64,000 nucleotides of DNA, taken from the IMG/VR virus record IMGVR_UViG_3300042319_002138, positions 62,001-126,000 of that record. One strand, written 5' to 3'. Positions within the stretch are counted from its first letter, which is position 1. Every line of letters starts with the position of its first letter. The notes under the pieces were generated by a model. It was not told where the DNA came from. It searched no databases and saw only the letters and a program-made list of their open reading frames with translations. The position numbers and the translations under genes are program-made. Below are positions 1 through 64,000 of this stretch, in pieces.

Positions 1-1480
1 CCCCAACAAAATCTCTTTTTGGTGATACGTCTGGTAAAGCTAAATTATTTTCATAAGACCATGCCATCATTAAAGTTTTCCACATTGTTGCGGTACCCAT
101 TGTAATTGAACGAACAAAGTTAGTCGGAACTAAAGCTGCGGTTAAGAATCCTGCTTGTGCATAAATGTCATCAACTTGTTCAGTTTCCCAAAGGTCATCA
201 TGAAGATATTCTTTAATTAAAAATTGACCGTCAACTATATTCCAAGTGTCTTCATAGGCATCAATAATTTCACCTTCAATTTCTTTCGGGTTTGGTTTAT
301 TTCCGTCTAATGAATACCACTGACCACTAGTCGGGTTATAATGATATTTTTTATTTTCTTTCCAAATCTTACCTAATTGAGCTCCATCAATATAAACACG
401 GTTGGGTCTTTCGATATTAGCCTCCTTAGCAATATATTTCAAACCACCTTCTTGTAAATTTGAATTTAAAGCCATCGCCTGTCTAACTCTGTGGTAAGTG
501 TCCATCACATTATAACCCCATAGTTGGGTTTGTTCATATTCCTCAGTTTCAGCACCCAATTTTAAACTAGCTTTTTTTCTAGATGCTTTAATCATTGGAT
601 GTTTTGTTTTAATAATGTCGTCAGTATTTAAACCTAAAAGTTGAGCACGTCCAGGAATTAATGTTTTCTTAACTTCAATCTTTCTTGTTTTTGGGTGTGT
701 GTATTTTTGTTCTTCTGTTCTGCCTATAAGGTAAGTCCAGTCAAAGTTTTCTGAGTTGTAACCAATAATAACTGTTGGTTCTAGTTCATGTATAATTTCA
801 AAAAATTCTTTTAACATTTTTTTTTCACCCTCTTTAGTATACTCACCGTCATTGTCGTAAGCAGTTAAAAGTTTTTGGAACCCACGATTATCTTTAATCC
901 CAATCATAAAAGCATGCCCTTCTGCTGGGTCAAGACTTGTGGTCTCAATATCGAATGTTAATTTGTGAACTTCTGTGTAATCCTCATAACCTTTAAATAA
1001 TCTTTTACCTGTTTGAATCATGAATTGTTCTACAGGGGGTAAAATTTGTATTAATCTTTTATCTCTATCCCAAGGATTGATTCCACCTTTTTTAAAGAAA
1101 TTAATTAGGTCACGGTAAGTACCTGTTGTTTTAACCAAAAAACTAAAACCATCTTCAAGTCTTTCGTTATCATCAGTATTTAATTTTTGTGTACTTATAC
1201 CATATTTTTTGGCCTCACGTCTAATGACATCTAGGTCATCACCGTAAAAACCACTTCCTCTTAATGATTTGGTCCAACAAAAAGGTGTAAATTTTTGGAC
1301 TTTAATTTTTTTACCCTTATTAGGGTCATCGATAATTAAATAAACTTTGTTGGTTTCGTCAATTGACCAATCGTCTGTTTGGTCTAATTCAATTGAGACA
1401 ATATATTTTTCAGGGTCATGTCCTTCTAAAAATAATTTAATGTCTTCAGGGGTTGCCTGTTTGATTTTTTCTTTTTTCAT
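1..1480 (-). CDS. Family B DNA polymerase, N-terminal and 3'-5' exonuclease part (runs off the window start)
   Basis: Not in the ORF track. Hand translation from ATG at 1480 gives MKKEKIKQATPEDIKLFLEG…, with ExoI FDIETT (~945), ExoII IIGYNSENFDW (~750) and ExoIII-like YLHDDLWE (~195). Confidence 0.85.
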   Translation of the reverse strand, partial: MKKEKIKQATPEDIKLFLEGHDPEKYIVSIELDQTDDWSIDETNKVYLIIDDPNKGKKIKVQKFTPFCWTKSLRGSGFYGDDLDVIRREAKKYGISTQKLNTDDNERLEDGFSFLVKTTGTYRDLINFFKKGGINPWDRDKRLIQILPPVEQFMIQTGKRLFKGYEDYTEVHKLTFDIETTSLDPAEGHAFMIGIKDNRGFQKLLTAYDNDGEYTKEGEKKMLKEFFEIIHELEPTVIIGYNSENFDWTYLIGRTEEQKYTHPKTRKIEVKKTLIPGRAQLLGLNTDDIIKTKHPMIKASRKKASLKLGAETEEYEQTQLWGYNVMDTYHRVRQAMALNSNLQEGGLKYIAKEANIERPNRVYIDGAQLGKIWKENKKYHYNPTSGQWYSLDGNKPNPKEIEGEIIDAYEDTWNIVDGQFLIKEYLHDDLWETEQVDDIYAQAGFLTAALVPTNFVRSITMGTATMWKTLMMAWSYENNLALPDVSPKRDFVG

Positions 1481-1586
1481 AAACTTTTTTGATTTTTGGT
1501 ACGGGGTAAATCTTAACCTCTCGTTATTTTATTAATTATACTACATTTATAAATAAAAACAAATATATTTATGATAAAAATAAGTT

Positions 1587-2366
1587 ATGTTTTTAAATAA
1601 AATAAATGTAAATAAATTAGATAATATAAAATATTTTGTTTTTTGTAGTGGAAAAACAGGGTCTAGAACTTTATTTGGTGGTATGAAAAATAAGTTTGGT
1701 TCTAACTCTGTCATACATTTACACAGTACGGCTCATTTTAAAGGTGGTCACCCAAGACACGGTGATGTAAAAAAATTAATTACTGACAGCTCAAAAAAAT
1801 TTGATAAAATCTATATTATAGATTCTTACAGGGAACCTTTTGAAAGGGGTATTTCCTCTTTTTTTCAGAACATAGACAAACATTGTCCTAATTGGCGCTC
1901 AATGTCAGTTGACGAGATTATCATTTTTTTTAATGAAAATAAATTATACCTTTTGGATATATATCATTCTTATCACGAATCGTGGGGTTATTTTAACATC
2001 CCTGTTGACGTAAGCTTTGATTTTGAAAAAGGTTATATTATTAGGGAACATGAAAATATGGTTTTTGTTAAAACCAGATTAAAAGAATCTCACAGATGGA
2101 ATCAGATATTTTCGGAAGTATTTGGGTCAGATATTAACTTTAATTATGAAAATGATTCTAGTGACAAAGATTATTTTACACTATATTCCGAATTTAAACA
2201 AAAATATAAATTACCACAAGAAATTAAAAATAATTTTTTATCTATTTTAAAGTCTGATTTAAATGACTTAAATAGAACTACCCCTTTTTATTTGACTTGG
2301 TCTGAGATGAAAAAGTTTATGACTAAAACAGAGATAAGTAATTACTTAAAAAAGTGGATTTATTAA
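1587..2366 (+). CDS. Sulfotransferase-fold protein (capsular polysaccharide synthesis / NKWYS-like)
   Basis: 5'-PSB-like GKTGSRT and 3'-PB-like YREPFERGISSFFQN; next to cysC. Confidence 0.6.
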   Translation: MFLNKINVNKLDNIKYFVFCSGKTGSRTLFGGMKNKFGSNSVIHLHSTAHFKGGHPRHGDVKKLITDSSKKFDKIYIIDSYREPFERGISSFFQNIDKHCPNWRSMSVDEIIIFFNENKLYLLDIYHSYHESWGYFNIPVDVSFDFEKGYIIREHENMVFVKTRLKESHRWNQIFSEVFGSDINFNYENDSSDKDYFTLYSEFKQKYKLPQEIKNNFLSILKSDLNDLNRTTPFYLTWSEMKKFMTKTEISNYLKKWIY

Positions 2367-2396
2367 AATTCATTATTAAATATTGGCATTATAAAA

Positions 2397-3260
2397 TTAT
2401 GTGTTTAAAATTATTTTTTTTAAGAATCCTTTAATACTTTCTTTTGAATACGAATTTTTTATTTTATCACCAATTAACCAAGGTTCTTTAAATTTTTTTA
2501 AATATTCCTCATTGTTATTATCCAAATAAATAATATATTCAATCATTTCGTTTTCATTTTTAAAATCATAATAATTTATAAAACTATTTGTGTTAAAGTC
2601 TTCATGTACTAATGGATTTCCCCAATATATAGGAATTGTATTTGCCAACATAGCGTTAGTTAATTTTTCAGAAGTATATCCTAGATATTCAACATTCTCA
2701 AAAGCTAAGGAAAATTTGTATTTTTTTTGGAAATCTAACTTATCAATAACACCTTCATTACCTATGTTATTGAGGAATCTACCACCTGAGTCGACTTTTT
2801 TATATTTACTTAATTTAAGAAAAAAATCATTTCTAAAAGAACATAATGGGTTAGATACAACAAAATTACAAAAATCCCTATTACACGAATCATCAATAAT
2901 ATTTTTATTTTCTAATTGGTAATAACTGTCACCCCATATAACATATAATGGTAACCTAAAATGATTATCACGTTCAATCCAATCATAACTCATCGAATAA
3001 TCACATTCATTATAGTTTGGGTGAACTGGTTCTCCAGAATAAAAAATTTTCTTACAATTATAATCTCTGTGTTTGACACCTCTTTTGTTATTAAAATAAC
3101 AACCGTTTTCATCAAAAACTGAAAAAAATAAAATGTCTGGATTTTCACTTATTGTAACATCAAAATCTTCTTTTAGTAAATTAAAAAATGGATTATTTAA
3201 TTTATCAAATCCTGACCAAAAATCAGAAAAATTTATTTTTAATTTATTGGAATTTGTCAT
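2397..3260 (-). CDS. GT10 alpha-1,3-fucosyltransferase-like glycosyltransferase
   Basis: YKFSLAFEN…YTSEKLTNAMLANTIPIYWG fucosyltransferase motif; FCNFVVSN; VDSGGR. Confidence 0.85.
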   Translation of the reverse strand: MTNSNKLKINFSDFWSGFDKLNNPFFNLLKEDFDVTISENPDILFFSVFDENGCYFNNKRGVKHRDYNCKKIFYSGEPVHPNYNECDYSMSYDWIERDNHFRLPLYVIWGDSYYQLENKNIIDDSCNRDFCNFVVSNPLCSFRNDFFLKLSKYKKVDSGGRFLNNIGNEGVIDKLDFQKKYKFSLAFENVEYLGYTSEKLTNAMLANTIPIYWGNPLVHEDFNTNSFINYYDFKNENEMIEYIIYLDNNNEEYLKKFKEPWLIGDKIKNSYSKESIKGFLKKIILNT

Positions 3261-4953
3261 TTAAATACGTTTTTATTTCATTTTCAAAATATTTAGAGTT
3301 ACCATTTATTCCATGACTTTTAACTAAATATCTAGATAATGATTCATCTATGAATCCTATTTTTTTATTATTGTAACCCAACCTTAACCAAAGTTCCCAA
3401 TCGTCTAAACAATCGCCTAGTTCAAGAATTTTATTGTCATAACACCCTAATTCTATTAAAGTTTTTTTATTAAACATTGCCATAGCATCTATATAGTTAT
3501 TTTTTTTTAAATCATGGTAATTAAATACTTTGTTAGATATATGATATATAAAATTATTTAATTCATCAAAACAATCTATTTTAGAATAAACAGCATCTAA
3601 ATCGTTTGATTTTAAATAATTTAGGTGTTTGATTAGGCAATCTTCATATATCTCATTATCAGCATCTAACATAAAAACATAATCACCTAATGATTCTCTT
3701 ATCGCTATATTTCTAGTATCTACTGTACCAGTATTTTTTTCTTTCTTTATTATAGTAAGGTTTATATCTTTGTTTAAAAAATTTATTATTTTTTTTAATG
3801 AATTGTCCGATGAATTATCATCAATAACTAAAACCTCAATATTTTTTAATTTATTTTTAATTACGGATTTTATTGATTTCTCAATGTATTTCTCATAGTT
3901 ATATGAAGTTATTATTACAGTTATTTCTGACTTTGTTAAATTATGATTTTTTATTATCTCATATTTATTTGTTAACAAGGATATATTTTTAATTTTTTTA
4001 GAAATTAATAATTTTTTTTCATATTTTTTTATAAAAAACTCACCATCAACAAAGTTATAAATTTTATGAAATCCAAATGGGTCGTCATAAAAATTTAAAT
4101 TATCTTTAAAATTGTATGAAGGTTCTATACTAAATTTTTTGGTGTCACCCATATCTTTATAGTAAAGATGGTTATATATTGAATAATAAACATCTTCTGG
4201 TATTTTTTCTAAGTCGTCAAATCCATTGGTAATTATTTTTTTAAAATTTTTATCGTTTAGTGCTTTTTTTATTAAACTAATACTTCTTAGTGATAACCCA
4301 CCGTTTCCTTGTGTCATATTAATAAATGTAATATTTGTTATCATTTTTTGAATTCCTTTAGTATGGTCCAATCCCCAGTTAGCCCCTAAATAGTCAAATT
4401 CTAAAAAGTAATCATCAAAATTTTTATAAATAAAAGTATCTGTTTGGTAAATTAAAACTTTTTCACAATCAATCTCATCCCAAAAGTTAATATCTAGTAA
4501 TAAGTTGTTATAATCGTTTCTATTTAATTCTCTTTTAATTAATCTAATTTCTATTTCTAAACTAATTTGGTTACAAATAGATTTAATTTGTTTGTAATTA
4601 TTTTGGTGACAATAAATAATGTGACCCCAACCGTCACCCAATTTTTGAATGGTGTTTTTTATAACAAATTCATTATGGTCTAAATTTCTGGTTTCAATTA
4701 TTAATGATTTCTTTTTTGATGATTTATCTATTTTTGGAAATTCTTTTGGTAGATGATTTGTTATATTTTTACAAATTTCTATGAATTTGGTAAAATCTAT
4801 TTTATTGCCATAAATAATTCTATTCTCAAATTGTCCATGATTTAAATAATGTGTATTAGCATCATTTTTTGTTTTAAGACCAGCGTTTCTTAAATCTTCA
4901 TAATACCCCAAATAGAATTCCCAATCAAAATCTTCAGGTAATTTATTTTTCAT
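3244..4953 (-). CDS. Multidomain glycosyltransferase (FDWEFY…HY N-terminal module, DUF5672-like GT, GT2)
   Basis: FDWEFYLGYYEDL…HYLNHG; LIYQTD, GNGGLSLRS, PEDVYY, PFGFHK; C-terminal GT2 with IITSYN, IDDNSSD, MLDAD, DDWELW. Confidence 0.75.
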   Translation of the reverse strand: MKNKLPEDFDWEFYLGYYEDLRNAGLKTKNDANTHYLNHGQFENRIIYGNKIDFTKFIEICKNITNHLPKEFPKIDKSSKKKSLIIETRNLDHNEFVIKNTIQKLGDGWGHIIYCHQNNYKQIKSICNQISLEIEIRLIKRELNRNDYNNLLLDINFWDEIDCEKVLIYQTDTFIYKNFDDYFLEFDYLGANWGLDHTKGIQKMITNITFINMTQGNGGLSLRSISLIKKALNDKNFKKIITNGFDDLEKIPEDVYYSIYNHLYYKDMGDTKKFSIEPSYNFKDNLNFYDDPFGFHKIYNFVDGEFFIKKYEKKLLISKKIKNISLLTNKYEIIKNHNLTKSEITVIITSYNYEKYIEKSIKSVIKNKLKNIEVLVIDDNSSDNSLKKIINFLNKDINLTIIKKEKNTGTVDTRNIAIRESLGDYVFMLDADNEIYEDCLIKHLNYLKSNDLDAVYSKIDCFDELNNFIYHISNKVFNYHDLKKNNYIDAMAMFNKKTLIELGCYDNKILELGDCLDDWELWLRLGYNNKKIGFIDESLSRYLVKSHGINGNSKYFENEIKTYLNDKFQ

Positions 4954-5410
4954 TTGTTTTATTTTTAATATCTTTTTTAATTCTTATATATTTATACCAC
5001 AATCTTTCATGACCAAAATATATAAATGGCTTCATAATAAGTTCACCAACACCAAGCAATGTCGAAACCTCAATTGTCGCACCTAACGAATATGCAACGA
5101 CAACTGTAGTTAAGGTTCCTAAAAATCTATAACTAACTGTTTTTAAAATATGTCTAATTAAAACAGATTCTTCTTTTATAGTTTTTATATATGCGACATT
5201 ATTTTCGACACTACAATAACCAACACAACTAACATGCCATTTATAATCATTAATTTCCGGTAACCAATCTTTAGTTGTTTGAGTGTGTCCATCAATAATG
5301 ATGTCTGAAACTAATGTCTCGTTACCGTTTTCAATTAATCTCCATCTTCCATCATCAGTTTTTGAATCTGTGTTAAATCTGATTTGATAAGTTTTACTTT
5401 GTATTTGCAT
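4943..5410 (-). CDS. Hypothetical protein with C-terminal DUF2061-like membrane domain
   Basis: RHILKTVSYRFLGTLTT…YFGHERLW pattern with a hydrophobic segment. Confidence 0.6.
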   Translation of the reverse strand: MQIQSKTYQIRFNTDSKTDDGRWRLIENGNETLVSDIIIDGHTQTTKDWLPEINDYKWHVSCVGYCSVENNVAYIKTIKEESVLIRHILKTVSYRFLGTLTTVVVAYSLGATIEVSTLLGVGELIMKPFIYFGHERLWYKYIRIKKDIKNKTNEK

Positions 5411-5858
5411 ATGTTAAAAAATTAATTATATAATCTTGTATCGATTCGTCCACCATATCCTTCCATTTGTCGTCTCCTTTAGCGATTGAGTTTCTTATTC
5501 CTGTTGCAGATATGAATCCGATATTATCTGGCGGTGTAAATTCATTTATTTCATACCCAACACCTCTACCGTAATTAACGGATTCAATATCAGGAATAAT
5601 GATAACTTTAACATCATCACCTTTTGAGTTATGATATTCTTCAATCATCTTTACCGTTTGTTTAGTGGTAAATGGATTTTTATCATCAGGTTCAATATCC
5701 CTAACCATTATTAAAGCTGGTATTCCCTCATTTAACTTTTGTTGTATTAGGTTAACATGTCCGTAGTGGTATGGTTGATATCGACCTATAAAAATAGCGT
5801 ATTTTTTATCTTTATTTGTGGTGGGTTGTCCACCGTGGTTTTTCTTTTCCCAACTCAT
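5394..5858 (-). CDS. HxGH nucleotidyltransferase (cytidylyltransferase-like)
   Basis: GRYQPYHYGH, NPF and ISATGIR motifs. Confidence 0.8.
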   Translation of the reverse strand: MSWEKKNHGGQPTTNKDKKYAIFIGRYQPYHYGHVNLIQQKLNEGIPALIMVRDIEPDDKNPFTTKQTVKMIEEYHNSKGDDVKVIIIPDIESVNYGRGVGYEINEFTPPDNIGFISATGIRNSIAKGDDKWKDMVDESIQDYIINFLTYANTK

Positions 5859-5862
5859 AGTT

Positions 5863-6828
5863 TTATTTTTTTATTTTAGGGTGTAATTGTAATTCATTTA
5901 AACACTTTTCCCAATTTTCAAACAACATACCTCTATCATCGATATAGACAGTTGCCGGGAATTTATGGTTAGAAACCTCAGTTATGTATTTAGATAAACC
6001 ATATTTTTCTAACCAAGGGTTGATAACCTCTTTTGGTCTTGATGAGAGAATTTTAAGGATATAACCCTCTTCATGTAATTTCTTAAGAGATTCTTCAGTA
6101 CCTTCCATGGGAGGGTCGTAAGCATTGCCTAAACCTTTAAATCCTTTAGAATATTTATGAATAACACCATCAAAATCAATTGCGATGGTATTTCTTTTAT
6201 CTAAGTTGTTTACTTCCTTCAAATTAGATTCAATGATACCTAAGTCTTTTAAGTCTACTATAATCACGTCAGTACATTGTTCTATCGACCATTTATCAGT
6301 GTCTAGTGTTCTAAATGGTTTAATTGGTTCTTCGTATGGTGAGTCTATTCCAGTAAATTGTTTAATTTCACCTGCTCTCGCTTTTTTATATAACCCTTTA
6401 GGGTCACGTTGTTCACAAATATCTAAATCTGCTTTTACATAAACCTCTAAAAAGTTATCTCTACCAATAATATCTTTTGCTTTTTCTCTTTCTTCTCTAA
6501 ATGGTGAAATAAATGCTGTAATAACAATTACACCAGAATCAGATAAAAGTTTAGCTACCTCAGCAATTCTCCTAATATTTTCTTTTCTGTCATCATCAGA
6601 AAAACCTAAATCTTTGTTAAGGCCCATTCTAATATTATCACCATCTAAGATATAAGCTAATTTACCTTCTTTTTGGAGTCTAAGTGCTAATTCATTTGCT
6701 ATTGTTGATTTACCTGACGCTGATAACCCAGTTAACCAAATAACTGGCGATTTTTGTTTAATAAGTTTTTGCCTATCTTCTTTTGTTACCACATGTTTGT
6801 GTTCTATTAAATTTGTATTCATTTTCAT
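5863..6828 (-). CDS. cysC: Adenylyl-sulfate (APS) kinase fused to a C-terminal HAD-like domain
   Basis: WLTGLSASGKST P-loop, LDGDNIR, RDPKGLY, FTGIDSPYE; C-terminal IAIDFDGVIH…SSR…YIDDRG. Confidence 0.9.
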   Translation of the reverse strand: MKMNTNLIEHKHVVTKEDRQKLIKQKSPVIWLTGLSASGKSTIANELALRLQKEGKLAYILDGDNIRMGLNKDLGFSDDDRKENIRRIAEVAKLLSDSGVIVITAFISPFREEREKAKDIIGRDNFLEVYVKADLDICEQRDPKGLYKKARAGEIKQFTGIDSPYEEPIKPFRTLDTDKWSIEQCTDVIIVDLKDLGIIESNLKEVNNLDKRNTIAIDFDGVIHKYSKGFKGLGNAYDPPMEGTEESLKKLHEEGYILKILSSRPKEVINPWLEKYGLSKYITEVSNHKFPATVYIDDRGMLFENWEKCLNELQLHPKIKK

Positions 6829-8399
6829 ATTTTAATAAATTTATCATTTTTATATATAAAAGTATTTATAACTTTAATCCATTTACTAACCAAATTTTTA
6901 TTTTCCAATATAAAAGGGTGAAGTGTTTCTTTAAAATCTTTTTTAGATTCATCTAAATATTTTTCATCATTTTTTCTGGTATAACTTTCTTTATGGTAAG
7001 CAACAGAATAACCATCGTTATAGTTTTTAAACCCATTAGATAATACTTTTATACCTAACTCAACGTCTTCAAAACAATTATTATAATTTTCATTAAAAAG
7101 TCCCATTTTAATAAATAAATCTTTATTTATTAATAGTAATGCGGCTGTATTACAAAAAACTTCTCTAACAGTGTTATTAAAATTATAGTAGTTATTTAAT
7201 TTTTCGTGGGTTAGATTTATGGATGGATAAAGTTCTTCAAAATTGTTAGCATTTAAAACTTTATCGGAATGAACTATAACTCCATTATGTTGTATGGTGT
7301 TATTTGGGTAATGTAACCTACACCCAACAGAACCACAATCTTTATTTGTTAAAAAAACGTTTAACATAGAACTAAGAACATCATTTTTGATTTCAATATC
7401 ATTATTACAAAATAATAAAAAATCGTGACCGTTACCTACATAGTTTTTAACAACATCGTTATTTATTTTAGCGAAATTATAATAATCATACTCAATTATT
7501 TTTAAATTCTTATAATCTTCAAAACTAATTTTTATTTGGTCCAATTCTTCTTTTGTAGACCCAGTATCAGCAATAAAAATACTAAATATGTCATGGTCAC
7601 AATTACTGTAAAATGAATTAACACAATTTATTAAAAGTTCTAAATTTCCTTTTGTTGGTATTATTATTGCTACTTTTTTTAATTTTTTAAAATTTTTTCT
7701 TTTTATTTTTTCGTAAAATATATTTTTAGGTTTTAAATCTAATGGTAAATATTTTTTATATTTTTCTAAAAAAATTTCTTTTATTTTAAAAAATTCTTCA
7801 TTAGGTTTACCCTCTGAATTGTGTGTAATGTCGAAAGAAAATGTAACACCTAATTTTACACCCTCAATAAAATTACTAACACAAAAAGAATGGTCATAAA
7901 AATGAAACCCATTTATATCCTCGTCAAATAGTTTTTTAATTTTATTTTTATCAACAGAAATAAAGAGTCCATCTAGGGTGACTACTTCAATTAAATCATT
8001 AAATTTAGGTGAGTATTTGGTTAACGTTTTTTTGTTATTATTTCTGTGGTAAACTTGTCCCACCATAGTTTGGTCCCTTTTGCTCCAAAAAATACCTGAT
8101 TCAGACATGAAACAAGAACCGGCTTTACCTATAACACCAAACTCAGGATTTTTTAAAAAATCATTTAACAATTTTACACCCCAATTCTGTGATAAAAAAA
8201 TATCATCATGACAAAAAACTAGAATATCGTATTTAGATTCTTTTAATCCTCTATTGTAAATTTCTGATAAGGAAAACTCATTTTGATTATTATATAATAA
8301 TATTTCATATTCCTTTAAACCAATAGTTTTTTTTATGTGATTTTTAAACTTATCAACACATAAATTGTCTTTATTAGAAGAAACAATAACACTAATCAT
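6825..8399 (-). CDS. Two-domain GT2-family glycosyltransferase
   Basis: FCHDD, TLDGLF, FHFYD in domain 1; IIPTK, ADTGS, CNND, FEDVEL in domain 2. Confidence 0.8.
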   Translation of the reverse strand: MISVIVSSNKDNLCVDKFKNHIKKTIGLKEYEILLYNNQNEFSLSEIYNRGLKESKYDILVFCHDDIFLSQNWGVKLLNDFLKNPEFGVIGKAGSCFMSESGIFWSKRDQTMVGQVYHRNNNKKTLTKYSPKFNDLIEVVTLDGLFISVDKNKIKKLFDEDINGFHFYDHSFCVSNFIEGVKLGVTFSFDITHNSEGKPNEEFFKIKEIFLEKYKKYLPLDLKPKNIFYEKIKRKNFKKLKKVAIIIPTKGNLELLINCVNSFYSNCDHDIFSIFIADTGSTKEELDQIKISFEDYKNLKIIEYDYYNFAKINNDVVKNYVGNGHDFLLFCNNDIEIKNDVLSSMLNVFLTNKDCGSVGCRLHYPNNTIQHNGVIVHSDKVLNANNFEELYPSINLTHEKLNNYYNFNNTVREVFCNTAALLLINKDLFIKMGLFNENYNNCFEDVELGIKVLSNGFKNYNDGYSVAYHKESYTRKNDEKYLDESKKDFKETLHPFILENKNLVSKWIKVINTFIYKNDKFIKI

Positions 8400-8438
8400 T
8401 ATATAACTTTTTATAAATAAAACCTTATTTTTTAAAAT

Positions 8439-9476
8439 TTAAACCCTAGAAATTTTAAACATTTCAGATTCTCGTTCTCTTCTAGTTTTTAAACCTGGAT
8501 ATTCGTCAAACATATTACTTGAGATATTTTTTATCTCTTCTTTAGCTTCTTGGAACTCACTTCGTTTAACGTATTGAATAAATTTGCTTGTCCTTAAATT
8601 ACCCACACCATGATTATAGGTTATAGAAACCATAGCATCATACATACCTTGTGTAATTTCAGGTTCTATACCTTTTTTATTCCACCCATCTAATATATTA
8701 TTAACACCTTCAGAAGCTTTTAACATATCATCTTGTAATAATTGTTCAGCCTGTTCTCTAGTAATTCTTGTAATTTTTTTACCAGGGTTACGTTTATTGT
8801 AAGGTATAATATCTTCATGATTTGGTACAAAACTATAATCACCCCCCGTACTACCTCTTTCGGGGTTAGAAAAGACAGCGTGACCATAACCTGTGGTATA
8901 AGCACCATCACCTAAATTATAGAAATATAAAACAGGTTTACCACCAATACCCTCTTCTTTTTTCAAATGTTTAAATAATCTTTGGCTAGGTTTTCTAATT
9001 TTTTGTGTTTTAACTACAGGTGTTTCTTTTTTAAATGAAGGCATTTCAAATCTAATACCACTCTGATAATCATTGCCTTCAATGGTGTTGGTGATACTAG
9101 TTATTTGGTTTACGGTTAAAATACCTAAAAAAGATGCCAAAACATATTTTATTATTTTTTTCCTAAGTTGGTTGGGTAAAGATTTTATTTTTTTCAATAA
9201 AAGATTTAGATACCCAATAACATCTTCTTTTGTTTTAACCCATTTTTTAGATAAATCTAATTCTTTTTTAGTTTCTTGTGGAAAATCCCACACATACTCT
9301 GGACTAGTTTTGTCATTAGAAATAACGTCCCATTCAAATTCGGGGCTGAGAACATCTTTAACTTCATTTAATAATAAAAGTTTATGTAAAAATTTATCTA
9401 AATATTTATTAGATTCTTCTATTTTATTAGAACTTAGACTTTGGATTTCTTCTCTAATAATTTTTCTGATATTCAT
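8439..9476 (-). CDS. GH24 (T4-type) lysozyme with long N-terminal extension
   Basis: EEG…DGAYTTGYGH, YDAMVSITYNHGVG, RRERESEMF; N-terminal IRKIIREE leader and a hydrophobic stretch. Confidence 0.8.
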   Translation of the reverse strand: MNIRKIIREEIQSLSSNKIEESNKYLDKFLHKLLLLNEVKDVLSPEFEWDVISNDKTSPEYVWDFPQETKKELDLSKKWVKTKEDVIGYLNLLLKKIKSLPNQLRKKIIKYVLASFLGILTVNQITSITNTIEGNDYQSGIRFEMPSFKKETPVVKTQKIRKPSQRLFKHLKKEEGIGGKPVLYFYNLGDGAYTTGYGHAVFSNPERGSTGGDYSFVPNHEDIIPYNKRNPGKKITRITREQAEQLLQDDMLKASEGVNNILDGWNKKGIEPEITQGMYDAMVSITYNHGVGNLRTSKFIQYVKRSEFQEAKEEIKNISSNMFDEYPGLKTRRERESEMFKISRV

Positions 9477-10897
9477 AAAGATTCTGTATCTATTTTAAAT
9501 TTTAATTGTTTAACAAATTCTTCAGAAAATCTCTTTAAAAATGGAACACCGTCTTTACCAAAATACATTAATCCTGATATATTAGTTATACATTTATGGC
9601 CACCAGAATTAGCCTGAACCATATCCCAACCAGTAATTTTTAACATCTTTAAAGCTTTAATTTCTCTATCAGAAAGTGATGTGTAAGGTTTATCCATTAT
9701 TTTTTTAATGGCGTTTTGCCATCTTTCTAATGTATAATCTGGTGAACCACCATTAGGTATTTCATCTAATCCCATAATACCATTCTCAGTATCACCTAAA
9801 ATAGCTACCATATCATTAAAACTAAAACCAACAGATTCTTCCGAAAATTCTTTATTTTTTTCAGCAAAATACTTTACAGTATCAATAGATATAATTTTGT
9901 TTTCTAGTTCAGATTTAAATATACTTAAAACGTCTTGTGCTATTTCACCTAAATTAACACCTTTAAGTTCCCTACCCTTTTTATAAGGATTACAAGAAGC
10001 TTGTAATAAACCTAATGGCCATGTTATAACCAAAAAATTGGCGTTAGGGTATAATTTAAAAGGTACGTATCTATCATAAGAACCTGGTTTAAACATAGAA
10101 CCCCCACCGTATTGTTTTACAATCCCATACTCTTCATCGTATTCTACATTACCACTTTTTGATTGGACCTCAATATAATTGGAAAGGTTAACTTTCATTT
10201 CTTGAGCTGTGGCGTAACCATATTCTTTTGCTAATCTAACTATATTTTGGTAAATGTTTAAAAGTGATGGTGTACATTCCATCACAAGAGTTTCTAAAAA
10301 TTTTGGTTTATTTTTGTAAGCTAATAATAATTTATTAGTTACAAGTGCCATACTAATTTTATTACGTTCTAAATCTTTTCCTTTATCTAGGGTAAAAACA
10401 TAGTTCATAACATCATCTGGTGTAATATCTAATCTAGCATAATCAGCACTATCTACAGTAGATATCATCATAATATCTTTTGATGGGAAAATGTCTGATG
10501 GTGAAAGAACGTTAGAGATAGTCTCAACGTTTGACCTTGAGTGTCTAAAACTTGTTGACGTACTTTTTTCAACACCAACTTGTGAATCGTGGTGGTCAGT
10601 ATGTATAACAAACATTGGTTTACCGTGAGCAAAATCTACCAATACAGGCATTATTTCACCACTAGCGTCAGGTTTTTTAATTGAGAATTCTTTATCACCG
10701 TATTGAATTACTTCAACATCAACAACTTCAATACCGTTGTTTTCTAAATAATTTTTCATGGCAATTGCCGTAGTAACTCCATCTAAATCCTGATGAAAAT
10801 AAATTTTAGCTTTTTGATATCTTTTAGCTAATGTATTTATATTTTGTATACCAGTTTCGACTAACAAAGCCTGTAGTATGTTTTCACTAATAATCAT
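9473..10897 (-). CDS. DHH-family phosphoesterase-like protein
   Basis: HQDLDG, VDFAH, TDHH and C-terminal GGH motifs. Confidence 0.7.
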   Translation of the reverse strand: MIISENILQALLVETGIQNINTLAKRYQKAKIYFHQDLDGVTTAIAMKNYLENNGIEVVDVEVIQYGDKEFSIKKPDASGEIMPVLVDFAHGKPMFVIHTDHHDSQVGVEKSTSTSFRHSRSNVETISNVLSPSDIFPSKDIMMISTVDSADYARLDITPDDVMNYVFTLDKGKDLERNKISMALVTNKLLLAYKNKPKFLETLVMECTPSLLNIYQNIVRLAKEYGYATAQEMKVNLSNYIEVQSKSGNVEYDEEYGIVKQYGGGSMFKPGSYDRYVPFKLYPNANFLVITWPLGLLQASCNPYKKGRELKGVNLGEIAQDVLSIFKSELENKIISIDTVKYFAEKNKEFSEESVGFSFNDMVAILGDTENGIMGLDEIPNGGSPDYTLERWQNAIKKIMDKPYTSLSDREIKALKMLKITGWDMVQANSGGHKCITNISGLMYFGKDGVPFLKRFSEEFVKQLKFKIDTESL

Positions 10898-10922
10898 TAT
10901 ACTTATTGTTTTTCAATAAATA

Positions 10923-11135
10923 TCACGACTTTTGGTTCAGTTCAATTAACTTATTTAGATACTGGAGGCATTTTTCTAAATCTTGTAAACCGTTTTTATG
11001 TCTCCATCTAGTAACATACTTAACAATATTGCCTTCAAAAAAGTCTAATTTTTGTGAGTGTGCGTAATCCCACATCTCAATTCCTTGGTTATAATGTGAG
11101 GGATGTTCTATTTGTTCTTTATTTTTATCTTCCAT
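10923..11135 (-). CDS. DUF3310 / T7 gp1.7-like putative nucleotide kinase domain
   Basis: HPSHY…GNIVKYVTRWRHKNGLQDLEK. Confidence 0.75.
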   Translation of the reverse strand: MEDKNKEQIEHPSHYNQGIEMWDYAHSQKLDFFEGNIVKYVTRWRHKNGLQDLEKCLQYLNKLIELNQKS

Positions 11136-11139
11136 TATT

Positions 11140-11169
11140 TTTGTTTTTAATTAAAAATAGTTATATTTG
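11140..11169 (+). promoter_or_regulatory. Bacteroidota-type housekeeping promoter
   Basis: TTTG at 11140-11143, 18 nt spacer, TATATTTG at 11162-11169, upstream of ATG 11188. Confidence 0.5.
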
Positions 11170-11187
11170 TAAAAATAAAAAAGTTTT

Positions 11188-11778
11188 ATGGAAAGAAAAA
11201 AATTAAATATATTTGAAAAAGTTGGTCTTTGGTGGAAATTTGAGGGTAGGTATTACCATAAAGATTTTATTAAAGGTGTTAAAAACCTTTGGTCATGGTT
11301 CCCTGTTATATGGAAAGACCGTGATTATGATGACCATTATATATTTGAAGTTTTAAAATTTAAATTAAATAAGCAAGCTGATTATATTGGTGGTAATGAT
11401 AGACATTTAAGTGCTAAAAGAAATACTGAAATAATGCGTCTTGTAACTAAACTAATTAAGTTACAACAAGATGATTTTTACGGTATGGAGTTTATGGATT
11501 ACCATAAAACTAAATATGACTTTATCCCAACAGACGAAAGTAAAAAATGGTATTCCATGGAAGATACTTTAGTGTCTGAAACTTTTGATGAGTATTTTAA
11601 AAAATACCCACGTCAATATAAAAAAGTGGTAAGTGGTGAAATAAATCTATATCAAAGACCTTTTGAAGAAAAAGATAAAAAATTAATTGCTATGGAGATT
11701 GCACATGAAAATCAAGATAGATGTAATAAACTTATTTTTAAACTTCTTGAAAAGAATATACAAAAATGGTGGGATTAA
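11188..11778 (+). CDS. Hypothetical phage protein
   Basis: 196-aa ORF with its own promoter; Trp-rich KNLWSWFPVIWKDRDYD segment. Confidence 0.7.
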   Translation: MERKKLNIFEKVGLWWKFEGRYYHKDFIKGVKNLWSWFPVIWKDRDYDDHYIFEVLKFKLNKQADYIGGNDRHLSAKRNTEIMRLVTKLIKLQQDDFYGMEFMDYHKTKYDFIPTDESKKWYSMEDTLVSETFDEYFKKYPRQYKKVVSGEINLYQRPFEEKDKKLIAMEIAHENQDRCNKLIFKLLEKNIQKWWD

Positions 11779-13595
11779 TAACCCACCATTAATTTTTTAA
11801 AGAAATCGGTTGAGATGTCAAATTCTTCTTGTTCATCACCGACAACTGTATTAATAACACGTTTTTTCTTTTGTAACATTTCATACATCATTTCATCAAT
11901 AGTACCTTGAGCTATTGGGTAATAAACATTAACAGTTTTTGACTGACCGATGCGAAAGGCCCTATCTTCCGCCTGTGCGTGATTAGCTGGTACAAAATCT
12001 AAATCATTCATAATAACTACCTGTGCCGCTGTAAGTGTAATTGCGGTACCAGCAGATACAAGATTGCCAACAAAGACTTTAATATTTTCATTCTCTTGGA
12101 ACCCGTCAATAGACTTTTGTTTTTGTGTACCACTCAGTTTACCGTTATGACCCACAGCTATTCTACCAAAATGATTCATTAATGCATCAAATGAGTGGGT
12201 GAAGTTTGTAAATATAATTACCTTTTGACCGTTCTCAATTGCTTGTTCAGCTAATTCAATCGTGTGTTTAACTTTTTCTTGTGCTAAATATTTTCTAAGA
12301 ACAACTAATTCAACCATGTGTCTACCTGAACCAAGACGTTTACCTTCACTTTTGGCCCATTCAAGATATTCCTCAAATACATTACCATACCCTTTCATAT
12401 CATCAATCTCAATATAATAAGGTGCCACAATTTTTGGTGGTAGGTCTAGGTGGTCTTCTTTTTTTCTTCTTAAGATAAGTGATTTAGTTCTTTCATGTAA
12501 CTCTTCTAAGTTAGAAGCTCCATCAGTTAACCATATATCTTTGTATTGTCCACTATTTAATTTCTTTTTAAATTTTTTACCATCACAATATCTAAATGCA
12601 AAGTATTTCCAACTAGAAGTTACTGGTGATTCACAGAGATTAAGTAGGTTAAAATAATCCATTGGTCTGTTTGCGATAGGTGTACCCGTTAATAACCACC
12701 TTTTACCAATACTTTCAGCAATCTGGTTAACTATTTTAGTCCTATCAGCTTTAGGATTTTTAACCATGTGAGCTTCATCTAATATAATAATGTCGTAACC
12801 TTCATTAACCAAATGTCTATTTATTTCCCACTCTTCATAATTTTTTCTGTTATCTATTAAAGTATGGAAATTTTTAAGTATGTCATAATTAATGATAGTA
12901 AATTTTTTGGGATTCCAATGACCAGTTTTTAAAATACTAATATCTTCTTCAGGAACAAAATTTGATATCTCACGGTACCAATTAATTTTGGCGTTAGCCG
13001 GACAAACTACTAAAACTTTTTCCGCTCCCGTTTCTAAAGCTGAAACAATGGATTGAAATGTTTTGCCAAGACCCATGTCATCAGCAAGAATACAATTTTT
13101 TTTACTTAAAAGAAATTTAATACCCTTTTCTTGGTGGGGGAAAGCTTTCCACCCTCTTCTATCTAATTTTTGGTATTTTTCAAAATCAACCTCAACATTA
13201 ATTTCGGTATCATATAAGTTCTCAAATACCTGTGTTTTTGGTACATAAAAAAGTGGTGAGTATTTTTGATTTTTAAAAACCTTACCCCTAACATGATAAC
13301 TTTTTTCTGTATCACCTAAAACAGTTTCAACAAATATTTTTTCAGGTACATGATTAAGTTCAAACTTTTCTTGTAACTGTTTACCCAAAAACTCTGTTAT
13401 GGTAATAACTTTATTAACATCAACAGGGTCCTTATCAAAATTATTTTCTACATACTCAGATACACTGGGTGATATAGGAAAAGAACCTTCCTTATCTAAT
13501 CTTTCTTTTAACGATATTAAATACTCATTTTTACCTTCATAGGTCTCTAGTTTTAATAAAGTTTTTCTATTCTTTAATTTACCAATATCTAGCAT
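11775..13595 (-). CDS. SNF2-family (SF2) helicase/ATPase
   Basis: DDMGLGKT, DEAH, LTGTP, QAEDRAFRIGQ motifs. Confidence 0.92.
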   Translation of the reverse strand: MLDIGKLKNRKTLLKLETYEGKNEYLISLKERLDKEGSFPISPSVSEYVENNFDKDPVDVNKVITITEFLGKQLQEKFELNHVPEKIFVETVLGDTEKSYHVRGKVFKNQKYSPLFYVPKTQVFENLYDTEINVEVDFEKYQKLDRRGWKAFPHQEKGIKFLLSKKNCILADDMGLGKTFQSIVSALETGAEKVLVVCPANAKINWYREISNFVPEEDISILKTGHWNPKKFTIINYDILKNFHTLIDNRKNYEEWEINRHLVNEGYDIIILDEAHMVKNPKADRTKIVNQIAESIGKRWLLTGTPIANRPMDYFNLLNLCESPVTSSWKYFAFRYCDGKKFKKKLNSGQYKDIWLTDGASNLEELHERTKSLILRRKKEDHLDLPPKIVAPYYIEIDDMKGYGNVFEEYLEWAKSEGKRLGSGRHMVELVVLRKYLAQEKVKHTIELAEQAIENGQKVIIFTNFTHSFDALMNHFGRIAVGHNGKLSGTQKQKSIDGFQENENIKVFVGNLVSAGTAITLTAAQVVIMNDLDFVPANHAQAEDRAFRIGQSKTVNVYYPIAQGTIDEMMYEMLQKKKRVINTVVGDEQEEFDISTDFFKKLMVGY

Positions 13596-13675
13596 AACTT
13601 ATTAAATATAGAAACAAATAGAAAAAAATAAATGAAATACGATTCTTCTAAATATTTATAAGAAAATATACTTAA

Positions 13676-14191
13676 ATGTCAGATAAAAGAAGATTTCCAA
13701 TAACTCGTGTTCATAAATTTTATGATGAGACTGATTTTGGTTTTGATAATGAGTTAGCCAGAGAATTTGTAGAAGGTGATTTAAATTTTGTTGTAATTCT
13801 TTTTAGGGTTGATAGGATTAAAAGTCAAACAGATAGTGTATACGGTGAGTCTGATGTAGAAGAAATTAAATTTCATCCTCCTGTAGAAATTAAAGTTCGA
13901 CCAAATTTGGAAGAATCACAGTCTAAAGCATATTCAGAAGGTTATATGAGATATGAGGATTATGGTAATTTAACTTTTACAGTTTTTACCGACCATTTAA
14001 AAGAGTTAGGTGTTGATATAACATACGGTGATTATATCGGTTACCCTGATAAAGAAGATAATATTAAATATTTTACTGTCACAAATGACGGTAAAATTAA
14101 TTCTGATAACACTAAAACTAGATTAGGTTACAAATCTTACTATAGAAAAGTAGTTTGTACAACGGCTGACCCAGAAGAGTTTATGGGTTAA
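13676..14191 (+). CDS. Putative neck / head-closure protein (T4 gp14-like)
   Basis: DSVYGES…KF motif and position upstream of terminator and sheath genes. Confidence 0.5.
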   Translation: MSDKRRFPITRVHKFYDETDFGFDNELAREFVEGDLNFVVILFRVDRIKSQTDSVYGESDVEEIKFHPPVEIKVRPNLEESQSKAYSEGYMRYEDYGNLTFTVFTDHLKELGVDITYGDYIGYPDKEDNIKYFTVTNDGKINSDNTKTRLGYKSYYRKVVCTTADPEEFMG

Positions 14192-14204
14192 TATAAATAA
14201 AATT

Positions 14205-15248
14205 ATGGCATTACCAAAAAAAAGAAAAACTGATTTACAAATTAAAAGTATAGACCCACAAGGTGGTCCTGCTCATTGGGTTGAACAGTTTTTAGAACAA
14301 AATAAACAATTTTTACCTAGGTCAGTTGATTTTGCTGATTTAGATGAGGGTTTTGTTGAATTTGTTGAAAACGACTTAGGTATAGTTTTAAAGGGTGAAA
14401 AAGTACCTGTTAATTTTTTAACATTACAAAGATGGAATGAATTTACAAAAATTTGGCCAAATACAGATAAATATAAAAATGTTAAAATACCTTTTGTTTC
14501 TGTTGTTAGAAAACCTAATCCCGAAAAAGGTACTAACCCAGCCGACTTTAAAATACCCGTAAGAAAAAATTTCCCTTATATGCAAATACCCGTTTGGGAT
14601 GGTAATCGTAAAGGTGCTGACATTTACGGAATACCAAATCCCGTAGGTGTCGACATGATGTATACCGTTAGATTGTTTTGTTACAAAATGAGGGATTTAA
14701 ACAAATTAAATCAAAAAGTATTACAGGCATTTGCTTCAGCTCAAGCTTACGTTAATATTAAAGGACACTACTTCCCAATCATGTTAGAAACCATTGGTGA
14801 TGAAAGTCAAATTGATGATTTAGAAGGAAAAAGATTTTATGTACAAACTTATGAAATGAGGTTAATGGGTTATTTGGTTGATTCGGAAGAATTTGATGTT
14901 AAACCAGCAATCAGTAGAGCTTTAGTTACTTTTGAAACTAGTAGTAGGATACCAAAACCTTTAGCTAGATTTATTAAAGATAATGCTAAAGATGATAAAA
15001 CATTAAAATGTATTATACAGTTTTTACCTGGTTCATCAACTTCTATAAGATTTTCTACCGAAGTTAAAACTAGTTTTAGTTCTGTAGATTTAGATAACAT
15101 AACATCTTATACAATTTATGTAAATGGGGTTTTAACAACCATACCTTTTGTAGTCGAACCTTCTGACGTTATAATTATAAACATAGTAAAGGACGATTCA
15201 ACCATGATTGGTGAAATAACACTTAGAGGATTAATTATTACAGAATGA
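14205..15248 (+). CDS. Putative tail terminator / completion protein (T4 gp15-like)
   Basis: Position; KIPFVSV and PVGVDMMYTV segments. Confidence 0.45.
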   Translation: MALPKKRKTDLQIKSIDPQGGPAHWVEQFLEQNKQFLPRSVDFADLDEGFVEFVENDLGIVLKGEKVPVNFLTLQRWNEFTKIWPNTDKYKNVKIPFVSVVRKPNPEKGTNPADFKIPVRKNFPYMQIPVWDGNRKGADIYGIPNPVGVDMMYTVRLFCYKMRDLNKLNQKVLQAFASAQAYVNIKGHYFPIMLETIGDESQIDDLEGKRFYVQTYEMRLMGYLVDSEEFDVKPAISRALVTFETSSRIPKPLARFIKDNAKDDKTLKCIIQFLPGSSTSIRFSTEVKTSFSSVDLDNITSYTIYVNGVLTTIPFVVEPSDVIIINIVKDDSTMIGEITLRGLIITE

Positions 15249-17239
15249 GTAATTGTGGACCAGATATAGTAAAATATTTTATAGTAACACCATTAACAGG
15301 AGATACGTATGTAATTGGGGGGGTAAATACTCCTGCTACAAATAACACAAATAGTGCTTTAATAAACTTAATATACAATCAAGGGATACCTTTTGGGACT
15401 TATTCTTTGCCTTATACGGATGTTTATGTGACTGGTGGTACTTTTTCAAATGATATTTTATCTTTAAGAAGAAATGATGGTATTTCAATACCTATTACAG
15501 GATTTTCTTCATCACCAACAACCGATGTTTATGTAACTGGAGGAACTTTTTCAATTAATACTTTAACTTTAAGAAGAAATGACGGCATTTCAATACCTAT
15601 TACAGGGTTTTCTTCGGTTATACCACCAGATGTTTATGTGACTGGTGGTACTTACTCAAGTGGTAATTTAACTCTTGGTAGAAATGATGGTGTTTTAATT
15701 TCAGTTTCAGGATTTTTTACGGGGTCTACTGATACATACGTAACTGGGGGTACTTATTCAAGTGGTAATTTAACTTTAAATAGTCAAGATAATACTATAA
15801 CAATTACAGGTTTCACTGATTATTATACAACAGGTGTTACTTTAAATGGTAATGTATTAGAGTTTGATAGGAATGATACAAATAATGCTTACTCCGTAGA
15901 CCTATCCTCAATTAAATTCAGTGGTAATACATCGGGTGATTGTATTACCGATATTTATGTGTCTAATTTAAATTCTTGTTCACCATTACATATTCAAAAT
16001 ATAAGTTCAGGTGATGTTTTAATACTTGAGAACGGTAATGGTTTTGTAGGTATAGGTACTTTAACACCAACTGAAAGATTAGATGTTAATGGTAAAACAA
16101 AAACTACAAGATTACAAGTAACTAACGGAGCTGTATCTAATTATGTTTTGACATCAGATTCTTTTGGTAATGCCTCTTGGTCACAGGGTTTAGACAATTA
16201 TGTTACAGGTGGAACCTATTCTAATGGTTCTATTACCCTTAATAGACAAAACGGTTTAGTTACTATTAATGGTTTATCAACAGGTTACACATTAACTTCA
16301 TCAGCTATTAACACAGCCTTAGGTTATACACCACTTTCAGCATCTACAGATACATTTGTCACAGGTGGTACATACTCTAACGGAACTTTAACATTTAACA
16401 GACAAAATGGTACATTTAATGTAACTGGGTTATCTACAGGATACACCTTAACATCTTCAGCTATTAATACGGCTTTAGGTTATACTCCTTTATCAGCATT
16501 TACCGATACTTTTATTACTGGGATTACTTATTCTAATAATAATATTATAGTTGGTAGAAACCAAGGTCAATCATCTTTAACTACAAATATTTCTACAATG
16601 ACAGGTTTAACTGTTAATGGAAATTTAACTGTAACAGGTAACACATCAATGGAAGGTGTAACCGCATCAACATTAAACCTATCAACAACACCAGCAAACG
16701 ACTCAACAAACAATAATGTTTTAGTAAGGGATGTCTTAACAGGTGTTGTTAAACAAAGAGATATTACAAATGCTTTAAATAAAAATTACGCATCTTTTTA
16801 TGATACTGGTAATCAAACAGGTCTTGCTAATACAGTATTAACTATGTCGGCAAACACATCAGATTCTTGGAATACTGGAATTACTTTAAGTGCAAATACA
16901 AGATTTGTAATACAAAATCCTGGTGTTTATAATTTAGCATTTAGCGCTCAAATGGTAAAAACTGGTGGTAATAGTTCTACACACGCACACATATGGCTTT
17001 ATCAAAACGGTCTTGATGTATTATATAGTGCTAGTCAGATTGGATTTCCTTCAAATAGTGTATATGTTGTTCCTGCTTGGAATTTCTTTTTTAGTACTAC
17101 AACACCAAATGAATATGTTGAATTAAAATGGGAAATAAATAGTAATGTAGATAACCAATTGTCAATAAAACATCAACCAGCCGCTGGAAGTGTACCCGCA
17201 ATCCCATCTCTTATTGTTACTATCAACCAAGTAAATTAG
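15245..17239 (+). CDS. Repeat-rich fibre or collar protein with probable C-terminal beta-sandwich head
   Basis: Repeated D(V/T)YVTGGT(F/Y)S units, GIGTLTPTERLDVNG motif, Thr/Ser/Gly/Asn-rich, C-terminal PGVYNLAFSAQ (C1q/BclA-like). Confidence 0.6.
   Translation: MSNCGPDIVKYFIVTPLTGDTYVIGGVNTPATNNTNSALINLIYNQGIPFGTYSLPYTDVYVTGGTFSNDILSLRRNDGISIPITGFSSSPTTDVYVTGGTFSINTLTLRRNDGISIPITGFSSVIPPDVYVTGGTYSSGNLTLGRNDGVLISVSGFFTGSTDTYVTGGTYSSGNLTLNSQDNTITITGFTDYYTTGVTLNGNVLEFDRNDTNNAYSVDLSSIKFSGNTSGDCITDIYVSNLNSCSPLHIQNISSGDVLILENGNGFVGIGTLTPTERLDVNGKTKTTRLQVTNGAVSNYVLTSDSFGNASWSQGLDNYVTGGTYSNGSITLNRQNGLVTINGLSTGYTLTSSAINTALGYTPLSASTDTFVTGGTYSNGTLTFNRQNGTFNVTGLSTGYTLTSSAINTALGYTPLSAFTDTFITGITYSNNNIIVGRNQGQSSLTTNISTMTGLTVNGNLTVTGNTSMEGVTASTLNLSTTPANDSTNNNVLVRDVLTGVVKQRDITNALNKNYASFYDTGNQTGLANTVLTMSANTSDSWNTGITLSANTRFVIQNPGVYNLAFSAQMVKTGGNSSTHAHIWLYQNGLDVLYSASQIGFPSNSVYVVPAWNFFFSTTTPNEYVELKWEINSNVDNQLSIKHQPAAGSVPAIPSLIVTINQVN
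15419..16510 (+). repeat. Intragenic coding repeats in the fibre gene
   Basis: Four ~35-aa DxYVTGGT units at about 15419-15815, and two 52-aa units (…GLSTGYTLTSSAINTALGYTPLSA) at about 16193-16510. Confidence 0.8.
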
Positions 17240-17297
17240 TTCACTTTAAAGATTTTAACAATATATTTTCAAGAAACTTAACCCTTACTAAAATATT

Positions 17298-17456
17298 TTA
17301 ATTTAAATCTTCACCGTATATATCTGTTTTTGGTCTACATTTTTCTTTGATGAGTTTTTCAACAAAAGCAAACATCTTTAAACCATTTTTTTCACAATAC
17401 TCTTTTAATAGTTTATGTGTTTGTGGTGTAATTTTTAAGTTTTTATCTCTTTTCAT
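17298..17456 (-). CDS. Small ribbon-helix-helix-like DNA-binding protein (52 aa)
   Basis: Hand translation MKRDKNLKITPQTHKLLKEYCEKNGLKMFAFVEKLIKEKCRPKTDIYGEDLN; strand-helix-G-helix pattern; divergent from the sheath gene. Confidence 0.6.
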   Translation of the reverse strand: MKRDKNLKITPQTHKLLKEYCEKNGLKMFAFVEKLIKEKCRPKTDIYGEDLN

Positions 17457-17550
17457 CTACTATTTATTGATAAGTATGACAAAAGTATCTTTTTTGTCAC
17501 ACTCATTTTGTTGTTATAACAACAAAATAAAATTTTTGGTAAAGTCACCA

Positions 17551-17558
17551 ATATTTAT
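17551..17558 (+). promoter_or_regulatory. Putative late promoter motif ATATTTAT (representative copy, upstream of sheath)
   Basis: The same 8-mer lies 12-38 nt upstream of at least 12 gene starts, mostly structural (see findings). Confidence 0.55.
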
Positions 17559-17596
17559 TAATAAAATAACGAAAGAAAAAAAAATAAAATTAAAAA

Positions 17597-20389
17597 ATGG
17601 CATCAGACAAAATATTTGTATCACCAGGTGTATTTACATCAGAAAAAGATTTAAGTTTCGTAGCGCAACAAGTAGGTGTTACAACTTTGGGTGTTGTTGG
17701 TGAAACGACTAAAGGACCAGCTTTTGAACCAATCTTCATTACAAACTATGAAGAGTTCTTAGCTATTTTCGGTGGTCTAAACTCTAAGAAATTTGGGGGA
17801 GAAGATAAAAAACCAATGTATGAATTACCTTACATTGCTAAAAGTTATCTACAACAATCAAACCAAATGTTTGTTACAAGAATTCTTGGTTTAACTGGTT
17901 ATGACGCAGGAGCGGCTTGGTTAATTACAGCAAGTGCTAACTACGACCCAACAACAATTGTATCGGTAACAACTACAGGGTGGACAGCATCTTTTACAGG
18001 AAACACTTTTGGTTCAATTTCTAACGCTAACGTACAAGCGTTATACAATTTAGGATTGTTCCCTAACGGACCAACATTAACAACAACAGAACCAATACCA
18101 AATGATATAGCAACTTACCCTGAAGGTATTGTATTCACAAAAACAGGTCTTTCTTTTATAGGGACATCAGCAAATATAACCCAAACTAGTTATATATCTA
18201 GTGCGAATACTGGTTCTGTTTCTGGTACAGTTACAACTTATTCAGCATCTTCTTATTCTGAATATGAAGGTATGGCATTAGCAATGTTACGTTCTAGAGG
18301 TGATTATGGTGATGTAAATACAGTAACCGATACACTTACATTTAGAACTTTACAAACTTCAAATGGTGTGGTTATGAACCCACTTACAACAGCTACTAAC
18401 GCGGAAGCTAACTTTGTTCTTTCAGCTACAAACGCCACAACAAGTGCAGTAACTGCTTACGAAGTTTCTTTAAACACATCCTCAAGAGATTATATGCCAA
18501 GAGTACTTGGTACTGATTGTTTTGATAGAGACCCTTATATTTTTGTTGAGGAAATTTATCCAAACAAATTAGCTGATTTAGTTTCAGCTGGATATATCTT
18601 AGGATTAAATTCTACCGTAACATACACAAACGATTTTAACAATTATAAACAACAATGGCAAACTCCTGAAACTCCTTGGGTTGTTTCTGAATTACGTGGT
18701 AACCTTGTTGAAAAATTATTCAAATTTATTTCTATCTCTGACGGTAGTTCGGGTAACAAAGAGATTAAAATCTCAATAGCTAACATCAAACCTGATACAA
18801 AACAATTTGATATCCTTGTTAGAGAATTTTATGACAACGATACAAGACCAACAATTATTGAGTCTTTCCGTAAAGTTGTTATGAATCCTGCTGATGATAA
18901 CTATATTGCTAGAAGAATAGGTACCGCTGACGGTGAATTCTCTTTAAAGAGTAGATACATTATGATGGTTATGAACGCTGAAGCACCAATTGACTCATTC
19001 GCAGCGGGTTATGAAGGTTATGTTGTTAGAGATTATCCTGTAGGTGTATTAGCACCACAATTAAACTACAAAACACAATACGATATTGTTAATGATACAA
19101 TTAGAAAAGTTTACTTAGGTATTTCTGATACAGTTGGTATTGACCAAAACATGTTTAATTGGAAAGGTTATACTAATGACGCATCACCTAATCAATGGAC
19201 AGCTACAACAAAAGGTTTCCACATGGATAGTGGAGCTACAGTAGCAGGTACTTTTGAAGTAGGATGTTGTCCGTTTAGAACAATCGCTGGTATTGAAGGT
19301 ACTTCTTATCAGTCTATTCAAGCTAGAAAATTCACATTCGCACCTTATTTAGGATTTGACGGATGGAACTGTTATAGAAATACAAGAACAAATACTGATA
19401 GATATAGAGTTGGTAGAGCTGGTTTTGACGCAGGTTTACTTAACGGTGAATTTGAAAACATTACCGCTACTCAAGGTACTTCTGATTACTACGCATACCA
19501 AGAAGGTATCTACACATTTAGAAATCCTGAAGCAGTAAACATTAACGTATTAGCAACACCTGGTATTGATTACTCAGAAAATAATTCATTGGTTGGTTTA
19601 ACAATTGACATGGTTGAAGAAGAAAGAGCTGATTCAGTTTATATCTTAACTTCTCCTGAAGGTGTTACTTACAACAATGTTGTTCAATTAACTAGTATTG
19701 GGTTCGCAACAATTAGTAATTATACAGCTGATGACATGGTAGGTTTACTTGAAGCAGCAGATATTGACTCTAACTACACAGCCACTTATTGGCCATGGAT
19801 TCAATCAAAAGATACTGAAAATAATGTTAACGTTTGGTTACCACCTACATATGAAGTAGTACGTAACATCGCTTTAACTGATAACGTATCATTCCCTTGG
19901 TTCGCTTCAGCTGGTTACACAAGGGGTCTTACTTCAGCTATTCAAGCTAGAGTTAAATTGACTGAAGCTGATAGAGATACTTTATATGAAGGAAGAATTA
20001 ACCCAATGGCTACATTCTCTGACCAAGGAGTTGTAATTTGGGGTAACAAAAACTTACAAATAGCTGATTCAGCTCTTGATAGATTGAACATCAGAAGATT
20101 GTTACTACAAACAAGAAAGTTGATTTCAGCAGTAGCAGTAAGATTGTTGTTCGAACAAAACGACCAAATCGTAAGAAATCAATTCTTATCACTTGTTAAC
20201 CCAATCTTGGAAAACATTAAGAGAGAAAGAGGTTTGGCTGACTTTAGAGTTCAATTATCAAGTGACCCTGAAGAAATTGACAGAAATGAATTAAGAGGTA
20301 AAATCTTTTTAAAACCTGTACCAGCTTTAGAATTCATAATCTTAGAGTTCAACGTAACTTCAACAGGAGCGTCATTCGACAATCTATAA
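17597..20389 (+). CDS. Contractile tail sheath protein (gp18-like)
   Basis: SPGVFTSEKDLS, GETTKGPAFEP, YWPW, PWFASAG, RINP, WGNK, RLNIRRLL, LEFIILEF. Confidence 0.95.
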   Translation: MASDKIFVSPGVFTSEKDLSFVAQQVGVTTLGVVGETTKGPAFEPIFITNYEEFLAIFGGLNSKKFGGEDKKPMYELPYIAKSYLQQSNQMFVTRILGLTGYDAGAAWLITASANYDPTTIVSVTTTGWTASFTGNTFGSISNANVQALYNLGLFPNGPTLTTTEPIPNDIATYPEGIVFTKTGLSFIGTSANITQTSYISSANTGSVSGTVTTYSASSYSEYEGMALAMLRSRGDYGDVNTVTDTLTFRTLQTSNGVVMNPLTTATNAEANFVLSATNATTSAVTAYEVSLNTSSRDYMPRVLGTDCFDRDPYIFVEEIYPNKLADLVSAGYILGLNSTVTYTNDFNNYKQQWQTPETPWVVSELRGNLVEKLFKFISISDGSSGNKEIKISIANIKPDTKQFDILVREFYDNDTRPTIIESFRKVVMNPADDNYIARRIGTADGEFSLKSRYIMMVMNAEAPIDSFAAGYEGYVVRDYPVGVLAPQLNYKTQYDIVNDTIRKVYLGISDTVGIDQNMFNWKGYTNDASPNQWTATTKGFHMDSGATVAGTFEVGCCPFRTIAGIEGTSYQSIQARKFTFAPYLGFDGWNCYRNTRTNTDRYRVGRAGFDAGLLNGEFENITATQGTSDYYAYQEGIYTFRNPEAVNINVLATPGIDYSENNSLVGLTIDMVEEERADSVYILTSPEGVTYNNVVQLTSIGFATISNYTADDMVGLLEAADIDSNYTATYWPWIQSKDTENNVNVWLPPTYEVVRNIALTDNVSFPWFASAGYTRGLTSAIQARVKLTEADRDTLYEGRINPMATFSDQGVVIWGNKNLQIADSALDRLNIRRLLLQTRKLISAVAVRLLFEQNDQIVRNQFLSLVNPILENIKRERGLADFRVQLSSDPEEIDRNELRGKIFLKPVPALEFIILEFNVTSTGASFDNL

Positions 20390-20400
20390 AAAATAAAAAA

Positions 20401-20432
20401 GAAAAGGCTTTCGGGCCTTTTCTCTTTTTTTT
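20401..20432 (+). terminator. Intrinsic terminator after sheath
   Basis: GAAAAGGCT-TTCG-GGCCTTTTC followed by a T run. Confidence 0.85.
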
Positions 20433-20456
20433 AATATTTATAATAAAAAAGAAACT

Positions 20457-21011
20457 ATGTCAAAAATTATAACAAAAAGACAATTAAATACCTTAATCGA
20501 ATCTACATTAAAAGAGTATGTTCGAGACGAAGACGCTATTTACGCAATGCCAGGTGGTGAGGAATTTATGAACAAAATGGACCAAGAATACAATCCAAAT
20601 TCACCTTCTGAGTATCATAGAGATATTGATAAAAAGAATCAAGAAGCAGAAAAAAACAAGGCTAATACTAATGAAGACTATATGGAAGATAAAACTTGTT
20701 CTGAGTGTGGTGGAGTAATTAAAGAAGGTCTTTGTGAGTCTGGGTGTGGGTCACAAATGGAAGAAGGTAGTTACATGAAAGAAGACGAACTTGAGGAGGG
20801 TAACGCTTTTTCAGGAGCATTAGAAACAGCTAGAAAAGAAGGTAAAACTGAGTTTGAATTTAATGGTAAAACTTATCCTGTTGAGGGTGAGGATAAGGTT
20901 AAAGAATCAGTTAAAGATTTAGCCGAATCAGTTACAAAAACTTTTAACCCTTCATTCTTAACTGAAAATATGGATAACTTTAATAAGTTAATTAATTACA
21001 GAAACAAATAA
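20457..21011 (+). CDS. Acidic hypothetical virion / head protein
   Basis: LIESTLKE leader, CxxC pair, AFSGALETARKEGKTEFEFNGKTY motif; late motif upstream. Confidence 0.6.
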   Translation: MSKIITKRQLNTLIESTLKEYVRDEDAIYAMPGGEEFMNKMDQEYNPNSPSEYHRDIDKKNQEAEKNKANTNEDYMEDKTCSECGGVIKEGLCESGCGSQMEEGSYMKEDELEEGNAFSGALETARKEGKTEFEFNGKTYPVEGEDKVKESVKDLAESVTKTFNPSFLTENMDNFNKLINYRNK

Positions 21012-21022
21012 AAAAAAATAAA

Positions 21023-21622
21023 ATGAGTAAGATTAGATATAAAATCAGAAAAGAACAACTAGAAAGAGTTGTGGAATCTTTTGTAATGGAATCTACAGAA
21101 GGTAAGATGATAGTTAAAGACGCTGCCAAAAAACATAAAATGAATATGGGAGCTGAACAAAATGATGATATGGGTGATGGAATGAAAAAAGCTCCTGTAT
21201 CTAAAAAACACAAAATGAAACAAGCTCCTGAAGTTAAGAAAAACATTCATGGAAAAGTTTCTGAATCTAGAATGGCAGAAATTAAAAACATAATGGAAAC
21301 TTATGGAATTACTGAAGACGAACTAGAAGAAGGTATGATTTTTAAAACACCAGAAGAACTTATGGCTAGAGGACAAAAAATAATTTCTATGGACTCAAAC
21401 GCTGAAAGAATTTACAACACTATTAAAAGAGATGAAAGTAAGTATGGTGAAAACTCAGCTAATAAATATTTAATATTTATTGGAAAAAGTAAGGGTAGAA
21501 TGCTTTACGCTACTTGGGATAAAGGTCTTATGGCTCCAGATAAAACAATGGGTTATTGGATTGAAAGAGGTAAACCTAGAAGTGGTTATGACAAATCTAC
21601 TGGTAGTGGAACCGAACTATAA
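21023..21622 (+). CDS. Hypothetical protein (probable head cargo)
   Basis: 199-aa ORF; KEQLERVVESFVME leader. Confidence 0.6.
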   Translation: MSKIRYKIRKEQLERVVESFVMESTEGKMIVKDAAKKHKMNMGAEQNDDMGDGMKKAPVSKKHKMKQAPEVKKNIHGKVSESRMAEIKNIMETYGITEDELEEGMIFKTPEELMARGQKIISMDSNAERIYNTIKRDESKYGENSANKYLIFIGKSKGRMLYATWDKGLMAPDKTMGYWIERGKPRSGYDKSTGSGTEL

Positions 21623-21626
21623 AATT

Positions 21627-21656
21627 ATAAAAACCCCTTTTAAAGGGGTTTTTTTA
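21627..21656. terminator. Bidirectional intrinsic terminator
   Basis: AAAAACCCCTTT-T-AAAGGGGTTTTT between convergent genes. Confidence 0.8.
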
Positions 21657-21974
21657 TTTATCACCGTTAAGTCCCTCAAAAAATTTATAATGGTCTTCCA
21701 ATGACATGTTATTTACATGTACAATATCTGAGTACAATTGGTACTTGTTATTGAAAAATAAACCTGACAATAAAAAAACAATAAAAAAAGGTAGTGTGAC
21801 GTTCATTGGTGTCATAGTTAACATAGTTAAGGTGACAAAAGACAAACCAAAAGAATGTTTTGTAATTAAACCAAGAATATTTTTTTTACGCAAATTACTT
21901 TCTTTTTGCTTTTTGTACTCAATCTCCTGTTCAGGGGTTAGTCTAAATTGTTCTTTAAAATCTTCTAGTGTCAT
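21654..21974 (-). CDS. Small membrane protein
   Basis: Two adjacent hydrophobic segments; TATATTTG promoter element on the minus strand at 21994-22001. Confidence 0.6.
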   Translation of the reverse strand: MTLEDFKEQFRLTPEQEIEYKKQKESNLRKKNILGLITKHSFGLSFVTLTMLTMTPMNVTLPFFIVFLLSGLFFNNKYQLYSDIVHVNNMSLEDHYKFFEGLNGDK

Positions 21975-22039
21975 AACTTTATCTATTTTTTATCAAATAT
22001 AACAATATTTATCTATATATCATAAATATTTTAAAAAAT

Positions 22040-22900
22040 ATGAAAAAAATTATTTTAACAGAATCACAAAAAATAAAACTACAACAATATCTTAAAGAAG
22101 AAAAAAATATTCGTATGTATGTTTTTGATTGGGATGACAACATTTTAAGGATGCCTACAGAGGTTAAAATGGAGAAGAATGAAAACGGTAAGTGGGTCCC
22201 ATTAAGAGTTTCCACAGAAGATTTTGCTCATTTTAGAACTGACCCTAATTATAGAACAACCCCTGATTCATTTTCCGATTTTACAAATAATGAGGCTTTT
22301 TTAATTGACGCAAAAAAAGCTATTAATAATAAAAGTTTTGCACCAAGTTACAAAAAATTTATTGAATCATTAATATACGCAAACCCATTCGCAATTAATA
22401 CTGCTAGGGGTCATAGTCCAAACACATTAAAAGAGGGGGTAAAACTTTTCATTCAAACGGTATTAAGTGATGATGAAAAAATGATGATGATTAATAATAT
22501 CAAAAAAGAATTACCACAAAGTTTAGTAAAAGGATTAAACAATAAACAATTAATAGATTTATATTTAGATGAGATGGGTGAGTTTTACCCTGTTACTTCT
22601 GAAGAGTTTGGTGATAGGTTTGGCCTTAATGTAAAAGGTGGGGCTTCAAATCCTGAAAATTCTAAAAAAGTGGCTATTGCTCACTTTGTAGAAAAGGTGT
22701 TTAAAAACGTAGAAAAATTAATCCAAAGTGGTGAATATACAAAAGTATCTTTTGGTTTTTCTGATGATGATGTTAGAAATGTTAAAGCTACGGTTGAGTT
22801 ACTGGAAGATGAATTATCTAAAATGTATCCTGAAATACACTTTGTTATATATGATACATCTGACGGTGGGAATAAAAAAATAGTTATTGAGAAAGAATGA
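22040..22900 (+). CDS. HAD-superfamily hydrolase-like protein with N-terminal leader
   Basis: VFDWDDNI (motif I), INTARGH (II), K, FSDDD (IV); MKKIILTESQ…LKEE leader. Confidence 0.65.
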   Translation: MKKIILTESQKIKLQQYLKEEKNIRMYVFDWDDNILRMPTEVKMEKNENGKWVPLRVSTEDFAHFRTDPNYRTTPDSFSDFTNNEAFLIDAKKAINNKSFAPSYKKFIESLIYANPFAINTARGHSPNTLKEGVKLFIQTVLSDDEKMMMINNIKKELPQSLVKGLNNKQLIDLYLDEMGEFYPVTSEEFGDRFGLNVKGGASNPENSKKVAIAHFVEKVFKNVEKLIQSGEYTKVSFGFSDDDVRNVKATVELLEDELSKMYPEIHFVIYDTSDGGNKKIVIEKE

Positions 22901-23016
22901 GGTTAATTTTAATAATATTAGGTGTCACTATTTTATTTTCTTGTAAAAGTACAAGAAATGGTGATTGTGATGCTTACAGTAAAAATGAAGTAAAAAGTGA
23001 AGTTAATCAGATGTAA
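22897..23016 (+). CDS. Small lipoprotein (39 aa)
   Basis: Hand translation MRLILIILGVTILFSCKSTRNGDCDAYSKNEVKSEVNQM; LFSC lipobox; ATGA overlap with the upstream stop. Confidence 0.65.
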   Translation: MRLILIILGVTILFSCKSTRNGDCDAYSKNEVKSEVNQM

Positions 23017-23941
23017 TACTTGTGAAGATGTTGTTAGATTAGTACATACTAAGTGGAAGACTTGTGAATGTGGTAAATCTGGTGGTCAATACAATGACGA
23101 TTTAATTAGTGCTACTATCGGTGGTGACTGTGAAGTTATAGGTTTAAGAAATGATTTTTTTAAAGAACAACCATTTTCTAAAAAAAGAAATGGTAAAGAC
23201 GTAATCATACAAGGTGAATACTTGGGTGATAATCAGATACACAGAATCAAATCAGGAAAAGGACCAAAATTAAAAATGGAAATTAAAGATAATGGTGATG
23301 GAACACATGATATTATCTTTAAAGATAAACGAGATTATACTGTAAATGTAAAAGGTAGTGATAAAAAGCCCAAAGAACTAAAGGGGGTAACATCTAATAC
23401 CGAACCAAGTTTTAAAGATAAAAAGGTTAAAAAAGAATCTTTTATTTCTATTAAAAAAATAATTAAAGAAGAGATGGAAGATTTTGAATGGACAAATCAA
23501 ATAGACCCATTAGAAAACTTTAAGGAATTCTTTTACGGTACTGGTGAATACGAATCTAATAGAAAAAATTCTCCAGGTATTTATATTGCTCGTGATATTA
23601 AATGGTGGTACAATTGGATTCATGAGATTGAAATGTCTCACGCCAGTTTTTTAGAAGATATTGAAGACTTAAATAACATGGTACATGACTTAGTTAATCC
23701 AATAGATGGTTCAGAAAAATATCGAATCTTAGCTATAGACGTATATTCTTACCTTTCACCCACAAGACATTTAGGTGGTAAAAATTATTTACAAGATTCA
23801 GCTAGAACAATAGTTGATGGTTATGAAACATTAGGTCTTTTTGCTAAAAAAAATAATTTAACTCTTTTAGAAACTTTATTTATTTTTGAACAGTTCTTGG
23901 ATAAAATGCGTCATGAAGGTAAACCTTTACACAAAAATTAA
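22997..23941 (+). CDS. Hypothetical protein with N-terminal Zn-ribbon; probable two-part fusion
   Basis: CNTC…CECG; internal IKKIIKEEMEDFEW leader-like segment; GTG start. Confidence 0.55.
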   Translation: MKLIRCNTCEDVVRLVHTKWKTCECGKSGGQYNDDLISATIGGDCEVIGLRNDFFKEQPFSKKRNGKDVIIQGEYLGDNQIHRIKSGKGPKLKMEIKDNGDGTHDIIFKDKRDYTVNVKGSDKKPKELKGVTSNTEPSFKDKKVKKESFISIKKIIKEEMEDFEWTNQIDPLENFKEFFYGTGEYESNRKNSPGIYIARDIKWWYNWIHEIEMSHASFLEDIEDLNNMVHDLVNPIDGSEKYRILAIDVYSYLSPTRHLGGKNYLQDSARTIVDGYETLGLFAKKNNLTLLETLFIFEQFLDKMRHEGKPLHKN

Positions 23942-23948
23942 TAGAATA

Positions 23949-23977
23949 TAAAAAAAGGGTCCGAAGACCCTTTTTTA
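23949..23977. terminator. Bidirectional intrinsic terminator
   Basis: AAAAAAGGGTC-CGAA-GACCCTTTTTT. Confidence 0.85.
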
Positions 23978-24664
23978 TTTTTTCTTGACTTTACCAATTA
24001 CCTCATCAATAATACCATATTCCAAAGCTTCATCAGAGCTTAACCATAAATCACGTTGAGCGTCTTTTTCAACTTGTGAAGGTTTTTTACCACAATACTC
24101 ACCCAAAAGTTCAAACAACAATTTGTTTGTTTTTTCCCATTCAATCATAGTAATACGTGCGTCTTGGATATTACCCCCAGCACCACCACTAGATTGGTGT
24201 AACATTGTTTTTGAAAAACGTAGAGAACTTCTCATACCTTTTGTACCCGCTCCTAAAAGGACTGAACCCATTGAAGCTGCCATACCCGTGTTAATTGTTT
24301 GGATTTTTGTGTCAATATAGTTCATTACGTCAACCATAGAGAGACCTGATTTAACAGAACCACCTGGACTATCAATGTGCATTGTGATTGTTTTCTTTGG
24401 GTCTTGTTGTGACAAGAAAAGAAGTTGTGCCTGTACCGTGATAGCCATTCTATCATCAACAGGACCAGCACACCAAATAATTCTATCCATCATCAATCTA
24501 TCGAATACTGACATTGCTGCAACGTTCATCTGACGTTCTTCAATAATTGTTGGGGTAACTGAACCAATCACGTTTGGTATTGCTGATTGAAAATTTTGGT
24601 AGTCGTGTAGGGTTTGTGAGCCAATACCCATATGCTTTATTGCATATTTATCAAATTCTGTCAT
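23975..24664 (-). CDS. clpP: ATP-dependent Clp protease proteolytic subunit
   Basis: IDSPGGSV, GMAASMGS (Ser), MLHQ (His), RDLWLSSDEALEYGIID. Confidence 0.95.
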   Translation of the reverse strand: MTEFDKYAIKHMGIGSQTLHDYQNFQSAIPNVIGSVTPTIIEERQMNVAAMSVFDRLMMDRIIWCAGPVDDRMAITVQAQLLFLSQQDPKKTITMHIDSPGGSVKSGLSMVDVMNYIDTKIQTINTGMAASMGSVLLGAGTKGMRSSLRFSKTMLHQSSGGAGGNIQDARITMIEWEKTNKLLFELLGEYCGKKPSQVEKDAQRDLWLSSDEALEYGIIDEVIGKVKKK

Positions 24665-24725
24665 ATTTTATCTTTTATTATTTTTTTCTTAAAACAAGAA
24701 TATTTATAATAAAACAATTTGTCAA

Positions 24726-27146
24726 ATGAAAAAACCTAATTACGATAATGCTTTAACTCTTTTGTTTGAAAATAAAGAAAGCAATGAATTAGAATACAAC
24801 ATACTTACCCTTGAGGGTGAAGACTTATATAGAGAACTAGCTTTTATTTTAACAGAACTTTCATTAATTGATAGGAATAGTGGTAAAAAAATTATTTCTG
24901 AAGGTGAAAGAAGATTAATGGAAGAAAGTTTCATGTCTAGTTTAAGAGATTCATGGAAAAATTTATGGGGAACTGCTAATAAACAAGCTCAACAAAATAC
25001 AGGGAAAAATTTAACAGCACAACAACAACAAGCAATACAACAATCTCAAAAAGCTGTAGCTGATGCTACTCAAATATGTATCGAAAGAAAAGAAGCTGAT
25101 TGGGAAGTTTATGGTACCGATAAAACCGACAAGAGTGAGGAAGCTAAAAAGGTTTGGATGCAGAAACAAATTAAATCTTGTGTTGAGGAAGTTCTTAGAG
25201 GTAGTAAAGGACAATCTATTATTGGTAAATTGGGAGATTTTTTACGTGATACTGTAGTTGGTAAAGTTTTAGTTGGTGTTATTGCTATAGGTGCTATGGC
25301 TTATGTAACAGGAGCTATTGGTTCACATACTAAAACTACTACAAAACAAGTTGATGACGGTAATGTAGATGTTTCTGATAGTGTAGTTAAAAACGCTTCT
25401 GATAGTACTTTAGATAATCAAGTACATGTTAAGGTTAATCCTGATGGTGGTATAGTTAAAGTTAAGGTTGGTTCCGATGGTAGTACCGTTGGTGTAATAG
25501 AAAGGGACCACGGAGTTACCGATTTAAAACCTGACCAAGTACAACAAGTTGCTGACAATATTATTAAAACAATAAAAGATGTTAACAAAGACCCAGACTT
25601 AGGTGGGAAACAAGTTAAATCTATCACATTAAAATTCCATTCTGATAAATCTAATACTGATGGTAATGCTGATTCTGACAATGATGGTGTTCCTGACAGT
25701 AATGATTGTAAGGGAGGACCTTGTGCTGAAACACATAATCAGAAAACTATTGACTCTGTTTTGAAATTAGTAAAACAAGGTTTAGAAAAAGATGGTATTA
25801 CAACAAAAGTTAAAGTTAAATCAGAAATTGGTGGTTTAGCTAAAGACCAAGTAAGTAAAAATAGTACTGACGCGAAAGCGGAACAAGGAACTACTGTAAG
25901 TGTCGATGGTATAGATGCCCCTATTAAAACTGTTAAAGATACTAGTTTTCAACAAGGACCTTATGGACCATTAGTGGATAACCCACCAGCACCAGTTCCT
26001 AAAGCTTGTTATTTAGTTTTAAATGGTAAAAAAGTTACTTTAGGTAATGGTGATTACATTTATTTCTACGGTAAGTTAGTAAATAAAAAAATACAAACAA
26101 AAAAAGACGGTCAGACATTTGAAGGTATGATTATTAAAGGTAGTGAAGCTGCTGGAGATACTGATTATGATTTAAAAGTATTGGGTGGATTCACACTTGA
26201 GGAAAATGCTTCTGGAATAAATAAAGGTAGATATCTATCTGTACAAGTTAATAAACCTGAAGGTATTAAAGGTATGTATTTAATTGCATGTGGTACTGAA
26301 GGTGAAGGTGGTCAAGGTGGAGAAGACGTTGGCAGAGGTGAGGACAAACCTATTAAAGGTGGTGATGAACCAATACAAGGTGACGAACCAATTGTAGAAC
26401 CTATGGTACCAACTGATTTCTTACAAGGTAACAGAAATATGCAATTAGCTTATTTGGCTAGTAACTTCTTACCTGAAGGAAAAGATTTTTGGTCAAACAT
26501 GTACATTAAAAAAGGAACAGTAATCCCTAGTGGGTTTTTAGATGCCGCTCTAAACCAAGGTAAATATGACCCTGAAAAATATTTAACAGCTTTTTATAAT
26601 AAACTTAAAAAAGATAATTCACTTACTAGAGATATTAATCTTGGTGCGTGGTTAGCTAAAGTACGTAGTACAGAAAATTTAGGTTTAATAAAATGGGTTA
26701 GGAATACAAGAAAAGGTATTGGTAGTTTTATTAAAAATTTACAAAAATCATTCCCTGAGTTTGGTATTGGTAAAAGACAAAAAGCTAAATCTGTTAGACC
26801 AGGTGCTGAAGGACAAGCTATGGGATTGGCAGGTGAATCTTTAAATGGTAGAGTTGATTTAATTAATGAATTAAGTGGTTCCGCTGAACAAGCTGGTTTT
26901 GACCAAAATCAGTTTATGAAAAATTTACCACAATTTATGGCTATGTTAAGTGCAATGTATTACAGCGTTGGGGGTACTAAATTACCGTACGACAAGGAAG
27001 CTGTATTACAAAAATGTAAAAAATATGGATGTAAAACAGGTGGTGGTACCAAATATAAGAAAACAAAGTCAGATGACTATAAATTTTTAGAATCTAATTC
27101 ACCTTTAAAAGAAGAATTAAATAGAATAAAAAAGTTGATGAAATAA
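24726..27146 (+). CDS. Large hypothetical virion protein with one predicted TM segment
   Basis: VLVGVIAIGAMAYVTGAIG hydrophobic stretch, DSDNDGVPD Ca-binding-like motif, C-terminal LKEELNRIKKLM; late motif upstream. Confidence 0.55.
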   Translation: MKKPNYDNALTLLFENKESNELEYNILTLEGEDLYRELAFILTELSLIDRNSGKKIISEGERRLMEESFMSSLRDSWKNLWGTANKQAQQNTGKNLTAQQQQAIQQSQKAVADATQICIERKEADWEVYGTDKTDKSEEAKKVWMQKQIKSCVEEVLRGSKGQSIIGKLGDFLRDTVVGKVLVGVIAIGAMAYVTGAIGSHTKTTTKQVDDGNVDVSDSVVKNASDSTLDNQVHVKVNPDGGIVKVKVGSDGSTVGVIERDHGVTDLKPDQVQQVADNIIKTIKDVNKDPDLGGKQVKSITLKFHSDKSNTDGNADSDNDGVPDSNDCKGGPCAETHNQKTIDSVLKLVKQGLEKDGITTKVKVKSEIGGLAKDQVSKNSTDAKAEQGTTVSVDGIDAPIKTVKDTSFQQGPYGPLVDNPPAPVPKACYLVLNGKKVTLGNGDYIYFYGKLVNKKIQTKKDGQTFEGMIIKGSEAAGDTDYDLKVLGGFTLEENASGINKGRYLSVQVNKPEGIKGMYLIACGTEGEGGQGGEDVGRGEDKPIKGGDEPIQGDEPIVEPMVPTDFLQGNRNMQLAYLASNFLPEGKDFWSNMYIKKGTVIPSGFLDAALNQGKYDPEKYLTAFYNKLKKDNSLTRDINLGAWLAKVRSTENLGLIKWVRNTRKGIGSFIKNLQKSFPEFGIGKRQKAKSVRPGAEGQAMGLAGESLNGRVDLINELSGSAEQAGFDQNQFMKNLPQFMAMLSAMYYSVGGTKLPYDKEAVLQKCKKYGCKTGGGTKYKKTKSDDYKFLESNSPLKEELNRIKKLMK

Positions 27147-27211
27147 AAATAAAATATTTTATCAGCATATTTATAATTAAACATAACAAAAAATTAAAAA
27201 AAAATTAAACT

Positions 27212-27700
27212 ATGGCAGATTTGTTAATGAGAATGCCTGTTCCTTACGAACCAAAGAAAAAGAATAGGTTTATATTTAGATTCCCTACACCATTGGGTAT
27301 CCAAGAATGGTTTGTATCAACAGGTGCTAGACCGACTTATACAGCAGAAGAAACTGAGATTCAATTCTTAAATACTTCTACTTTTGTAATTGGTAGATTT
27401 ACTTGGGAAACAATCGATGTTACTTTCCGTGACCCAATCGGTCCTTCAGCTACTCAAGCACTTATGGAGTGGGTTCGCCTTCACTCTGAATCTGTTACAG
27501 GTAGACAAGGTTACGCAGCTGGTTACAAGAAAGATGTAGAGTTGGAGTTGTTAGACCCAACAGGAGTTGTTATCGAAAAGTGGATTCTACAAGGTACAAT
27601 GATTACTTCAGCTAACTTTGGTGATTTGGATTACTCTTCATCAGATATCGCTGATATCTCTGTTACTTTAAGATTTGACAGAGCAATTAGTGTATTCTGA
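27212..27700 (+). CDS. Tail tube protein (gp19-like)
   Basis: YEPKKKNRF, WETIDVTFRDPI, YKKDVELELLDPTGVVIEKW, FGDLDY. Confidence 0.9.
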   Translation: MADLLMRMPVPYEPKKKNRFIFRFPTPLGIQEWFVSTGARPTYTAEETEIQFLNTSTFVIGRFTWETIDVTFRDPIGPSATQALMEWVRLHSESVTGRQGYAAGYKKDVELELLDPTGVVIEKWILQGTMITSANFGDLDYSSSDIADISVTLRFDRAISVF

Positions 27701-27723
27701 TATTTCTTTATTGAACATAAATT

Positions 27724-27763
27724 ATACCCCTTTTATAAATTTTTATATGAAAGGGGTATTTTT
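27724..27763. terminator. Inverted repeat / terminator between convergent genes
   Basis: ATACCCCTTT…AAAGGGGTAT followed by Ts. Confidence 0.65.
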
Positions 27764-28211
27764 ATTTACTTATTATCCTAAAACCAATTAATTTTTTATT
27801 AAAAGTATTATCTCCTACTAAAAAATTTTGACTTTTATGATATAAACCTATATTGAATATTACTAAACGGTTTAATTTATTTTCAACTAATTGTTCATCA
27901 GCACCATCAAAGAAAATAGTACCTCCATTTGGTACTTCATTTAAATAAATAAACATTTTATATTTTTCATTACGTATTTTTTTATCTAAATGTTTATTTA
28001 CCGGTTCTGAGTTATTTGTCTTTGTTACATTATTATATAGACCAATCCAATCAGAATTTATATTTTGTATTTTTTCTTTATTTTCTTCCCAAAAATTATT
28101 AACAAAATTTTTATCACCAATAATACCTTGTCCATAAAAATTATCAATGTAGTCTTGGCAAGTTTTTAAAACTTCATCAGATAAAAAATTGTCTATATAA
28201 ATAACGTCCAT
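27762..28211 (-). CDS. 2OG-Fe(II) oxygenase
   Basis: HLD, FIYLN, GGT and distal His (LYHKS). Confidence 0.75.
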   Translation of the reverse strand: MDVIYIDNFLSDEVLKTCQDYIDNFYGQGIIGDKNFVNNFWEENKEKIQNINSDWIGLYNNVTKTNNSEPVNKHLDKKIRNEKYKMFIYLNEVPNGGTIFFDGADEQLVENKLNRLVIFNIGLYHKSQNFLVGDNTFNKKLIGFRIISK

Positions 28212-28231
28212 ATTTATAAATATTTAATGAT

Positions 28232-28264
28232 AAAAAAAAAGACCCTTTTGGGTCCCTTTTTTTT
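28232..28264 (-). terminator. Intrinsic terminator after the peptidase gene
   Basis: GACCC-TTTT-GGGTC flanked by A and T runs. Confidence 0.6.
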
Positions 28265-29279
28265 AATAATCATATCTGAAATACTCTTCATTATCTGTTC
28301 CGTAATTTACGATTGAATAACCTCCATTAAATTCATCATAATCCCATAGGTCAGAAAAATCTTCATCATCCTTGTAATGATAATCTAAGTCATTGTCATC
28401 ATTATCCTCATCGTAAAACAAGTCTTCTTTTTCTGTTAGAATAGTTTTAGTATTTTCTTTCTTCACAGGAGCCCAAGAAGTTGATACGTAACTAACAATT
28501 GGGTCTTCAACTCTTTCGTAGAAGTTTTCACCAAGAGTTTTATGAAGTTTAAGACCTAATTCAAAACCATTTTGAACCTCGTCAATAACAACATACTCAT
28601 TTGCTGTGTGGTAACGGTGATAACCTGCTGCCAAGTTCAAACACGAGAAACCAAACTTCTCCATCAAAGGCCAAATATCAGTATAAGGGTGACGTTCCCA
28701 ATGTGTGATACCGTGTTCAGTGATAAGACCACCTACTTTTGAGCCAAATTCAGATTTTTTACCAAAAAGTTGTTTACCCATAAGTGTCATACTCATTGAG
28801 TCTCCTTCAGGTGAATCATACTGAATAGCGTAACCAACATTTTTAAAGAACTCAGGGTCAGCTTGGCGTGAACCAACACAACCTACTTCTTCCGATACAA
28901 AGAATGCTGCTTTAACGTTGTCCAATGTATCCAACATTTCAAGACAAAGATAAACACCACACTTATCATCACCACCAATACCGGATGGTTTCATAGTTTC
29001 TTTATCGATACCAGTAAGAATAACTCTACCGTTTTCTTCTAATTGAACTACTTTAAAGTTTGGGTTAACTTTGTGGACAGTATCCGTGTGTGATACAAAA
29101 CAAGGGTACCATTCAGCTTTACCTTTAGTAACATAGATATTACCGATTTTATCTGTGTAATGCTCAAAACCTTTTTCTGTCAAGACATTTTGTAAGTAAG
29201 TAATCATCAACTCCTCATCACCTGAGTATGTAGGTACTGATAATACTTCTTTTAATCTTTGTAATTTTCTATCTTCCAT
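28263..29279 (-). CDS. M20/M28-family zinc peptidase
   Basis: SHTDTV, GGDDKCG, SEEVG, YH motifs; acidic tail. Confidence 0.85.
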   Translation of the reverse strand: MEDRKLQRLKEVLSVPTYSGDEELMITYLQNVLTEKGFEHYTDKIGNIYVTKGKAEWYPCFVSHTDTVHKVNPNFKVVQLEENGRVILTGIDKETMKPSGIGGDDKCGVYLCLEMLDTLDNVKAAFFVSEEVGCVGSRQADPEFFKNVGYAIQYDSPEGDSMSMTLMGKQLFGKKSEFGSKVGGLITEHGITHWERHPYTDIWPLMEKFGFSCLNLAAGYHRYHTANEYVVIDEVQNGFELGLKLHKTLGENFYERVEDPIVSYVSTSWAPVKKENTKTILTEKEDLFYDEDNDDNDLDYHYKDDEDFSDLWDYDEFNGGYSIVNYGTDNEEYFRYDY

Positions 29280-29301
29280 AGTGTGTTTTTTAATTATAAA
29301 G

Positions 29302-29332
29302 CAAATATACGTTATGTTTTTACTTTGGCAAA
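29302..29332 (-). promoter_or_regulatory. Bacteroidota-type promoter (-33 TTTG, N19, -7 TATATTTG)
   Basis: CAAATATA at 29302-29309 and CAAA at 29329-29332 on the + strand, 19 nt apart, upstream of the peptidase start. Confidence 0.65.
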
Positions 29333-29457
29333 ATTTTTGTTGAAAAAAAATTAAAACTTTTTCTATTTATAGAGAAATGAATAAATCTTTACTTTGTTAA
29401 TAAAGGGTTTAAGATTAAAATATAAAATAATATAAAATATAAAAAAAAGTTTTTAAA

Positions 29458-30219
29458 ATGTCAAATCAAGAAAACGAATTTAATTTTGATGCTCCATTCG
29501 ATGTACTAGAGTTACCATCAAAAGGATTATTGTACCCAGGTAGACCATCTACGGTTAGGGTAGAATATCTTACTGCTTCCGATGAGAATATTTTAACTTC
29601 ACCAAACTTAATTAAAAGTGGTAAAGTTTTAGATATTCTTCTACAAAAGAAAATTAAAAGTACAGAAATCTCTTTAGACCAAATGTTAGTTGGTGATAGA
29701 AACTCCATTATGATTTGGTTAAGAGCCACAGGATATGGTGAAATGTATCCAGTTAAAATGATGGACCCTGAAACAGGTGATGAATTTGAAACAGAAATTG
29801 ATTTGTCTGCTTTAGGTACAAAAGAATTAACTGCTGAACCAGATGAAAATGGTGAGTTTGACTTTTTCTTACCTAGAAGTAAAAAGAAAATTAAATTTAA
29901 ATTGTTAACTGTTTCTGATGAATCTTCTATCAGTAAAAAAACAGACCAAAGAAACAAAGCAACAAAATCTTTAATTAGTAACGCTTTAACATATAGATTA
30001 CAGGCACAAATTAAAGAAATTGACGGTAACAGAGACCCTGCTTTCCTTGCTAAGTTTATTGAAGTTATGCCAGCTTTTGATTCTCTAAAGTTTAGAGAAT
30101 ATTCAGACGAAATTGAGCCAGGAATAGAACTGGAGGTGGACGTGGAGGGACCATCTGGTCCATTTCGTAGTCCCTTTAACATTGGACTCAACTTTTTTTG
30201 GCCTAACGCTAGAGTATAG
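29458..30219 (+). CDS. Baseplate hub assembly / tail assembly chaperone (T4 gp26-like)
   Basis: LPSKGLLY, LTASDENIL, GDRNSIMIWLRATGYG, C-terminal FFWP; lies between tube and tape measure. Confidence 0.7.
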   Translation: MSNQENEFNFDAPFDVLELPSKGLLYPGRPSTVRVEYLTASDENILTSPNLIKSGKVLDILLQKKIKSTEISLDQMLVGDRNSIMIWLRATGYGEMYPVKMMDPETGDEFETEIDLSALGTKELTAEPDENGEFDFFLPRSKKKIKFKLLTVSDESSISKKTDQRNKATKSLISNALTYRLQAQIKEIDGNRDPAFLAKFIEVMPAFDSLKFREYSDEIEPGIELEVDVEGPSGPFRSPFNIGLNFFWPNARV

Positions 30220-30388
30220 AAAAAACCTAATAGAGGTAATCTATTATATGGTTAAACATATGCGTTTTAGTTATTCAGAAATTTTAAAAATGCCTGTTTG
30301 GGAAAGGAGAATCTATGTTGACCTTTGGCAAAAAGAAATGGAAGAACAACAAAAACAGTATAAAAATGCTCAAAGCAAAAAAAGATAA
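30182..30388 (+). CDS. Second tail chaperone ORF (gp51-like / 'GT'-type), possibly made by frameshift
   Basis: FSYSEILKMPVWERRIYV motif; overlaps the upstream ORF across a T7 run. Confidence 0.6.
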   Translation: MDSTFFGLTLEYRKNLIEVIYYMVKHMRFSYSEILKMPVWERRIYVDLWQKEMEEQQKQYKNAQSKKR

Positions 30389-30428
30389 AACAAAATTAAG
30401 GCATATTTATCAATAAAAAGAAATCAAA

Positions 30429-32201
30429 ATGCCTAGAAGTATAAAAGAAATACTTGAAGATTATAAACAAGAGGTAAATTCAGGCTCAAAAGGCCTGAAT
30501 TTTAGTGCATATAAAAATGAAATGATTACCGAAAAAAGAGTAAAGGTACCTGGTATTGAAAAAAACGTTGCTACAAGTGCTGGTGAAGGGTACTCAAACA
30601 TGGATGTTGTTAAACAAAATCTAAGGTCTTTAGGTTTTGACGTTGATGATTTGGGTAAACAAAAAACTGTTGCTCAATTAATGGCAGCACCTTTTGGTTT
30701 TAAATTTTCACTTCTTTGGCCTAAAGAAAATAAATGGGGTGAAAAAAGTTATGTTACTCTATCAATAAATGATAAAGCAGTAGAAGCCGATAGAATTGAT
30801 ACTAGAGCAAAAGTTTCTAACCCAAATAGTAATGGTAAATTAATATTAGAAACAAAATTAGGTCCGGCAATTATTTTTATAGACCCTAAAGAAATAGAAA
30901 GAACTTTAGGTGGTGATGCCGGTAAGTTACCACCAGGTAAAAAAGGTGAAAACTATAAAAGAATGTTAGAAGAAGGTGTTACTTATAAAGTACAAGTAGA
31001 TTCAGACGTTATTTTATCAGGAGAAGGTAATGAAGAAACAGAGGGGGAGGAAACAGAAAAAGAAATTCCAATTCCAGAAGAAATCGCTTCAGGTAAAAAT
31101 AGAAATGAAATTTTTAGATTATTACTAAAAGGTTTTGGTAAATACGATGGAGCTGTTGTTTATGGTGATGGTTTTAAAGACCCTGAAATGGCTAAAGAAT
31201 ATTCTAAACTACAAAGAGAAGTACAAAAGGGTAATGCTAGTAAAGAAGATTTAAAAGAGTTTAGGGAAAAGTCTGGTAGGGATTCTTACAGTATGATGGT
31301 TTCTAATTTAAGAAAGTCATTTCCAAATAACTTTTTAAAAAACTTATCAAAAGTTTTCCCTGAATTTAATATTCAATTTACAAAACAAAATGTCGAAGAA
31401 AATTATACTTTATCTGAAGATGAAAAAAACAAAGACAAATATAAAAGATGGAATTTAGTTTTTCCTGGTAAAGTTGTGGGGGGTCAGACCTTAGACAATT
31501 TAGATAAGAACGTTAGAGAATTTATGGTGGCAGTTAAAAAATGGTTTGCTGTACCTGTAAAGGGGCCTGATGGTAAAAAACGTTCTTATAGTATTTCTTA
31601 TGATGAAGACAAGGTAAATCAGTACTGGAATAATTTTTACGGTACTAAAACTGAATCTAAGTTAACACTTTCAAATATTTTAATGGAAATGTTAAAAGAA
31701 GAAGATGATACAAATGGTGGTAAAACAGTTAAACCCGATTATCTTTTATTAAAAATATTACCTGGTGGATTACAAACTATTGATGAAGGTCAAGAAGACG
31801 TTGAATCTCGTGAGGTGGGGGGTTCAAAAGGTTCTAAAAAACAACTTATTGATGCTGTTTTAGTTGAAGCGTCAGCTTTCTTTAAAGAAGGGGAGGACGG
31901 TAAAATAAATCAAAATGATTTAAATGTATTACCTGGTTATTCTAACGATAAAACTTATAGTGATAAAAAAGGTAAGTCCAATTTAAACATCGAATACACT
32001 AAGGACGGTAAAGTAACTAAAGGTGTTATAACCATTAAAAATAATACTAAATTAACTAATTTATTAACAGAAGTTATTAGGGGTGGTGATATGAAAATCA
32101 AAAAATCTAAAACAGATAGTAAATTTATTATCTTATATTATCCTTCACAAACAGAAGTTTCAAATAAAATTAATAACACTTGGAGTGAAATTTTAAAATA
32201 A
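30429..32201 (+). CDS. Hypothetical virion protein (probable head cargo)
   Basis: 590 aa; late motif upstream; shares NRN… and FPEF segments with 24726-27146. Confidence 0.55.
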   Translation: MPRSIKEILEDYKQEVNSGSKGLNFSAYKNEMITEKRVKVPGIEKNVATSAGEGYSNMDVVKQNLRSLGFDVDDLGKQKTVAQLMAAPFGFKFSLLWPKENKWGEKSYVTLSINDKAVEADRIDTRAKVSNPNSNGKLILETKLGPAIIFIDPKEIERTLGGDAGKLPPGKKGENYKRMLEEGVTYKVQVDSDVILSGEGNEETEGEETEKEIPIPEEIASGKNRNEIFRLLLKGFGKYDGAVVYGDGFKDPEMAKEYSKLQREVQKGNASKEDLKEFREKSGRDSYSMMVSNLRKSFPNNFLKNLSKVFPEFNIQFTKQNVEENYTLSEDEKNKDKYKRWNLVFPGKVVGGQTLDNLDKNVREFMVAVKKWFAVPVKGPDGKKRSYSISYDEDKVNQYWNNFYGTKTESKLTLSNILMEMLKEEDDTNGGKTVKPDYLLLKILPGGLQTIDEGQEDVESREVGGSKGSKKQLIDAVLVEASAFFKEGEDGKINQNDLNVLPGYSNDKTYSDKKGKSNLNIEYTKDGKVTKGVITIKNNTKLTNLLTEVIRGGDMKIKKSKTDSKFIILYYPSQTEVSNKINNTWSEILK

Positions 32202-32208
32202 GTTTTAA

Positions 32209-35004
32209 ATGGCTGACGAAAATTTTGGGCAAAATAAAAAAGACGCCAAAGAATACTACGATACCCAAAGGCAAATAGCCAAGGTTATTAAACAACAAAC
32301 CGAAAGTTGGTCAACATATGGTGATGCTCAAAAAACTGTTTCTGAAAATGCTAAACAGATACGAGATACACAGAAAAGAATTAATGAGTTATTAGCTGAA
32401 GGTTCTAAGGAAGCTAAAGCTGAAGCAGCTGAACTACAAAAACAAGTTGATTATACTAGAGAATTAAACAAAGAATTAGCTAAAACTAGTGTCCTATTAA
32501 AAGCTGGTGGTAAAGCCATTGGTAAATGGGGTATGGACAAATTGTCAAAAGGTTTTGACAATATTCTAGATAGGTACAACAGAATGGATAGGTCTTCTAG
32601 AGAAGCAGCTATCAACATCGGTATGTCCACCACTAGAATGAACCAGTTTAGAATGGTTGTGGCAAAATCACAGTCTAGTTTAACCGCGATGGGTGTTGAA
32701 CTTGAGAAAGCTGGTCAAATGCAAGAATCTTTTGCTGACGCTACAGGTAGACAAGTGATGTTAACCGAAAAGACATTGGTACAAATGGCTGCTTTAGCTA
32801 AGACAACTGGAATGGCTGAAGAAGAAATGGCTGGTTTAGTTGGTCAGATGGATTCTTTCGGTATGGGGGCACAAGCCTCGTCACAAGCAATAAGTAATAT
32901 TGTACAAAGAACAAATAAGTTAGGACTTAATACCAAAAACGTGATGAAAAAGATTACACAGAATGTGGGTCTTTTAAATAAACTTAGTTTTAAAAATGGT
33001 ATTAATGGTTTAGCTAAAATGGCTAGATATTCAGAAAAATATAAATTGTCGTTAGAAGCTGCAGCTGGTTTCGCTGAAAAGGTAATGAGACCTGAAGGTG
33101 CTATTGATGCGGCAGCTAATTTACAGGTGTTAGGTGGTAGTATGGCTCAAATGGGTGATGCTTTTCAGTTAATGGGTCAGGCAAGAAATAACCCTGAAGA
33201 ATTTATAAAGACTATCACAAAAGGTGCTGCGGAAGCTGCACAATGGGACGATGTTTCCAAAAGTTTTAAAGTTAGTGCTTATCAAATGGATAGGTTAAGA
33301 GAGGCGTCTGAAGCAACAGGTATCTCTGTGGAAGAATTAGCTGGGACTGCTAAACAAACAGCTAAGATGAATATGTTTGGTAACCTAATTAAAATTTCTG
33401 GTGATGATAAGGAATTCTTGTCGGGGATAATGGAACTTGACAGTAAAGGTCAGGCTTTCCTTTTTGATGAGAAGGGTCATAAACAATATTTAAAAGATTT
33501 AAGTGCAACAGACCAACAAGCTATAGCGGATAAATTAACCGCGGAAAAAGAAACTGAAAAAGAAAGAGCAATATCAAGACAAACTTCACAAGATTTATTA
33601 GTGAATAATTTAAATGCATTGTTAGATAAATTAATGCCAGCAATAGTTAAATTTGACGATAGTCTTAGACCTATGTTGGAATCTTTGTTAAAGAAACTTG
33701 GTTCATGGGTTGATTCTTTAATTAAAAACCCTTGGTTACTTAAACTAGCTTTAGGTCTATTGGTATTTGCTAAAGTGGCACCAATATTATCAGCAATTCT
33801 TTCCCCATTAGCTTGGTTGTTGAAGGGTAGAATGTTAGCTCGTGGTTTTAATGCAGGTGTTGCTAAAGGACCTTTAGGTGCCGCGGGTGCAGCTAAAAGT
33901 GGTGCACAAAGTGGTGCTGGTGGTAATATGGTTAAAGCTAAATCAGGTAAAATGTACAACGCTGATAGCCCACAAGGAAAAATGATTAGTACTAAAGGTG
34001 GGACTCAACCATTAGGTGGAGGTCAGTCTGGTCAAGCAGGTAAGGCTAGTCAAATGGGTGATTCAACGGGAAAATCGGCAACAAACATGTTAAAAGGAGC
34101 CGCAGCTATATTAATCTTATCAGCAGCTTTATTTGTATTCGCTAAAGCGTTACAGGAGTTTGAAAAGTTACAAAATGGGTGGCAAACATTAGCTTTAGCC
34201 GCAGTTAGTCTACTTGTTTTATCTGGAGCTTTATACGTTGTCGGTCAGATAATGAGTAAAGCAAGTACAAATATATTATTGGGGTCTGTAGCTATATTAG
34301 CCTTAGGTATTGCGTTGATACCGTTTGCTTACGCGATGTCATTACTCGCTGGTGTGGGTGTGGGTACTATGTTAGGTGCCGCATTAGCCCTTGGTGCTTT
34401 TGCGTTAGCAGCATTTTTAATGGGTGTGGCTCTTGTACCTATTTTATTAGGTGCTGTAGCAATTGCCGTTTTGAGTTTAGCTTTGATGTTATTCGGGACA
34501 GCTCTACAAATGGTAGCACCTGGAATGGAAATGTTCTTATCTTCACTTTCACAATTACCTTCATTAATTGGTCCGTTATTTATGTTTGGTCCGGCCTTAA
34601 TGTTAGCGTCTGTTGGTATATTTGCTTTATCAGTTTCTTTATTCGCGTTAGGTGCCGCTTGGTGGTTTGGTGGGAGTGCCTTTAAAGATTTAACACATAG
34701 TCTTGCAGCACTTAAAGGATTAGACCTTTCTGGTATGTCATCTTCCATAAGGGCAATAAATCGTGTTGATTTGGATAAGATTGAGGCTATTAAAGATTTG
34801 GCTTCAATGCTTTCTTTAGTTAGTTTGTTTGGTGGTATTAAAATTGAATTTGGTGATATCGATGTTAAAGGTACTATTAATCTTAAAGGAGGGAGTGGGG
34901 TTAGTAGAGGTACTGATTGGGTTAACGACCCTGTATTTGTTTCCAAACTTAAAAACCTTATTTGGGAATCTACCGGTAAAGGTAAAAAGGGCGGCAAATC
35001 CTAA
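32209..35004 (+). CDS. Tape measure protein
   Basis: Helical Ala/Gln/Lys-rich N half, long hydrophobic Ala/Leu/Gly-rich C region, downstream of tube and chaperones. Confidence 0.8.
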   Translation: MADENFGQNKKDAKEYYDTQRQIAKVIKQQTESWSTYGDAQKTVSENAKQIRDTQKRINELLAEGSKEAKAEAAELQKQVDYTRELNKELAKTSVLLKAGGKAIGKWGMDKLSKGFDNILDRYNRMDRSSREAAINIGMSTTRMNQFRMVVAKSQSSLTAMGVELEKAGQMQESFADATGRQVMLTEKTLVQMAALAKTTGMAEEEMAGLVGQMDSFGMGAQASSQAISNIVQRTNKLGLNTKNVMKKITQNVGLLNKLSFKNGINGLAKMARYSEKYKLSLEAAAGFAEKVMRPEGAIDAAANLQVLGGSMAQMGDAFQLMGQARNNPEEFIKTITKGAAEAAQWDDVSKSFKVSAYQMDRLREASEATGISVEELAGTAKQTAKMNMFGNLIKISGDDKEFLSGIMELDSKGQAFLFDEKGHKQYLKDLSATDQQAIADKLTAEKETEKERAISRQTSQDLLVNNLNALLDKLMPAIVKFDDSLRPMLESLLKKLGSWVDSLIKNPWLLKLALGLLVFAKVAPILSAILSPLAWLLKGRMLARGFNAGVAKGPLGAAGAAKSGAQSGAGGNMVKAKSGKMYNADSPQGKMISTKGGTQPLGGGQSGQAGKASQMGDSTGKSATNMLKGAAAILILSAALFVFAKALQEFEKLQNGWQTLALAAVSLLVLSGALYVVGQIMSKASTNILLGSVAILALGIALIPFAYAMSLLAGVGVGTMLGAALALGAFALAAFLMGVALVPILLGAVAIAVLSLALMLFGTALQMVAPGMEMFLSSLSQLPSLIGPLFMFGPALMLASVGIFALSVSLFALGAAWWFGGSAFKDLTHSLAALKGLDLSGMSSSIRAINRVDLDKIEAIKDLASMLSLVSLFGGIKIEFGDIDVKGTINLKGGSGVSRGTDWVNDPVFVSKLKNLIWESTGKGKKGGKS

Positions 35005-35122
35005 TTAATATATAAGCATTTATTATTTATTATTAATACTTATTTTTAATTAAAGCTGATATGCGCTAAAATTAGTAAGTAAATTTAAATATGTAAATAT
35101 TTATATAAAAAAGTTTAAAGGT

Positions 35123-38100
35123 ATGCCAAACGCGATAAACCCAAATGATTATAATATAGATTTTTTCGCCACCGATTTTATTGGTGTTACGACAGCAGAA
35201 AGTTTTAGAGATTATCTTTTTAGTAAAAATTTACCTGACTTACCACCTGAATTAATTAACGGTGCGGCAGGTAACTTTAGTAGTGACTATGCTGAAAAAG
35301 GTTTGGAGAAATCCATTAATTATACAAGTATATCGAATCCCGGTGATATTGATGAGTGGTTGGTGGAGGGTAATTTTTCCACTTCACTTCACGAAGTTAG
35401 AGATATTAATTTATTATCAGGTAATAACTATGGGCCACCGACAATCGAGGCCTATAATGAACCAGGTTTAATACCTGAAAACACAGGTTTCTTACAATAC
35501 CCTACTTCTTCAGGTGGAGACGACCTTAAATCAATTTTATTAAGTGACCAATTAGCAGGTTTAGGACCTGGAGCGGCAATTAATTTTCCTTCAGACTTAA
35601 ATGATATTGCGAAAGATAGAAGAAAAGAAGAAGCTATTAATAGACTTAAACTTAAAGCTCAAGATAATATTTTAGGTAAATTAAATTTAGACCCTTTTGG
35701 ATTATTAGCGGGAGAAGATTTAATCCTTAGAGATTATAAAATCACAACAAGACCGACAGTTTTAGGTAAGGTATTTGAATTTTTTAGTGATGCAGCAGAT
35801 GTAACAATACCGAATAGTCCAATACCGTCAGGTGCCTTTGGTTCCTACGGAGATTTAGATAACCCAGTTTCGTATTCCGATTTAATGGACTCTACTGGTT
35901 CTGGTACAAAAACTTTAATCTATAACGCTGTAGCTAGAAATAAATACGGACCTACATTAAGTGAACCAAAAGGTTTCTTAGCAAATACTTTTGGAGCAGG
36001 ACAAGCTGCACAAAAAAATAATTATTTATCACCCGCTAGTACAACATTAGGACAAGCGTTAGGAATTCCTTTAATAGATAAAATAAATCAGGCTGTAGGA
36101 AAAGCGGTTGACGCTTTAAATGGTGGGGTTAATAACGGGGTTGGTATAGAAGGAAATACACCACCCACAGAAACAGAAAACCCATCAATCACATTAGACA
36201 ATATCCAAGAAAACGCACAGGCTGAATTTGATACATTATGGAATGGTCAAAATATAGATACTTGGCAAACACAGGGACCCATAACTAAAATAGAGATACC
36301 TGGTATTGGATTAAGTCTAACTATTCCTGATAATGGACCCGATGGACCTATAGGTACAAAAATACCTATGAATGTTGGTGATGAATTTTACCCAGGAGAA
36401 ATAAATGGTTCTAAAAATAGTGGTATATCTTATGATAGGGGAATGTATTGGGGTAGTCACACCAACAACCCATTTAAAAAAGGTATTTTAAAATACACAC
36501 AAGATTTAATTAATAATTCTAGAAATACAAAAGATTATAAAGATAAAGCAAGATTTGTCGGTGCAACAAACGACGCCTCAAATTTTGATGCAAAAAGTGG
36601 TAGACATAATAATTACTCTATGGGTAACACCGTTACTGATGCAGAAAACAATTTTTATTGTCGTTCTTGGTCTGTAAGAAATCCATACAGAAAAGTTAGT
36701 GATTTAATTAGACACGGAGGTGGTGTTGATTCTTCTGGTAATACAAGAAGTTTAACAAGAGAAGATTTAAATTTAAGTGTATTAGATAATAATGGTTTTG
36801 TTAAAATAGCACCATATGTTGGGGATTTTAAATCTAGAAGTTTCAGCACTGATGGTAGTGAAAATAATTTAGAATCTGGTGTATTAAAATTAGGAAATCC
36901 ACAAATTCAAAAATACATGTTGTCTATTGAAAATTTAGCTTGGCAAAATAGTGAACATATATTACATGTTGCTCCTTGTGAGGTAGGACCTAACGGTGGA
37001 CGTATAATGTGGTTCCCACCCTATGATATTAGTTTTACCGATAACTCTAGTGCCAATTGGGAAGCAACAAGTTTTATTGGTAGAGGTGAACCTGTGTACA
37101 CTTACAATAATACCGAAAGAAGTGGTACCCTTAGTTTTACCTTGATTATTGACCACTCAATGGCAATGACTGAAATAAAACAAAAGGGGGAAGAAGCTTT
37201 ATTTAGATATTTCGCTGGATGTGAAAATCCAATAGAAGCCTTTACGTCAATTGTACCTAAAGCAGTTGAAGATGAAACAAAGGTACAACAAGTTACAGAA
37301 ACAACAACAACTAAAACTGATGTAACTAAAGATAACCCTGAAGTTTGTGACCCTGAACCACCACCAGTAACTAAGTTACAATTTTATTTTAGGAATGCTA
37401 GAAGATTTGAATTAGATTCTGTTGGTACAAACTTAACAACTGAATTAGGTTCTAATGCTGATGAAAAACCACCCAATTATTTATCTCAATATACTAAACT
37501 TTGGCCTAATGGTTATTTAAGAGGTAGTTCAGGTACACCACCACCTACCATACCTAACCCGAATAATCCTGGTCAGTTTATACCTAACCCTGCTTTTACA
37601 TCTAGTACACAAACTGATATAGAAACTTTAAACCAACAAGCTTTAGACAATTTAAATACTTTAGTTGATTTCTTATTAACACCTGACGGTAAAAGATATA
37701 AAATTAAAATTATTGGTAAAACAAGTGATGCAGGACCAACTTCAGGTGGTAAAAGTAATGAAAAATTAGCTCAAAAACGTGCTAATTCAACAAAAGATTA
37801 TTTATTAAACACACTTTACGCTGTAGAAACAGCTGTTGGTGTTGTTAAAGCAGAAAATTTAGGTTCACAAAAAACATACCCAACGGAAAAAGAATGGCGA
37901 GATAGTAATTTAAGATGGGAAGTTTTAGCTGTTGGTGAAACCGATTCTAGTTTATCAGTATCTTATGATGATGGTACTGGACAAAAAACGGAACAAAAAG
38001 ATGATAATAGAACTTTTGGTGATTCACAAACAAGTGTACCACAAGCTATAAGAAATAGAACAACACTAGTTACTTTAGAATATAATAAAGAAATTGATGA

Positions 38101-39496
38101 TACTTTAATTGGTGCGGCACAACCACCAATAACAGAGCAAACAGAACAAACAGTAGTTACTGTTAGAGATGTTGAAACCACAATACCCGCTAGTAAAGAA
38201 AAAATAGAAAGACAACGTGAAGCTGAATTAGCTGCAGCGTTAGCAGCGAAAGCTTCTAGATACATGGCTTGGGAATGTTCTTATTTTGAAAAAATGAAAC
38301 AAGATGATTCATTTATTTATGAAACATTAACACAGAAATTAAAATATTTCCACCCAGCATTTCACTCAATGACACCTGAAGGTTTTAATGCTAGATTAAC
38401 ATTCTTAAAACAATGTACAAGACAAGGACCTAACATTGCTGTAGGTGAACCTAGTAATTTAGCATTTGGTAAACCACCTGTTTGTGTTTTAAGAATTGGT
38501 GATTTTTATCATACCAAAATTATTATAGATTCAGTTAATTTAACTTTTGACCCATTACAATGGGATTTAAATCCTGAAGGTATTGGTGTACAACCAATGT
38601 TATGTAAAGCTGATTTAAGTTTTAAATTTATTGGTGGTTCTTCACTAGGTGGACCTATATCACAATTACAAAATGCAGTAGGATTTAACTTCTTTGCTAA
38701 TACGGCCTTATATAACCCAAGAGTAATTTCTAAATCGGTTGGTAAATATGTAACAAAAAGGGTTGACCCACTTACAGGACAAGAAACTGAATTTACAGTA
38801 CAAACACCTGCAGGAGCTAATGGTTCTATTGAATACGGTGCTTTCATGACACCTAGACAATCAACATCAACAAGTTTATCTAATAATGACTCTAATGGGT
38901 CTACATCAAATTCTAGTACAGATACGGTACCAAATGATAAAGCAAAAGCTACAGCTGATGCACAACAAGCGGACCAACAAGTAGCTGGTAAAGAGGCACA
39001 ATCAACAGTTGCTGAACAAACTAAAGTTGACCAAGAGTTCACTAAAAAAGAAGAAGAAATAGCTGATAGCTCAACAGCAGAAAATGATGGTGTGAAAGGA
39101 AATACATTCCCTGGATTTGATAAAAAGACTGGTGTATATACAATGCAATATACACAAATATTAACATGGAAAAAAGGTGGTGGAACAAATGCCGCACCTG
39201 CCGGTGTTAATAAGTTAAAGGTAGAAAAAGGACAAAAAGTTTATTTACAAACTACCACAAACGGAAAAGAAATTTTTATTGGTGGTTCATTTAAAAACCC
39301 TGATAATAATAAAGTATATAGTACAATAAACAACCCTCTTAGGGTATACTGTAACGGGGATAACGGTTTCAATTTCTTCTTTGTAGAATCATCTGGAAAT
39401 AGTGGTTTTTATACAAACACAGGATTCTATAATGTGGTAAAAAAAGTATTCTGTAAAGGTACTGTACCTAAAACATGGGCTGAATTAACAGCATAA
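35123..39496 (+). CDS. Large baseplate / tube-initiator-like protein with an inserted OmpA-like domain
   Basis: WFPPYDISF…FIGRGEPVYTYNNTERSGTLSF and PPVCVLRIGDF…QPML segments; IKIIGKTS…NEKLAQKRANSTKDYL…RNR is OmpA-like. Confidence 0.6.
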   Translation: MPNAINPNDYNIDFFATDFIGVTTAESFRDYLFSKNLPDLPPELINGAAGNFSSDYAEKGLEKSINYTSISNPGDIDEWLVEGNFSTSLHEVRDINLLSGNNYGPPTIEAYNEPGLIPENTGFLQYPTSSGGDDLKSILLSDQLAGLGPGAAINFPSDLNDIAKDRRKEEAINRLKLKAQDNILGKLNLDPFGLLAGEDLILRDYKITTRPTVLGKVFEFFSDAADVTIPNSPIPSGAFGSYGDLDNPVSYSDLMDSTGSGTKTLIYNAVARNKYGPTLSEPKGFLANTFGAGQAAQKNNYLSPASTTLGQALGIPLIDKINQAVGKAVDALNGGVNNGVGIEGNTPPTETENPSITLDNIQENAQAEFDTLWNGQNIDTWQTQGPITKIEIPGIGLSLTIPDNGPDGPIGTKIPMNVGDEFYPGEINGSKNSGISYDRGMYWGSHTNNPFKKGILKYTQDLINNSRNTKDYKDKARFVGATNDASNFDAKSGRHNNYSMGNTVTDAENNFYCRSWSVRNPYRKVSDLIRHGGGVDSSGNTRSLTREDLNLSVLDNNGFVKIAPYVGDFKSRSFSTDGSENNLESGVLKLGNPQIQKYMLSIENLAWQNSEHILHVAPCEVGPNGGRIMWFPPYDISFTDNSSANWEATSFIGRGEPVYTYNNTERSGTLSFTLIIDHSMAMTEIKQKGEEALFRYFAGCENPIEAFTSIVPKAVEDETKVQQVTETTTTKTDVTKDNPEVCDPEPPPVTKLQFYFRNARRFELDSVGTNLTTELGSNADEKPPNYLSQYTKLWPNGYLRGSSGTPPPTIPNPNNPGQFIPNPAFTSSTQTDIETLNQQALDNLNTLVDFLLTPDGKRYKIKIIGKTSDAGPTSGGKSNEKLAQKRANSTKDYLLNTLYAVETAVGVVKAENLGSQKTYPTEKEWRDSNLRWEVLAVGETDSSLSVSYDDGTGQKTEQKDDNRTFGDSQTSVPQAIRNRTTLVTLEYNKEIDDTLIGAAQPPITEQTEQTVVTVRDVETTIPASKEKIERQREAELAAALAAKASRYMAWECSYFEKMKQDDSFIYETLTQKLKYFHPAFHSMTPEGFNARLTFLKQCTRQGPNIAVGEPSNLAFGKPPVCVLRIGDFYHTKIIIDSVNLTFDPLQWDLNPEGIGVQPMLCKADLSFKFIGGSSLGGPISQLQNAVGFNFFANTALYNPRVISKSVGKYVTKRVDPLTGQETEFTVQTPAGANGSIEYGAFMTPRQSTSTSLSNNDSNGSTSNSSTDTVPNDKAKATADAQQADQQVAGKEAQSTVAEQTKVDQEFTKKEEEIADSSTAENDGVKGNTFPGFDKKTGVYTMQYTQILTWKKGGGTNAAPAGVNKLKVEKGQKVYLQTTTNGKEIFIGGSFKNPDNNKVYSTINNPLRVYCNGDNGFNFFFVESSGNSGFYTNTGFYNVVKKVFCKGTVPKTWAELTA

Positions 39497-39507
39497 AATT
39501 TTAAAAT

Positions 39508-39822
39508 ATGGCAATATACTACGATAGATATAGAGATTTCAGGAAAGACGGTATGGTAACAACCTTACCGTTTATAAAAATACCTGTAAAACCATCAGAC
39601 AAAAGAATTGTTACGGATAATAAAACAAGATTTGATAAAATAAGTCAAACTTATTATGGGAATCCCTTCCATGGTTGGTTGATATTACAAGCTAATCCAG
39701 AATTCGGTGGTTTAGAGTTTGACATTCCTGAAAATACAGTTATAATAGTACCATTTCCTTTAAACAAATCATTAGAGGAATACCAATCTCAAGTAGAGAG
39801 ATATAAAAGATTATACGGATAA
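39508..39822 (+). CDS. LysM-like baseplate protein (gp53 / P2 gpX-like)
   Basis: RFDKISQTYYGNPFHGWLILQANP…IIVP. Confidence 0.75.
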   Translation: MAIYYDRYRDFRKDGMVTTLPFIKIPVKPSDKRIVTDNKTRFDKISQTYYGNPFHGWLILQANPEFGGLEFDIPENTVIIVPFPLNKSLEEYQSQVERYKRLYG

Positions 39823-39836
39823 ATAATAAGTTTTTT

Positions 39837-42800
39837 ATGGCACTTAATCAAGGACCACAACCAAAAGTTCAAGATATGGGTAACGGAATTAGATACGTTG
39901 ACCCAAACCCAACAGATGAAATAGTTAATCACGAAGACTTGGTGATGTATGTAAAACTAGTTGCTAGGTCTAAAGGTAGAAGTATCTTAACATTTGATGA
40001 CGCTAATGACCAAGTTACTAATATTGTAGAACAAAGAAATGTAAAATCAGAAACTAACTTCACATACCCAACAGGTAAAGATAGTATTGATACTAGTTGG
40101 ACTAACATTGGGGGTGGTAACTTAAACTTTGGTGAAGATTTAGGTTCATTTGGTATCACAAATATTAATATAGAATTTAAATCTAGTTTCATGCCACAAA
40201 TTGTAATTGATTTTGTGGATGTTCGTGGAGCAGCTTTATTTGAACAAGGACCCTGTTCACCTTACGCAGTCTTTTTTCACTTACCTTACCCTGTTTTTGA
40301 ATTAACAGTAAAAGGATATTATGGTAGACCAGTTACATACACATTAGCTTTAACTAAATTTAATACAAAATTTAATTCGGACACAGGTAACTTTGAATCG
40401 AAAGCAGAATTTGTGGGTTATACTTATGCATTCTTAGCGGATATCCCTATGGGATATGTTATGGCAGCTGGATTTATGGAAAAACCACATAATGGTAAAG
40501 ATATTTTGGCTGAAAAATGGAAATTATTAATGGATAAAAAAGTTTTGGTTAATAATGTAGAAACACCATTAATAGACCAAACGTCATTCACTGATGCTAC
40601 AAAACCTATAAACGTTTATGATTTAATTAAATCCTCTAAAAAACTAGAATCAAGAACAAGTGAATTAAAAAATTCTACACAAGTAACCAATTTAGGTAAA
40701 ATTAATAAAACCAAAAATGAGTTAAAGGGGTTACGAGAATCAGTTTTAGAATTTAGACAAAAATTTTTAGAAAAAATAGCTAATTCCCCCAATGGTGGGT
40801 ATAGAATTAGTCCCAATACTACAAACCAAAAAAACACATTATATTTAAAATTACCCAACGTTAGTGCATCAGATGATAATCCAGTATTAGTTGAACTTAA
40901 AAAAGTAGTTGAAACTTATTTTGGTACAGGGGAAAACTCTCAATTAGGTGGTACTATAGGTGCAAAATATAATTCCGTAAATAGTTATTACACAAATAAT
41001 GCTATTGATGGACCACCAATACTTTCTTGGGATACAATTAAAACTAATGCTTCTGGATTTTTCGGTACACCAATAAATATAGTTGATGGTTTAAGAGATT
41101 ATTATATTGATATATATGAAAGTTTATTAAAACCTATTGATGTTGCTAGTGTAGAACTTAATAAAAAATATATAATTGAAAAAGATAATACTAAAAATTT
41201 CTTAAACAAAGAAGTTGTGACCACGTTAGGTTTTTTACCTACAATTAGTAATGTTTTTGCTATAATTCTAACAAACGTTGAGGTATTTCTAGAATTACTA
41301 TTAAGAACTTCTCGTGACGCAGAAAAATATCACCAAGAAAATAATGTGAATATTGGCCTAGATAAAACTGGGCTCCAACAAATTTTAGATTTAAAAGGTA
41401 CCCAAAATAATGGTGCTGAATTATCTGATGAAGAGAACGATAAACAAAAAAACAAAGTATATCCTTGGCCAACATATTATGAAAAGAAACAAGGTTCTGA
41501 TAGTGAAGTTGGGGATAAAGAAACATACCCAGGGGAAAATCCCGAATTTGTTAGTTGGCCTGAAGTAATATTTGTTGAATCGTTTATTAAAGCTTTAACA
41601 AAATTAAAAGGTGAATTAGCTGTTTTAGAATTACAATTAGAAAATTTACCTGGTTATGATAATTTTGCCCCAATCACACCCTACGAAACTCACGCATTTG
41701 GTGTAGTAGAATCACCAAATAGATGGTTAAAAATACAAAACGGTAGTAGTGACCAAGCTTCTTGGGCTGATTCAATCTATAAAGTAATGGGTGAAAATGC
41801 TTTTATTATTGGTGACTACACTATGATTAATAGTTTAAGTGTTTGGAAATCACAATTAGGTTTTAAAAATGGTTGGGGTGTAGAAACATTAACTAATGGT
41901 AATGGGGCTAGTAATGGATATTCTAACACTGGTAATAAGTATTCTATTAAACCACAAAGATTAGCAGAAAACCCAAAAGTATTACAAAATATTGCTGCAA
42001 ATAACCAATTAGGTAGATATGGTGGTGAAGGATTTACCTACGGTTCACAAGGGAAAGATACAGATTCTTTTAAAAGAAAAATAGTTCCCGCTACCACAAA
42101 AAGAATGAAAGATTGGGGTTATGTTGATGCTTTAAATTTGATGACAACCCTTAAATTAGATGGCGGGGTAAATACGACCCTAGAATGGTTACAAAATGAT
42201 ATTACAACAGCAAAGAAAGATTTTATTATAACAGAAATAAAAAGAGTTTTAACCAATAAACTTAAAACACAAAAATTTGATGAGTGGAAAGTTTCGGCTA
42301 CCGCGGCTATTGGTGGTACACCAGCTCTTGTAGATAAACAATCACAAATATGGAATAGCTATTTCCAATACGTTACAGCTAAAAATGTATTAACACTAAC
42401 AGGCCCAATTTATTTAAATGATAGGGTTGATAGTGCTAAAGATATAAAAATATCAGCAAACCCACATAATAATGACGGAAGTGGAGCTGTTTTAGTAAAA
42501 GACACTGATTTAACAGCAAGAGAAATAGATTTTAGTAGTGATTCATTAATAGAAGAAATTAAAAATGGTTATAAAAAATATTATGCTAGTACTGAAGAAA
42601 CTGATAGTGGTATAGCCGAAAATCTTTTAGAAGTTGGTTCTTTAGCGTATAGATTATTAAAATTCAGGCCAAAAACACCTAGGGACAAACCAACTACCGC
42701 TTATGATACAAAAAAAGTGATAGAGACAGAGGCTGACATAAATTTAAGTAGAGATAAAAATACAAATATGCTTACTTTAGGTGATTATTTTGCACCTAAT

Positions 42801-45014
42801 TTTTATCATACATATGAAAACCTAAAAGACCTACCACAAGAGGGACCAATATTAGATTTAAGTTCATCGAGAACAATTTATGACAGTTATTCTCCAAAAT
42901 ATATATTTTGGTCTAATTTTATGGGTGCCTCAAATACTAATACTTCTGTTGGTTCCGCGGATTCAATAATAAACACACCACTATGGTTACTTAATTATCC
43001 TTTATGGAAAAATTCTTGGCAATACGCTGAGTCTGGTGGTGATAACGGTACCGTGGCTCTTGATGAAGTAGTTTCAATAGTGGCTGGTAAAACTTCTGGT
43101 GAATTTGCTACTTACCTTGGAGAAGATATTGGTACATACCCATCTTACCATAATAAAGCTGATTCAAACCAAAGAAGAAATTGGTCTACTTGGTGGGGAT
43201 TAAATCAGTGGGGTGTAGATAATACTAATAATATATACAAACCATTGGCTTATATGGCGGTAATGTCATTTGGTTTTGATAATTTAAAATCTGAATTTAG
43301 AACAGGACATTTTCCACCTTGGGATGGCAATAGTGATACAGATTTATCATCATTTTCTAATTTCACAACTTCAGCTATTATGGCATATCCACCTAAAGCT
43401 TATATATTATTAATTGGAGCCATTTTATGGAGAATGAAAGAAACTAATTTATTATTATGGGACGAAATAAAACCTACAAAAGACCCTTTTCCTTATGACG
43501 CTAGTATAAATTCAGGGTGGAATAGATTAAATAAATCATACCTTTCTGACAATTCAAATATAGGTATAGATGACATAAACGACCCTGTATGGTTTTTCCA
43601 TACATCTACGTCTAGACCTTGGTTTAAAGGTGGTTCTGTATACGCAATAAAACCAGAACAAAATGCTTTATCTTTTGGTGGTACAAATTCTAGTTATCAA
43701 AGAAGATGGTTAGGTGCCCAAGGGGGTGTAGATAGATGGACCAATGGTGGAGCATCCATAAGTAAAAATTTTGGAACTCAAAAACCAGTAATTATCGGAC
43801 CTAATAACAGTATTAATTTTCCTCCTGGTTTATCTGCTTCTGATTTTAACTTTACAAATTCATTATATCGAGCCGGATGGACTAAATCAAGTTCTATTTT
43901 TGGTAAAAATGATGATAAAGTCCCTAGTAATGGTATATTTAGAAGTGCTGTAGGTAATATTACCAAAGGATGGTTTGACCAATGTAGACCCGACCAAATG
44001 CCTTTTATTTTAAGTGATAGTGGTAGAGGTATTGATTTTACAAGTCCTAAAACATTGGTTATTACTAATCTAAGTACTGAAACAAATAAGAATATCAATT
44101 ACAGTGATAAGACACCTAATTTATTAAATAATAAATACCCTATTTTAAAAGAAGAATGTAAAGAATTAATGTTTATACCAAAAAGTTTAAAAATACAATT
44201 TATTGATGCTTTTGAATCTTGGGCAACAGGTGAAAATGCTAGATGGTTATTAGGCTTAGACCCATTAAATTGGAATGATAATGGTAGTTTAGATAATTGG
44301 TCAACAACAAGTGGTGGTTTTGATAATTCATATGTTTTAAATGGGTATAAAGGATTTTTAACTCAGACTGTTAGAAAAGATAGACAGTATTTAACATACA
44401 CCAAAGAAGATAAGAAAAATTACTATACACAACGTTTTACTTTTCTTGATGAGGGTGAATTATCTGGCACAAAACCAAAACCAAAAAAACAAAAGAAAAG
44501 TAATAGTAATACTGATTACGAACCAGCATCACCTACTTATGATGTTTCATGTTTTGTGGCTGGTTCTAAAATTAAGTTAAGTAGTGGTAAAAATATTAAT
44601 ATTGAAGATTTAGTAGTTGGTGATATTGTATTAAGTTATAATGTAAATACAAATATTTTTGAAGAAAGTAGTATTGAAAACGTTACAATAAATTATAAAG
44701 ATAATCTTGTAATTTACAATTTTGATAACGGAATTAAAATAACTTGTACCGATACCCACCCTATTTGGGTTGTTGGTAAAGGTTGGTCTTCTTATAGACA
44801 AACTGATGTAAATGATTCTGAACATATAGGACCCACAAAACAAATTAGTAGTGGTGATGAATGTTTTTATTATTCTAACAATAAATTTAATAAAGTTAAA
44901 ATTTCTAAAATAATTGAAAAACAAAATAAAATGGTTAGGGTTTGGAACGTTAAAAACGTTACTGGTAACCATAACTTCATCATAAATAATGTTTTAGTAC
45001 ATAACGTTACATAA
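39837..45014 (+). CDS. Giant baseplate hub-like protein (N-terminal part) ending in a Hint domain
   Basis: Follows the LysM gene; FGITNINIEF…FVDVRG…PYPVFELTVKGYYG hub-like N-terminus; C-terminal Hint. Confidence 0.7.
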   Translation: MALNQGPQPKVQDMGNGIRYVDPNPTDEIVNHEDLVMYVKLVARSKGRSILTFDDANDQVTNIVEQRNVKSETNFTYPTGKDSIDTSWTNIGGGNLNFGEDLGSFGITNINIEFKSSFMPQIVIDFVDVRGAALFEQGPCSPYAVFFHLPYPVFELTVKGYYGRPVTYTLALTKFNTKFNSDTGNFESKAEFVGYTYAFLADIPMGYVMAAGFMEKPHNGKDILAEKWKLLMDKKVLVNNVETPLIDQTSFTDATKPINVYDLIKSSKKLESRTSELKNSTQVTNLGKINKTKNELKGLRESVLEFRQKFLEKIANSPNGGYRISPNTTNQKNTLYLKLPNVSASDDNPVLVELKKVVETYFGTGENSQLGGTIGAKYNSVNSYYTNNAIDGPPILSWDTIKTNASGFFGTPINIVDGLRDYYIDIYESLLKPIDVASVELNKKYIIEKDNTKNFLNKEVVTTLGFLPTISNVFAIILTNVEVFLELLLRTSRDAEKYHQENNVNIGLDKTGLQQILDLKGTQNNGAELSDEENDKQKNKVYPWPTYYEKKQGSDSEVGDKETYPGENPEFVSWPEVIFVESFIKALTKLKGELAVLELQLENLPGYDNFAPITPYETHAFGVVESPNRWLKIQNGSSDQASWADSIYKVMGENAFIIGDYTMINSLSVWKSQLGFKNGWGVETLTNGNGASNGYSNTGNKYSIKPQRLAENPKVLQNIAANNQLGRYGGEGFTYGSQGKDTDSFKRKIVPATTKRMKDWGYVDALNLMTTLKLDGGVNTTLEWLQNDITTAKKDFIITEIKRVLTNKLKTQKFDEWKVSATAAIGGTPALVDKQSQIWNSYFQYVTAKNVLTLTGPIYLNDRVDSAKDIKISANPHNNDGSGAVLVKDTDLTAREIDFSSDSLIEEIKNGYKKYYASTEETDSGIAENLLEVGSLAYRLLKFRPKTPRDKPTTAYDTKKVIETEADINLSRDKNTNMLTLGDYFAPNFYHTYENLKDLPQEGPILDLSSSRTIYDSYSPKYIFWSNFMGASNTNTSVGSADSIINTPLWLLNYPLWKNSWQYAESGGDNGTVALDEVVSIVAGKTSGEFATYLGEDIGTYPSYHNKADSNQRRNWSTWWGLNQWGVDNTNNIYKPLAYMAVMSFGFDNLKSEFRTGHFPPWDGNSDTDLSSFSNFTTSAIMAYPPKAYILLIGAILWRMKETNLLLWDEIKPTKDPFPYDASINSGWNRLNKSYLSDNSNIGIDDINDPVWFFHTSTSRPWFKGGSVYAIKPEQNALSFGGTNSSYQRRWLGAQGGVDRWTNGGASISKNFGTQKPVIIGPNNSINFPPGLSASDFNFTNSLYRAGWTKSSSIFGKNDDKVPSNGIFRSAVGNITKGWFDQCRPDQMPFILSDSGRGIDFTSPKTLVITNLSTETNKNINYSDKTPNLLNNKYPILKEECKELMFIPKSLKIQFIDAFESWATGENARWLLGLDPLNWNDNGSLDNWSTTSGGFDNSYVLNGYKGFLTQTVRKDRQYLTYTKEDKKNYYTQRFTFLDEGELSGTKPKPKKQKKSNSNTDYEPASPTYDVSCFVAGSKIKLSSGKNINIEDLVVGDIVLSYNVNTNIFEESSIENVTINYKDNLVIYNFDNGIKITCTDTHPIWVVGKGWSSYRQTDVNDSEHIGPTKQISSGDECFYYSNNKFNKVKISKIIEKQNKMVRVWNVKNVTGNHNFIINNVLVHNVT
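44550..45005 (+). other. Intein-like Hint domain (residues 1572-1723), no endonuclease, followed only by Val-Thr-stop
   Basis: Block A CFVAGSKI, IEDLVVGDIVLS, block B ITCTDTHPIWV, blocks F/G VWNVKNVTGNHNFIINNVLVHN. Confidence 0.92.
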
Positions 45015-46942
45015 TGAGTGATAACACAAGATTAGTAGGATTAAAAAAAGATAAAAACAAAGAACTGTATGAAGAATTATTTGTAACTGATTCTAAATAC
45101 CGTTTAATTTCTTCATCACCTAAAGTTTTTTCTGCCATACATCCTGATGATTTTAATGAAGAATTTTATATATCTGAGGATGAATTAAGTTCATACGTCG
45201 ACGGATTTATTCAAGCGGTGTCAGACAATTCCAAAAAAATTATTGAGTCAATTACACAAAATACGGATAATAACGATAATATAGCTGATTCCGCTTTAAA
45301 TGACACAGACCTAAAACTTTCTTTATATCGTTCATTTAAATCACTTTACGATAAATGGATTTCTTGTTCTGTAATTGGTTCAGATAGTACTTCGGGTAAT
45401 ACTTCAGGTTATTTCTATAATAACTATGGTAGTAGTAGTCCATCTGAAACAAGGATGTTATATGAACATTTTAGTTTTGTTAATAGAGGTAATGGTGATG
45501 TGGGTAAAAAAGCAGTTATAGATTTTTCATACCTTTCTAATTTAGCTAGTACCAAAAACGGACAAGGGCCAACACAATCCCTATACGAATCTATAACTAA
45601 TTTATTAACAAAAAACAATTTTGAATTTTTTGCAATGCCAAACGTAATTGGGTATTCTACAGGGGGCAATGAAGTTCTTGAAAATATTTTTAGAGCTTTC
45701 GATAGTCCTATAGATAGAATACCCGCTAAACCTGGATTTGTGTGTATGTTTATTGGGGGTAATTCTAGGACATTAGATATACCAAAAACTTCATGTAGTA
45801 ATAATGGTATTAATTTTGATTATGTAGACGATACCTTTGATATAGATAAACCCACTACATACCCAGAAGATTTTATTAAAAATGGTGGTATAACAGCTTT
45901 TAAAGTTAGATACGGACAACAAACCCAAAATCATTTTAAATCTTTAGAACTAGACCAATCCGAATTTAAAGAAACTCAAGAATCACTTTTGGTAATTGAT
46001 GCCTTAACAAATCCTAGTAGTGGCTCAGACCCAACACAAATTGGTAAGGGTAATAATATTTATGATATGTATTTGACAAGAAACTATTCTTGTACTGTTA
46101 ACACATTTGGTAACATGCAAATACAACCAATGATGGTCTTTAAATTAGAGAACGTCCCAATGTATAAAGGAACTTATTTAATTACAAACGTCAGTCATTC
46201 CATAAAACCACACAATGTAGAAACAACATTTAAAGGTGTGAGACAACCAATAGTCACCGTACCTATTGTAACAGAAGCTTTGAGTTTGATTGACCTAGCT
46301 CTAGCTGAAACACTACAAGGAGATGCTGCTTTAGGTAACACTGGTGGGGGAGGTGGAGGAACCACAACTACAACTACAATATTACCAGCCAACCAAATAT
46401 TCATAGACGATACTGTTTATGGAGATAGTTCAAATGAACAATGCCCTAAAATAGACGGTATAACAGATGGTGGTGTTGGTGACGCTTATACCGGTGGTAA
46501 ATTATTTAAAATTAGGTTATGTAAGGTAAAAGGTGCACTTATAAACGTCAAAATGGCGGAAAATTTAAATAATATGGTTAATGCCGCACAAGCGGATGGT
46601 GTACCATTAACTTGTGGTAGTAACTTTAGAACAATGGAAGACCAAATAAATACGGCTAAAGCTAATGGGTGTTATAAAACAGGTGTTTATGTAAAAGGTA
46701 ATTGTGACCCTGATACTGCCACACCAGGGAGGTCAAGACACCAAAGTGGATTTGCAATAGATTTTGGTTGTAATGGGTCGACAATTTGTTATAAACACGA
46801 TTCAGCTTGGTGTGCCGCAAATGGTGCTTCTAAAAAACCAAACGAATATGTTTGTTTTAATTGGTTGGTTAATAACGCCTCAAAATACGGATTTATTAAT
46901 TACAACGGTGAGGCTTGGCACTGGTCAATAGATGGTACATAA
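45014..46942 (+). CDS. Hub C-terminal cassette 1: shared core plus M15 (VanY-like) peptidase tip
   Basis: TAATG overlap with the Hint gene; core GNMQIQP…GTYLITNVSHSI…TTFKGVR; tip FRTMEDQ, PGRSRHQSGFAIDF, EAWHW. Confidence 0.8.
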   Translation: MSDNTRLVGLKKDKNKELYEELFVTDSKYRLISSSPKVFSAIHPDDFNEEFYISEDELSSYVDGFIQAVSDNSKKIIESITQNTDNNDNIADSALNDTDLKLSLYRSFKSLYDKWISCSVIGSDSTSGNTSGYFYNNYGSSSPSETRMLYEHFSFVNRGNGDVGKKAVIDFSYLSNLASTKNGQGPTQSLYESITNLLTKNNFEFFAMPNVIGYSTGGNEVLENIFRAFDSPIDRIPAKPGFVCMFIGGNSRTLDIPKTSCSNNGINFDYVDDTFDIDKPTTYPEDFIKNGGITAFKVRYGQQTQNHFKSLELDQSEFKETQESLLVIDALTNPSSGSDPTQIGKGNNIYDMYLTRNYSCTVNTFGNMQIQPMMVFKLENVPMYKGTYLITNVSHSIKPHNVETTFKGVRQPIVTVPIVTEALSLIDLALAETLQGDAALGNTGGGGGGTTTTTTILPANQIFIDDTVYGDSSNEQCPKIDGITDGGVGDAYTGGKLFKIRLCKVKGALINVKMAENLNNMVNAAQADGVPLTCGSNFRTMEDQINTAKANGCYKTGVYVKGNCDPDTATPGRSRHQSGFAIDFGCNGSTICYKHDSAWCAANGASKKPNEYVCFNWLVNNASKYGFINYNGEAWHWSIDGT

Positions 46943-46996
46943 AATATTATGGGTGATAAAAAAAATTAATAGGATTAAAAAAATAAGATAAAAATA

Positions 46997-48982
46997 ATGA
47001 GTGATAACACAAGATTAGTAGGATTAAAAAAAGATAAAAATGATGAACTGTACAAAGAATTATTTGTAACTGATTCTAAATACCGTTTAATTTCTTCATC
47101 ACCTAAAGTTTTTAGTGCAATTCACCCTGAAGATTTTGGAGAAGATTTTTATATTTCAGAGGATGAACTAGGTTCTTATATTGATGGATTTATTCAAGCG
47201 GTGACCGATAACTCTCAAAAAATCATTGATTCCATCACACAAAATACAGATAATAACGATAATATAGCTGATTCTGCTTTAAATGACACAGACCTAAAAC
47301 TTTCTTTATATCGCTCATTTAAATCTCTTTACGATAAATGGATTTCTAGTTCAGAATATAACCAACAACAAACATCTAATTATTTTTATAATGCATATTC
47401 AGCAGAAAAAACTGACGAAAGAATGTTATACGAACATTTTAATTTTGTTAATAGATGTGGTACTGACATAGGTAAAAAGGCTGTTATAGATTTTGCTTAC
47501 CTTTCTAATTTAGCTAGTACCAAAAATGGGCAAGGACCTACACAATCACTATACGAATCTATAACTGGAGTTTTAAGTAAAAATAATTTTAATTTCTTAC
47601 CATTACCTGGGTATATTAAATATTCAGACGCAAATACAAGTGAATTAGAAGATATGTTTAGAGCTTTTGATGGTCCACTAACTAAAATGAGAGCAAACCC
47701 TAAATTTGTGTGTATGTTTATTGGTGGTAGTTCTAGAAGTTTAGATATACCTAGGTCTTATTGTGGTACTAACGGAACTAATTTTGAATATAAAGATGAT
47801 TCTTTTGACATATTTGACCCAACCACTTACCCCCAAGATTTTAATAACGATAAAACAAGTGGTATTGTGGCTTTTAAAGTTAGATACGGACAAGAAACCC
47901 AAAACCACTTTATTAAAGTGGAGTTAGACCAAGCTGAGTTTAGGGAAACACAAGATTCACTTTTGGTAATTGACGCTTTGGTAAACCCAAGTAGTGGTTC
48001 GGACCCAACACAAATTGGTAAGGGTAATAATTTATATGATGTTAACTTAACTAGAGGTTACACTTGTAAGGTTGAGACTTTGGGTAACATGCAAATACAA
48101 CCCACAATGTTTTTTAAATTAGAAAATATCCCAATGTTTAGAGGTACTTATCTAATTACAGATGTATCACACACAATCGTACCACATAACGCTAAAACAA
48201 CTTTTACAGCAACAAGACAACCAATAATTACGGTACCAATTGTGACCGAAGCTTTGAGTATATTAGATTTATCTTTAGTTGAAACAGTACAAGGAGACAC
48301 GAATTTAAATAACACTGGAGGTGGAGGAACCACAACAACCACAACAACTGATAATAATTATGACGAATCTACAGTAACAACATTCAGTGGAATTGATGAT
48401 TGTGTAACAACTTCTTTAAATAGTGTTAAAAATGATGGGTCCTTCCCAGTAATCATAAAAGGATGTTATACGGCTAAAGATTTAGGTGGAGACGCCTTAC
48501 ACTCTTTTAATACTAGAAAAAGTGATAATTTTGGTGGTTATATGTTTACTGAATCAGCAGTACCAGCTAATTTTAGTAATAGAGTTAAAGTTGGTACACA
48601 GGGTGGAGTTTATGCTGGAAAAGGTGTTAACACTGTAATAAAAGAAATAAATAGTAAGGGTGTTAAAGTAAAAGTTTCAAAAATAGAAATTAATATAGAT
48701 TGGACTAATTATTTTGTTAGTTGGGCAGTTACAATAGAAAAAAGTACTGACGAAAAATCTTACATTGGAGTAGCTACTAGAGGTTCAATAGGTAGTATAT
48801 CTTCTGGAAACTATTCAGACAGAGCAGATTCACAAATACCGACATTAAAAAGCCAAAACCCAGAATACGCAAATTGGGTTTCACCAAAAATTATTTATAA
48901 TAAAAATATAATGGCAACTGGTTATTTAGAAGACCCTAAAAAACAATTAAGACAATATTTTTTAGCTTATACAAAAGCTTAA
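46997..48982 (+). CDS. Hub C-terminal cassette 2: shared core plus unknown tip domain
   Basis: Same MSDNTRLVGLKKDKN start and ~435-aa core; GGGGTTTTTT linker; unrecognised ~200-aa tip (DALHSF…). Confidence 0.75.
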   Translation: MSDNTRLVGLKKDKNDELYKELFVTDSKYRLISSSPKVFSAIHPEDFGEDFYISEDELGSYIDGFIQAVTDNSQKIIDSITQNTDNNDNIADSALNDTDLKLSLYRSFKSLYDKWISSSEYNQQQTSNYFYNAYSAEKTDERMLYEHFNFVNRCGTDIGKKAVIDFAYLSNLASTKNGQGPTQSLYESITGVLSKNNFNFLPLPGYIKYSDANTSELEDMFRAFDGPLTKMRANPKFVCMFIGGSSRSLDIPRSYCGTNGTNFEYKDDSFDIFDPTTYPQDFNNDKTSGIVAFKVRYGQETQNHFIKVELDQAEFRETQDSLLVIDALVNPSSGSDPTQIGKGNNLYDVNLTRGYTCKVETLGNMQIQPTMFFKLENIPMFRGTYLITDVSHTIVPHNAKTTFTATRQPIITVPIVTEALSILDLSLVETVQGDTNLNNTGGGGTTTTTTTDNNYDESTVTTFSGIDDCVTTSLNSVKNDGSFPVIIKGCYTAKDLGGDALHSFNTRKSDNFGGYMFTESAVPANFSNRVKVGTQGGVYAGKGVNTVIKEINSKGVKVKVSKIEINIDWTNYFVSWAVTIEKSTDEKSYIGVATRGSIGSISSGNYSDRADSQIPTLKSQNPEYANWVSPKIIYNKNIMATGYLEDPKKQLRQYFLAYTKA

Positions 48983-49021
48983 TTATACTATCTGTTTTAG
49001 TTAAAAAAATAATAAAGTAAT

Positions 49022-51559
49022 ATGAGTGATAACACAAGATTAGTAGGATTAAAAAAAGATAAAAACAAAGAACTGTATGAAGAATTATTTGTAACTGATT
49101 CTAAATATAGGCTCATATCTTCTTCACCTAAAGTTTTTTCTGCTATTCACCCCGAAGATTTTGGTGAAGATTTTTATATATCTGAGGATGAATTAAGTTC
49201 TTATGTTGATGGGTTTATTCAAGCGGTGACAGACAATTCCAAAAAAATTATTGAATCAATTACACAAAATACAAATAATAACTCTATTGAGGATAACATG
49301 TCAAGTGACCCAGATGTTAAACTTTCATTATATCGTTCATTTAAATCATTTTATGATAAATGGGTATCTAATTCTTATGATAGTGTAAATAAATCTTCTG
49401 GTTATTTCTTTAATAATTACGGTGAAGAAGATGATAGAATGTTATATGAACATTTTAAATTTATTAATAGAGCAAATCAAGACGTGGGTAAAAAAGCAGT
49501 TATAGACTTTTCATACCTTTCTAATTTAGCTAGTACCAAAAACGGACAAGGGCCAACACAATCACTATATGAGTCATTGACAAGTTTATTAAGTAAAAAC
49601 AATTTTGATTTTTGGCCATTACCAGCAAACATTGATTTATCAACAGTATCATTAACAAATGAACAAGTAAAAGATATTTTTAGACCATTAACATTTATAG
49701 ATAAGGTACATCCAGGACCATCATTTGTTTGTGTTCATATTGGGGGTAGTTCTAGGTCTCTAGCTGATTTAAAAGACAATAGTAATACTTGTAGTGTTAA
49801 TGGTGGTAATTTTGAATATGTTGATGACTCTTTTGATATTACAAATACAGTAGATTTACCGGTTGAATACACTAAAGAAGGTGAGGGTTTAGTTGTTTTT
49901 AAAGTTAGATATGGGCAAGAAGCACAAAATCATTTTAACTCAATAGAGTTAGACCAAACAGAATTTAAAGAAACACAAGAATCTTTACAAATAATAGATG
50001 CCTTAACAAATCCTAATAGTGGCTCAAACCCATCACAAATTGGTAAAGGTAATAACATGTATGATGTTTATTTAACAAGGGCTTATAATTGTACGGTTTC
50101 AGGTTTGGGTAATATGTCAATACAACCTTTAATGTATTTTAAATTAGAAAACGTACCAATGTTTAGAGGTACTTATCTAATTAATGCCGTTAGCCATACA
50201 ATAACAAATAATAAAATTACTACTGAATTTACTGGTATGAGACAACCCAAAGTAACCGTACCTGTTGTAACTGAAGCTTTGAGTTTAATTGATTTAGCTT
50301 TAGTTGAAGTAGTACAAACTGATACAACTACCACTAATACTAATGGTAATGGAAGTACTACTGATAGTGGTGATTATAGTGGTGGTGATATTTCAGTATT
50401 TAATAGTGTTGATACAAACGCTAAAGGTTGTGAGATTATAGGAAGACTTAAGGGTGATTTGGGTATAACTGATGCACAGGCCGCTGGTATTATTGGTAAT
50501 TTAATTGCTGAATCAGGTTTAATACCTGATAGAATACAAGATAGAAAAGGGAGAAAACCAAGGGGACTTATAACAGAATCTGGTGGATGGAATGGAACTA
50601 CATTTTCTAAAGGTGGGGAAGATGAAGAAGGTTATGGTTGGGCACAATGGACTTTCTATACATTAAAAAATGATTTTATAGAATATGCAAGTACTAAAGG
50701 TTTTGATTTAAAAACAAAACCAGCAACAGATGAAATTAATTATGGTTATTTAATATATTGGTTAACTGTATCAGAAGGTGGTAAAAAATTTGAAAAATTT
50801 AAAAGTGAAGATACAGTTTATAAAGCAGCAAAATATGTTGCTCAAAAATGGGAAAGATGTGAATTTTGTCAAACAGAGGCTGAATGGAAAAAAAGAAGTG
50901 CTTTTGCACAAAACGTGTTTGATAGTTGTGGTAAAACACCAACTGGTGGGGGTGGTACAGGAAAACCACCAGAACCAAAAAATTGTAGTAGTTCTGTTAA
51001 ATTTGGTCTTAATGGTGGTGGTACTTTAGCTAACGCTAAAAACGCTATTGTTGGTTCTTCAAGTGTTGGGACCCTTAATGGTATGAGTAAATCTAGTACT
51101 TACGGTAACTTAACTAGTAATAATATATACGTATACTATAACTGTGGTGGTAAAACACTCTCTTGGTTAAAACAACAAATTAATGGAGACGGTAATGTTT
51201 ACACAAGTGTAGAATCATTCTTCCAAGTAGGTATTGGTACTAATGACGGGTATCCAACAAAGGATAGTACCAAGAAAGATATTAAAGCATATACTGATTT
51301 GGTTAGAAAAAAATTCCCTAACGCTACATTATATATTTTACCTGGTACTCGTGGTTGGGGAAGTGTTTCTAATACTACACTTAGTCAAATGAAATCTTAT
51401 TATAAACAATATACAGATTTAGGTTGGACTTTATTGTGGCCTTTAAATAGTTCTAGTAATGAAATAGACCCTTATTTTGACACACAAACAAAAGCTCACA
51501 ACAGTAATGATGAATGGTTTAAAAAACAAATGAAAAGAATCAAAGATAATAAGAGTTAA
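49022..51559 (+). CDS. Hub C-terminal cassette 3: shared core plus phage-tail lysozyme and SGNH-like domain
   Basis: AQAAGIIGNLIAESGL…GYGWAQWT (phage tail lysozyme-like); VGSSS, GGKT, GIGTNDG and a late His (SGNH-like). Confidence 0.75.
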   Translation: MSDNTRLVGLKKDKNKELYEELFVTDSKYRLISSSPKVFSAIHPEDFGEDFYISEDELSSYVDGFIQAVTDNSKKIIESITQNTNNNSIEDNMSSDPDVKLSLYRSFKSFYDKWVSNSYDSVNKSSGYFFNNYGEEDDRMLYEHFKFINRANQDVGKKAVIDFSYLSNLASTKNGQGPTQSLYESLTSLLSKNNFDFWPLPANIDLSTVSLTNEQVKDIFRPLTFIDKVHPGPSFVCVHIGGSSRSLADLKDNSNTCSVNGGNFEYVDDSFDITNTVDLPVEYTKEGEGLVVFKVRYGQEAQNHFNSIELDQTEFKETQESLQIIDALTNPNSGSNPSQIGKGNNMYDVYLTRAYNCTVSGLGNMSIQPLMYFKLENVPMFRGTYLINAVSHTITNNKITTEFTGMRQPKVTVPVVTEALSLIDLALVEVVQTDTTTTNTNGNGSTTDSGDYSGGDISVFNSVDTNAKGCEIIGRLKGDLGITDAQAAGIIGNLIAESGLIPDRIQDRKGRKPRGLITESGGWNGTTFSKGGEDEEGYGWAQWTFYTLKNDFIEYASTKGFDLKTKPATDEINYGYLIYWLTVSEGGKKFEKFKSEDTVYKAAKYVAQKWERCEFCQTEAEWKKRSAFAQNVFDSCGKTPTGGGGTGKPPEPKNCSSSVKFGLNGGGTLANAKNAIVGSSSVGTLNGMSKSSTYGNLTSNNIYVYYNCGGKTLSWLKQQINGDGNVYTSVESFFQVGIGTNDGYPTKDSTKKDIKAYTDLVRKKFPNATLYILPGTRGWGSVSNTTLSQMKSYYKQYTDLGWTLLWPLNSSSNEIDPYFDTQTKAHNSNDEWFKKQMKRIKDNKS

Positions 51560-51599
51560 AATAGTTTATTCTTAGTTATTTTTTTGGTATAATTGTTTT

Positions 51600-52166
51600 A
51601 TGAACATCATTAAAATTACAACAGACGATATAGATTTGGTTAAACCATATATGAACGATATCATGTCTTTTGATAATGGTTTGATTGAGATAATTGTTGG
51701 TTGGGATTTAGCTAAATCTAAGGGTGCTTCTATTTTAAATCATATAATTAATGATACTACTTACTGGACTTTTTCACCTAGAGAAAAGAGAAAAATTTTT
51801 GAAGAACATTTAAAAACTTTTTTAGAAGATTCACTAGAAAATATGACTAGTAAAATCAAAATAAATAATTTAAATCCATTAGATTTTAATACGGAAAAGG
51901 ATTATTTAAATTATGTAAAAGAGAACGTTGCGGGATGTGACGGATATTTATATTCGAATAGACTTTATATTTATTGTGGTAAAACAATTCATCACATAGA
52001 TATGGGTCTTTTGTCTTTTATTTCTTGGGATTTAAAGGATAAAATTACAGAATTAATAACATTAAAAAAATACGAAGAATTACCTAAAAATTTAGGTAAA
52101 ATCGATATAAAATATATCCCGTACTTAAATGCAAAAGAAGATATTATTAGTCGCGACATTTATTAA
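51600..52166 (+). CDS. Hypothetical protein
   Basis: 188-aa ORF in operon orientation. Confidence 0.6.
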   Translation: MNIIKITTDDIDLVKPYMNDIMSFDNGLIEIIVGWDLAKSKGASILNHIINDTTYWTFSPREKRKIFEEHLKTFLEDSLENMTSKIKINNLNPLDFNTEKDYLNYVKENVAGCDGYLYSNRLYIYCGKTIHHIDMGLLSFISWDLKDKITELITLKKYEELPKNLGKIDIKYIPYLNAKEDIISRDIY

Positions 52167-52533
52167 TTCGTCATCTCTAGATAAATTCCTATATAAAATA
52201 TACAAATCCTTTGGTGTTAAAAAAAATTCAGTTTTTGTTTTTGAAACAGACACAGAAGATTTATTATTAACTTATAAAATATTTTTAGAATTCGACCAAA
52301 AAATAGACATTAGAAAAGAATTACCTAAGACAATACAAATACATAAAAAAGGTACAACATTTTTTACCATAAATGCTCTAAATAAATTAATCGAAAAAGA
52401 ATTCAACCTAAATTCCGGCAATGTAAACTATTCTGAATATAATTTAGAATGGTCAAAATACGAAAACTCTATTATTTTAATTAAAAATAATGAATTAGAT
52501 ATTTTACAACTAAAGAAGAAGATTACTGAATAA
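52129..52533 (+). CDS. Hypothetical phage protein
   Basis: 134-aa ORF; IHKKGTTFFTINALNKLIE segment. Confidence 0.6.
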   Translation: MQKKILLVATFINSSSLDKFLYKIYKSFGVKKNSVFVFETDTEDLLLTYKIFLEFDQKIDIRKELPKTIQIHKKGTTFFTINALNKLIEKEFNLNSGNVNYSEYNLEWSKYENSIILIKNNELDILQLKKKITE

Positions 52534-52559
52534 GAGCATATTTATAAGAAAAAAGGGTT

Positions 52560-52748
52560 ATGGAAGATAATAGAAAAAAAGAAAAACAACTTCAGGATAA
52601 ACTGAATAACTTCCTAAAGAATAATGATAATGATTGTGACGGTGAGGAATGTTTAATTAAAGACCCACAAGAAATAGTTCAAAGAGAACAGAAAAAAATT
52701 ATCACTAATGATGGAAGACAATTACTTAGTGAATATACAAGATATTAA
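52560..52748 (+). CDS. Small hypothetical protein
   Basis: 62 aa, late motif at 52538; CDGEEC and DGRQLLSE segments. Confidence 0.55.
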   Translation: MEDNRKKEKQLQDKLNNFLKNNDNDCDGEECLIKDPQEIVQREQKKIITNDGRQLLSEYTRY

Positions 52749-52751
52749 GAA

Positions 52752-53696
52752 ATGGCAAAAACTAAAATCAACGAAGACTTAGAAAGGTTTAAAAAACTTT
52801 TTGGTTACAACCCGTCTAAGGGTAACGAATTAAATGAAGTTAGAAGACACACATATTCTATAAATGAATATGGTGATTATGCTGATGACGATGAAGAAGG
52901 TACTGATACTGAAGAAGATGCTGGTACTGAAGAAGAAAACACTGATTTTGATTTTGGTGATGAAGGCAATCCTGAAGATACCGAAGGGACTGATGATTTT
53001 GGTACGGAAGAACCAACTGAAGAACCTGAAGAAGAAACTGATGAGTTTGGTACCGCAGATGAATTTAGTGCTGTTGATGAATTAGAAGATGAAGATTCTG
53101 ATGTTGAAGAAGTAGATGTTACAGACATCATCAAAAAATCTGACGAAGCAACAGAATTTGCTAGACAAGCTTTAACTGTTGGACAAGAGAATGGTCAGTT
53201 CTTACAATCTTTAACTGATAAACTATCTAATCTTGAGTCACAAATAATGAAGATGGACACAATAGCTTCTAAAATTTCTAAATTGGAACAAGATATTAAA
53301 ACTCCTGAAGAAAAGTTAGAACTTCGTTCATTAGATAGTTATCCATTTAATTTGAAACTTACTGACTATTGGTCAGAAAAGGCGGCACAAAATAAACATT
53401 ATGATATTTCTGGTGGTGAATCAAATGTTAATGGTAAAGAAGTTGAATATAAATTAACACCAGAAGATATTGACGATTTTGATGATGTGAATGTTAAAAA
53501 TTCTTTTGTACCTGAATCTTACAATCGAAAAAAAAGAGTTTTAAAAGAAGGTGAAGAAGAACAAAATATTGCTAAAAGTAAAATTGAATCAATTTTCAGG
53601 AATTTATCAAAAGAAGATAAAGAAGAAGTTATAAAATCACTGTCTCGTAAAGAAATTACTAGAGATGAGGTTTTGAAAAATTTTAAAAAAAAGTAA
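52752..53696 (+). CDS. Highly acidic coiled-coil protein (possible head / scaffold component)
   Basis: INEDLERFKKL leader, Asp/Glu-rich tract, heptad region, SLDSYPFN motif. Confidence 0.55.
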   Translation: MAKTKINEDLERFKKLFGYNPSKGNELNEVRRHTYSINEYGDYADDDEEGTDTEEDAGTEEENTDFDFGDEGNPEDTEGTDDFGTEEPTEEPEEETDEFGTADEFSAVDELEDEDSDVEEVDVTDIIKKSDEATEFARQALTVGQENGQFLQSLTDKLSNLESQIMKMDTIASKISKLEQDIKTPEEKLELRSLDSYPFNLKLTDYWSEKAAQNKHYDISGGESNVNGKEVEYKLTPEDIDDFDDVNVKNSFVPESYNRKKRVLKEGEEEQNIAKSKIESIFRNLSKEDKEEVIKSLSRKEITRDEVLKNFKKK

Positions 53697-53720
53697 TAAA
53701 ATAAAAAAAAGTAATAAAAT

Positions 53721-53747
53721 AAAAGAGGTTTAAAAGACCTCTTTTTT
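53721..53747 (+). terminator. Intrinsic terminator
   Basis: AAAAGAGGTT-TAAA-AGACCTCTTTTTT. Confidence 0.75.
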
Positions 53748-53820
53748 GTTTACTAATGGTAATGTTTTACCTATAATTAACACATAACATAATTTATTAA
53801 TTAACTAAAAAAAAAGTAAC

Positions 53821-54705
53821 ATGGGTGTACTAGACGCAATTGCGAAACAGTATGAAAAAAACAAAACTGGAAACAGTGGAGGGAGTACTTCATACGAACA
53901 AGACTTCAGTAAATATTTTGCTGTTAGACTTGAAGACGGACATGATAGTGGAGAGTCTACTATCAGAATTATGCCACCTAAGAATGGTGTTCATCCCGTT
54001 AATAAAGACGGTGATACTCCTTTTGATGAAGGGCATTGGCACAGTGTTAAAGTCGGTGGTAAGTGGAGAAAAATCTACTGTAGAAAACACAACGACGGAG
54101 AACAATGTCCACTTTGTGATGTTTCTGATGATTTGTTTAAATCATGGAAAGAAACTGGTAACAAAACAGACAAAGAGTTGGCAACTCAGTATTCAGCTAA
54201 AAAATTCTATTTAGCTAGAATCATTGATAGAGCTAACGAAAAAGATGGGATTAAATTTTGGAGATTCCCACACAACTACAAAGGTGAAGGTGCCTTAGAT
54301 AAAATCATCCCTCTTTTCACTAAGAAAGGTGATATTACTGACCCTAGAGAAGGTAGAGATTTAACTATTATTATCGGTAAAGATAATAAAGGTTATGCTA
54401 AGATTACTTCTATTATGTCAGAGGACCCATCAGTATTGACTGACCCCAAATCTCCAAACGCTAAAGAATGGATGGGTGATACATTGACATGGAAAGAGAT
54501 TTATAAAGCTCAACCATTGGATTATGTACAACTTATTGCAGATGGTGAAACACCTATGTGGGATAAAAATCTTGAGAAGTTTATCGCTAAAGGTGATGAC
54601 AGTGAAACTGAATCTTCTTTCAAGACACAACCATCAGCACCAGTACAAAAAGCAAAAACATCATCAGCTAAAGATGATGATTACGATGAAGAAGAACCGT
54701 TTTAA
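53821..54705 (+). CDS. Single-stranded DNA-binding protein (gp32-like)
   Basis: IRIMP, H…C…CPLC Zn ligands, DITDPREGRDL, acidic C-terminus ending EEPF. Confidence 0.8.
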   Translation: MGVLDAIAKQYEKNKTGNSGGSTSYEQDFSKYFAVRLEDGHDSGESTIRIMPPKNGVHPVNKDGDTPFDEGHWHSVKVGGKWRKIYCRKHNDGEQCPLCDVSDDLFKSWKETGNKTDKELATQYSAKKFYLARIIDRANEKDGIKFWRFPHNYKGEGALDKIIPLFTKKGDITDPREGRDLTIIIGKDNKGYAKITSIMSEDPSVLTDPKSPNAKEWMGDTLTWKEIYKAQPLDYVQLIADGETPMWDKNLEKFIAKGDDSETESSFKTQPSAPVQKAKTSSAKDDDYDEEEPF

Positions 54706-54715
54706 TTAAATTTAC

Positions 54716-55774
54716 ATGGCTAAGAAAACAATATCAAAAAAAGAGTTTTCTTTGGATTCTATTTCAGATAGATTCTCATCGAAAACCAAATATAAACCCG
54801 ATACTTTTATCGATTTAGGTAAAGTGTTCCAACAAGCGACAGGAGTTCCTGGTCCCGCTATTGGACACTTAAATGTATTCTTAGGACATTCTGATACAGG
54901 TAAGACCACGGCACTCATTAAGAGTGCCATTTGGTGTCAGAAGAACGGAATTTTACCAATCTTTATTATCACTGAAAAGAAATGGAGTTTTAAACACGCC
55001 CAATTGATGGGGTTTGATTGTACTGAGACTGCACCAGGTGATTGGGGTGGGTTCTTTATTTTTAAAGATGACTTTGAATATATCGAACAAATTACTGATT
55101 ACATGAATGAAATTCTTGAAGCTCAAGCTAAAGAGAAATGGGAAAAAGATGGTAAACCATTAGACATTTGTTTCTTTTGGGATTCAGTTGGTTCTATTCC
55201 ATGTAAGATGACTTTTGACGGTAAGGGTGGTAAGATGCATAACGCTTCAGTATTAGCTGATAAAATCGGTATGGGTCTTAATGGTAGAATTACGGGTTCT
55301 AGAAAAGAAACTAGTATGCATACTAACACTTTAGTCATTGTTAACCAGCCTTGGGTAGAGTTACCTGATTCACCAATGGGTCAACCAAGAATTAAAATGA
55401 AAGGTGGTGAAGCTATTTATCTTAACAGTACTCTAATTTTCTTGTTCGGTAGTCAAAAAAATGCTGGAACAAACAAATTGAAAGCTACTAAAAACGGTAG
55501 AAGTATTAATTACGGAACTCGTTCCAAAATTTCAATCCTTAAAAATCACGTTAATGGAATTGGGTATCAGGATGGTAAAGTAATTGTAACACCTCATGAT
55601 TTTATTGAGGATACTAAAGAGGCAGAAAAAGACTACAAAGATGAACACGCTGATTATTGGATTAGCATGTTTATTAAAAGTGGACTTGGAGAAGTTGATG
55701 AAAACGATTTGGATTTTGCTATTGAAGAATCTGAAAACGATTTTGAAAACGAAGAAATTGACGGACTTATTTAA
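54716..55774 (+). CDS. RecA/UvsX-like recombinase
   Basis: GHSDTGKT Walker A, FFWDSVG Walker B, VNQ, KGGEA. Confidence 0.85.
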   Translation: MAKKTISKKEFSLDSISDRFSSKTKYKPDTFIDLGKVFQQATGVPGPAIGHLNVFLGHSDTGKTTALIKSAIWCQKNGILPIFIITEKKWSFKHAQLMGFDCTETAPGDWGGFFIFKDDFEYIEQITDYMNEILEAQAKEKWEKDGKPLDICFFWDSVGSIPCKMTFDGKGGKMHNASVLADKIGMGLNGRITGSRKETSMHTNTLVIVNQPWVELPDSPMGQPRIKMKGGEAIYLNSTLIFLFGSQKNAGTNKLKATKNGRSINYGTRSKISILKNHVNGIGYQDGKVIVTPHDFIEDTKEAEKDYKDEHADYWISMFIKSGLGEVDENDLDFAIEESENDFENEEIDGLI

Positions 55775-55786
55775 AGAATACCAAAG

Positions 55787-56035
55787 ATGAAAATTAATTA
55801 TAATGTATTGAAAGTACTTAACGAACAAGCTTTGACATCATCAGGTGACCAAATGACTTGTTTTTGGACAATCCAAAGTGGAGTTGAAAAATTACTACAT
55901 GGGGAAACAATTACTGATATGCAAAAAAAATTATTATTTGAGGTAGGTGTTCTTGAAGAATCCGAAGATGAATTAAATAGAAGAAATATTGTAGGACCTT
56001 TTAAATTCTCGGAAGATGGGTCTACGAACTCCTAA
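55787..56035 (+). CDS. Hypothetical protein
   Basis: 82-aa ORF inside the replication operon. Confidence 0.55.
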   Translation: MKINYNVLKVLNEQALTSSGDQMTCFWTIQSGVEKLLHGETITDMQKKLLFEVGVLEESEDELNRRNIVGPFKFSEDGSTNS

Positions 56036-57044
56036 GAGTAAACCTAAAAAAACAAAAACACTAATTGTCGATGGTAACGTTCTTATGAAACGTTCTTATA
56101 ACGGAGCTAAGAACGTTTACCATAAAGACAAACACATTGGTGGTATATCTGCTTTTTATAGTACTTTACGAAAATTAATCTCTGAACATAAGATTGATAA
56201 AGCTGTAATCACTTGGGACGGTGAAAGAGGTGGTACTTTGCGTTTAGATTATTATCCTGAATACAAAGAAAACAGACCTAGATTTTTTGACCAAGATTAC
56301 GAAATCCAAAAACTCAGAGTTAAACAATACGCTGAGGACCTTTTCATTAGACAATATGAACATCCCGATGTTGAATCAGATGATTTAATAGCTTTCTATT
56401 GCCAAAACAGAAAGAAGATGGAGGAGGTTATGATTTACACTAATGATAGAGACCTTTGCCAATTGATTAATGAAAACGTTACAATATTCTTAGCAGATAA
56501 AAGAATGGAGGTTGGTATAGGTAATTACCAATGGTTCTTTGAACACCATTATTCAAATGCTGGGTTAATAAAGATGATTGAGGGATGTAAAAGTGATAAC
56601 GTTAAGGGTATTGATGGTGTAACTGAAAATACACTCTTAACACACTTCCCACAACTAAAAGAACGTAACGTAACATTAGAAGAAATATTCGAATCAAGTA
56701 AACTTATACAAGAAGAAAGAACGACACCACTAAAAGCATTAGATAACATCTTAAACGGTGTATCTAGAGGAGTCCATAAAGGACCATTCTATGAAATAAA
56801 TAAAAAAATAATTGATTTAAATAACCCTTTATTACCTGAAGAGGCTAGAGAATCAATTAGAAATTTAGTAGAATTACCATTAGACCCCGAAGGTAGAGAT
56901 TACAAAAACGTTTTAAAAATGATGATAGAAGACGGAGTAATGTATGTAATACCTGGAGGTGAAAACGGTTACCTAAATTTCATGGAACCATTTATTAATT
57001 TATTAAAAAAAGAAAAGTTAAACTTTAAAAACCAAAAAAAATGA
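56016..57044 (+). CDS. 5'-3' exonuclease / T4 RNase H-like flap nuclease
   Basis: IVDGN, WDG, YKENR, ESDDLIA, DRDLCQL, SDNVKGIDGV. Confidence 0.9.
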   Translation: MGLRTPKSKPKKTKTLIVDGNVLMKRSYNGAKNVYHKDKHIGGISAFYSTLRKLISEHKIDKAVITWDGERGGTLRLDYYPEYKENRPRFFDQDYEIQKLRVKQYAEDLFIRQYEHPDVESDDLIAFYCQNRKKMEEVMIYTNDRDLCQLINENVTIFLADKRMEVGIGNYQWFFEHHYSNAGLIKMIEGCKSDNVKGIDGVTENTLLTHFPQLKERNVTLEEIFESSKLIQEERTTPLKALDNILNGVSRGVHKGPFYEINKKIIDLNNPLLPEEARESIRNLVELPLDPEGRDYKNVLKMMIEDGVMYVIPGGENGYLNFMEPFINLLKKEKLNFKNQKK

Positions 57045-57478
57045 AAAAATTTGAATTTGTATTGTACATTAATGGGAACATTATCTGTCAAAGATTTTTC
57101 GCAATCAAAAATTTTAATAACAAAATTTTAAATTCTTTAGAATTAACTGATTGTGTAAATGATTGTGTAAAACTTATTGAGGACGACCTCAAAGAAAAAA
57201 CCTATGAATACTTGTACAAAAATTACAACCCTTACAAAGAACAAACCAAAGAAGAAATCCTAGTTGAAAACATTTATGATAATGAAGACATTTTTGATTT
57301 TGAAATTAAGATTGATGAGAAATGTGTGGTTAAAAAGAGGTTCTCTGGTAACGTTTATCCACAACGTGTAAGATACTCTGTGGATGTTCGTAAAATTATT
57401 CCTGCCTTAATCAAAGAAATACAAGAAGTATTTTCTTTAGAAAATTTTAGTGTGGAATATAGTGGAATTGCACTGTAA
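57041..57478 (+). CDS. Hypothetical phage protein
   Basis: 145-aa ORF overlapping the upstream stop; NIICQRFF and YPQRVRYSVD segments. Confidence 0.6.
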   Translation: MKKFEFVLYINGNIICQRFFAIKNFNNKILNSLELTDCVNDCVKLIEDDLKEKTYEYLYKNYNPYKEQTKEEILVENIYDNEDIFDFEIKIDEKCVVKKRFSGNVYPQRVRYSVDVRKIIPALIKEIQEVFSLENFSVEYSGIAL

Positions 57479-57498
57479 ATATATACTTATTATTATAA

Positions 57499-58914
57499 AT
57501 GTTGGGTATGAGTAAAGAAGTTACATTAGGTTATTTAGGATATAAGTTTCAAACAGAGTTTATTAATCAAATTCTACATCCAGCAAATAAAAAATTCTCA
57601 GATAGAATTATCGATATTGTTCACGCGAAATATTTTGATAATGAGTATTTCAGGTTGATTATTGCCACAATAAAAGATTATTTTGAAAGATTTGAAAAAG
57701 TTCCTGCTTGGGATACATTAGAAACTATTCTAAAAGTAGAAATTAAGGATAAGATAACCCAAGATTATGTGTTTGAAATCACAAAAGAAATAAGAAATCT
57801 AGGTGTTGAGGATTGGGAATTTGTTCAGGATAAAGCCTTAAATTTCTGTAGACAACAAGAACTTAAAAAAGCCAACGATAAGATATCAAAAATTATTGAT
57901 GACGGTGATTTTGATAAGTATGAAGAGTGTGCAGATATAATGAAAGAAGCTCTTTCCATCGGAGCTGAAAAAGATGATGGGACATCAATTACCGAAGGTT
58001 GGGATACAGTGTTACAAGAGGATTTTAGACATCCAGTTCCTACGGGAATAAGTGGTATCGACGAATTAACTGACGGTGGTTTATCACGGGGAGAATTAGG
58101 GGTTATTCTAGCACCTTATGGTGTTGGTAAAACAACAATTCTAACCAAAATAGCAAATACCGCATATAATGTGGGGTATAATGTTTTACAAATTGTTTTT
58201 GAAGACATACCTGATGTTATCAAAAGAAAACATGCCGCTTGTTGGAGTGGGATAGAACTTAACTCTCTATCTGACGAAGAAGAAAGAGTCATGGAAGTAA
58301 TTAAAGAAAGAACAAATGGTAAAGAAAACGATTTAGTTATTCGAAAGTTTTCGTCTGAAGGAGTTACGGTTAATCACCTTAAAACCTACGTAAGACATTT
58401 AATTTCAGTTGGGTTTAAACCTGACATGATTGTATTAGATTACATTGACTGTGTTGAATCGGCAAGAAGATATAACGATGAATGGTCAGGTGAGGGTAAC
58501 GTCATGAGAGGTTTTGAATCCATGTTAGCTGAATATGGTATGGTGGGATGGACAGCGGTTCAAGGTAACAGGGCGTCAATCTCAGCTGATGTAGTAACAG
58601 GGGACCAAATGGGTGGGTCAATTAAAAAGGCTCAGATTGGTCACTTTATAATGTCTATCGCAAGAACTCTAACACAAAAAGAAAACAATAGAGCAACGAT
58701 AGCGGTTTTAAAATCTAGATTCGGTAAAGATGGTGTTATCTTTGAGGATTGTACGTTTGATAATGGTCGAGTATTCATTGATACAGAAACTTCAGACACT
58801 TTCTTAGGTTATGAGAGAAAGGTTGAGGAAAGAAAAGATGAGAATGTTCGTGAAAGATTGAAGATGGCAAAACTCAGAAAAAAACAAAAAGATACTGAAG
58901 AAAGTATTAATTAA
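57499..58914 (+). CDS. DnaB-like replicative helicase (gp41-like)
   Basis: PTGISGID, APYGVGKT, LDYID, WTAVQGNR, KSRFG. Confidence 0.9.
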   Translation: MLGMSKEVTLGYLGYKFQTEFINQILHPANKKFSDRIIDIVHAKYFDNEYFRLIIATIKDYFERFEKVPAWDTLETILKVEIKDKITQDYVFEITKEIRNLGVEDWEFVQDKALNFCRQQELKKANDKISKIIDDGDFDKYEECADIMKEALSIGAEKDDGTSITEGWDTVLQEDFRHPVPTGISGIDELTDGGLSRGELGVILAPYGVGKTTILTKIANTAYNVGYNVLQIVFEDIPDVIKRKHAACWSGIELNSLSDEEERVMEVIKERTNGKENDLVIRKFSSEGVTVNHLKTYVRHLISVGFKPDMIVLDYIDCVESARRYNDEWSGEGNVMRGFESMLAEYGMVGWTAVQGNRASISADVVTGDQMGGSIKKAQIGHFIMSIARTLTQKENNRATIAVLKSRFGKDGVIFEDCTFDNGRVFIDTETSDTFLGYERKVEERKDENVRERLKMAKLRKKQKDTEESIN

Positions 58915-58943
58915 TAATTAAAAGTTTATAAAAAATTTAAAAA

Positions 58944-60806
58944 ATGGAATTATCAAATCAGATTCTATCAGACATTACTGTCTACATGAAATACGCTAAG
59001 TATTTACCAGAAAAACAAAGAAGAGAAACTTGGGAAGAGTTGGTGACAAGAAACAAAGAAATGCACCAAAAAAAATATTCTCATTTAAAAGAAGAAATTG
59101 AAACCGTTTATAAAATGGTTTATGACCGTAAAGTTTTACCATCCATGCGTTCATTACAGTTTGGGGGGAGACCAATTGAAATCTCACCAAACAGAGTTTA
59201 TAACTGTGCTTTCTTACCGATTGACCACATTGATGCATTTCCAGAAACAATGTTCTTATTGTTAGGGGGTACAGGTGTAGGTTATTCAGTACAAAAACAC
59301 CACGTTGATAAGTTACCTGAAATTAGAAAACCAGACCCAAACAGAACTAGACGATATGTAGTTAGTGATTCAATTGAAGGATGGGCTGACGCAATCAAAG
59401 TTTTGATGAAATCTTATTTTGGGGTTAATTCATCAACACCTATCTTTGATTTCTCAGACATCAGACCAAAAGGAGCTTTATTGGTTACATCAGGTGGTAA
59501 AGCACCAGGTCCACAACCACTTAAAGATTGTGTTCACAATATTAAAAAAGTGTTGGATGCTAAGGTAGATAGAGAAAAACTAACAACACTAGAAACACAT
59601 GATATTGTATGTCACATTGCTGACGCAGTATTAGCTGGTGGTATCAGAAGAGCAGCACTTATCTCATTATTTTCAGCTGACGATGATGAAATGATTTCGT
59701 GTAAATCAGGACCTTGGTGGGAACTTAATCCACAAAGAGGTAGAGCTAATAACTCAGCAGTTCTATTAAGAAACAAAATCACTAAAGAATTCTTTATGGA
59801 TTTGTGGAAAAGAGTCGAGTTATCTGGAGCTGGTGAACCTGGAATTTATTTTTCTTACGACAAAGATTGGGGAACTAACCCTTGTTGTGAAATTGCTCTT
59901 AGACCTTATCAGTTCTGTAATCTTTGTGAGGTTAACGTATCAAACATTGAATCACAAGAAGACTTGAATGAGAGAGTTAAAGCGGCAGCATTTATTGGTA
60001 CGTTACAAGCTGGTTACACAGATTTTCATTACCTAAGAGATGTATGGAAACGAACTACCGAGAAAGACGCCTTAATCGGGGTATCAATGACAGGAATTGG
60101 TTCAGGTGTTGTATTGGGTTATAATATGACTGAAGCTGCTGAAATGGTTAACGCTGAAAATGAAAGAGTAGCTAATTTAATTAATATTAATCCTGCAGCA
60201 AGAACAACAACTGTTAAACCAGCTGGTACAACATCATTAACACTTGGAACTTCTTCAGGTATTCACGCTTGGCATAACGATTATTATGTTAGAAGAGTTA
60301 GAGTTGGTAAAAATGAGGCTATTTACACATACCTTTCTATCTACCACCCTGAACTAGTTGAGGACGAAGTATTTAGACCACACGATACAGCAGTTATTTC
60401 TGTACCACAAAAATCACCACTAGGCTCAATCCTTAGACATGAGTCACCTTTTGAACTTTTGGAAAGAGTTAAAAAAGTATCACAAGAATGGATTAAACCT
60501 GGACATAGAACAGGACAAAATACACATAACGTTTCAGCAACAATTTCATTGAAGGATGAAGATTGGGATTTGGCAGGTGAATGGATGTGGACTAATCGTA
60601 AATTCTATAACGGATTGTCAGTTTTACCTTATAATGGAGGTACCTACCAACAAGCTCCTTTTGAAGATTGTGATGAGGAAACTTACCATAGAATGATGAA
60701 ATCTCTATCTAACATAGATTTATCTAAAGTAGTAGAACTTTCTGATAATACTGACCTTAGTGGTGAGTTGGCTTGTAGTGGTGGAGCAGGATGTGAAGTG
60801 AAGTAA
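58944..60806 (+). CDS. nrdJ: Class II (adenosylcobalamin-dependent) ribonucleotide reductase
   Basis: PSMR, YNCAF, GGIRRAA, TNPCCEI, TTVKPAGT, C-terminal ACSGGAGC; no NrdB gene adjacent. Confidence 0.85.
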   Translation: MELSNQILSDITVYMKYAKYLPEKQRRETWEELVTRNKEMHQKKYSHLKEEIETVYKMVYDRKVLPSMRSLQFGGRPIEISPNRVYNCAFLPIDHIDAFPETMFLLLGGTGVGYSVQKHHVDKLPEIRKPDPNRTRRYVVSDSIEGWADAIKVLMKSYFGVNSSTPIFDFSDIRPKGALLVTSGGKAPGPQPLKDCVHNIKKVLDAKVDREKLTTLETHDIVCHIADAVLAGGIRRAALISLFSADDDEMISCKSGPWWELNPQRGRANNSAVLLRNKITKEFFMDLWKRVELSGAGEPGIYFSYDKDWGTNPCCEIALRPYQFCNLCEVNVSNIESQEDLNERVKAAAFIGTLQAGYTDFHYLRDVWKRTTEKDALIGVSMTGIGSGVVLGYNMTEAAEMVNAENERVANLININPAARTTTVKPAGTTSLTLGTSSGIHAWHNDYYVRRVRVGKNEAIYTYLSIYHPELVEDEVFRPHDTAVISVPQKSPLGSILRHESPFELLERVKKVSQEWIKPGHRTGQNTHNVSATISLKDEDWDLAGEWMWTNRKFYNGLSVLPYNGGTYQQAPFEDCDEETYHRMMKSLSNIDLSKVVELSDNTDLSGELACSGGAGCEVK

Positions 60807-60852
60807 TATTCATAACTTTATATAACATCATAAAAAGTAATGGTTAAAAATT

Positions 60853-60877
60853 AAACCCCTCACACGAGGGGTTTTTT
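60853..60877 (+). terminator. Intrinsic terminator after RNR
   Basis: AAACCCCTC-ACAC-GAGGGGTTTTTT. Confidence 0.85.
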
Positions 60878-60945
60878 ATGCTTAAAATTTACATTTCATA
60901 TTTATGGTATAAATTGTATAATTGAATATTTATAAATAAAAAGAA

Positions 60946-61350
60946 ATGGCAGAAAGGTTTATAAACATAGCATTCCCATTTAGGGATGACGATACGAAAA
61001 ACTATTTTCTTAAAATGAATAAGAATAGTTATGATGCTATTAAATCTGATTTATTACATCTTTTATTAACAACACCAGGGGATAGATTATATCTACCCGA
61101 CTTTGGTACAAATCTAAAACAATTTCTATTTGAACCAAACGACAATCAAGTTAGAGATGACATTAGGAACGAAGTTCAAAACGCAGTTAGTAAATACATA
61201 CCAAATTTAACAATAACAACATTAACTGTAGATAGACCCGATAGTAGTGAATACAATGGTAAGGGAGACCATTCCGCGGTAGTAAGGATAGATTATATTG
61301 TAACAGAAGGGGCATTAAATAAAGTAGATTTTGTAACTATCACAGTTTAA
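60946..61350 (+). CDS. Baseplate wedge protein (gp25-like)
   Basis: IKSDLLHLLLTTPGDRLYLPDFGTNLKQFLFEP. Confidence 0.9.
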   Translation: MAERFINIAFPFRDDDTKNYFLKMNKNSYDAIKSDLLHLLLTTPGDRLYLPDFGTNLKQFLFEPNDNQVRDDIRNEVQNAVSKYIPNLTITTLTVDRPDSSEYNGKGDHSAVVRIDYIVTEGALNKVDFVTITV

Positions 61351-61362
61351 ATAAAAAAAAAT

Positions 61363-63234
61363 ATGGCAACACAAAGTAAAAAAATAAATTATTTTGCGAG
61401 GAACTTCGCTGATGTAAGAACCGAACTAGTTAATTTCATTAAATTATATTACCCAGAAGTATTTTCTGATTTTAATGACGCATCAGTAGGGATGATGTTA
61501 TTAGAGTTAAATGCGGCTGTTGGAGATATGTTATCCAATCACACAGACCGAATGTTTAACGAAACTTTTTTGGATTATGCACAAGAAAGAAAAAATGTTT
61601 TAGCTATAGCAAGAACATTGGGGTTAAAAGTACCAGGTCTAAGACCTAGTATTACTTTAGTAGATTACTCCGTTGTAGTACCTGTATACGGTGATACATG
61701 GGATATTAGATACGCACCAACGATTAGATACGGTTCACAAGTTTTAGGTGGTGGACAAGTATTTGAAAATTTAGAGGATATAGACTTTTCTTCACCTTAT
61801 ACTGTAGGTGGTACACCTAATAGATTAATTCTACCTAACATAGATGATAATGGTACATTACAAAATTATACTATAGTTAAAAGAGAGTTAGTAATTAATG
61901 GTTTAACGAAAATCTTTAAAAAGAGTATCTCACAAAGTGAGTCAGTACCTTTCTTTGAAATATTTTTACCTGATACAAACGTACTTTCAATTGAAAGTAT
62001 AATAAATCTTGAAGGTACAAATTATAGTAATAACCCAACAATAGACCAGTTCATTGACCCAGATTTAAGATGGTATGAAATGGATTCGTTAGCTGAAGAT
62101 AAAGTTTTTATTGAAGACACTAGTAGAACTACTGATAATGAAGCGGTTAAACCTGGTAAGTATGTTCACACAACAAGAAAATTTGTTAGAGAATTTACTG
62201 ATAATAATTACTGTAAATTAACTTTTGGTAGTGGTGTTAGTACAGACGATGAACAATTACAAAACATATCTACAACTGGTATAAAAATAGGTGACTTTAT
62301 AAATACTACAGCTTTAGGTGAAATAATTAAACCAAACACAACCTTATTTATTAGATATAGAGTTGGTGGTGGACCTAGTAGTAATATAGGACCTAATGCT
62401 ATAAACGCAATTGGTAATGTTACTTTAAATGTAAATGGACCCAACACACCAACAAATCAATCGGTAATAAGGTCGTTAAGAGTTAATAACCCAATTCCAG
62501 CAATAGGTGGAGCTGGGGTACCTTCAGTTGACCAAATAAGACAATATACAAAGTATAATTTTGCCTCACAAAATAGAGCGGTTACTATTAAAGATTATGA
62601 AGCTATTTTAGCTAAAATACCTGGTAGATACGGCTCACCTTATAGACATAAAATAGCTGAGGAACAAAATAAAGTAATTATTTATACACTAGGTTTAGAT
62701 GCTTCAGGTAAGTTAACAAACCAATCTACTAATACTCTAAAAGAAAATATAGCAACTTGGTTATCAGATTATAGAATGATAAATGATTACGTATTAGTTG
62801 GTGATGGTAAAGTAGTTAACCTAGGATTTGAAATAGACTTATTTATAGATAAACAGATTAATCAATCAGAATTAATTAATAACGTTATTACTAGTGTTAA
62901 AAATTATTTTGATGTTAAGAAGTGGGAAATGGGTGATAATATTTATATCGCTCAATTGGTTGAAAACATTAATAATGTTGGTGGTGTACTAAATGTTATT
63001 GATATAAGAGCTTACAATTTAATAAGTTCTCCTTATTCATTAAACCAAACATCACAAAATTTCATACCAGAATCTTTAGTAAATGGTGTTATACCATTTA
63101 ATAATGGTAAACTAATTGATTTAGGTTCTGATTACGCTTTATTTGGTGATATAGACTCTATGTTTGAAATTAAGTTCCCTGAAAGGGATATAAAAGTAAG
63201 GATTAAGAGAAGTTCGACTGTAACTGAAGGGTAA
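61363..63234 (+). CDS. Baseplate wedge protein (gp6 / baseplate J-like)
   Basis: DFNDASVGMMLLE, ETFLDYAQ, FGSG, YRVGGG, QNRAVTIKDYE. Confidence 0.88.
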   Translation: MATQSKKINYFARNFADVRTELVNFIKLYYPEVFSDFNDASVGMMLLELNAAVGDMLSNHTDRMFNETFLDYAQERKNVLAIARTLGLKVPGLRPSITLVDYSVVVPVYGDTWDIRYAPTIRYGSQVLGGGQVFENLEDIDFSSPYTVGGTPNRLILPNIDDNGTLQNYTIVKRELVINGLTKIFKKSISQSESVPFFEIFLPDTNVLSIESIINLEGTNYSNNPTIDQFIDPDLRWYEMDSLAEDKVFIEDTSRTTDNEAVKPGKYVHTTRKFVREFTDNNYCKLTFGSGVSTDDEQLQNISTTGIKIGDFINTTALGEIIKPNTTLFIRYRVGGGPSSNIGPNAINAIGNVTLNVNGPNTPTNQSVIRSLRVNNPIPAIGGAGVPSVDQIRQYTKYNFASQNRAVTIKDYEAILAKIPGRYGSPYRHKIAEEQNKVIIYTLGLDASGKLTNQSTNTLKENIATWLSDYRMINDYVLVGDGKVVNLGFEIDLFIDKQINQSELINNVITSVKNYFDVKKWEMGDNIYIAQLVENINNVGGVLNVIDIRAYNLISSPYSLNQTSQNFIPESLVNGVIPFNNGKLIDLGSDYALFGDIDSMFEIKFPERDIKVRIKRSSTVTEG

Positions 63235-63236
63235 CA

Positions 63237-64000
63237 ATGGAAAGAATTGAACAACTATTGGGTAGGGCTAGATATAAAATGGCCCCTGACACTAATTTTA
63301 ACTATAAATTAAATTTAGATAGCAGCCTTAGTCCGTTAAAAAATAATTTTAATAAAATTATTTCAATCCTTAGTGCAGACCAAGTTTTTCAAGATGAAAG
63401 AGACAATTCTACAAAATATAGAATTCTAGGTAGATTAAACATTATTACCGACAATTCAATTAATTACACAGCAACAACAGTTACAACAGGGGCTAACCCA
63501 CAAACTATTGGTATAACAAGACCAAACAATTCTGATTGGACCCCACTTTTTGGTTCTGGTAATGTAATAACTAATCAAAACCCACCTATACCAAATAATT
63601 GGGTTTTACAAATACTGTACCCTAGTAAAATTGATAAATACACTAAAGTAGGAGACAATCAGGCTTATAAAGGTATTACTATAAAAAATTTAATTTCTAC
63701 TGACCCTTCTGGCACTAAAGAACAAGTTTTATTGGAGACCCAACAAAAAAATAAATTGGTTGAGGGTGATTTTTGTTACATATACAGTAACACACATAAT
63801 AGTATTTATACTGGTTTTCATGATGTAGATTTTTTAGGTGTTAACGGACAGTATTCGGAAACAAAATTTAGGTTAACAACTAAATATATTGGTCCCGATA
63901 ATGAATTGATTTTAAAAAGAGTGATAAATGTTTCTGATAACGACATAAATTTTCTTAACACACAGAACATTATAAAAGTAGTATCTACAGATTTAAGTGG
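63237..64000 (+). CDS. Probable baseplate / tail structural protein (runs off the window end)
   Basis: ATG at 63237, MERIEQLLGRARYKMAPDTNF…QVFQDERDNSTKYRILG; directly follows the gp6-like gene. Confidence 0.6.
   Translation, partial: MERIEQLLGRARYKMAPDTNFNYKLNLDSSLSPLKNNFNKIISILSADQVFQDERDNSTKYRILGRLNIITDNSINYTATTVTTGANPQTIGITRPNNSDWTPLFGSGNVITNQNPPIPNNWVLQILYPSKIDKYTKVGDNQAYKGITIKNLISTDPSGTKEQVLLETQQKNKLVEGDFCYIYSNTHNSIYTGFHDVDFLGVNGQYSETKFRLTTKYIGPDNELILKRVINVSDNDINFLNTQNIIKVVSTDLS

Follow-up and report, generated by a model that had tools for sequence, protein, structure and literature searches.

A phage gene island predicted to supply PAPS and to build a fucose-containing, sulfated glycan, with a small nucleotidyltransferase as a putative non-canonical ATP sulfurylase

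Introduction

The sulfation of a secondary glycan independently of housekeeping sulfur assimilation is exemplified by the NodP/NodQ/NodH system of Sinorhizobium meliloti, where a dedicated ATP sulfurylase and APS kinase are encoded next to a carbohydrate sulfotransferase and glycan-building enzymes, for the sulfation of the Nod factor; NodP and NodQ are homologues of CysD, CysN and CysC. In the bifunctional PAPS synthases, i.e. the Sat-CysC fusions of bacteria and fungi and PAPSS1/2 of animals, the APS-forming and the APS-phosphorylating activities are fused, the former belonging to an ATP sulfurylase (PF01747) of about 390 aa. Viruses are also equipped with glycosylation machineries, as in the chlorovirus and mimivirus glycans and in the glycosylation of mycobacteriophage virions, where soluble glycosyltransferases, together with virus-encoded GDP-sugar synthesis (Gmd, Fcl), build glycans in the cytoplasm, often on virion proteins; in our literature searches, we have found no report of sulfation as a phage-encoded modification. 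Phage cysC and cysH, on the other hand, are widely reported as auxiliary metabolic genes of assimilatory sulfate reduction; it has been noted that cysC phages have larger genomes and that phage cysC is transcribed in a lake (Chen and Banfield 2024, PMC10914622), while the conserved partner genes that we describe below are not mentioned in the text that we searched.

Here, we have analysed a window of 64,000 nucleotides (positions 62,001 to 126,000 of the IMG/VR record IMGVR_UViG_3300042319_002138) from a huge lake-water phage; all coordinates refer to this window. The record is of 226 kb and is estimated to be 70% complete, and it belongs to a tailed phage with a T4-like tail sheath (phrog_23, E 1e-55). 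A sequence-only reading of positions 1587-8399 had proposed a PAPS-dependent sulfation and glycosylation island, composed of a sulfotransferase-fold gene, a GT10 fucosyltransferase-like gene, two multidomain GT2 genes, cysC, an HxGH nucleotidyltransferase (NTase) and a DUF2061-like protein; this observation has been confirmed, with each of the named genes present. Its interpretation, namely a pathway that builds a sulfated, possibly fucosylated glycan on virion proteins or on the host surface, with the virion favoured by a late-type motif, is supported in part: the pathway itself is strengthened by our findings, while neither the virion as the target nor late expression is established.

The findings are presented in four parts: the first describes the genes of the island, the second the conserved cassette of kinase, NTase and DUF2061 protein, the third the proposed pathway, and the fourth the upstream motif and the acceptor of the glycan.

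Genes of the island

The seven genes are tightly packed; the six genes of the minus strand overlap by 4-17 nt or are 4 nt apart. This clustering is not due to chance, since the same kinds of genes recur together in many related viral contigs.

The gene at 1587-2366 (+) encodes a protein of 259 aa without a Pfam family above threshold, which we refer to as “ST259”. The absence of a sulfotransferase fold here would have counted against the sequence-only reading; however, the AF2 model is confident (pLDDT 91), and its 16 best structural matches by VIA-align are all sulfotransferases (Z 8.6-6.8 over about 155-185 residues), while the top Foldseek hits, SULT1C1 and SULT7A1, are weak (E 0.04). The protein has a P-loop-like GKTGS.T motif (5'-phosphosulfate loop) and a YREP.ER..S.FF motif (3'-phosphate-binding type), and residues K23, G25 and R82 are invariant among 43 homologues, some of which are fused to inorganic pyrophosphatase.

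The gene at 2397-3260 (-) encodes a GT10 alpha-1,3-fucosyltransferase-like glycosyltransferase of 287 aa, recognised by both FucT_N (E 1.5e-21, 77 bits, cut-off 27) and Glyco_transf_10 (E 6.5e-20, 72 bits, cut-off 24); in line with this, the phage also encodes Gmd (409 bits) and an Fcl-like protein (236 bits), 15 kb away. Two further glycosyltransferases have two domains and no TM segment: the protein of 569 aa at 3244-4953 (-) combines DUF5672 (residues 144-296) with a GT2 domain (residues 345-481), and the protein of 524 aa at 6825-8399 (-) combines Glyco_tranf_2_5 (residues 4-214) with GT2 (residues 245-429). DUF5672 proteins recur in related islands, e.g. in the related locus L092.

The gene at 5863-6828 (-) encodes a canonical CysC that is fused to a small HAD-like domain, which the sequence-only reading had not mentioned. 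The adenylyl-sulfate (APS) kinase domain (6229-6828 (-), residues 1-200) has the P-loop, the DGDN.R motif and the full lid; it scores 272.9 bits on NF003013 (cut-off 163) and 267.5 bits on TIGR00455 (cut-off 138.7), and it matches PAPSS1 and plant APK at E 1e-53 to 1e-57 (E 1.3e-57 to Arabidopsis APK1, PDB ID:3uie). The HAD-like domain (5866-6216 (-), residues about 205-321) is a small, cap-less predicted phosphatase with a DxDGV motif I, scoring 26.3 bits on HAD_2 (cut-off 23.8) when searched alone and matching phrog_1238 at E 9e-18; the same fusion occurs in the related locus L027, and no close relative was found among solved structures. The removal of the by-product PAP by this domain is no more than a guess.

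The gene at 4943-5410 (-) encodes the DUF2061 protein of 155 aa (Pfam DUF2061, 47.6 bits, cut-off 23), in which an all-beta N-domain (residues 6-77) is followed by a long helical hairpin (residues 83-154, the DUF2061 part); the AF2 model (pLDDT 82.5) gave no fold match, and an accessory or anchoring role is only inferred.

The gene at 5394-5858 (-) encodes the HxGH/SxTxxR NTase of 154 aa. It shares the HxGH ... NPFT ... SxTxxR scaffold with the NadM-type (archaeal) nicotinamide-nucleotide adenylyltransferases, which are its best sequence matches (E 5e-14); however, only its N-terminal half is NadM-like, with the N-terminal 70 residues aligning with solved NMNATs at E 4e-10 to 2e-9. The alignment stops at the DIE motif, the segment that holds NMN being replaced by a shorter, invariant block, and the NMNAT models score 52 and 49 bits, far below their cut-offs of 127 and 181. 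The only sequence relatives of known function are NMN and phosphopantetheine adenylyltransferases; similarity to Sat is not detected, even by profile, and the PUA-like domain of the canonical enzyme is absent.

A conserved cassette of kinase, nucleotidyltransferase and DUF2061 protein

The sequence-only reading had missed that the NTase and the DUF2061 protein form a conserved three-gene cassette with the kinase. In 79 viral loci that were found with the NTase, a gene of the APS_kinase family lies directly upstream in 68 and is fused in 9, while the remaining 2 loci are cut by contig ends; adjacency or fusion therefore holds in 77 of 77 informative loci. The fusion of the NTase with the kinase also occurs in 18 cellular loci. 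DUF2061 follows the NTase in 47 of the 79 viral loci, is fused to the NTase in two cases (P0102 and P0194) and is fused to APS-kinase domains in four bacterial genomes.

In other huge phages, the cassette is found beside Pfam-recognised sulfotransferases and glycosyltransferases: Sulfotransfer_1/3 lies next to it in contigs of up to 411 kb, 14 distinct loci carry Sulfotransfer_3 together with GT8 and GT9-like genes, locus L023 has GT10 and FkbM, and locus L092 has three sulfotransferase types, a short kinase, DUF2061, DUF5672 and KdsA. Neither Sat (PF01747) nor CysD/CysH (PF01507) was found in this phage or in five others with the cassette, two of which are at least 95% complete; as the record analysed here is only about 70% complete, a Sat gene could lie in the missing part. 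The absence of a PAPS/APS reductase, the sulfotransferase-fold gene in the island, the Pfam sulfotransferases directly beside the cassette in at least 14 distinct related loci and the translational packing with the glycosyltransferases make it very unlikely that cysC merely boosts the assimilatory sulfate reduction of the host (cysteine supply) next to an unrelated surface-conversion module, although phage cysC is usually read in this way and the bacterial genomes that carry NTase orthologues use the pathway with CysH.

Orthologues of the NTase (62-70% identity) occur in 78 of 101 genomes of one bacterial order, where Sat occurs in 18, never together with the NTase, CysD in 0, CysC in 92 and CysH in 97. 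Three complete chromosomes have CysC, CysH beside a PHO4-type permease, and NadD above cut-off, but no Sat or CysD. On a CysH tree, however, 17 of the 18 Sat-bearing genomes form one clade, so that the complementarity of Sat and NTase amounts to about one evolutionary event and not to 96 independent observations; in addition, the bacterial orthologues are not beside sulfur genes.

Part of the evidence points away from sulfate. A roughly 150-aa kinase without the APS-kinase lid is present in 60 of the 79 viral loci. One phage group (L056-L087), with an NTase about 50% identical, a short kinase and no DUF2061, shows no Sulfotransfer_1, Sulfotransfer_3 or ST259 gene, even in a complete genome of 326 kb, and distant kinase-NTase fusions in Xylella and Xanthomonas siphophages sit by a COG3236 gene. 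The pair could thus make a different 3'-phosphorylated adenylyl compound without sulfur, i.e. an NAD- or CoA-like nucleotide, for example for counter-defence, with the link to sulfotransferases holding only in some lineages; the PPAT/DPCK and NMNAT/kinase pairs are precedents for the same two folds working together. We consider this reading very unlikely: the kinase of this window is a full, canonical CysC above equivalog-type cut-offs, the short kinases keep the P-loop, DGD.LR and (V/I)SP motifs and still score 65-73 bits on PF01583, and NTases 77-92% identical to the one described here sit with short kinases directly beside Sulfotransfer_3 genes.

Proposed sulfation and glycosylation pathway

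We interpret the island as a self-contained cytoplasmic pathway that activates sulfate and builds a sulfated, probably fucosylated glycan during infection, a reading that rests on sequence and structure prediction alone and that we regard as about as likely as not. In this view, the NTase would adenylylate sulfate (ATP + sulfate gives APS + PPi), CysC phosphorylates APS to PAPS, the two bi-domain GT2 proteins and the GT10 fucosyltransferase assemble the sugar chain, with GDP-fucose available from the phage's own Gmd and Fcl, and ST259 would move sulfate from PAPS to that product. The assignments of CysC and of the glycosyltransferases are shown by homology, and the fold of ST259 is shown by its predicted structure, while its activity and the ATP sulfurylase activity of the NTase are inferred; the physical partnership of the DUF2061 protein with the kinase and the NTase is inferred from the fusions, and the clearing of a phosphorylated by-product by the HAD domain remains a guess. 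The fusions of ST259 homologues with pyrophosphatase fit a PPi-releasing step.

Compared with NodP/NodQ/NodH, a private PAPS supply is likewise encoded next to a sulfotransferase and glycan-building enzymes, but no CysD, CysN or Sat is present here, the first step is assigned to an unrelated small HxGH enzyme, and the system is carried by a phage. Compared with the PAPS synthases, the two steps would again be encoded side by side or fused, but the partner of the kinase is not a PF01747 enzyme. Compared with the virus-encoded glycosylation machineries, a PAPS supply and a sulfotransferase are added, and compared with the phage auxiliary metabolic genes, cysC is likewise found in a large freshwater phage, but its context, with sulfotransferases and glycosyltransferases and no cysH, points to sulfation.

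Alternatively, the island could still sulfate a glycan with APS from the host's own Sat or CysDN, while the NTase does something else, most simply NMN adenylylation for NAD salvage, its place next to CysC being a matter of co-regulation. This is compatible with the NadM-type sequence matches and with the incomplete record; moreover, a CysC-NTase fusion in a Nomurabacteria genome lies after a Nudix-domain protein, a classical NadM partner, and phage NadM-Nudix genes are known in isolates. We find this alternative doubtful, since the NMNAT models score below their cut-offs, the NMN-binding half does not align, the genomic partners are APS kinases rather than Nudix or NadV, and the bacteria with the orthologue already have NadD and lack every known ATP sulfurylase while keeping CysC and CysH.

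Upstream motif and candidate acceptors

The motif TATAAATA, which the sequence-only reading had taken as late-type, is present at 1548-1555 (+), with its 5' end 39 nt before the ATG at 1587 of the ST259 gene; it also occurs at 4989-4996 (-) and 6863-6870 (-), 42-43 nt before the ATGs of the DUF5672-GT2 and CysC-HAD genes. Its enrichment upstream of starts is modest, being only about twofold (20 of 90 sites, against 10.5% for composition-matched motifs; binomial p about 0.001 against permuted motifs); it also precedes the helicase gene and is absent before the sheath and the other large structural genes, so that it is a weak argument for virion decoration.

The enzymes lack membrane segments, and there is no flippase, polymerase or exporter in the island; the acceptor should therefore be cytoplasmic or on the inner face of the membrane, i.e. 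either a virion protein or a lipid-linked envelope precursor, without our evidence resolving which. The transfer to host envelope precursors (LPS or capsule), to block superinfection or to alter the cell surface, is possible but rather unlikely. In its favour, the island lies in the replication/lysis region (PolB, lysozyme, helicase) and not among structural genes, DUF2061 is annotated as a membrane protein and has one marginally hydrophobic helix, and related islands carry KdsA, SIS and GT25/GT9-like genes of LPS type. Against it stand the solubility of all enzymes and the lack of a flippase, polymerase or exporter in the island. On the side of the virion, a Ser/Thr-rich ORF of 664 aa (15245-17239), which the sequence-only reading had also put forward, lies next to the sheath gene and is a candidate acceptor by composition only; in related phages, the cassette lies among giant Laminin_G_3 proteins and directly before a Pro/Thr-rich protein that looks like an O-glycosylation substrate.

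Genomic setting of the gene cluster

The region that we have examined occupies bases 62001-126000 of a 226 kb IMG/VR virus record, which is estimated to be about 70% complete, and its GC content is 23-36%; it encodes a family-B DNA polymerase, a helicase, a phage lysozyme and a T4-type tail sheath. The nearest relatives of the sheath, at about 31-38% identity, are found in an uncultured 484 kb phage, a Microcystis phage and T4-like cyanophages; the possibility that the genome is that of a eukaryotic giant virus was considered and dropped, because the tail sheath, the phage lysozyme and the T4-like relatives argue for a phage. Near-identical DNA occurs in 24 lake-water metagenome runs, none of which is on record as RNA, while a megablast search of positions 1-12000 of the window against isolated phages returned no match.

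Between the polymerase gene (2-1480, minus strand) and the lysozyme gene (8439-9476, minus strand), we have found one plus-strand gene (1587-2366) and six minus-strand genes that run from 8399 down to 2397, with overlaps of 4-17 nt or a 4-nt gap. The sequence-only reading had listed here a sulfotransferase-fold gene, a GT10 fucosyltransferase-like gene, two multidomain GT2 genes, cysC, an HxGH nucleotidyltransferase and a DUF2061-like protein, and this observation is confirmed in every item; the one addition is that CysC carries a C-terminal HAD-like domain.

A predicted sulfotransferase fold without a curated family

The protein encoded at 1587-2366, which we refer to as “ST259” after its length of 259 aa, belongs to no Pfam, NCBIfam or PHROG family, with only a sub-threshold NKWYS hit (E 0.007), and a sequence search of the PDB returned no relative. 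It has 43 homologues in metagenomes; their alignment shows the loop GKTGS.T at residues 22-28, after the first strand (K23 and G25 invariant, T28 over 90%), and the block YREP.ER..S.FF at residues 81-93 (R82 invariant); by inspection, these correspond to the 5'-phosphosulfate-binding loop (PKxGTT type) and to the 3'-phosphate-binding R...S motif of sulfotransferases, respectively. The AlphaFold model is confident (pLDDT 91, pTM 0.86). Foldseek places SULT1C1 and SULT7A1 first, but only with weak E-values, while an exhaustive structural comparison (VIA-align) with 48,161 chains gives sulfotransferases as all sixteen best rows (Z 8.6 to 6.8), with 154-186 aligned residues that span model residues about 7-255, i.e. 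nearly the whole model; the Z values are middling, but the list is uniform. We accept the sulfotransferase alpha/beta fold (with a P-loop-kinase-like core) for the model and consider ST259 a new sequence family within it; the absence of such a fold, which had been named beforehand as a condition that would refute the proposed sulfation pathway, is thus not what we have found.

Three homologues of ST259 (P0029, P0034 and P0035 in our set of homologues) are fused to inorganic pyrophosphatase; one such fusion is located at 8001-9200 of a contig (locus L090) that also carries ELO, RFC-like, DnaJ and RNR genes and looks like a giant virus of eukaryotes.

Glycan-building genes

The GT10 protein (2397-3260) contains the FucT N-terminal domain and the GT10 catalytic C-terminal domain (FucT_N and Glyco_transf_10, 77.1 and 72 bits), while the two other glycosyltransferase genes encode DUF5672 plus GT2 and Glyco_tranf_2_5 plus GT2, respectively; all of these domains pass the Pfam cut-offs and none of the proteins has a hydrophobic segment. 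About 15 kb to the left of the window (G000:C1:44538-47320, i.e. in the record of the same phage; locus L190, 460-3242), a PhoH-like gene, an Fcl-like reductase gene (311 aa, best hit GDP-L-fucose synthase) and a Gmd gene (351 aa, 409 bits on TIGR01472) are located in a row, constituting a phage-encoded route to GDP-fucose, the donor that would be required by a GT10 fucosyltransferase. The sequence-only reading had called the glycan possibly fucosylated, and this part of it therefore gains support, with the sugar specificity being inferred from family membership and gene content.

A conserved cassette around the APS kinase

The CysC domain (residues 1-200 of the protein encoded at 5863-6828) is canonical: it scores 272.9 bits on NF003013 (cut-off 163), 267.5 on TIGR00455 (cut-off 138.7) and 228 bits on PF01583, it matches plant APS kinase at E 1e-57, and it has the P-loop, DGDN.R, FISP and lid motifs. 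The gene that follows (5394-5858) encodes a 154-aa HxGH/SxTxxR nucleotidyltransferase (hereafter, the NTase); more than 4,300 close homologues exist, of which the 120 best are about 77-86% identical.

In order to explore the surroundings of this gene, 79 viral loci that carry it have been retrieved and annotated with the proteins of the window. An APS_kinase-family gene lies directly upstream of the NTase in 68 loci and is fused to it in 9, while the other two loci are cut by the contig end; thus, the two are adjacent or fused in 77 of 77 informative loci. A full CysC is found in 17 loci, while in 60 loci (e.g. L016, 9546-10004, and L058, 9516-9956) it is replaced by a kinase of roughly 150 aa that lacks the whole lid region, but keeps the P-loop and the APS-contacting motifs DGD.LR and SP, and still scores 65-73 bits on PF01583; these short kinases occur next to NTases up to 92% identical to that of the window. 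The DUF2061 gene follows in 47 loci. Natural fusions join DUF2061 to the NTase (homologues P0102 and P0194), and in four bacterial genomes (loci L185-L188) DUF2061 is fused in frame to the N-terminus of an APS-kinase domain, in ORFs of 245-260 aa (G017:C2:44987-45616, G015:C103:19937-20566, G017:C5:200267-200890, G016:C33:14426-15046 and G021:C149:1811-2437, where G numbers denote genomes and C numbers their contigs); in G017 and G015, a second, full CysC lies next to the fusion. The three proteins are therefore tied together by adjacency and by two kinds of fusion.

In contigs of up to 411 kb, the cassette is followed by a Sulfotransfer_1/3 gene and flanked by giant Laminin_G_3 proteins. Fourteen distinct loci, most of them with the short kinase and with NTases 73-92% identical to that of the window, carry a Sulfotransfer_3 gene directly before the kinase, as well as GT8 and GT9-like genes; seven of them also have, directly after DUF2061 and before giant proteins, a 259-aa protein with a long Pro/Thr repeat region, which is a plausible O-glycosylation substrate (10919-11698 in locus L022, with its cluster in L015, L020, L026, L029, L031 and L032). 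Another viral locus, L023, has GT10 and an FkbM methyltransferase. A richer island of the same kind is located at 138-11467 of a 31.6 kb contig (L092), where DUF2061, FkbM, GT8, Sulfotransfer_2, TOD1_MUCI70, a short APS kinase, Sulfotransfer_1/3, DUF2827, DUF5672, an ST259 homologue, SIS, GT25 and KdsA are combined, with no NTase within the stretch retrieved.

Neither this phage nor five other large phages with the cassette, two of which are at least 95% complete, has a PAPS/APS reductase or CysD (PF01507) or a Sat (PF01747). This argues for sulfation and not for assimilation, and it leaves the first step of sulfate activation without a known enzyme in these phages, although the present phage record is incomplete and a sat gene in the missing third cannot be excluded.

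The nucleotidyltransferase as a candidate ATP sulfurylase

The NTase resembles NadM-type NMN adenylyltransferases only in its N-terminal 70 residues (HxGH, NPFT). It does not qualify as a member of that family, as it scores 52.3 bits on NF002243 (cut-off 127) and 48.9 on TIGR01527 (cut-off 181), while the HMMER alignments to the solved structures 1f9a, 1ej2 and 2qjt end at profile position about 92, at the DIE motif, after which the NTase family has a shorter, invariant block followed by the SxTxxR motif; the NMN-binding C-terminal half is thus not conserved. Nor is it a member of the canonical ATP sulfurylase family: there is no PF01747 match anywhere in the phage and the profile of the NTase family finds no Sat among solved structures, with only the superfamily signature (an HxxH-type motif) being shared. 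Our proposal is, accordingly, that the NTase works like an ATP sulfurylase, and not that it belongs to Sat.

A scan of species-representative genomes has found orthologues at 63-73% identity, including three complete chromosomes labelled Thermodesulfobacteriota and MAGs labelled Dadabacteria. In the three chromosomes, the gene stands alone among housekeeping genes; these genomes have one full CysC (225-231 bits), one CysH-type protein next to a PHO4-type permease and NadD above its cut-off, but no Sat and no CysD. In chromosomes G007 and G006 (loci L183, 5058-6785, and L184, 5846-7589), cysH directly follows the PHO4/PiT-type permease, an arrangement reminiscent of the CysP sulfate permease of Bacillus, while in the Sat-bearing relatives cysH lies beside sat.

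Across 101 genomes of that order, the NTase is present in 78 and Sat in 18, the two never occurring together; the 5 genomes with neither are all fragmented assemblies. CysD is present in none, CysC in 92 and CysH in 97; of the 78 genomes with the NTase, 74 have CysC and none has Sat or CysD. Fisher's test on the Sat/NTase table gives p 9e-16, but we have rejected this value as evidence, since a tree of the CysH domain from 60 of these genomes, in which three rows were aberrant, puts 17 of the 18 Sat genomes in one clade nested among NTase genomes, so that the exclusivity amounts to about one replacement event. What remains is a clean pathway hole: seventy-four genomes keep APS kinase and a reductase, have no known way to make APS and carry this orphan adenylyltransferase, while a sister clade has Sat instead. 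A second phyletic comparison, in Marinimicrobia, was uninformative, as the NTase is present in only 4 of 81 genomes.

Several findings speak against the assignment. The neighbourhoods of the bacterial orthologues, as well as those of the Marinimicrobia and Nomurabacteria loci, gave no link to sulfur, and a CysC-NTase fusion in a Nomurabacteria genome follows a Nudix-domain protein. Distant kinase-NTase fusions (phrog_10255, annotated as “kinase” or “adenylylsulfate kinase”) occur in 55-kb siphophages of Xylella, Xanthomonas and Stenotrophomonas [e.g. L088, Xylella phage Bacata, 29138-29878, and relatives, and L089, Stenotrophomonas phage DLP6]; in Bacata, the fusion lies beside a COG3236/GTP cyclohydrolase II-like gene. 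In a second, divergent phage group (loci L056-L087), with NTases about 50% identical, short kinases and no DUF2061, no Sulfotransfer_1, Sulfotransfer_3 or ST259 gene has been found, even in a complete 326 kb genome; in that group the product may differ, or the sulfotransferase may be of yet another unrecognised family.

The universal linkage to APS kinases, the pathway hole, the chemistry of the fold (attack of an oxyanion on the alpha-phosphate of ATP with release of PPi, as in Sat itself) and the pyrophosphatase fusions of ST259, taken together, lead us to rate the assignment as about as likely as not. The gene content, the family memberships, the predicted fold of ST259, the conservation of the cassette and the phyletic pattern are results of the analysis, while the catalysis of ATP + sulfate to APS + PPi by the NTase and the PAPS-dependent sulfuryl transfer by ST259 are inferred.

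Sulfate activation is thought to be carried out by two enzyme types only (Sat and CysDN). Under our hypothesis, which has roughly even odds, the 154-aa NadM-like NTase would be the founding member of a third, unrecognised class of ATP sulfurylase, analogous to Sat and CysDN but not homologous at family level; it would supply APS to CysC in many huge aquatic phages, there together with a DUF2061 partner, and would be the housekeeping sulfate-activating enzyme of a whole bacterial order (Dadabacteria-like Thermodesulfobacteriota MAGs) that lacks Sat and CysD. If so, it would fill a pathway hole in a widespread order and change metabolic reconstructions from metagenomes, as genome-based calls of “no sulfate assimilation” would need revision wherever this gene is present. 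Phage cysC is usually read as an assimilatory auxiliary metabolic gene (PMC10914622); it would instead mark complete, portable PAPS factories, i.e. three-gene cassettes that serve sulfotransferases acting on phage-made glycans and not cysteine synthesis. A 154-aa ATP sulfurylase together with a short APS kinase might also be useful for enzymatic PAPS regeneration.

Dedicated PAPS supply for glycan sulfation occurs in bacteria (NodPQH), and viral glycosylation machineries with Gmd and Fcl are also established. Our literature searches found no paper that links DUF2061, a NadM-like enzyme or a phage gene cluster with PAPS synthesis or glycan sulfation, although an absence from the literature searched is not proof, and no report of sulfated glycans made by phages, which could affect adsorption, host range, defence evasion or particle stability in lakes and oceans. 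We regard the island as a PAPS-dependent glycan sulfation cluster that differs from those already described in being phage-borne, in having a new sulfotransferase family and in a probable non-homologous replacement of ATP sulfurylase; the link to the cassette also gives DUF2061 its first functional context.

Upstream motif and possible acceptors

The motif TATAAATA, which in T4-type late promoters is expected at about -10 of late genes, occurs 90 times in the 226 kb record; twenty copies lie 8-70 nt upstream of a same-strand start, against 10.5% on average for the 55 other arrangements of the same letters (binomial p about 0.001). Three of these copies [1548-1555 (+), 4989-4996 (-) and 6863-6870 (-)] sit at nearly the same distance, 39-43 nt, before the ATGs of ST259, DUF5672-GT2 and CysC-HAD, with two of them being located inside the 3' end of the upstream coding sequence. 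The motif also precedes the helicase gene and is absent before the sheath and the other large structural genes of the window; it may be a promoter element shared by the transcription units of the island, but it does not show late expression. Scans of the island for sigma-70 promoters and terminators are at noise level in this AT-rich DNA.

The interpretation given by the sequence-only reading, i.e. a sulfated, possibly fucosylated glycan placed on virion proteins or on the host surface, with the late-type motif favouring the virion, is thus supported only in part: the evidence favours a sulfation and glycosylation pathway, while the argument from the motif is weak and the two kinds of acceptor remain possible. 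A virion target is suggested by the soluble enzymes, by the position of the cassette among giant fibre-like proteins and before the Pro/Thr-rich protein in related phages and by a 664-aa ORF with 26% Ser+Thr and no family match [15245-17239 (+)], located just upstream of the tail sheath gene, which the sequence-only reading had called the Ser/Thr-rich fibre. A host-envelope target is suggested by the position of this island in the replication/lysis region and by the LPS-type genes (KdsA, SIS, GT9-like and GT25) in related islands.

Additional domains of the island and its surroundings

The HAD-like domain that is fused to CysC (5866-6216) scores 26.3 bits on HAD_2, just above the cut-off of 23.8, when taken on its own, and a DxDGV motif I and a DD motif IV are visible in its sequence; a PDB sequence search returned nothing useful, and our searches pointed to no subfamily or substrate. 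The same fusion is seen in viral locus L027. Removal of PAP, the inhibitory by-product of sulfotransferases, is an attractive but speculative role for this domain.

The DUF2061 protein (4943-5410) scores 47.6 bits on PF09834 (gathering score 23.1) and is predicted as a seven-stranded beta domain followed by a two-helix hairpin (pLDDT 82.5). Fold searches with the model were dominated by generic helical hairpins, and the beta N-domain found no match. Only one 19-residue window reaches a hydropathy typical of membrane helices, so the “membrane protein” label of this family is uncertain here.

A 474-aa ORF [9473-10897 (-)] has only a weak DHH hit (E 0.002) and nothing useful in a PDB sequence search; DHH enzymes include pAp phosphatases, but nothing in our data shows that activity for this protein. 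Its homologues are located 1.5-4 kb from the kinase-NTase pair in the divergent phage group L056-L087.

What the first reader, a model, noticed from the sequence alone, without database searches (positions are those of the whole stretch)
8439..53696. Shared I/L-x-E leader on unrelated proteins: probable capsid-targeting and protease-cleavage signal
Seen: short basic-then-acidic helical segments recur in otherwise unrelated proteins: MNIRKIIREE (lysozyme), MIISENILQALLVE (DHH), MSKIITKRQLNTLIESTLKE (20457), KEQLERVVESFVME (21023), MKKIILTESQ…LKEE (HAD), internal IKKIIKEE (22997), LKEELNRIKKLM (C-terminus of 24726), LSNILMEMLKEE (30429), INEDLERFKKL (52752). Most lie in units preceded by ATATTTAT. 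Established: T4 gp21 cleaves after I/L-x-E, and T4 internal proteins use a short capsid-targeting leader. Inference: a portable tag that loads enzymes (lysozyme, DHH and HAD phosphoesterases) into the head for injection, possibly as anti-defence nucleotide hydrolases.
Basis: partly seen in the sequence, partly recalled or inferred. Interest (0 to 1): 0.65.

Follow-up and report, generated by a model that had tools for sequence, protein, structure and literature searches.

The report
Shared N-terminal tag on phage proteins
A freshwater jumbo T4-like phage puts the same short N-terminal helix, ending in the cut site of its T4-type head protease, on about twenty otherwise unrelated late proteins; this probably loads them into the head, but packaging and cleavage have not been shown.

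Summary
Only 2-3 of the nine cited peptides are true members: the lysozyme N-terminus, the internal copy in the w22997 gene, and half of the w22040 N-terminus.

The true motif is x-I-[KR]-K-I-[IL]-[KR]-E-E, within 17 residues of Met1. It sits on 18 proteins of this 226-kb genome, mostly outside the window. A complete 380-kb relative has 33 hits, about 28 of them N-terminal, and other IMG/VR contigs of the clade have 100. It is almost absent from 596 Gb of bacterial genomes.

Selection acts on the peptide: codon usage in the leader equals the genome's. Leader genes share the ATATTTAT promoter-like box with virion genes.

The phage has a T4-type head module with a Peptidase_S77 (gp21-like) protease. 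The major capsid protein (MCP) carries I-N-E where T4 gp23 is cut.

Best reading, about 0.45: a T4-CTS-like (capsid targeting sequence) propeptide. Packaging and cleavage are untested. The DHH and HAD calls and the anti-defence idea are unsupported.

New here: an 'E-S-x-DFDW' junction repeats every ~110-130 aa in large ORFs of a relative, which may be polyproteins.

The parts
9447..9476 (-). Type-A leader (MNIRKIIREE), first 10 codons of the lysozyme-domain gene
   Evidence: PSSM 25.6, second best in the genome. The orthologue in the 380-kb relative keeps a leader (MEIRKIIREELNDFDW) at 42% overall identity.
8439..9476 (-). 345-aa protein: leader, ~175-aa unknown N-terminal part, then a C-terminal Phage_lysozyme domain. 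It is the only leader-bearing protein in the window with a recognised enzyme domain.
   Evidence: PF00959, 65.7 bits, residues 185-336; phrog_7 endolysin. It has no promoter box of its own and lies downstream of w9473-10897 in the same minus-strand unit.
23447..23491 (+). Intact internal copy of leader plus junction (SIKKIIKEEMEDFEW) at residues 151-165 of the w22997-23941 gene, after a Cys-rich, Lys-rich N-terminal part
   Evidence: PSSM 24.2. No ATG and no ATATTTAT just upstream. Similar intact internal copies occur in the 380-kb relative.
22040..22069 (+).
   Evidence: HMM 3.2 bits, profile positions 1-11 only. No Pfam, PHROG or PDB match for the protein.
20457..20516 (+). N-terminus MSKIITKRQLNTLIESTLKE: leader-like to the eye, not statistically supported
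   Evidence: Absent from the PSSM and HMM hit lists.
21050..21091 (+). KEQLERVVESFVME in the w21023 gene: not statistically supported
   Evidence: Absent from the PSSM and HMM hit lists.
10856..10897 (-). MIISENILQALLVE, N-terminus of the weak 'DHH' protein: not supported as a leader
   Evidence: No PSSM or HMM hit. DHH domain 18.9 bits against a cut-off of 28.1.
27105..27140 (+). C-terminal LKEELNRIKKLM of the 806-aa protein: a different motif, shared only with w52767-52799
   Evidence: Regex scan finds this motif only in these two proteins.
52767..52799 (+). INEDLERFKKL near the N-terminus of the acidic 314-aa protein: partner of the motif above, not the leader
31668..31703 (+). LSNILMEMLKEE, internal (about residue 414 of 590): a chance resemblance
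   Evidence: Position; below the PSSM threshold.
10916..10923 (-). ATATTTAT box 18 nt upstream of the w9473-10897 / lysozyme unit
17551..17558 (+). ATATTTAT box upstream of the tail sheath gene. Further copies lie at 20434, 22005, 24700, 27167 (tube), 30403, 35097, 52538, 60898 and 60926.
   Evidence: 54 genes genome-wide carry the box within 60 nt upstream on the same strand, including virion genes. In the 380-kb relative it precedes TerL, portal, S77 protease, sheath and tube, but not the DNA polymerase-like, helicase or Clp genes.
23975..24664 (-). ClpP protease. It is not the prohead protease, although PHROG labels it 'head maturation protease'.
   Evidence: PF00574, 195 bits; phrog_94.

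Best explanation
The window belongs to a freshwater jumbo myophage. The record is 226 kb and about 70% complete; complete relatives are 363-380 kb. Its head module is T4-like. About twenty late-class proteins begin with a 9-12-residue amphipathic helix, M-x(1-3)-[IL]-[KR]-K-I-[IL]-[KR]-E-[ES], or with a 23-residue extended form.

I propose that this helix works like the T4 capsid targeting sequence (CTS). It would dock the protein onto the assembling prohead core. Two conserved core-position proteins next to the protease gene carry the archetypal leaders. After shell completion, the gp21-type Peptidase_S77 protease would cut after the invariant Glu of [IL]-[KR]-E. That would release the mature protein inside the head, to leave with the DNA at infection.

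Shown here: the motif, its positional specificity, peptide-level selection, portability, clade restriction, the shared promoter class, the presence of the S77 protease, and a conserved MCP cut site.

Inferred: binding to the core, cleavage, presence in virions, and ejection.
For: 1. Motif statistics. There are 24 PSSM hits against about 2.3 in shuffles, and 19 of 24 are N-terminal. The regex gives 18 N-terminal hits against 3.4 expected.
2. Independent replication. The 380-kb relative G008 has 33 hits, and other IMG/VR contigs of the clade have 100 leader ORFs.
3. Portability. Bodies behind the leader are unrelated by BLASTP, apart from one pair.
4. Peptide-level selection. Codon usage in the leader equals the genome's.
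5. Constraint on the leader. In the protein next to the protease, 17 of the first 19 residues are invariant while the rest falls to 34% identity. AF2 shows the leader as a separate low-confidence helix (3-14) before a confident four-helix bundle.
6. Head module. It holds TerL, a gp20 portal, Peptidase_S77 (95.6 bits; 33% identical to T4 gp21), an acidic scaffold-like protein and a Gp23 MCP of 237 bits.
7. MCP cut site. The MCP has L-I-N-E|T aligned with T4 gp23 L-T-E65|A.
8. Leader logo. Glu is 41/41, P3 is I or L in 41/41, and P2 is K or R in 39/41. This fits L/I-X-E, the gp21 specificity (PMC9026906).
9. T4 control. T4 substrates read from NC_000866 have the same layout: IPII/IPIII MKTYQEFIAE, Alt MELITELFDE, gp24 MAKINELLRE, gp22 MLKEQLIAE, gp21 MNEPQLLIE. 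A regex for that layout picks 11 of 96 T4 ORFs, and 7 of those are known core or gp21-substrate proteins.
10. Promoter class. Leader genes are enriched for the ATATTTAT box that also precedes the virion genes: G000 10/18, OR 6.0, p=5e-4; G008 13/21, OR 8.2, p=8e-6.
11. Clade restriction. The exact coding pattern occurs in 41 IMG/VR stretches but only 4 times in 596 Gb of bacterial genomes, and one of those four is a mis-binned phage. Contigs that can be assessed carry Gp23 or S77.
12. Variant in a distant relative. G009 has the variant I-I-N-E-E. Only the hydrophobic-hydrophobic-x-E-E core is kept, which is what a protease site would require.
Against: - There is no proteomic or biochemical evidence. 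No cultured relative with a virion proteome was found.
- There is no sequence homology to the T4 CTS, only the same architecture.
- In many copies strong conservation continues past the putative cut site (D-F-D-W-[VI]-[KR]-D-[VI]-x-P). A discarded propeptide does not explain that.
- Intact internal copies exist, so a free N-terminus is not required.
- Some DFDW proteins lack the helix.
- About 20-30 cargo species, up to 1577 aa, is far beyond T4's handful.
- That ATATTTAT is a late promoter is inferred only from which genes it precedes.
- The complex prediction of leader against the scaffold-like protein gave no verdict.
Confidence: 0.45

Rival explanations
1. Module cap or linker of a clade-specific modular protein superfamily. 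The helix and the following E-[ES]-x-DFDW-[VI]-[KR]-D-[VI]-x-P would be the N-terminal boundary element of fast-evolving ~110-130-aa modules. These modules are duplicated, fused and swapped as cassettes (promoter box plus 5' coding end). Conservation would then reflect shared descent, recombination and a structural role at module boundaries, not capsid targeting.
For: - 38 internal junctions with the same consensus recur every ~110-130 aa in ORFs of 300-1577 aa.
- g034 has a second internal 'EDDFEW' at residue ~104. The same second module exists as a stand-alone gene with an N-terminal helix leader.
- Tandem arrays of leader genes occur, for example six in a row in L020.
- The promoter box abuts the ATG (3-8 nt) in leader genes, so box plus leader forms one compact unit.
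- A domain HMM reaches some single-module proteins and the N-terminal part of the lysozyme orthologue.
Against: - Many robust leaders have no DFDW at all: the conserved protein next to the protease, the G000 lysozyme, and all type-B proteins.
- Codon usage shows no extra nucleotide conservation, which recombination-driven homogenisation would produce.
- Bodies are not detectably homologous. The HMM's full-length matches are largely to its own training set.
- This reading does not exclude the first: the junctions themselves carry L/I-x-E.
Confidence: 0.25
2. Docking tag for another machine. The helix would be recognised by something other than the prohead core. Candidates are a degron or adaptor signal for the phage's own ClpP and Clp-ATPase, a chaperone handle (the phage appears to carry J-domain and FKBP genes), or a tail, baseplate or membrane targeting signal.
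For: - The phage encodes a bona fide ClpP (195 bits) and a Clp_N-type ATPase-like ORF (read from sequence). Both are conserved in the 380-kb relative.
- The leader is an exposed, separate N-terminal helix.
- From memory, not tested here: short N-terminal motifs of the type Met-basic-hydrophobic are known ClpX signals.
Against: - The Clp genes lack the ATATTTAT box that leader genes share with virion genes.
- The strongest leaders sit on conserved genes inside the head module, directly after the S77 protease.
- The invariant Glu with I/L at P3 has no known role in Clp recognition.
- Intact internal copies argue against a strict N-degron.
Confidence: 0.12
3. A constraint at mRNA or translation level. 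Leader genes are transcribed from a box only 3-8 nt before the ATG, so their mRNAs are nearly leaderless. The A/T-rich first codons (K, I, N, E) would then be selected for initiation in a host without Shine-Dalgarno use.
For: - No SD-like k-mer is enriched upstream of genes; the enriched k-mers are A-rich.
- Box-to-ATG spacing is bimodal, and leader genes fall in the short class: G000 9/10, G008 10/13, p=4e-5 and 5e-4.
Against: - Leader genes without a box of their own, inside operons, keep the leader. Examples are the lysozyme, g027, g034, g206, g207 and g270.
- Synonymous codons vary exactly as in the rest of the genome.
- A fixed residue order, and 17 invariant residues among the first 19 across 34%-identical orthologues, is a peptide-level signature.
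- Short-spaced genes without the leader exist.
- Abundant virion genes begin MA/MS/MG instead.
Confidence: 0.06
4. Compositional chance. In a 30% GC proteome rich in K, I, L, N and E, K/I/E-rich helices recur by chance.
For: This holds for the generic I/L-x-E rule (992 hits).
Against: The core motif is about 10-fold above shuffled proteomes, positionally restricted, replicated in independent genomes, and invariant among diverged orthologues.
Confidence: 0.02

Closest known systems
T4 capsid targeting sequence (CTS) of internal proteins IPI/IPII/IPIII, and the short gp21-cleaved N-terminal propeptides of Alt and gp24
   Same: - A short N-terminal segment of about 10 residues on otherwise unrelated proteins, with two hydrophobic residues, any residue, then Glu at positions 6-11.
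- A phage with a gp21-type Peptidase_S77 protease, gp20 portal, gp23 MCP and an acidic core.
- L/I-X-E specificity, with the MCP site conserved in position.
   Different: - No sequence similarity to MKTYQEFIAE.
- The leader is basic and Ile-rich.
- It sits on about 20-30 proteins per genome instead of about 5, including proteins up to 1577 aa in a relative.
- It is also carried by the conserved core-position proteins themselves, whereas the T4 CTS is said not to be conserved in other core proteins (PMC9958956).
- It is often followed by a second conserved block (DFDW) that would stay on the mature protein.
- A longer 23-residue form exists.
- Function is untested.
Propeptides of ejection or inner-body proteins of phiKZ-like giant phages (phiKZ, 201phi2-1, SPN3US)
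   Same: - Jumbo phage with many head-internal proteins processed after Glu by a diverged gp21 homologue.
- N-termini conserved between diverged paralogues, for example SPN3US gp53 and gp54 with 15 identical residues.
- Redundant cut sites (PMC5694885; PMC9026906).
   Different: - Those propeptides are mostly over 100 residues and the motif is S/A-X-E. Here the tag is 9-23 residues with I/L at P3, as in T4.
- This phage's MCP and protease hit the T4-type Pfam families directly.
Viral polyproteins with conserved protease junctions (general principle)
   Same: A repeated, conserved junction ([LIV]-x-E-S-x-DFDW) lies between variable modules. Its P3-P1 matches the specificity expected of the phage's own protease.
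   Different: No phage prohead protease is known to me to process a multi-module cargo polyprotein into equal-sized units. No cleavage has been shown here.
Mobile promoter cassettes (PeSL) of T4-type phages.
   Same: A conserved promoter-proximal sequence flanks small variable ORFs in plastic genome regions. Here the ATATTTAT box abuts the ATG of leader genes.
   Different: PeSLs are early promoters with stem-loops and act at DNA level. Here conservation is at peptide level.

Membership tests
T4-type CTS / gp21-cleaved N-terminal propeptide system | The phage encodes a gp21-type prohead core protease (Peptidase_S77) | tested here: met
   PF03420, 95.6 bits, at genome 23887-24654, outside the window. 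33% identity to T4 gp21, E=5e-26. Catalytic residues were not checked individually.
T4-type CTS / gp21-cleaved N-terminal propeptide system | T4-type head module: gp20 portal, core/scaffold, gp23 MCP | tested here: met
   Gp23 PF07068, 236.7 bits. TerL phrog_2. Portal 26.5% identical to T4 gp20, E=9e-26. An acidic 425-aa scaffold-like protein sits before the MCP.
T4-type CTS / gp21-cleaved N-terminal propeptide system | Short N-terminal segment ending in L/I-X-E | tested here: met
   Logo of 41 leaders: [IL] 41/41, [KR] 39/41, E 41/41. The Met lies 1-6 residues (type A) or 13-16 residues (type B) before the core.
T4-type CTS / gp21-cleaved N-terminal propeptide system | The tag is shared by otherwise unrelated proteins (portable) | tested here: met
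   BLASTP of the bodies finds one related pair only. The same leader sits on different bodies in relatives. Caveat: a subset shares a possible DFDW module.
T4-type CTS / gp21-cleaved N-terminal propeptide system | Sequence similarity to the T4 CTS (MKTYQEFIAE) | tested here: not met
   T4 N-termini were read from NC_000866. Only the layout of hydrophobic pair, any residue, Glu is shared.
T4-type CTS / gp21-cleaved N-terminal propeptide system | Co-expression with head genes (late) | tested here: inconclusive
   The promoter-like box ATATTTAT is shared with virion genes and absent before replication-type and Clp genes. There are no transcript data; the one RNA library holds only short contigs.
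T4-type CTS / gp21-cleaved N-terminal propeptide system | Tagged proteins are incorporated into proheads or virions | not testable with these tools
   No cultured relative and no proteome. The complex prediction gave no verdict.
T4-type CTS / gp21-cleaved N-terminal propeptide system | The tag is removed by the prohead protease after Glu | not testable with these tools
   Indirect only: the MCP has I-N-E at the aligned gp23 maturation site.
Phage_lysozyme (PF00959), for w8439-9476 | Domain match above the curated cut-off | tested here: met
   65.7 bits against 22.3. The orthologue in G008 scores 73 bits.
DHH phosphoesterase (PF01368), for w9473-10897 | Domain match above the curated cut-off | tested here: not met
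   18.9 bits against 28.1, N-terminal part only. No PHROG match. No PDB relative.
HAD phosphatase, for w22040-22900 | Any family match | tested here: not met
   No Pfam hit, only a 16-residue PHROG fragment, and no PDB relative. The fold was not predicted.
Prohead protease, for w23975-24664 (PHROG label 'head maturation protease') | Belongs to a prohead protease family rather than to cellular ClpP | tested here: not met
   CLP_protease PF00574, 195 bits, full length. The S77 protease elsewhere in the genome fills the prohead role.

The most novel reading that the evidence does not exclude
The clade may run a polyprotein cargo system. Large late ORFs (300-1577 aa) are built of variable ~110-130-aa modules separated by the junction [LIV]-x-E|S-x-DFDW-[VI]-[KR]-D-[VI]-x-P. 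The T4-type prohead protease would cut them inside the head into dozens of small proteins. Each would bear the same mature N-terminus as the single-module proteins have once their helix leader is removed. The phage would thus inject a large, fast-evolving, combinatorial library of small effectors, loaded by one portable tag.
Probability: 0.2. Interest if true: 0.8.

Novelty: new variant of a known kind. Interest (0 to 1): 0.6.

Why it matters
The T4 CTS is the classic example of a portable capsid-loading tag, and it is used to engineer protein delivery by phage. It is known from a handful of proteins in the T-even phages.

If this reading is right, an uncultured clade of freshwater jumbo phages has scaled the principle up to 20-30 tagged proteins per genome, possibly with polyprotein precursors. 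Three things would follow:

- A simple sequence rule would identify injected proteins, which are candidate host-takeover and anti-defence factors, directly from metagenomes.
- There would be a second, very different tag for packaging foreign proteins.
- There would be a test case for how tag, core and protease co-evolve, since a distant relative uses I-I-N-E-E.

The prediction can be tested directly with recombinant protease and leader-reporter fusions, without cultivating the phage.

Tried and rejected
- Megablast of 12 kb of the window, and tblastn of two leader proteins, against 50,697 phage records found no close or cultured relative carrying the leader. The nearest cultured MCPs are 42-44% identical (Microcystis phage Mel-JY01, Flavobacterium phage immuto). 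The immuto head module lacks the leader; it has only a loosely similar 73-aa protein.
- Full-text search for the peptide strings found nothing relevant, and nothing was found on such a motif in Bacteroidota jumbo phages.
- Pfam scans of 20 leader- or DFDW-bearing proteins gave no family above cut-off except the lysozyme. PDB sequence search of the 'HAD' and 'DHH' proteins gave nothing. The ESM Atlas look-up of a single-module protein gave only an unnamed viral cluster at 0.76.
- AF2 of the two-module protein g034 with 17 homologues gave pLDDT 41 and is unusable.
- Foldseek of the g027 model against BFVD gave only generic helical bundles, with no E<=0.001.
- Complex prediction of the scaffold-like protein with g034 residues 1-40 returned 'no answer'. 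It is not evidence either way.
- Laying a freshwater metatranscriptome and a lake metagenome on w20300-26200 gave only short contigs. They cannot show starts, strand or level.
- I did not run the 1.84-billion-protein profile search. A profile of ~25 informative columns cannot reach significance there, and the operators asked for restraint.
- Rejected: that the window's PHROG 'head maturation protease' is the relevant enzyme, since it is a ClpP. Also rejected: that g008's leader-like N-terminus is a member, since it looks like the start of a Clp_N domain.
It was redone from stored loci.

Full report
**What the window is**

The window is bases 62,001-126,000 of a single 226,303-bp IMG/VR virus record, estimated about 70% complete. 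GC is about 30%. No Shine-Dalgarno-like word is enriched upstream of genes; the enriched words are A-rich. This and the Flavobacteria-style signal peptides suggest a Bacteroidota host, which is an inference. The DNA occurs in many lake-water metagenomes.

The window holds a tail sheath (PF04984/PF17482), a tail tube, a baseplate hub-like gene, a ClpP, an endonuclease V-like gene, a helicase and a lysozyme-domain protein.

The head module lies outside the window. It comprises:
- TerL;
- a portal, 26.5% identical to T4 gp20;
- a Peptidase_S77 protease, 95.6 bits and 33% identical to T4 gp21;
- two small proteins;
- an acidic 425-aa scaffold-like protein;
- a Gp23-family MCP of 237 bits.

All gene calls are from my own crude longest-ORF caller. 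N-termini therefore carry some uncertainty. In two cases the leader itself indicates a later Met as the true start.

**Checking the observation**

All nine strings exist, but three are internal or C-terminal. The proposed common denominator, I/L-x-E, occurs 992 times in 71,525 residues, so it cannot define anything.

- Type A: M-N-[IL]-[RK]-K-I-I-K-E-E or M-[KR]-N-[LI]-I-K-K-I-L-K-E-S.
- Type B: a 23-25-residue form, M-K-K-[VI]-I-K-L-[NT]-E-x-D-L-x-x-L-V-x-K-[IV]-I-x-E-E, whose end is the type-A core.

The statistics are as follows:
- A simple regex for the core hits 18 times in the first 30 residues against 3.4 expected.
- A PSSM gives 24 hits against 0-6 (mean 2.3) in shuffled proteomes, 19 of them within 17 residues of Met1.
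- A strict type-B HMM built from relatives' sequences finds three clear members, plus marginal or half matches.

- The lysozyme N-terminus (w9447-9476) and the internal copy in the w22997 gene (w23447-23491) are robust.
- The w22040 N-terminus matches half of type B.
- The w9473, w20457, w21023 and w30429 peptides do not score.
- The w24726 C-terminus and the w52752 N-terminus share a different, two-member motif.

Most true copies lie outside the window, among small ORFs of unknown function.

**Is it more than shared ancestry or DNA repetition?**

- Behind the leader the proteins are unrelated by BLASTP, apart from one pair.
- Codon usage for K, I, E, R and L inside the leader equals genome-wide usage. 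There is no extra nucleotide conservation, so selection acts on the peptide.
- Orthologues of one tagged protein keep M1 N2 L3 I6 I7 K8 E9 F14 W16 invariant down to 39% identity. The same leader sits on other bodies in metagenomes.
- In the conserved 174-aa protein that follows the protease gene, 17 of the first 19 residues are invariant across nine orthologues whose remainder falls to 34% identity.
- AF2 models that protein as a confident four-helix bundle (residues 21-160, pLDDT 80-92). It is preceded by a separate, lower-confidence leader helix (3-14) and a GGYDD linker.

**Distribution**

- The exact degenerate coding pattern of type A occurs in 41 stretches of about 30 IMG/VR contigs, all with 24-34% GC. 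The PSSM finds 100 leader ORFs there, including tandem arrays.
- These contigs are fragments of ~320-380-kb genomes. Gp23 or S77 is present wherever enough sequence is held.
- A complete 380,343-bp relative (G008) has 33 PSSM hits, about 28 of them N-terminal.
- In 596 Gb of bacterial and archaeal genomes the pattern occurs four times. One of these is a 362,763-bp contig labelled a Paceibacterota MAG; its length equals that of an IMG/VR phage record.
- A more distant complete relative (G009, MCP 54% identical) carries a variant, M-N-x-x-L-L-x-I-I-N-E-E. Only hydrophobic-hydrophobic-x-E-E is constant.
- The nearest cultured phages (MCP 42-44% identical) show no such leader in the head module examined.

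**Promoter class**

ATATTTAT is no more frequent than composition predicts (99 against 93 copies). However, 54 genes carry it within 60 nt upstream on the coding strand. These include the sheath, tube, portal, S77 protease and several large tail or baseplate-region genes.

In G008 the box precedes TerL, portal, S77 protease, sheath and tube. It does not precede the DNA polymerase-like, helicase, RNR-like or Clp genes.

Leader genes are enriched for a box of their own: G000 10/18, OR 6.0, p=5e-4; G008 13/21, OR 8.2, p=8e-6. The rest sit downstream in such units.

That this is a late promoter is an inference from gene content. The spacing to the ATG is bimodal (3-8 nt and 12-18 nt), and leader genes fall in the short class.

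**Comparison with T4**

Reviews state the following (PMC9026906; PMC5694885; PMC9958956):
- gp21 cuts after L/I-X-E.
- The first 10 residues of IPIII suffice for head incorporation.
- Residues 4 and 7 target, and residues 8 and 10 direct processing.
- 10-20-residue propeptides are removed from the IPs, Alt and gp24.

I read these N-termini from NC_000866: IPII/IPIII MKTYQEFIAE, IPI MKTFKEFTST, Alt MELITELFDE, gp24 MAKINELLRE, gp22 MLKEQLIAE, gp21 MNEPQLLIE. All share M-x(4-6)-hydrophobic-hydrophobic-x-E.

A regex for that layout picks 11 of 96 T4 ORFs in the two regions I held. Seven of the 11 are known core proteins or gp21 substrates. Those regions were chosen because they contain head genes, so this is a biased sample.

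The present leader has the same layout, with Glu 41/41 and I/L at P3 41/41. The MCP of this phage has L-I-N-E|T where T4 gp23 has L-T-E65|A. This suggests that the specificity is conserved.

The two small proteins directly after the protease gene, in the place of the T4 core proteins, carry the archetypal type-B and type-A leaders. This synteny is kept in relatives.

**Interpretation**

The best-supported explanation is a CTS-like propeptide. The helix would take late accessory proteins into the prohead core, and the S77 protease would cut after [IL]-[KR]-E. I give this about 0.45, because nothing shows packaging or cleavage and several facts do not fit simply:
- In about half of the copies conservation continues beyond the putative cut site, as E-[ES]-x-D-F-D-W-[VI]-[KR]-D-[VI]-x-P.
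- Intact internal copies exist.
- Some DFDW proteins lack the helix.

**An unexpected extension**

Following the DFDW block led to 38 internal junctions in G000 and G008. Their consensus is [LIV]-[NK]-E-S-x-D-F-D-W-[VIA]-[KR]-D-[VI]-x-P, and they recur every ~110-130 aa inside ORFs of 300-1577 aa. One has nine, another seven. P3 is hydrophobic in 28/38 against about 24% background, P1 is Glu, and P1' is Ser in 21/38. Each module is therefore preceded by a gp21-type site.

The second module of g034 also exists in metagenomes as a stand-alone gene with the N-terminal helix leader. N-terminal leader and internal junction are thus interchangeable contexts for the same module. This fits a polyprotein reading, in which all products end up with the same mature N-terminus. 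It fits equally a purely structural linker or cap reading, which is my main rival explanation (0.25).

**Other rivals**

- A tag for the phage's own ClpP and Clp-ATPase, or for another machine (0.12). The Clp genes are real and conserved, but they are in a different promoter class, and the strongest leaders sit in the head module.
- A translation constraint on nearly leaderless mRNAs (0.06). The short spacing is real, but operon-internal genes keep the leader and the synonymous sites are free.

Only the lysozyme is both a robust leader-bearer and a recognisable enzyme. Its G008 orthologue keeps the leader. A separate small T4-lysozyme-like ORF elsewhere looks like the ordinary endolysin, though I read that from sequence only. 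If so, a virion-associated role for the tagged lysozyme is plausible.

The 'DHH' call is sub-threshold and the 'HAD' call has no support. Neither N-terminus scores as a leader. 'Anti-defence nucleotide hydrolases' is therefore unsupported. Leader-bearing proteins are somewhat more diverged between G000 and G008 than other proteins (median 41% against 56% identity). They are not significantly less often shared.

**Verdict**

This is a real, clade-wide, portable, peptide-level N-terminal tag in a T4-type jumbo phage. It is a new variant of a known kind (CTS-like), with an unexplained DFDW junction system attached. Function remains inferred, and simple recombinant tests would decide it.

Noticed in passing
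G008 loci L063:9811-13575, L063:16643-19348, L076:10915-13500 and others; in G000, genome 30691-31335 (g034) and 186485-187855 (g206): Large ORFs are built of ~110-130-aa variable modules separated by the conserved junction [LIV]-x-E-S-x-DFDW-[VI]-[KR]-D-[VI]-x-P. There are 38 internal copies in two genomes and no Pfam match. They may be polyproteins or a new repeat-module family.
   Followed up: partly
genome-wide; in the window e.g. 10916-10923(-), 17551-17558, 20434-20441, 24700-24707, 27167-27174: The ATATTTAT box is positioned in two spacing classes before the ATG (3-8 nt and 12-18 nt). Leader genes use the short class, which implies nearly leaderless mRNAs or a compact promoter-plus-leader cassette.
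   Followed up: partly
window 27105-27140 and 52767-52799: A second short motif, [LI]-x-E-[ED]-L-x-R-[IF]-K-K-L, lies at the C-terminus of the 806-aa protein and the N-terminus of the acidic 314-aa protein. It could be a matched pair of interaction helices, or chance.
   Followed up: partly
window 52752-53696 and genome 11958-14234 (g015): Two proteins have long acidic stretches with repeated 'FDFG(D/G)' units. g015 also carries a weak leader core (NIKPVIKEEK) at residues 14-23.
   Followed up: no
window 45014-51559: Three tandem paralogues (642, 661 and 845 aa) are 67-73% identical over the first ~435 residues and diverge after that. They look like alternative fibre or receptor-binding proteins.
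   Followed up: no
window 23975-24664(-); genome 6316-8799(-), 177652-178584, 179858-180271: The phage carries a full ClpP (195 bits) and a Clp_N-type ATPase-like ORF of 827 aa. It also has J-domain-like and FKBP-like ORFs, which I read from sequence only. ClpP and the ATPase are conserved in the 380-kb relative.
   Followed up: partly
genome 152635-153036, 153329-153658, 154781-155095, 185533-186154 (outside the window): Five small ORFs resemble separate pieces of the major capsid protein, with up to 59% identity over 61 aa. Their origin is unexplained.
   Followed up: no
L080 (JBAZIW010000001.1) and G009 (IMGVR_UViG_3300029288_000055): A GTDB contig labelled 'Candidatus Paceibacterota MAG' has exactly the length (362,763 bp) of an IMG/VR jumbo-phage record that has gp23, gp20 and S77 genes. 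It is probably a phage genome binned as a CPR bacterium.
   Followed up: partly
window 22997-23941: The gene starts with GTG in the longest frame. It combines a Cys-rich N-terminal part (CxxC...CxC), a Lys-rich linker and then the leader-plus-DFEW module, so it appears to be a gene fusion.
   Followed up: partly
window 20300-26200: A freshwater metatranscriptome library holds short contigs, 90-99% alike, over parts of this stretch, including w23496-23638. This is presence only; it shows no starts or strand.
   Followed up: yes

What the first reader, a model, noticed from the sequence alone, without database searches (positions are those of the whole stretch)
30182..30250. Candidate programmed +1 (or -2) frameshift in the tail chaperone pair
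Seen: the gp26-like ORF ends AAC TTT TTT TGG CCT (NFFWP…stop). The next ORF lies in the +1 frame across the same T7 run (30193-30199), reading TTT TTT GGC CTA (FFGLTLEYRKN…), and has no ATG until 30248. Established: genes between tail tube and tape measure often make G/GT products by frameshifting (lambda -1, Mu -2). Inference: slippage on UUU UUU U gives an extended chaperone, in an uncommon direction.
Basis: partly seen in the sequence, partly recalled or inferred. Interest (0 to 1): 0.6.

Follow-up and report, generated by a model that had tools for sequence, protein, structure and literature searches.

The report
Conserved +1 frameshift in tail chaperone
A lake-water phage most likely makes a short and a long form of its T4 gp26/gp51-type tail assembly chaperone from one gene, because some ribosomes slip one base forward on a run of seven U's; the same arrangement is kept in dozens of related uncultured phages, but no experiment has shown it.

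Summary
ORF1 (29458-30219, 253 aa) belongs to the T4 gp26 family (PF12322). It ends 8 codons after an in-frame TTT TTT T (30193-30199). The +1 frame, open to 30388, matches the C-terminal part of T4 gp51 (phrog_634).

Comparative evidence supports a programmed +1 frame change:
- In 75 of 77 evaluable related loci (36-100% identity) the conserved C-terminal peptide lies in the +1 frame. It starts directly after the T run, 14-20 nt before the ORF1 stop.
- TTTTTTY is nearly invariant, including at wobble positions.
- The wobble phase of conservation moves by +1 at the run.
- 34 of 75 unique junctions have no ATG/GTG/TTG upstream in the +1 frame. In 12, that frame opens only two codons before the conserved peptide.
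- TTG 30182 and ATG 30248 are not conserved.
- T4 has two PF12322 genes, the short gp26 and the long gp51. The single-copy phages checked have the frame change instead.

Relatives with interrupted runs (TTT_C) and two loci with a -1 frame and an A_AAU_UUC heptamer favour ribosomal slippage over transcriptional slippage. This is inference only.

Predicted products are TAC-N (253 aa) and TAC-NC (309 aa). The kind is known (G/GT-type chaperone frameshift; T4-like chaperones, Vladimirov 2022, which I could not read). The +1 direction on UUU_UUU_Y is the unusual part.

The parts
29458..30219 (+). ORF1, the frame-0 product: gp26-like tail assembly chaperone, short form (TAC-N), 253 aa
   Evidence: PF12322 T4_baseplate E 1.8e-8, 34.7 bits against a cut-off of 24.5. 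phrog_150 baseplate hub E 1.1e-8. It is the only PF12322 match in the 226-kb virus record.
30193..30199 (+). Slippery run UUU UUU U (codons 246-247 plus the first base of UGG), the proposed +1 shift site
   Evidence: TTTTTTY is nearly invariant in 74 unique related junctions, including the frame-0 wobble positions (73/74 and 74/74 T). Run lengths are T7 in 64, T6 in 7, T5 in 1 and T3 in 2. The conserved +1-frame peptide begins directly after it.
30200..30388 (+). C-terminal extension in the +1 frame (62 codons plus TAA). Joined to ORF1 codons 1-247 it gives a 309-aa long form (TAC-NC), the gp51 equivalent
   Evidence: phrog_634 'baseplate hub assembly catalyst' E 1.2e-8 at profile positions 67-119. 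T4 gp51 residues 147-246 match positions 2-103 of the same profile, E 1.2e-23. There is a weak DUF6760 match. The extension is conserved as protein in the +1 frame in 75 of 77 loci.
30200..30219 (+). Dual-coding overlap: frame 0 ..WPNARV-stop and frame +1 GLTLEYR
   Evidence: Both frames show constraint here. C at +9/+10 gives the frame-0 Pro codon and T at +11 the +1-frame Leu codon. The ORF1 stop TAG sits inside the conserved Tyr-Arg codons TAT AGA of the +1 frame.
30182..30184 (+). TTG in the +1 frame, a candidate independent start that is rejected as the conserved start
   Evidence: It arises from the frame-0 Ile-Gly codons (ATT GGA). It is absent in L009-L022 (CTC GGA or ATC GGA). 34 of 75 unique junctions have no ATG/GTG/TTG upstream in the +1 frame.
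30233..30250 (+). GAGGT (30233-30237) and ATG 30248: a possible secondary internal start in this phage only
   Evidence: The spacing resembles a Shine-Dalgarno site plus start codon. GAGGT is not kept in the nearest relatives (L007 has GAAAT and L008 has GAACA at the same codons). The ATG is replaced in L011-16, L019, L024-26, L001, L029 and L031.
27212..27700 (+). Tail tube protein (gp19-like)
   Evidence: phrog_4542 tail tube E 3.9e-31. It is homologous to the gene directly upstream of the gp26-like gene in L001, L002, L029, L031, L032 and L033.
32209..35004 (+). Probable tape measure protein, 931 aa
   Evidence: Homologs lie downstream of the C-terminal extension in 28 related loci. In the Atlas feature search, 15 of 30 hits are PF10145 tape-measure clusters, score 0.94, which is a lead only. 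There is no Pfam, PHROG or NCBIfam hit.

Best explanation
One gene gives two tail assembly chaperone forms. Most ribosomes read ORF1 to its stop at 30217-30219 and make the 253-aa short form, the counterpart of T4 gp26. A minority slip one base forward while tRNA-Phe sits on UUU UUU U (30193-30199). tRNA-Phe can re-pair with UUU or UUC in the +1 frame. These ribosomes continue with GGC CUA ACG.. to the TAA at 30386-30388. The result is a 309-aa long form whose last 62 residues correspond to the C-terminal extension that T4 gp51 carries in one continuous frame. By analogy with lambda G/GT and P2 E/E+E', the shared N-terminal part would coat the tape measure protein and the rare C-terminal extension would recruit the tube protein. 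Shown here: the frame change, its position, and its conservation. Inferred: that ribosomes rather than RNA polymerase cause it, the exact codon, the efficiency, and the function of the two forms.
For: (1) Identity: ORF1 is PF12322 above cut-off, and the +1 ORF matches phrog_634, the gp51 family. (2) T4 gp51 is PF12322 (residues 1-201) plus a phrog_634 C-terminal extension in one frame, while T4 gp26 is PF12322 only. T4 has 2 PF12322 genes. HSE3, LIS04 and the window's own record have 1 each and show the +1 arrangement. (3) The HMM of the extension hits the +1 frame in 75 of 77 evaluable loci, from profile position 1, 14-20 nt before the ORF1 stop. (4) TTTTTTY is nearly invariant, wobble positions included. 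The low-information positions move from p = 2 (mod 3) upstream of the run to p = 0 (mod 3) downstream of it. (5) 34 of 75 unique junctions have no canonical start upstream in the +1 frame. In 12, that frame is closed two codons before the conserved peptide, so the shift window is about 26 nt or less. The first downstream start is often 87-99 nt inside the conserved domain. (6) Distant relatives keep the +1 relation without a homopolymer but with an in-frame TTT followed by C or T: immuto TTT CTT TGG, L024 TTT CTA TGG, L003 TTT CTA TTC, L028 TTT CTC, HSE3 TTC TTT CGT, LIS04 TTT TTT AGT. Only a P-site tRNA-Phe slip explains these. (7) L063 and L069 carry the extension in the -1 frame, with the T run replaced by GTA AAT TTC. 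This is an A_AAU_UUC heptamer in the phase needed for -1 slippage. (8) Frameshift-joined models of HSE3 and LIS04 align end to end with the HMM of 68 joined proteins, E 1e-47 and 1e-42. (9) The gene order tube, chaperone, tape measure is kept in relatives.
Against: There is no direct evidence: no peptide, reporter or ribosome profiling data. No stimulator was found. The downstream RNA fold has z = -0.62, no Shine-Dalgarno-like element is conserved at a fixed short distance, and no stop or known rare codon sits in the A site. In this window the T7 run would also allow RNA polymerase slippage or a -2 shift. GAGGT plus ATG 30248 could give an independent 46-aa product in this phage. L098 has the +1 relation without an evident slip site. 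The link to T4 gp51 rests on shared profile hits. Direct hhalign is weak, E 0.02, and my own HMM does not reach T4. The title of Vladimirov et al. [quoted passage not shown]
Confidence: 0.68

Rival explanations
1. Transcriptional slippage. RNA polymerase drops one U on the T7 run, so a minority of mRNAs carry U6 and encode the fused 309-aa protein in a single frame. The protein outcome is the same, but the step differs.
For: The homopolymer is T7 in 64 and T6 in 7 of 74 loci, longer than a single UUU_Y slip needs. T is avoided at position -1 (1 of 74) and at +7 (0 of 74), as if the run length were tuned. The title of Vladimirov et al. 2022 points to a non-translational mechanism for T4-like chaperone genes (cited; not read).
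Against: Relatives keep the +1 relation with T runs of only 3-5 bases (TTTCTTTGG, TTTCTATGG, TTTCTATTC, TTCTTTCGT, GCTTTTTGG), too short for polymerase slippage. L063 and L069 switched to a phased -1 heptamer, which is a ribosomal signal. From my own knowledge, bacterial RNA polymerases slip appreciably only on runs of about 8-9 or more. Contigs from two RNA libraries carry T7 without a gap across the run, though contigs cannot show minor forms.
Confidence: 0.13
2. A -2 ribosomal frameshift on the U7 run. This reaches the same frame but gives one extra Phe (..NFFFGLT..).
For: U7 lets tRNA-Phe on the second UUU re-pair two bases back.
Against: It does not work in relatives with TTT CTA TGG, TTT CTC or TTC TTT CGT, where the -2 codon mismatches at its first position. 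The codon before the run (AAC) prevents tandem -2 re-pairing.
Confidence: 0.05
3. No recoding. ORF2 is a separate small gene that starts at TTG 30182 or ATG 30248, and the overlap with ORF1 is ordinary gene packing.
For: TTG 30182 exists. GAGGT lies 10 nt before ATG 30248. GenBank annotators of relatives called small separate ORFs: Mel-JY01 from the TTG, immuto and HSE3 from internal ATGs.
Against: The TTG is a by-product of the frame-0 Ile/Val-Gly codons and is absent in the 66-71% identical clade. 34 of 75 junctions have no canonical start upstream. In 12, the +1 frame opens only two codons before the conserved peptide. Neither the ATG 30248 equivalent nor the GAGGT is conserved. The 18 residues upstream of ATG 30248 evolve as protein, with synonymous changes and the wobble phase of the +1 frame. 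T4 gp51 carries the extension fused to the PF12322 domain.
Confidence: 0.08
4. Chance overlap, an assembly error in a homopolymer, or a decaying gene.
For: T7 runs are common in this AT-rich genome.
Against: The same run and frame relation occur in about 75 independent assemblies. Four contigs are 100% identical across the site, and contigs from four further runs cover it with no gaps.
Confidence: 0.01

Closest known systems
Lambda gpG/gpGT (-1 at G_GGA_AAG), P2 gpE/E+E' (-1) and Mu (-2) tail assembly chaperone frameshifts (Levin 1993; Xu, Hendrix, Duda 2004; reviewed in PMC5009743)
   Same: Two products come from overlapping ORFs that lie between the tube gene and the tape measure gene. The shift occurs a few codons before the stop of the first ORF. 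The long form is a short C-terminal extension of the short form. The arrangement is conserved despite low sequence similarity.
   Different: The direction is +1 and the site is UUU_UUU_Y rather than an X_XXY_YYZ -1 heptamer. The N-terminal part is a ~250-aa PF12322 protein, not a ~100-140-aa G-like protein, and shows no detectable sequence relation to it.
T4 gp26 and gp51, identified as the T4-like tail assembly chaperones (Vladimirov, Gautam, Davidson 2022, Virology 566:9; known to me only through citing papers PMC10274946 and PMC12846349)
   Same: ORF1 is in the same Pfam family (PF12322), and the +1 extension is in the same PHROG family as the gp51 C-terminus.
   Different: T4 encodes the short and long forms as two separate, divergently transcribed genes. 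This phage has one gene plus a +1 frame change. PMC12846349 says that paper reports polyT slippery sequences in TAC-N genes of T4-like phages, so the arrangement may already be partly described.
Proposed +1 chaperone frameshift of the archaeal myovirus HSTV-2 (cited in PMC5009743)
   Same: A tail chaperone pair of a myovirus with the second ORF in the +1 frame.
   Different: It is an unrelated virus. I did not compare the sequences or the slip site.
Known bacterial and phage +1 sites: prfB CUU_UGA with an upstream Shine-Dalgarno element; Listeria phage PSA, A118 and A500 CCC_UGA (PMC5009743); UUU-pyrimidine shift-prone sites in E. coli (Schwartz and Curran 1997, from my own memory)
   Same: P-site tRNA re-pairs one base downstream. 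Immuto-type relatives even carry CUU_U, as in prfB.
   Different: There is no stop codon in the A site (UGG, CGY or UAC instead), no conserved Shine-Dalgarno-like element three bases upstream, and no pseudoknot detected. The two consecutive UUU codons would allow both the P-site and A-site tRNAs to re-pair.

Membership tests
T4 gp26/gp51 family (Pfam PF12322 T4_baseplate) | Profile match above the curated gathering score | tested here: met
   34.7 bits against a cut-off of 24.5, E 1.8e-8, residues 32-231 on profile positions 15-200 of 219. Also found by the genome-wide search, 32.1 bits.
gp51-type C-terminal extension (phrog_634 'baseplate hub assembly catalyst') | Profile match of the +1-frame peptide to the same profile region as the T4 gp51 C-terminus | tested here: met
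   Window extension: E 1.2e-8, profile positions 67-119. T4 gp51: E 1.2e-23, profile positions 2-103 (residues 147-246). Direct hhalign to T4 gp51 residues 223-247 is only E 0.02.
G/GT-type programmed frameshift of tail assembly chaperones | Two overlapping ORFs, with the frame change a few codons before the stop of the first and the relation conserved among relatives | tested here: met
   The +1 frame holds in 75 of 77 loci, and the extension begins 14-20 nt before the ORF1 stop.
G/GT-type programmed frameshift of tail assembly chaperones | Conserved slippery sequence in a fixed codon phase | tested here: met
   TTT TTT Y is nearly invariant, including at synonymous positions. It is not the canonical -1 heptamer.
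G/GT-type programmed frameshift of tail assembly chaperones | Position between the major tube gene and the tape measure gene | tested here: met
   Relatives show sheath, tube, gp26-like gene, small ORF, then an annotated tape measure gene. In the window the tube gene is 27212-27700 and the probable tape measure gene 32209-35004. Two reverse-strand genes and a 590-aa ORF are inserted between them. The tape measure identity is a lead, not proven.
G/GT-type programmed frameshift of tail assembly chaperones | No independent start for the second ORF | tested here: met
   34 of 75 junctions have no ATG/GTG/TTG upstream. In 12, the frame opens two codons before the conserved peptide. The window itself does have TTG 30182 and ATG 30248, so an extra free product cannot be excluded here.
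G/GT-type programmed frameshift of tail assembly chaperones | Both products made in a fixed low ratio, required for tail assembly, and absent from virions | not testable with these tools
   This needs protein analysis of an infected host, and the virus is uncultured.
Lambda gpT-like function of the extension (binding the tube protein) | Predicted or measured contact between the extension and the tube protein | tested here: inconclusive
   Complex prediction with the tube protein (162 aa) and the extension (63 aa) scored 0.00 and gave no verdict.
Transcriptional slippage sites | A homopolymer long enough for polymerase slippage, kept in all members | tested here: not met
   Runs of 3-5 T occur in immuto, L024, L003, L028, HSE3, L058, L081 and L085 with the +1 relation retained.

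The most novel reading that the evidence does not exclude
UUU_UUU_Y is a distinct, stimulator-free +1 slippery heptamer on which both the P-site and A-site tRNA-Phe re-pair one base forward. It would be a mirror image of the -1 X_XXY_YYZ rule. Hundreds of uncultured myoviruses of the gp26/gp51 chaperone family would use it (at least 583 related loci in IMG/VR), and it has not yet been described as such.
Probability: 0.3. Interest if true: 0.7.

Novelty: new variant of a known kind. Interest (0 to 1): 0.55.

Why it matters
Frameshifting in tail chaperone genes is among the most conserved recoding events in phages, yet T4 was long listed as the exception (PMC5009743). These data show that relatives of the T4 chaperone genes with a single gene copy produce the gp51-like long form through a +1 frame change at a nearly invariant U run. 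This links T4's two-gene solution to the classical one-gene, two-product logic.

In practice, the small downstream ORF is mis-annotated or missed in the relatives I inspected. Immuto and HSE3 start it at an internal ATG, Mel-JY01 starts it at a TTG, and LIS04 leaves the region empty. Gene callers could use the TTTTTTY plus frame rule to annotate it correctly.

For the recoding field, natural +1 sites in bacteria and phages are few. A family-wide site without an A-site stop or a Shine-Dalgarno stimulator would be a useful test case.

Tried and rejected
- **Nucleotide search:** blastn of 29000-31000 against cultured phages found no match.
- **RNA structure:** the fold of 30185-30300 gave z = -0.62, so there is no evidence for a stimulatory structure. 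I did not run an alignment-based fold.
- **Upstream Shine-Dalgarno element:** the Gly codon at -9 to -7 often gives GGGGT, but its third base carries only 0.15 bits and the window has GGACTC. I rejected it as a conserved stimulator.
- **Predicted complex:** tube protein with the extension gave no verdict (score 0.00). This counts neither for nor against binding.
- **Solved structures:** the gp26-like profile found nothing in the PDB. NCBIfam found nothing for either ORF.
- **Direct link to T4:** my HMM of 68 joined proteins did not reach T4 gp51 or gp26. hhalign of the extension alignment against T4 gp51 was weak but landed at the right place.
- **The 590-aa ORF (30429-32201) as tape measure:** rejected. 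It has no relatives outside the window's sub-clade and no family hit.
- **The 931-aa ORF:** no Pfam or cultured-phage match. Only the Atlas feature search points to a tape measure protein.
- **Read evidence:** only contigs were available, so minor RNA forms could not be assessed.
- **Literature:** Vladimirov et al. 2022 is not held. I know its content only through two citing papers that describe it differently.

Full report
**1. Observation**

- ORF1 runs from 29458 to 30219 (253 aa). It ends AAC TTT TTT TGG CCT AAC GCT AGA GTA TAG.
- The seven T's occupy 30193-30199, as two in-frame Phe codons plus the first base of TGG.
- The +1 frame is open from TTG 30182 to the TAA at 30386-30388. It reads TFFGLTLEYRKNLIEVIYYMVKHMRF..
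- Its first ATG is at 30248, preceded by GAGGT at 30233-30237.
- TTTTTTTGG alone is not unusual in this 31% GC window: 10 copies against 5.7 expected. The case therefore rests on comparison with relatives.

**2. What the two ORFs are**

- ORF1 is a member of Pfam PF12322 (T4_baseplate, the gp26 family), above the curated cut-off. It also matches phrog_150.
- The +1 ORF matches phrog_634, 'baseplate hub assembly catalyst', which is the gp51 family, at E 1e-8. It has a weak match to DUF6760.
- In T4, gp26 (208 aa) is PF12322 only. gp51 (249 aa) is PF12322 over residues 1-201 plus a C-terminal stretch that matches phrog_634.
- The window's +1 peptide hits profile positions 67-119 of phrog_634, which overlap the part matched by the gp51 C-terminus. 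T4 gp51 therefore holds in one frame what this phage holds in two.
- Complete genomes agree with this. T4 has two PF12322 genes. Bacillus phage HSE3, Listeria phage LIS04 and the window's own 226-kb record have one each.

**3. Gene context**

- In cultured relatives (Flavobacterium phage immuto, Bacillus phage HSE3, Listeria phage LIS04) the order is sheath, tube, gp26-like gene, small or unannotated stretch, then an annotated tape measure gene. Microcystis phage Mel-JY01 has the same order, but its downstream ORFs are annotated only as hypothetical proteins.
- In the window the tube gene is 27212-27700. It is homologous to the gene just upstream of the gp26-like gene in those relatives.
- Two reverse-strand genes (27762-28211 and 28263-29279) lie between the tube gene and ORF1.
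- A 590-aa ORF found only in the window's sub-clade lies after the +1 ORF.
- The 931-aa ORF at 32209-35004 is conserved downstream of the extension in 28 loci. In the Atlas feature search it resembles tape-measure clusters, which is a lead only.

**4. Comparative test**

Using ORF1 I fetched 28 IMG/VR loci. Using an alignment of 13 of them (A1) I fetched 80 more, out of at least 583 relatives. I built an HMM of the downstream peptide from 17 loci and searched all three forward frames around the end of each gp26-like gene.

- In 75 of 77 evaluable loci the hit is in the +1 frame. It nearly always starts at profile position 1, 14-20 nt before the ORF1 stop.
- At the projected site, 70 of 75 unique junctions read TTT_T.
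- Over 74 unique junctions, positions 0-5 are T in 72-74 sequences, and position 6 is T in 66 and C in 8. This includes the two frame-0 wobble positions. Other frame-0 wobble positions carry 0.5 bits or less.
- The same table shows the low-information positions at p = 2 (mod 3) upstream of the run and at p = 0 (mod 3) downstream of it. The coding phase therefore moves by +1 at the run.
- Run lengths are T7 in 64 loci, T6 in 7, T5 in 1 and T3 in 2.

**5. Independent initiation**

- TTG 30182 is a by-product of the frame-0 codons ATT GGA (Ile-Gly). The 66-71% identical relatives have CTC GGA or ATC GGA at that place.
- L009, L010 and L018 have no ATG, GTG or TTG anywhere in the open +1 frame upstream of the site.
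- Across the wider set, 34 of 75 unique junctions have none. In 12 junctions a +1-frame stop lies only two codons before the first conserved residue, so the frame must change within about 26 nt that include the run.
- The ATG 30248 equivalent is absent in many relatives, and the first downstream start is often 87-99 nt inside the conserved domain.
- The GAGGT of the window is not kept in its nearest relatives.
- The residues between the run and Met 30248 (GLTLEYRKNLIEVIYY) are conserved as protein, with synonymous differences among relatives.
- An extra free product from ATG 30248 in this one phage cannot be excluded. It is not the conserved way of expressing this domain.

**6. Mechanism**

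All lineages share an in-frame TTT followed by T or C just before the conserved +1 peptide. This holds even where the homopolymer is broken:
- immuto and L085: TTT CTT TGG
- L024: TTT CTA TGG
- L025 and L026: TTT TTA TGG
- L003: TTT CTA TTC
- L028: TTT CTC
- HSE3 and L058: TTC TTT CG
- LIS04: TTT TTT AGT
- L081: GCT TTT TGG

tRNA-Phe reads both UUU and UUC, so a one-base forward slip of P-site tRNA-Phe explains every one of these. Polymerase slippage and a -2 shift do not. UUU-pyrimidine is, from my memory of Schwartz and Curran 1997, a known +1 shift-prone context in E. coli. With UUU UUU Y, both the P-site and A-site tRNAs could re-pair.

Two loci, L063 and L069, carry the extension in the -1 frame. 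In them the run is replaced by GTA AAT TTC, an A_AAU_UUC heptamer in the phase required for -1 slippage. This again points to ribosomes, and to selection for making two forms whatever the direction.

I found no stimulator. The downstream fold is unremarkable, no Shine-Dalgarno-like element is conserved, and the A-site codon is UGG, CGY or UAC rather than a stop. T is avoided immediately before and after the run.

Contigs from two RNA libraries span the run with no gap, so the majority form is U7. Contigs cannot show minor forms.

**7. Predicted products**

- The short form is 253 aa.
- The long form is 309 aa: ORF1 codons 1-247, then 30200-30385. The junction reads ..IGLNFF/GLTLEYR...
- Frameshift-joined models of HSE3 and LIS04 align without a break across the junction to an HMM of 68 joined proteins, E 1e-47 and 1e-42.
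- The roles are inferred from lambda G/GT: the shared part on the tape measure protein and the extension on the tube protein. The one test I ran, a predicted complex of tube protein and extension, gave no verdict.

**8. Comparison with what is known**

- Frameshifting in tail chaperone genes is classical: lambda -1, P2 -1, Mu -2. A 2016 review lists T4 as the exception and mentions a likely +1 case in the archaeal myovirus HSTV-2 (PMC5009743).
[quoted passage not shown] I could not read the paper.
- One citing paper says some T4-like phages carry a short gene and a long fusion gene instead of frameshifting (PMC10274946). This matches what I see for gp26 and gp51.
- Another citing paper says polyT sequences are slippery signals in TAC-N genes of T4-like phages, and calls them -1 signals (PMC12846349).
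- The general idea, and possibly the polyT site, may therefore already be in print.
- What I can say is this. In this window and about 75 relatives the change is +1, not -1. The site is UUU_UUU_Y. The four GenBank relatives I inspected do not annotate it as a frameshift.

**9. Verdict**

- A frame change to +1 at the run is very likely real, about 0.85.
- That it is a ribosomal +1 slip is the best reading, about 0.68. Transcriptional slippage is the main rival for the T7 lineages.
- It is a variant of a well-known kind, of moderate interest.

Noticed in passing
L063:2180-2300 and L069:2180-2300: Two related loci carry the conserved extension in the -1 frame instead of +1. The T run is replaced by GTA AAT TTC (an A_AAU_UUC heptamer in phase), and about 8 extra bases precede the conserved ..PEYR.. 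codons. This looks like a switch of frameshift direction within one family.
   Followed up: partly
L098:2330-2400 (and its relative L028:3850-3890): L098 has the extension in the +1 frame but no in-frame TTT-Y near the junction (..TTT ATT TTC ATC ACT GGT..). A TTG lies 21 nt upstream. How this lineage enters the frame is unexplained.
   Followed up: no
window 30429-32201 (+): A 590-aa Lys/Glu/Gly-rich ORF sits between the chaperone gene and the probable tape measure gene. It occurs only in the window's closest relatives (L004-L008, L020). It has no family hit and no match in cultured phages.
   Followed up: partly
window 27762-28211 (-) and 28263-29279 (-): Two reverse-strand genes are inserted between the tube gene and the chaperone gene. 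One is a 2OG-Fe(II) oxygenase-like protein (phrog_274/phrog_61, weak PF13640). The other is a peptidase (phrog_4191, E 2e-44; weak M42/M28). They are not part of the tail module in the relatives I inspected.
   Followed up: no
window 30197-30385 (+) and alignment A2: The extension shows weak but repeated similarity to Pfam DUF6760 (8 of 22 family members at E < 0.01, all below the cut-off). DUF6760 may be the stand-alone form of this domain. I did not examine its genomic context.
   Followed up: no
L001:3718-3943, L002:3758-3994, L032:3734-3904, L033:3708-3939: GenBank records of cultured relatives treat the extension inconsistently. In immuto and HSE3 it is a small ORF starting at an internal ATG. 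In Mel-JY01 it is an overlapping ORF starting at a TTG. In LIS04 a 230-nt stretch is left unannotated. None is annotated as a frameshift.
   Followed up: yes
window 7351-7446 (-): ARAGORN calls a 96-nt tRNA-Tyr (anticodon GTA) inside the 524-aa ORF 6825-8399. It is either a false call or an unusually long or intron-bearing tRNA.
   Followed up: no
window 29466-30191 (-): A 241-aa antisense ORF covers almost all of ORF1 on the opposite strand. It is probably a shadow of the coding frame. I did not examine it.
   Followed up: no
window 29300-30500 (reads): The virus occurs in many lake-water metagenomes from several studies. Short contigs of it occur in two metatranscriptome libraries (freshwater and estuary). 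A second, diverged relative is present in the same DNA runs: contigs with 90-95% likeness that run on into unlike sequence.
   Followed up: partly
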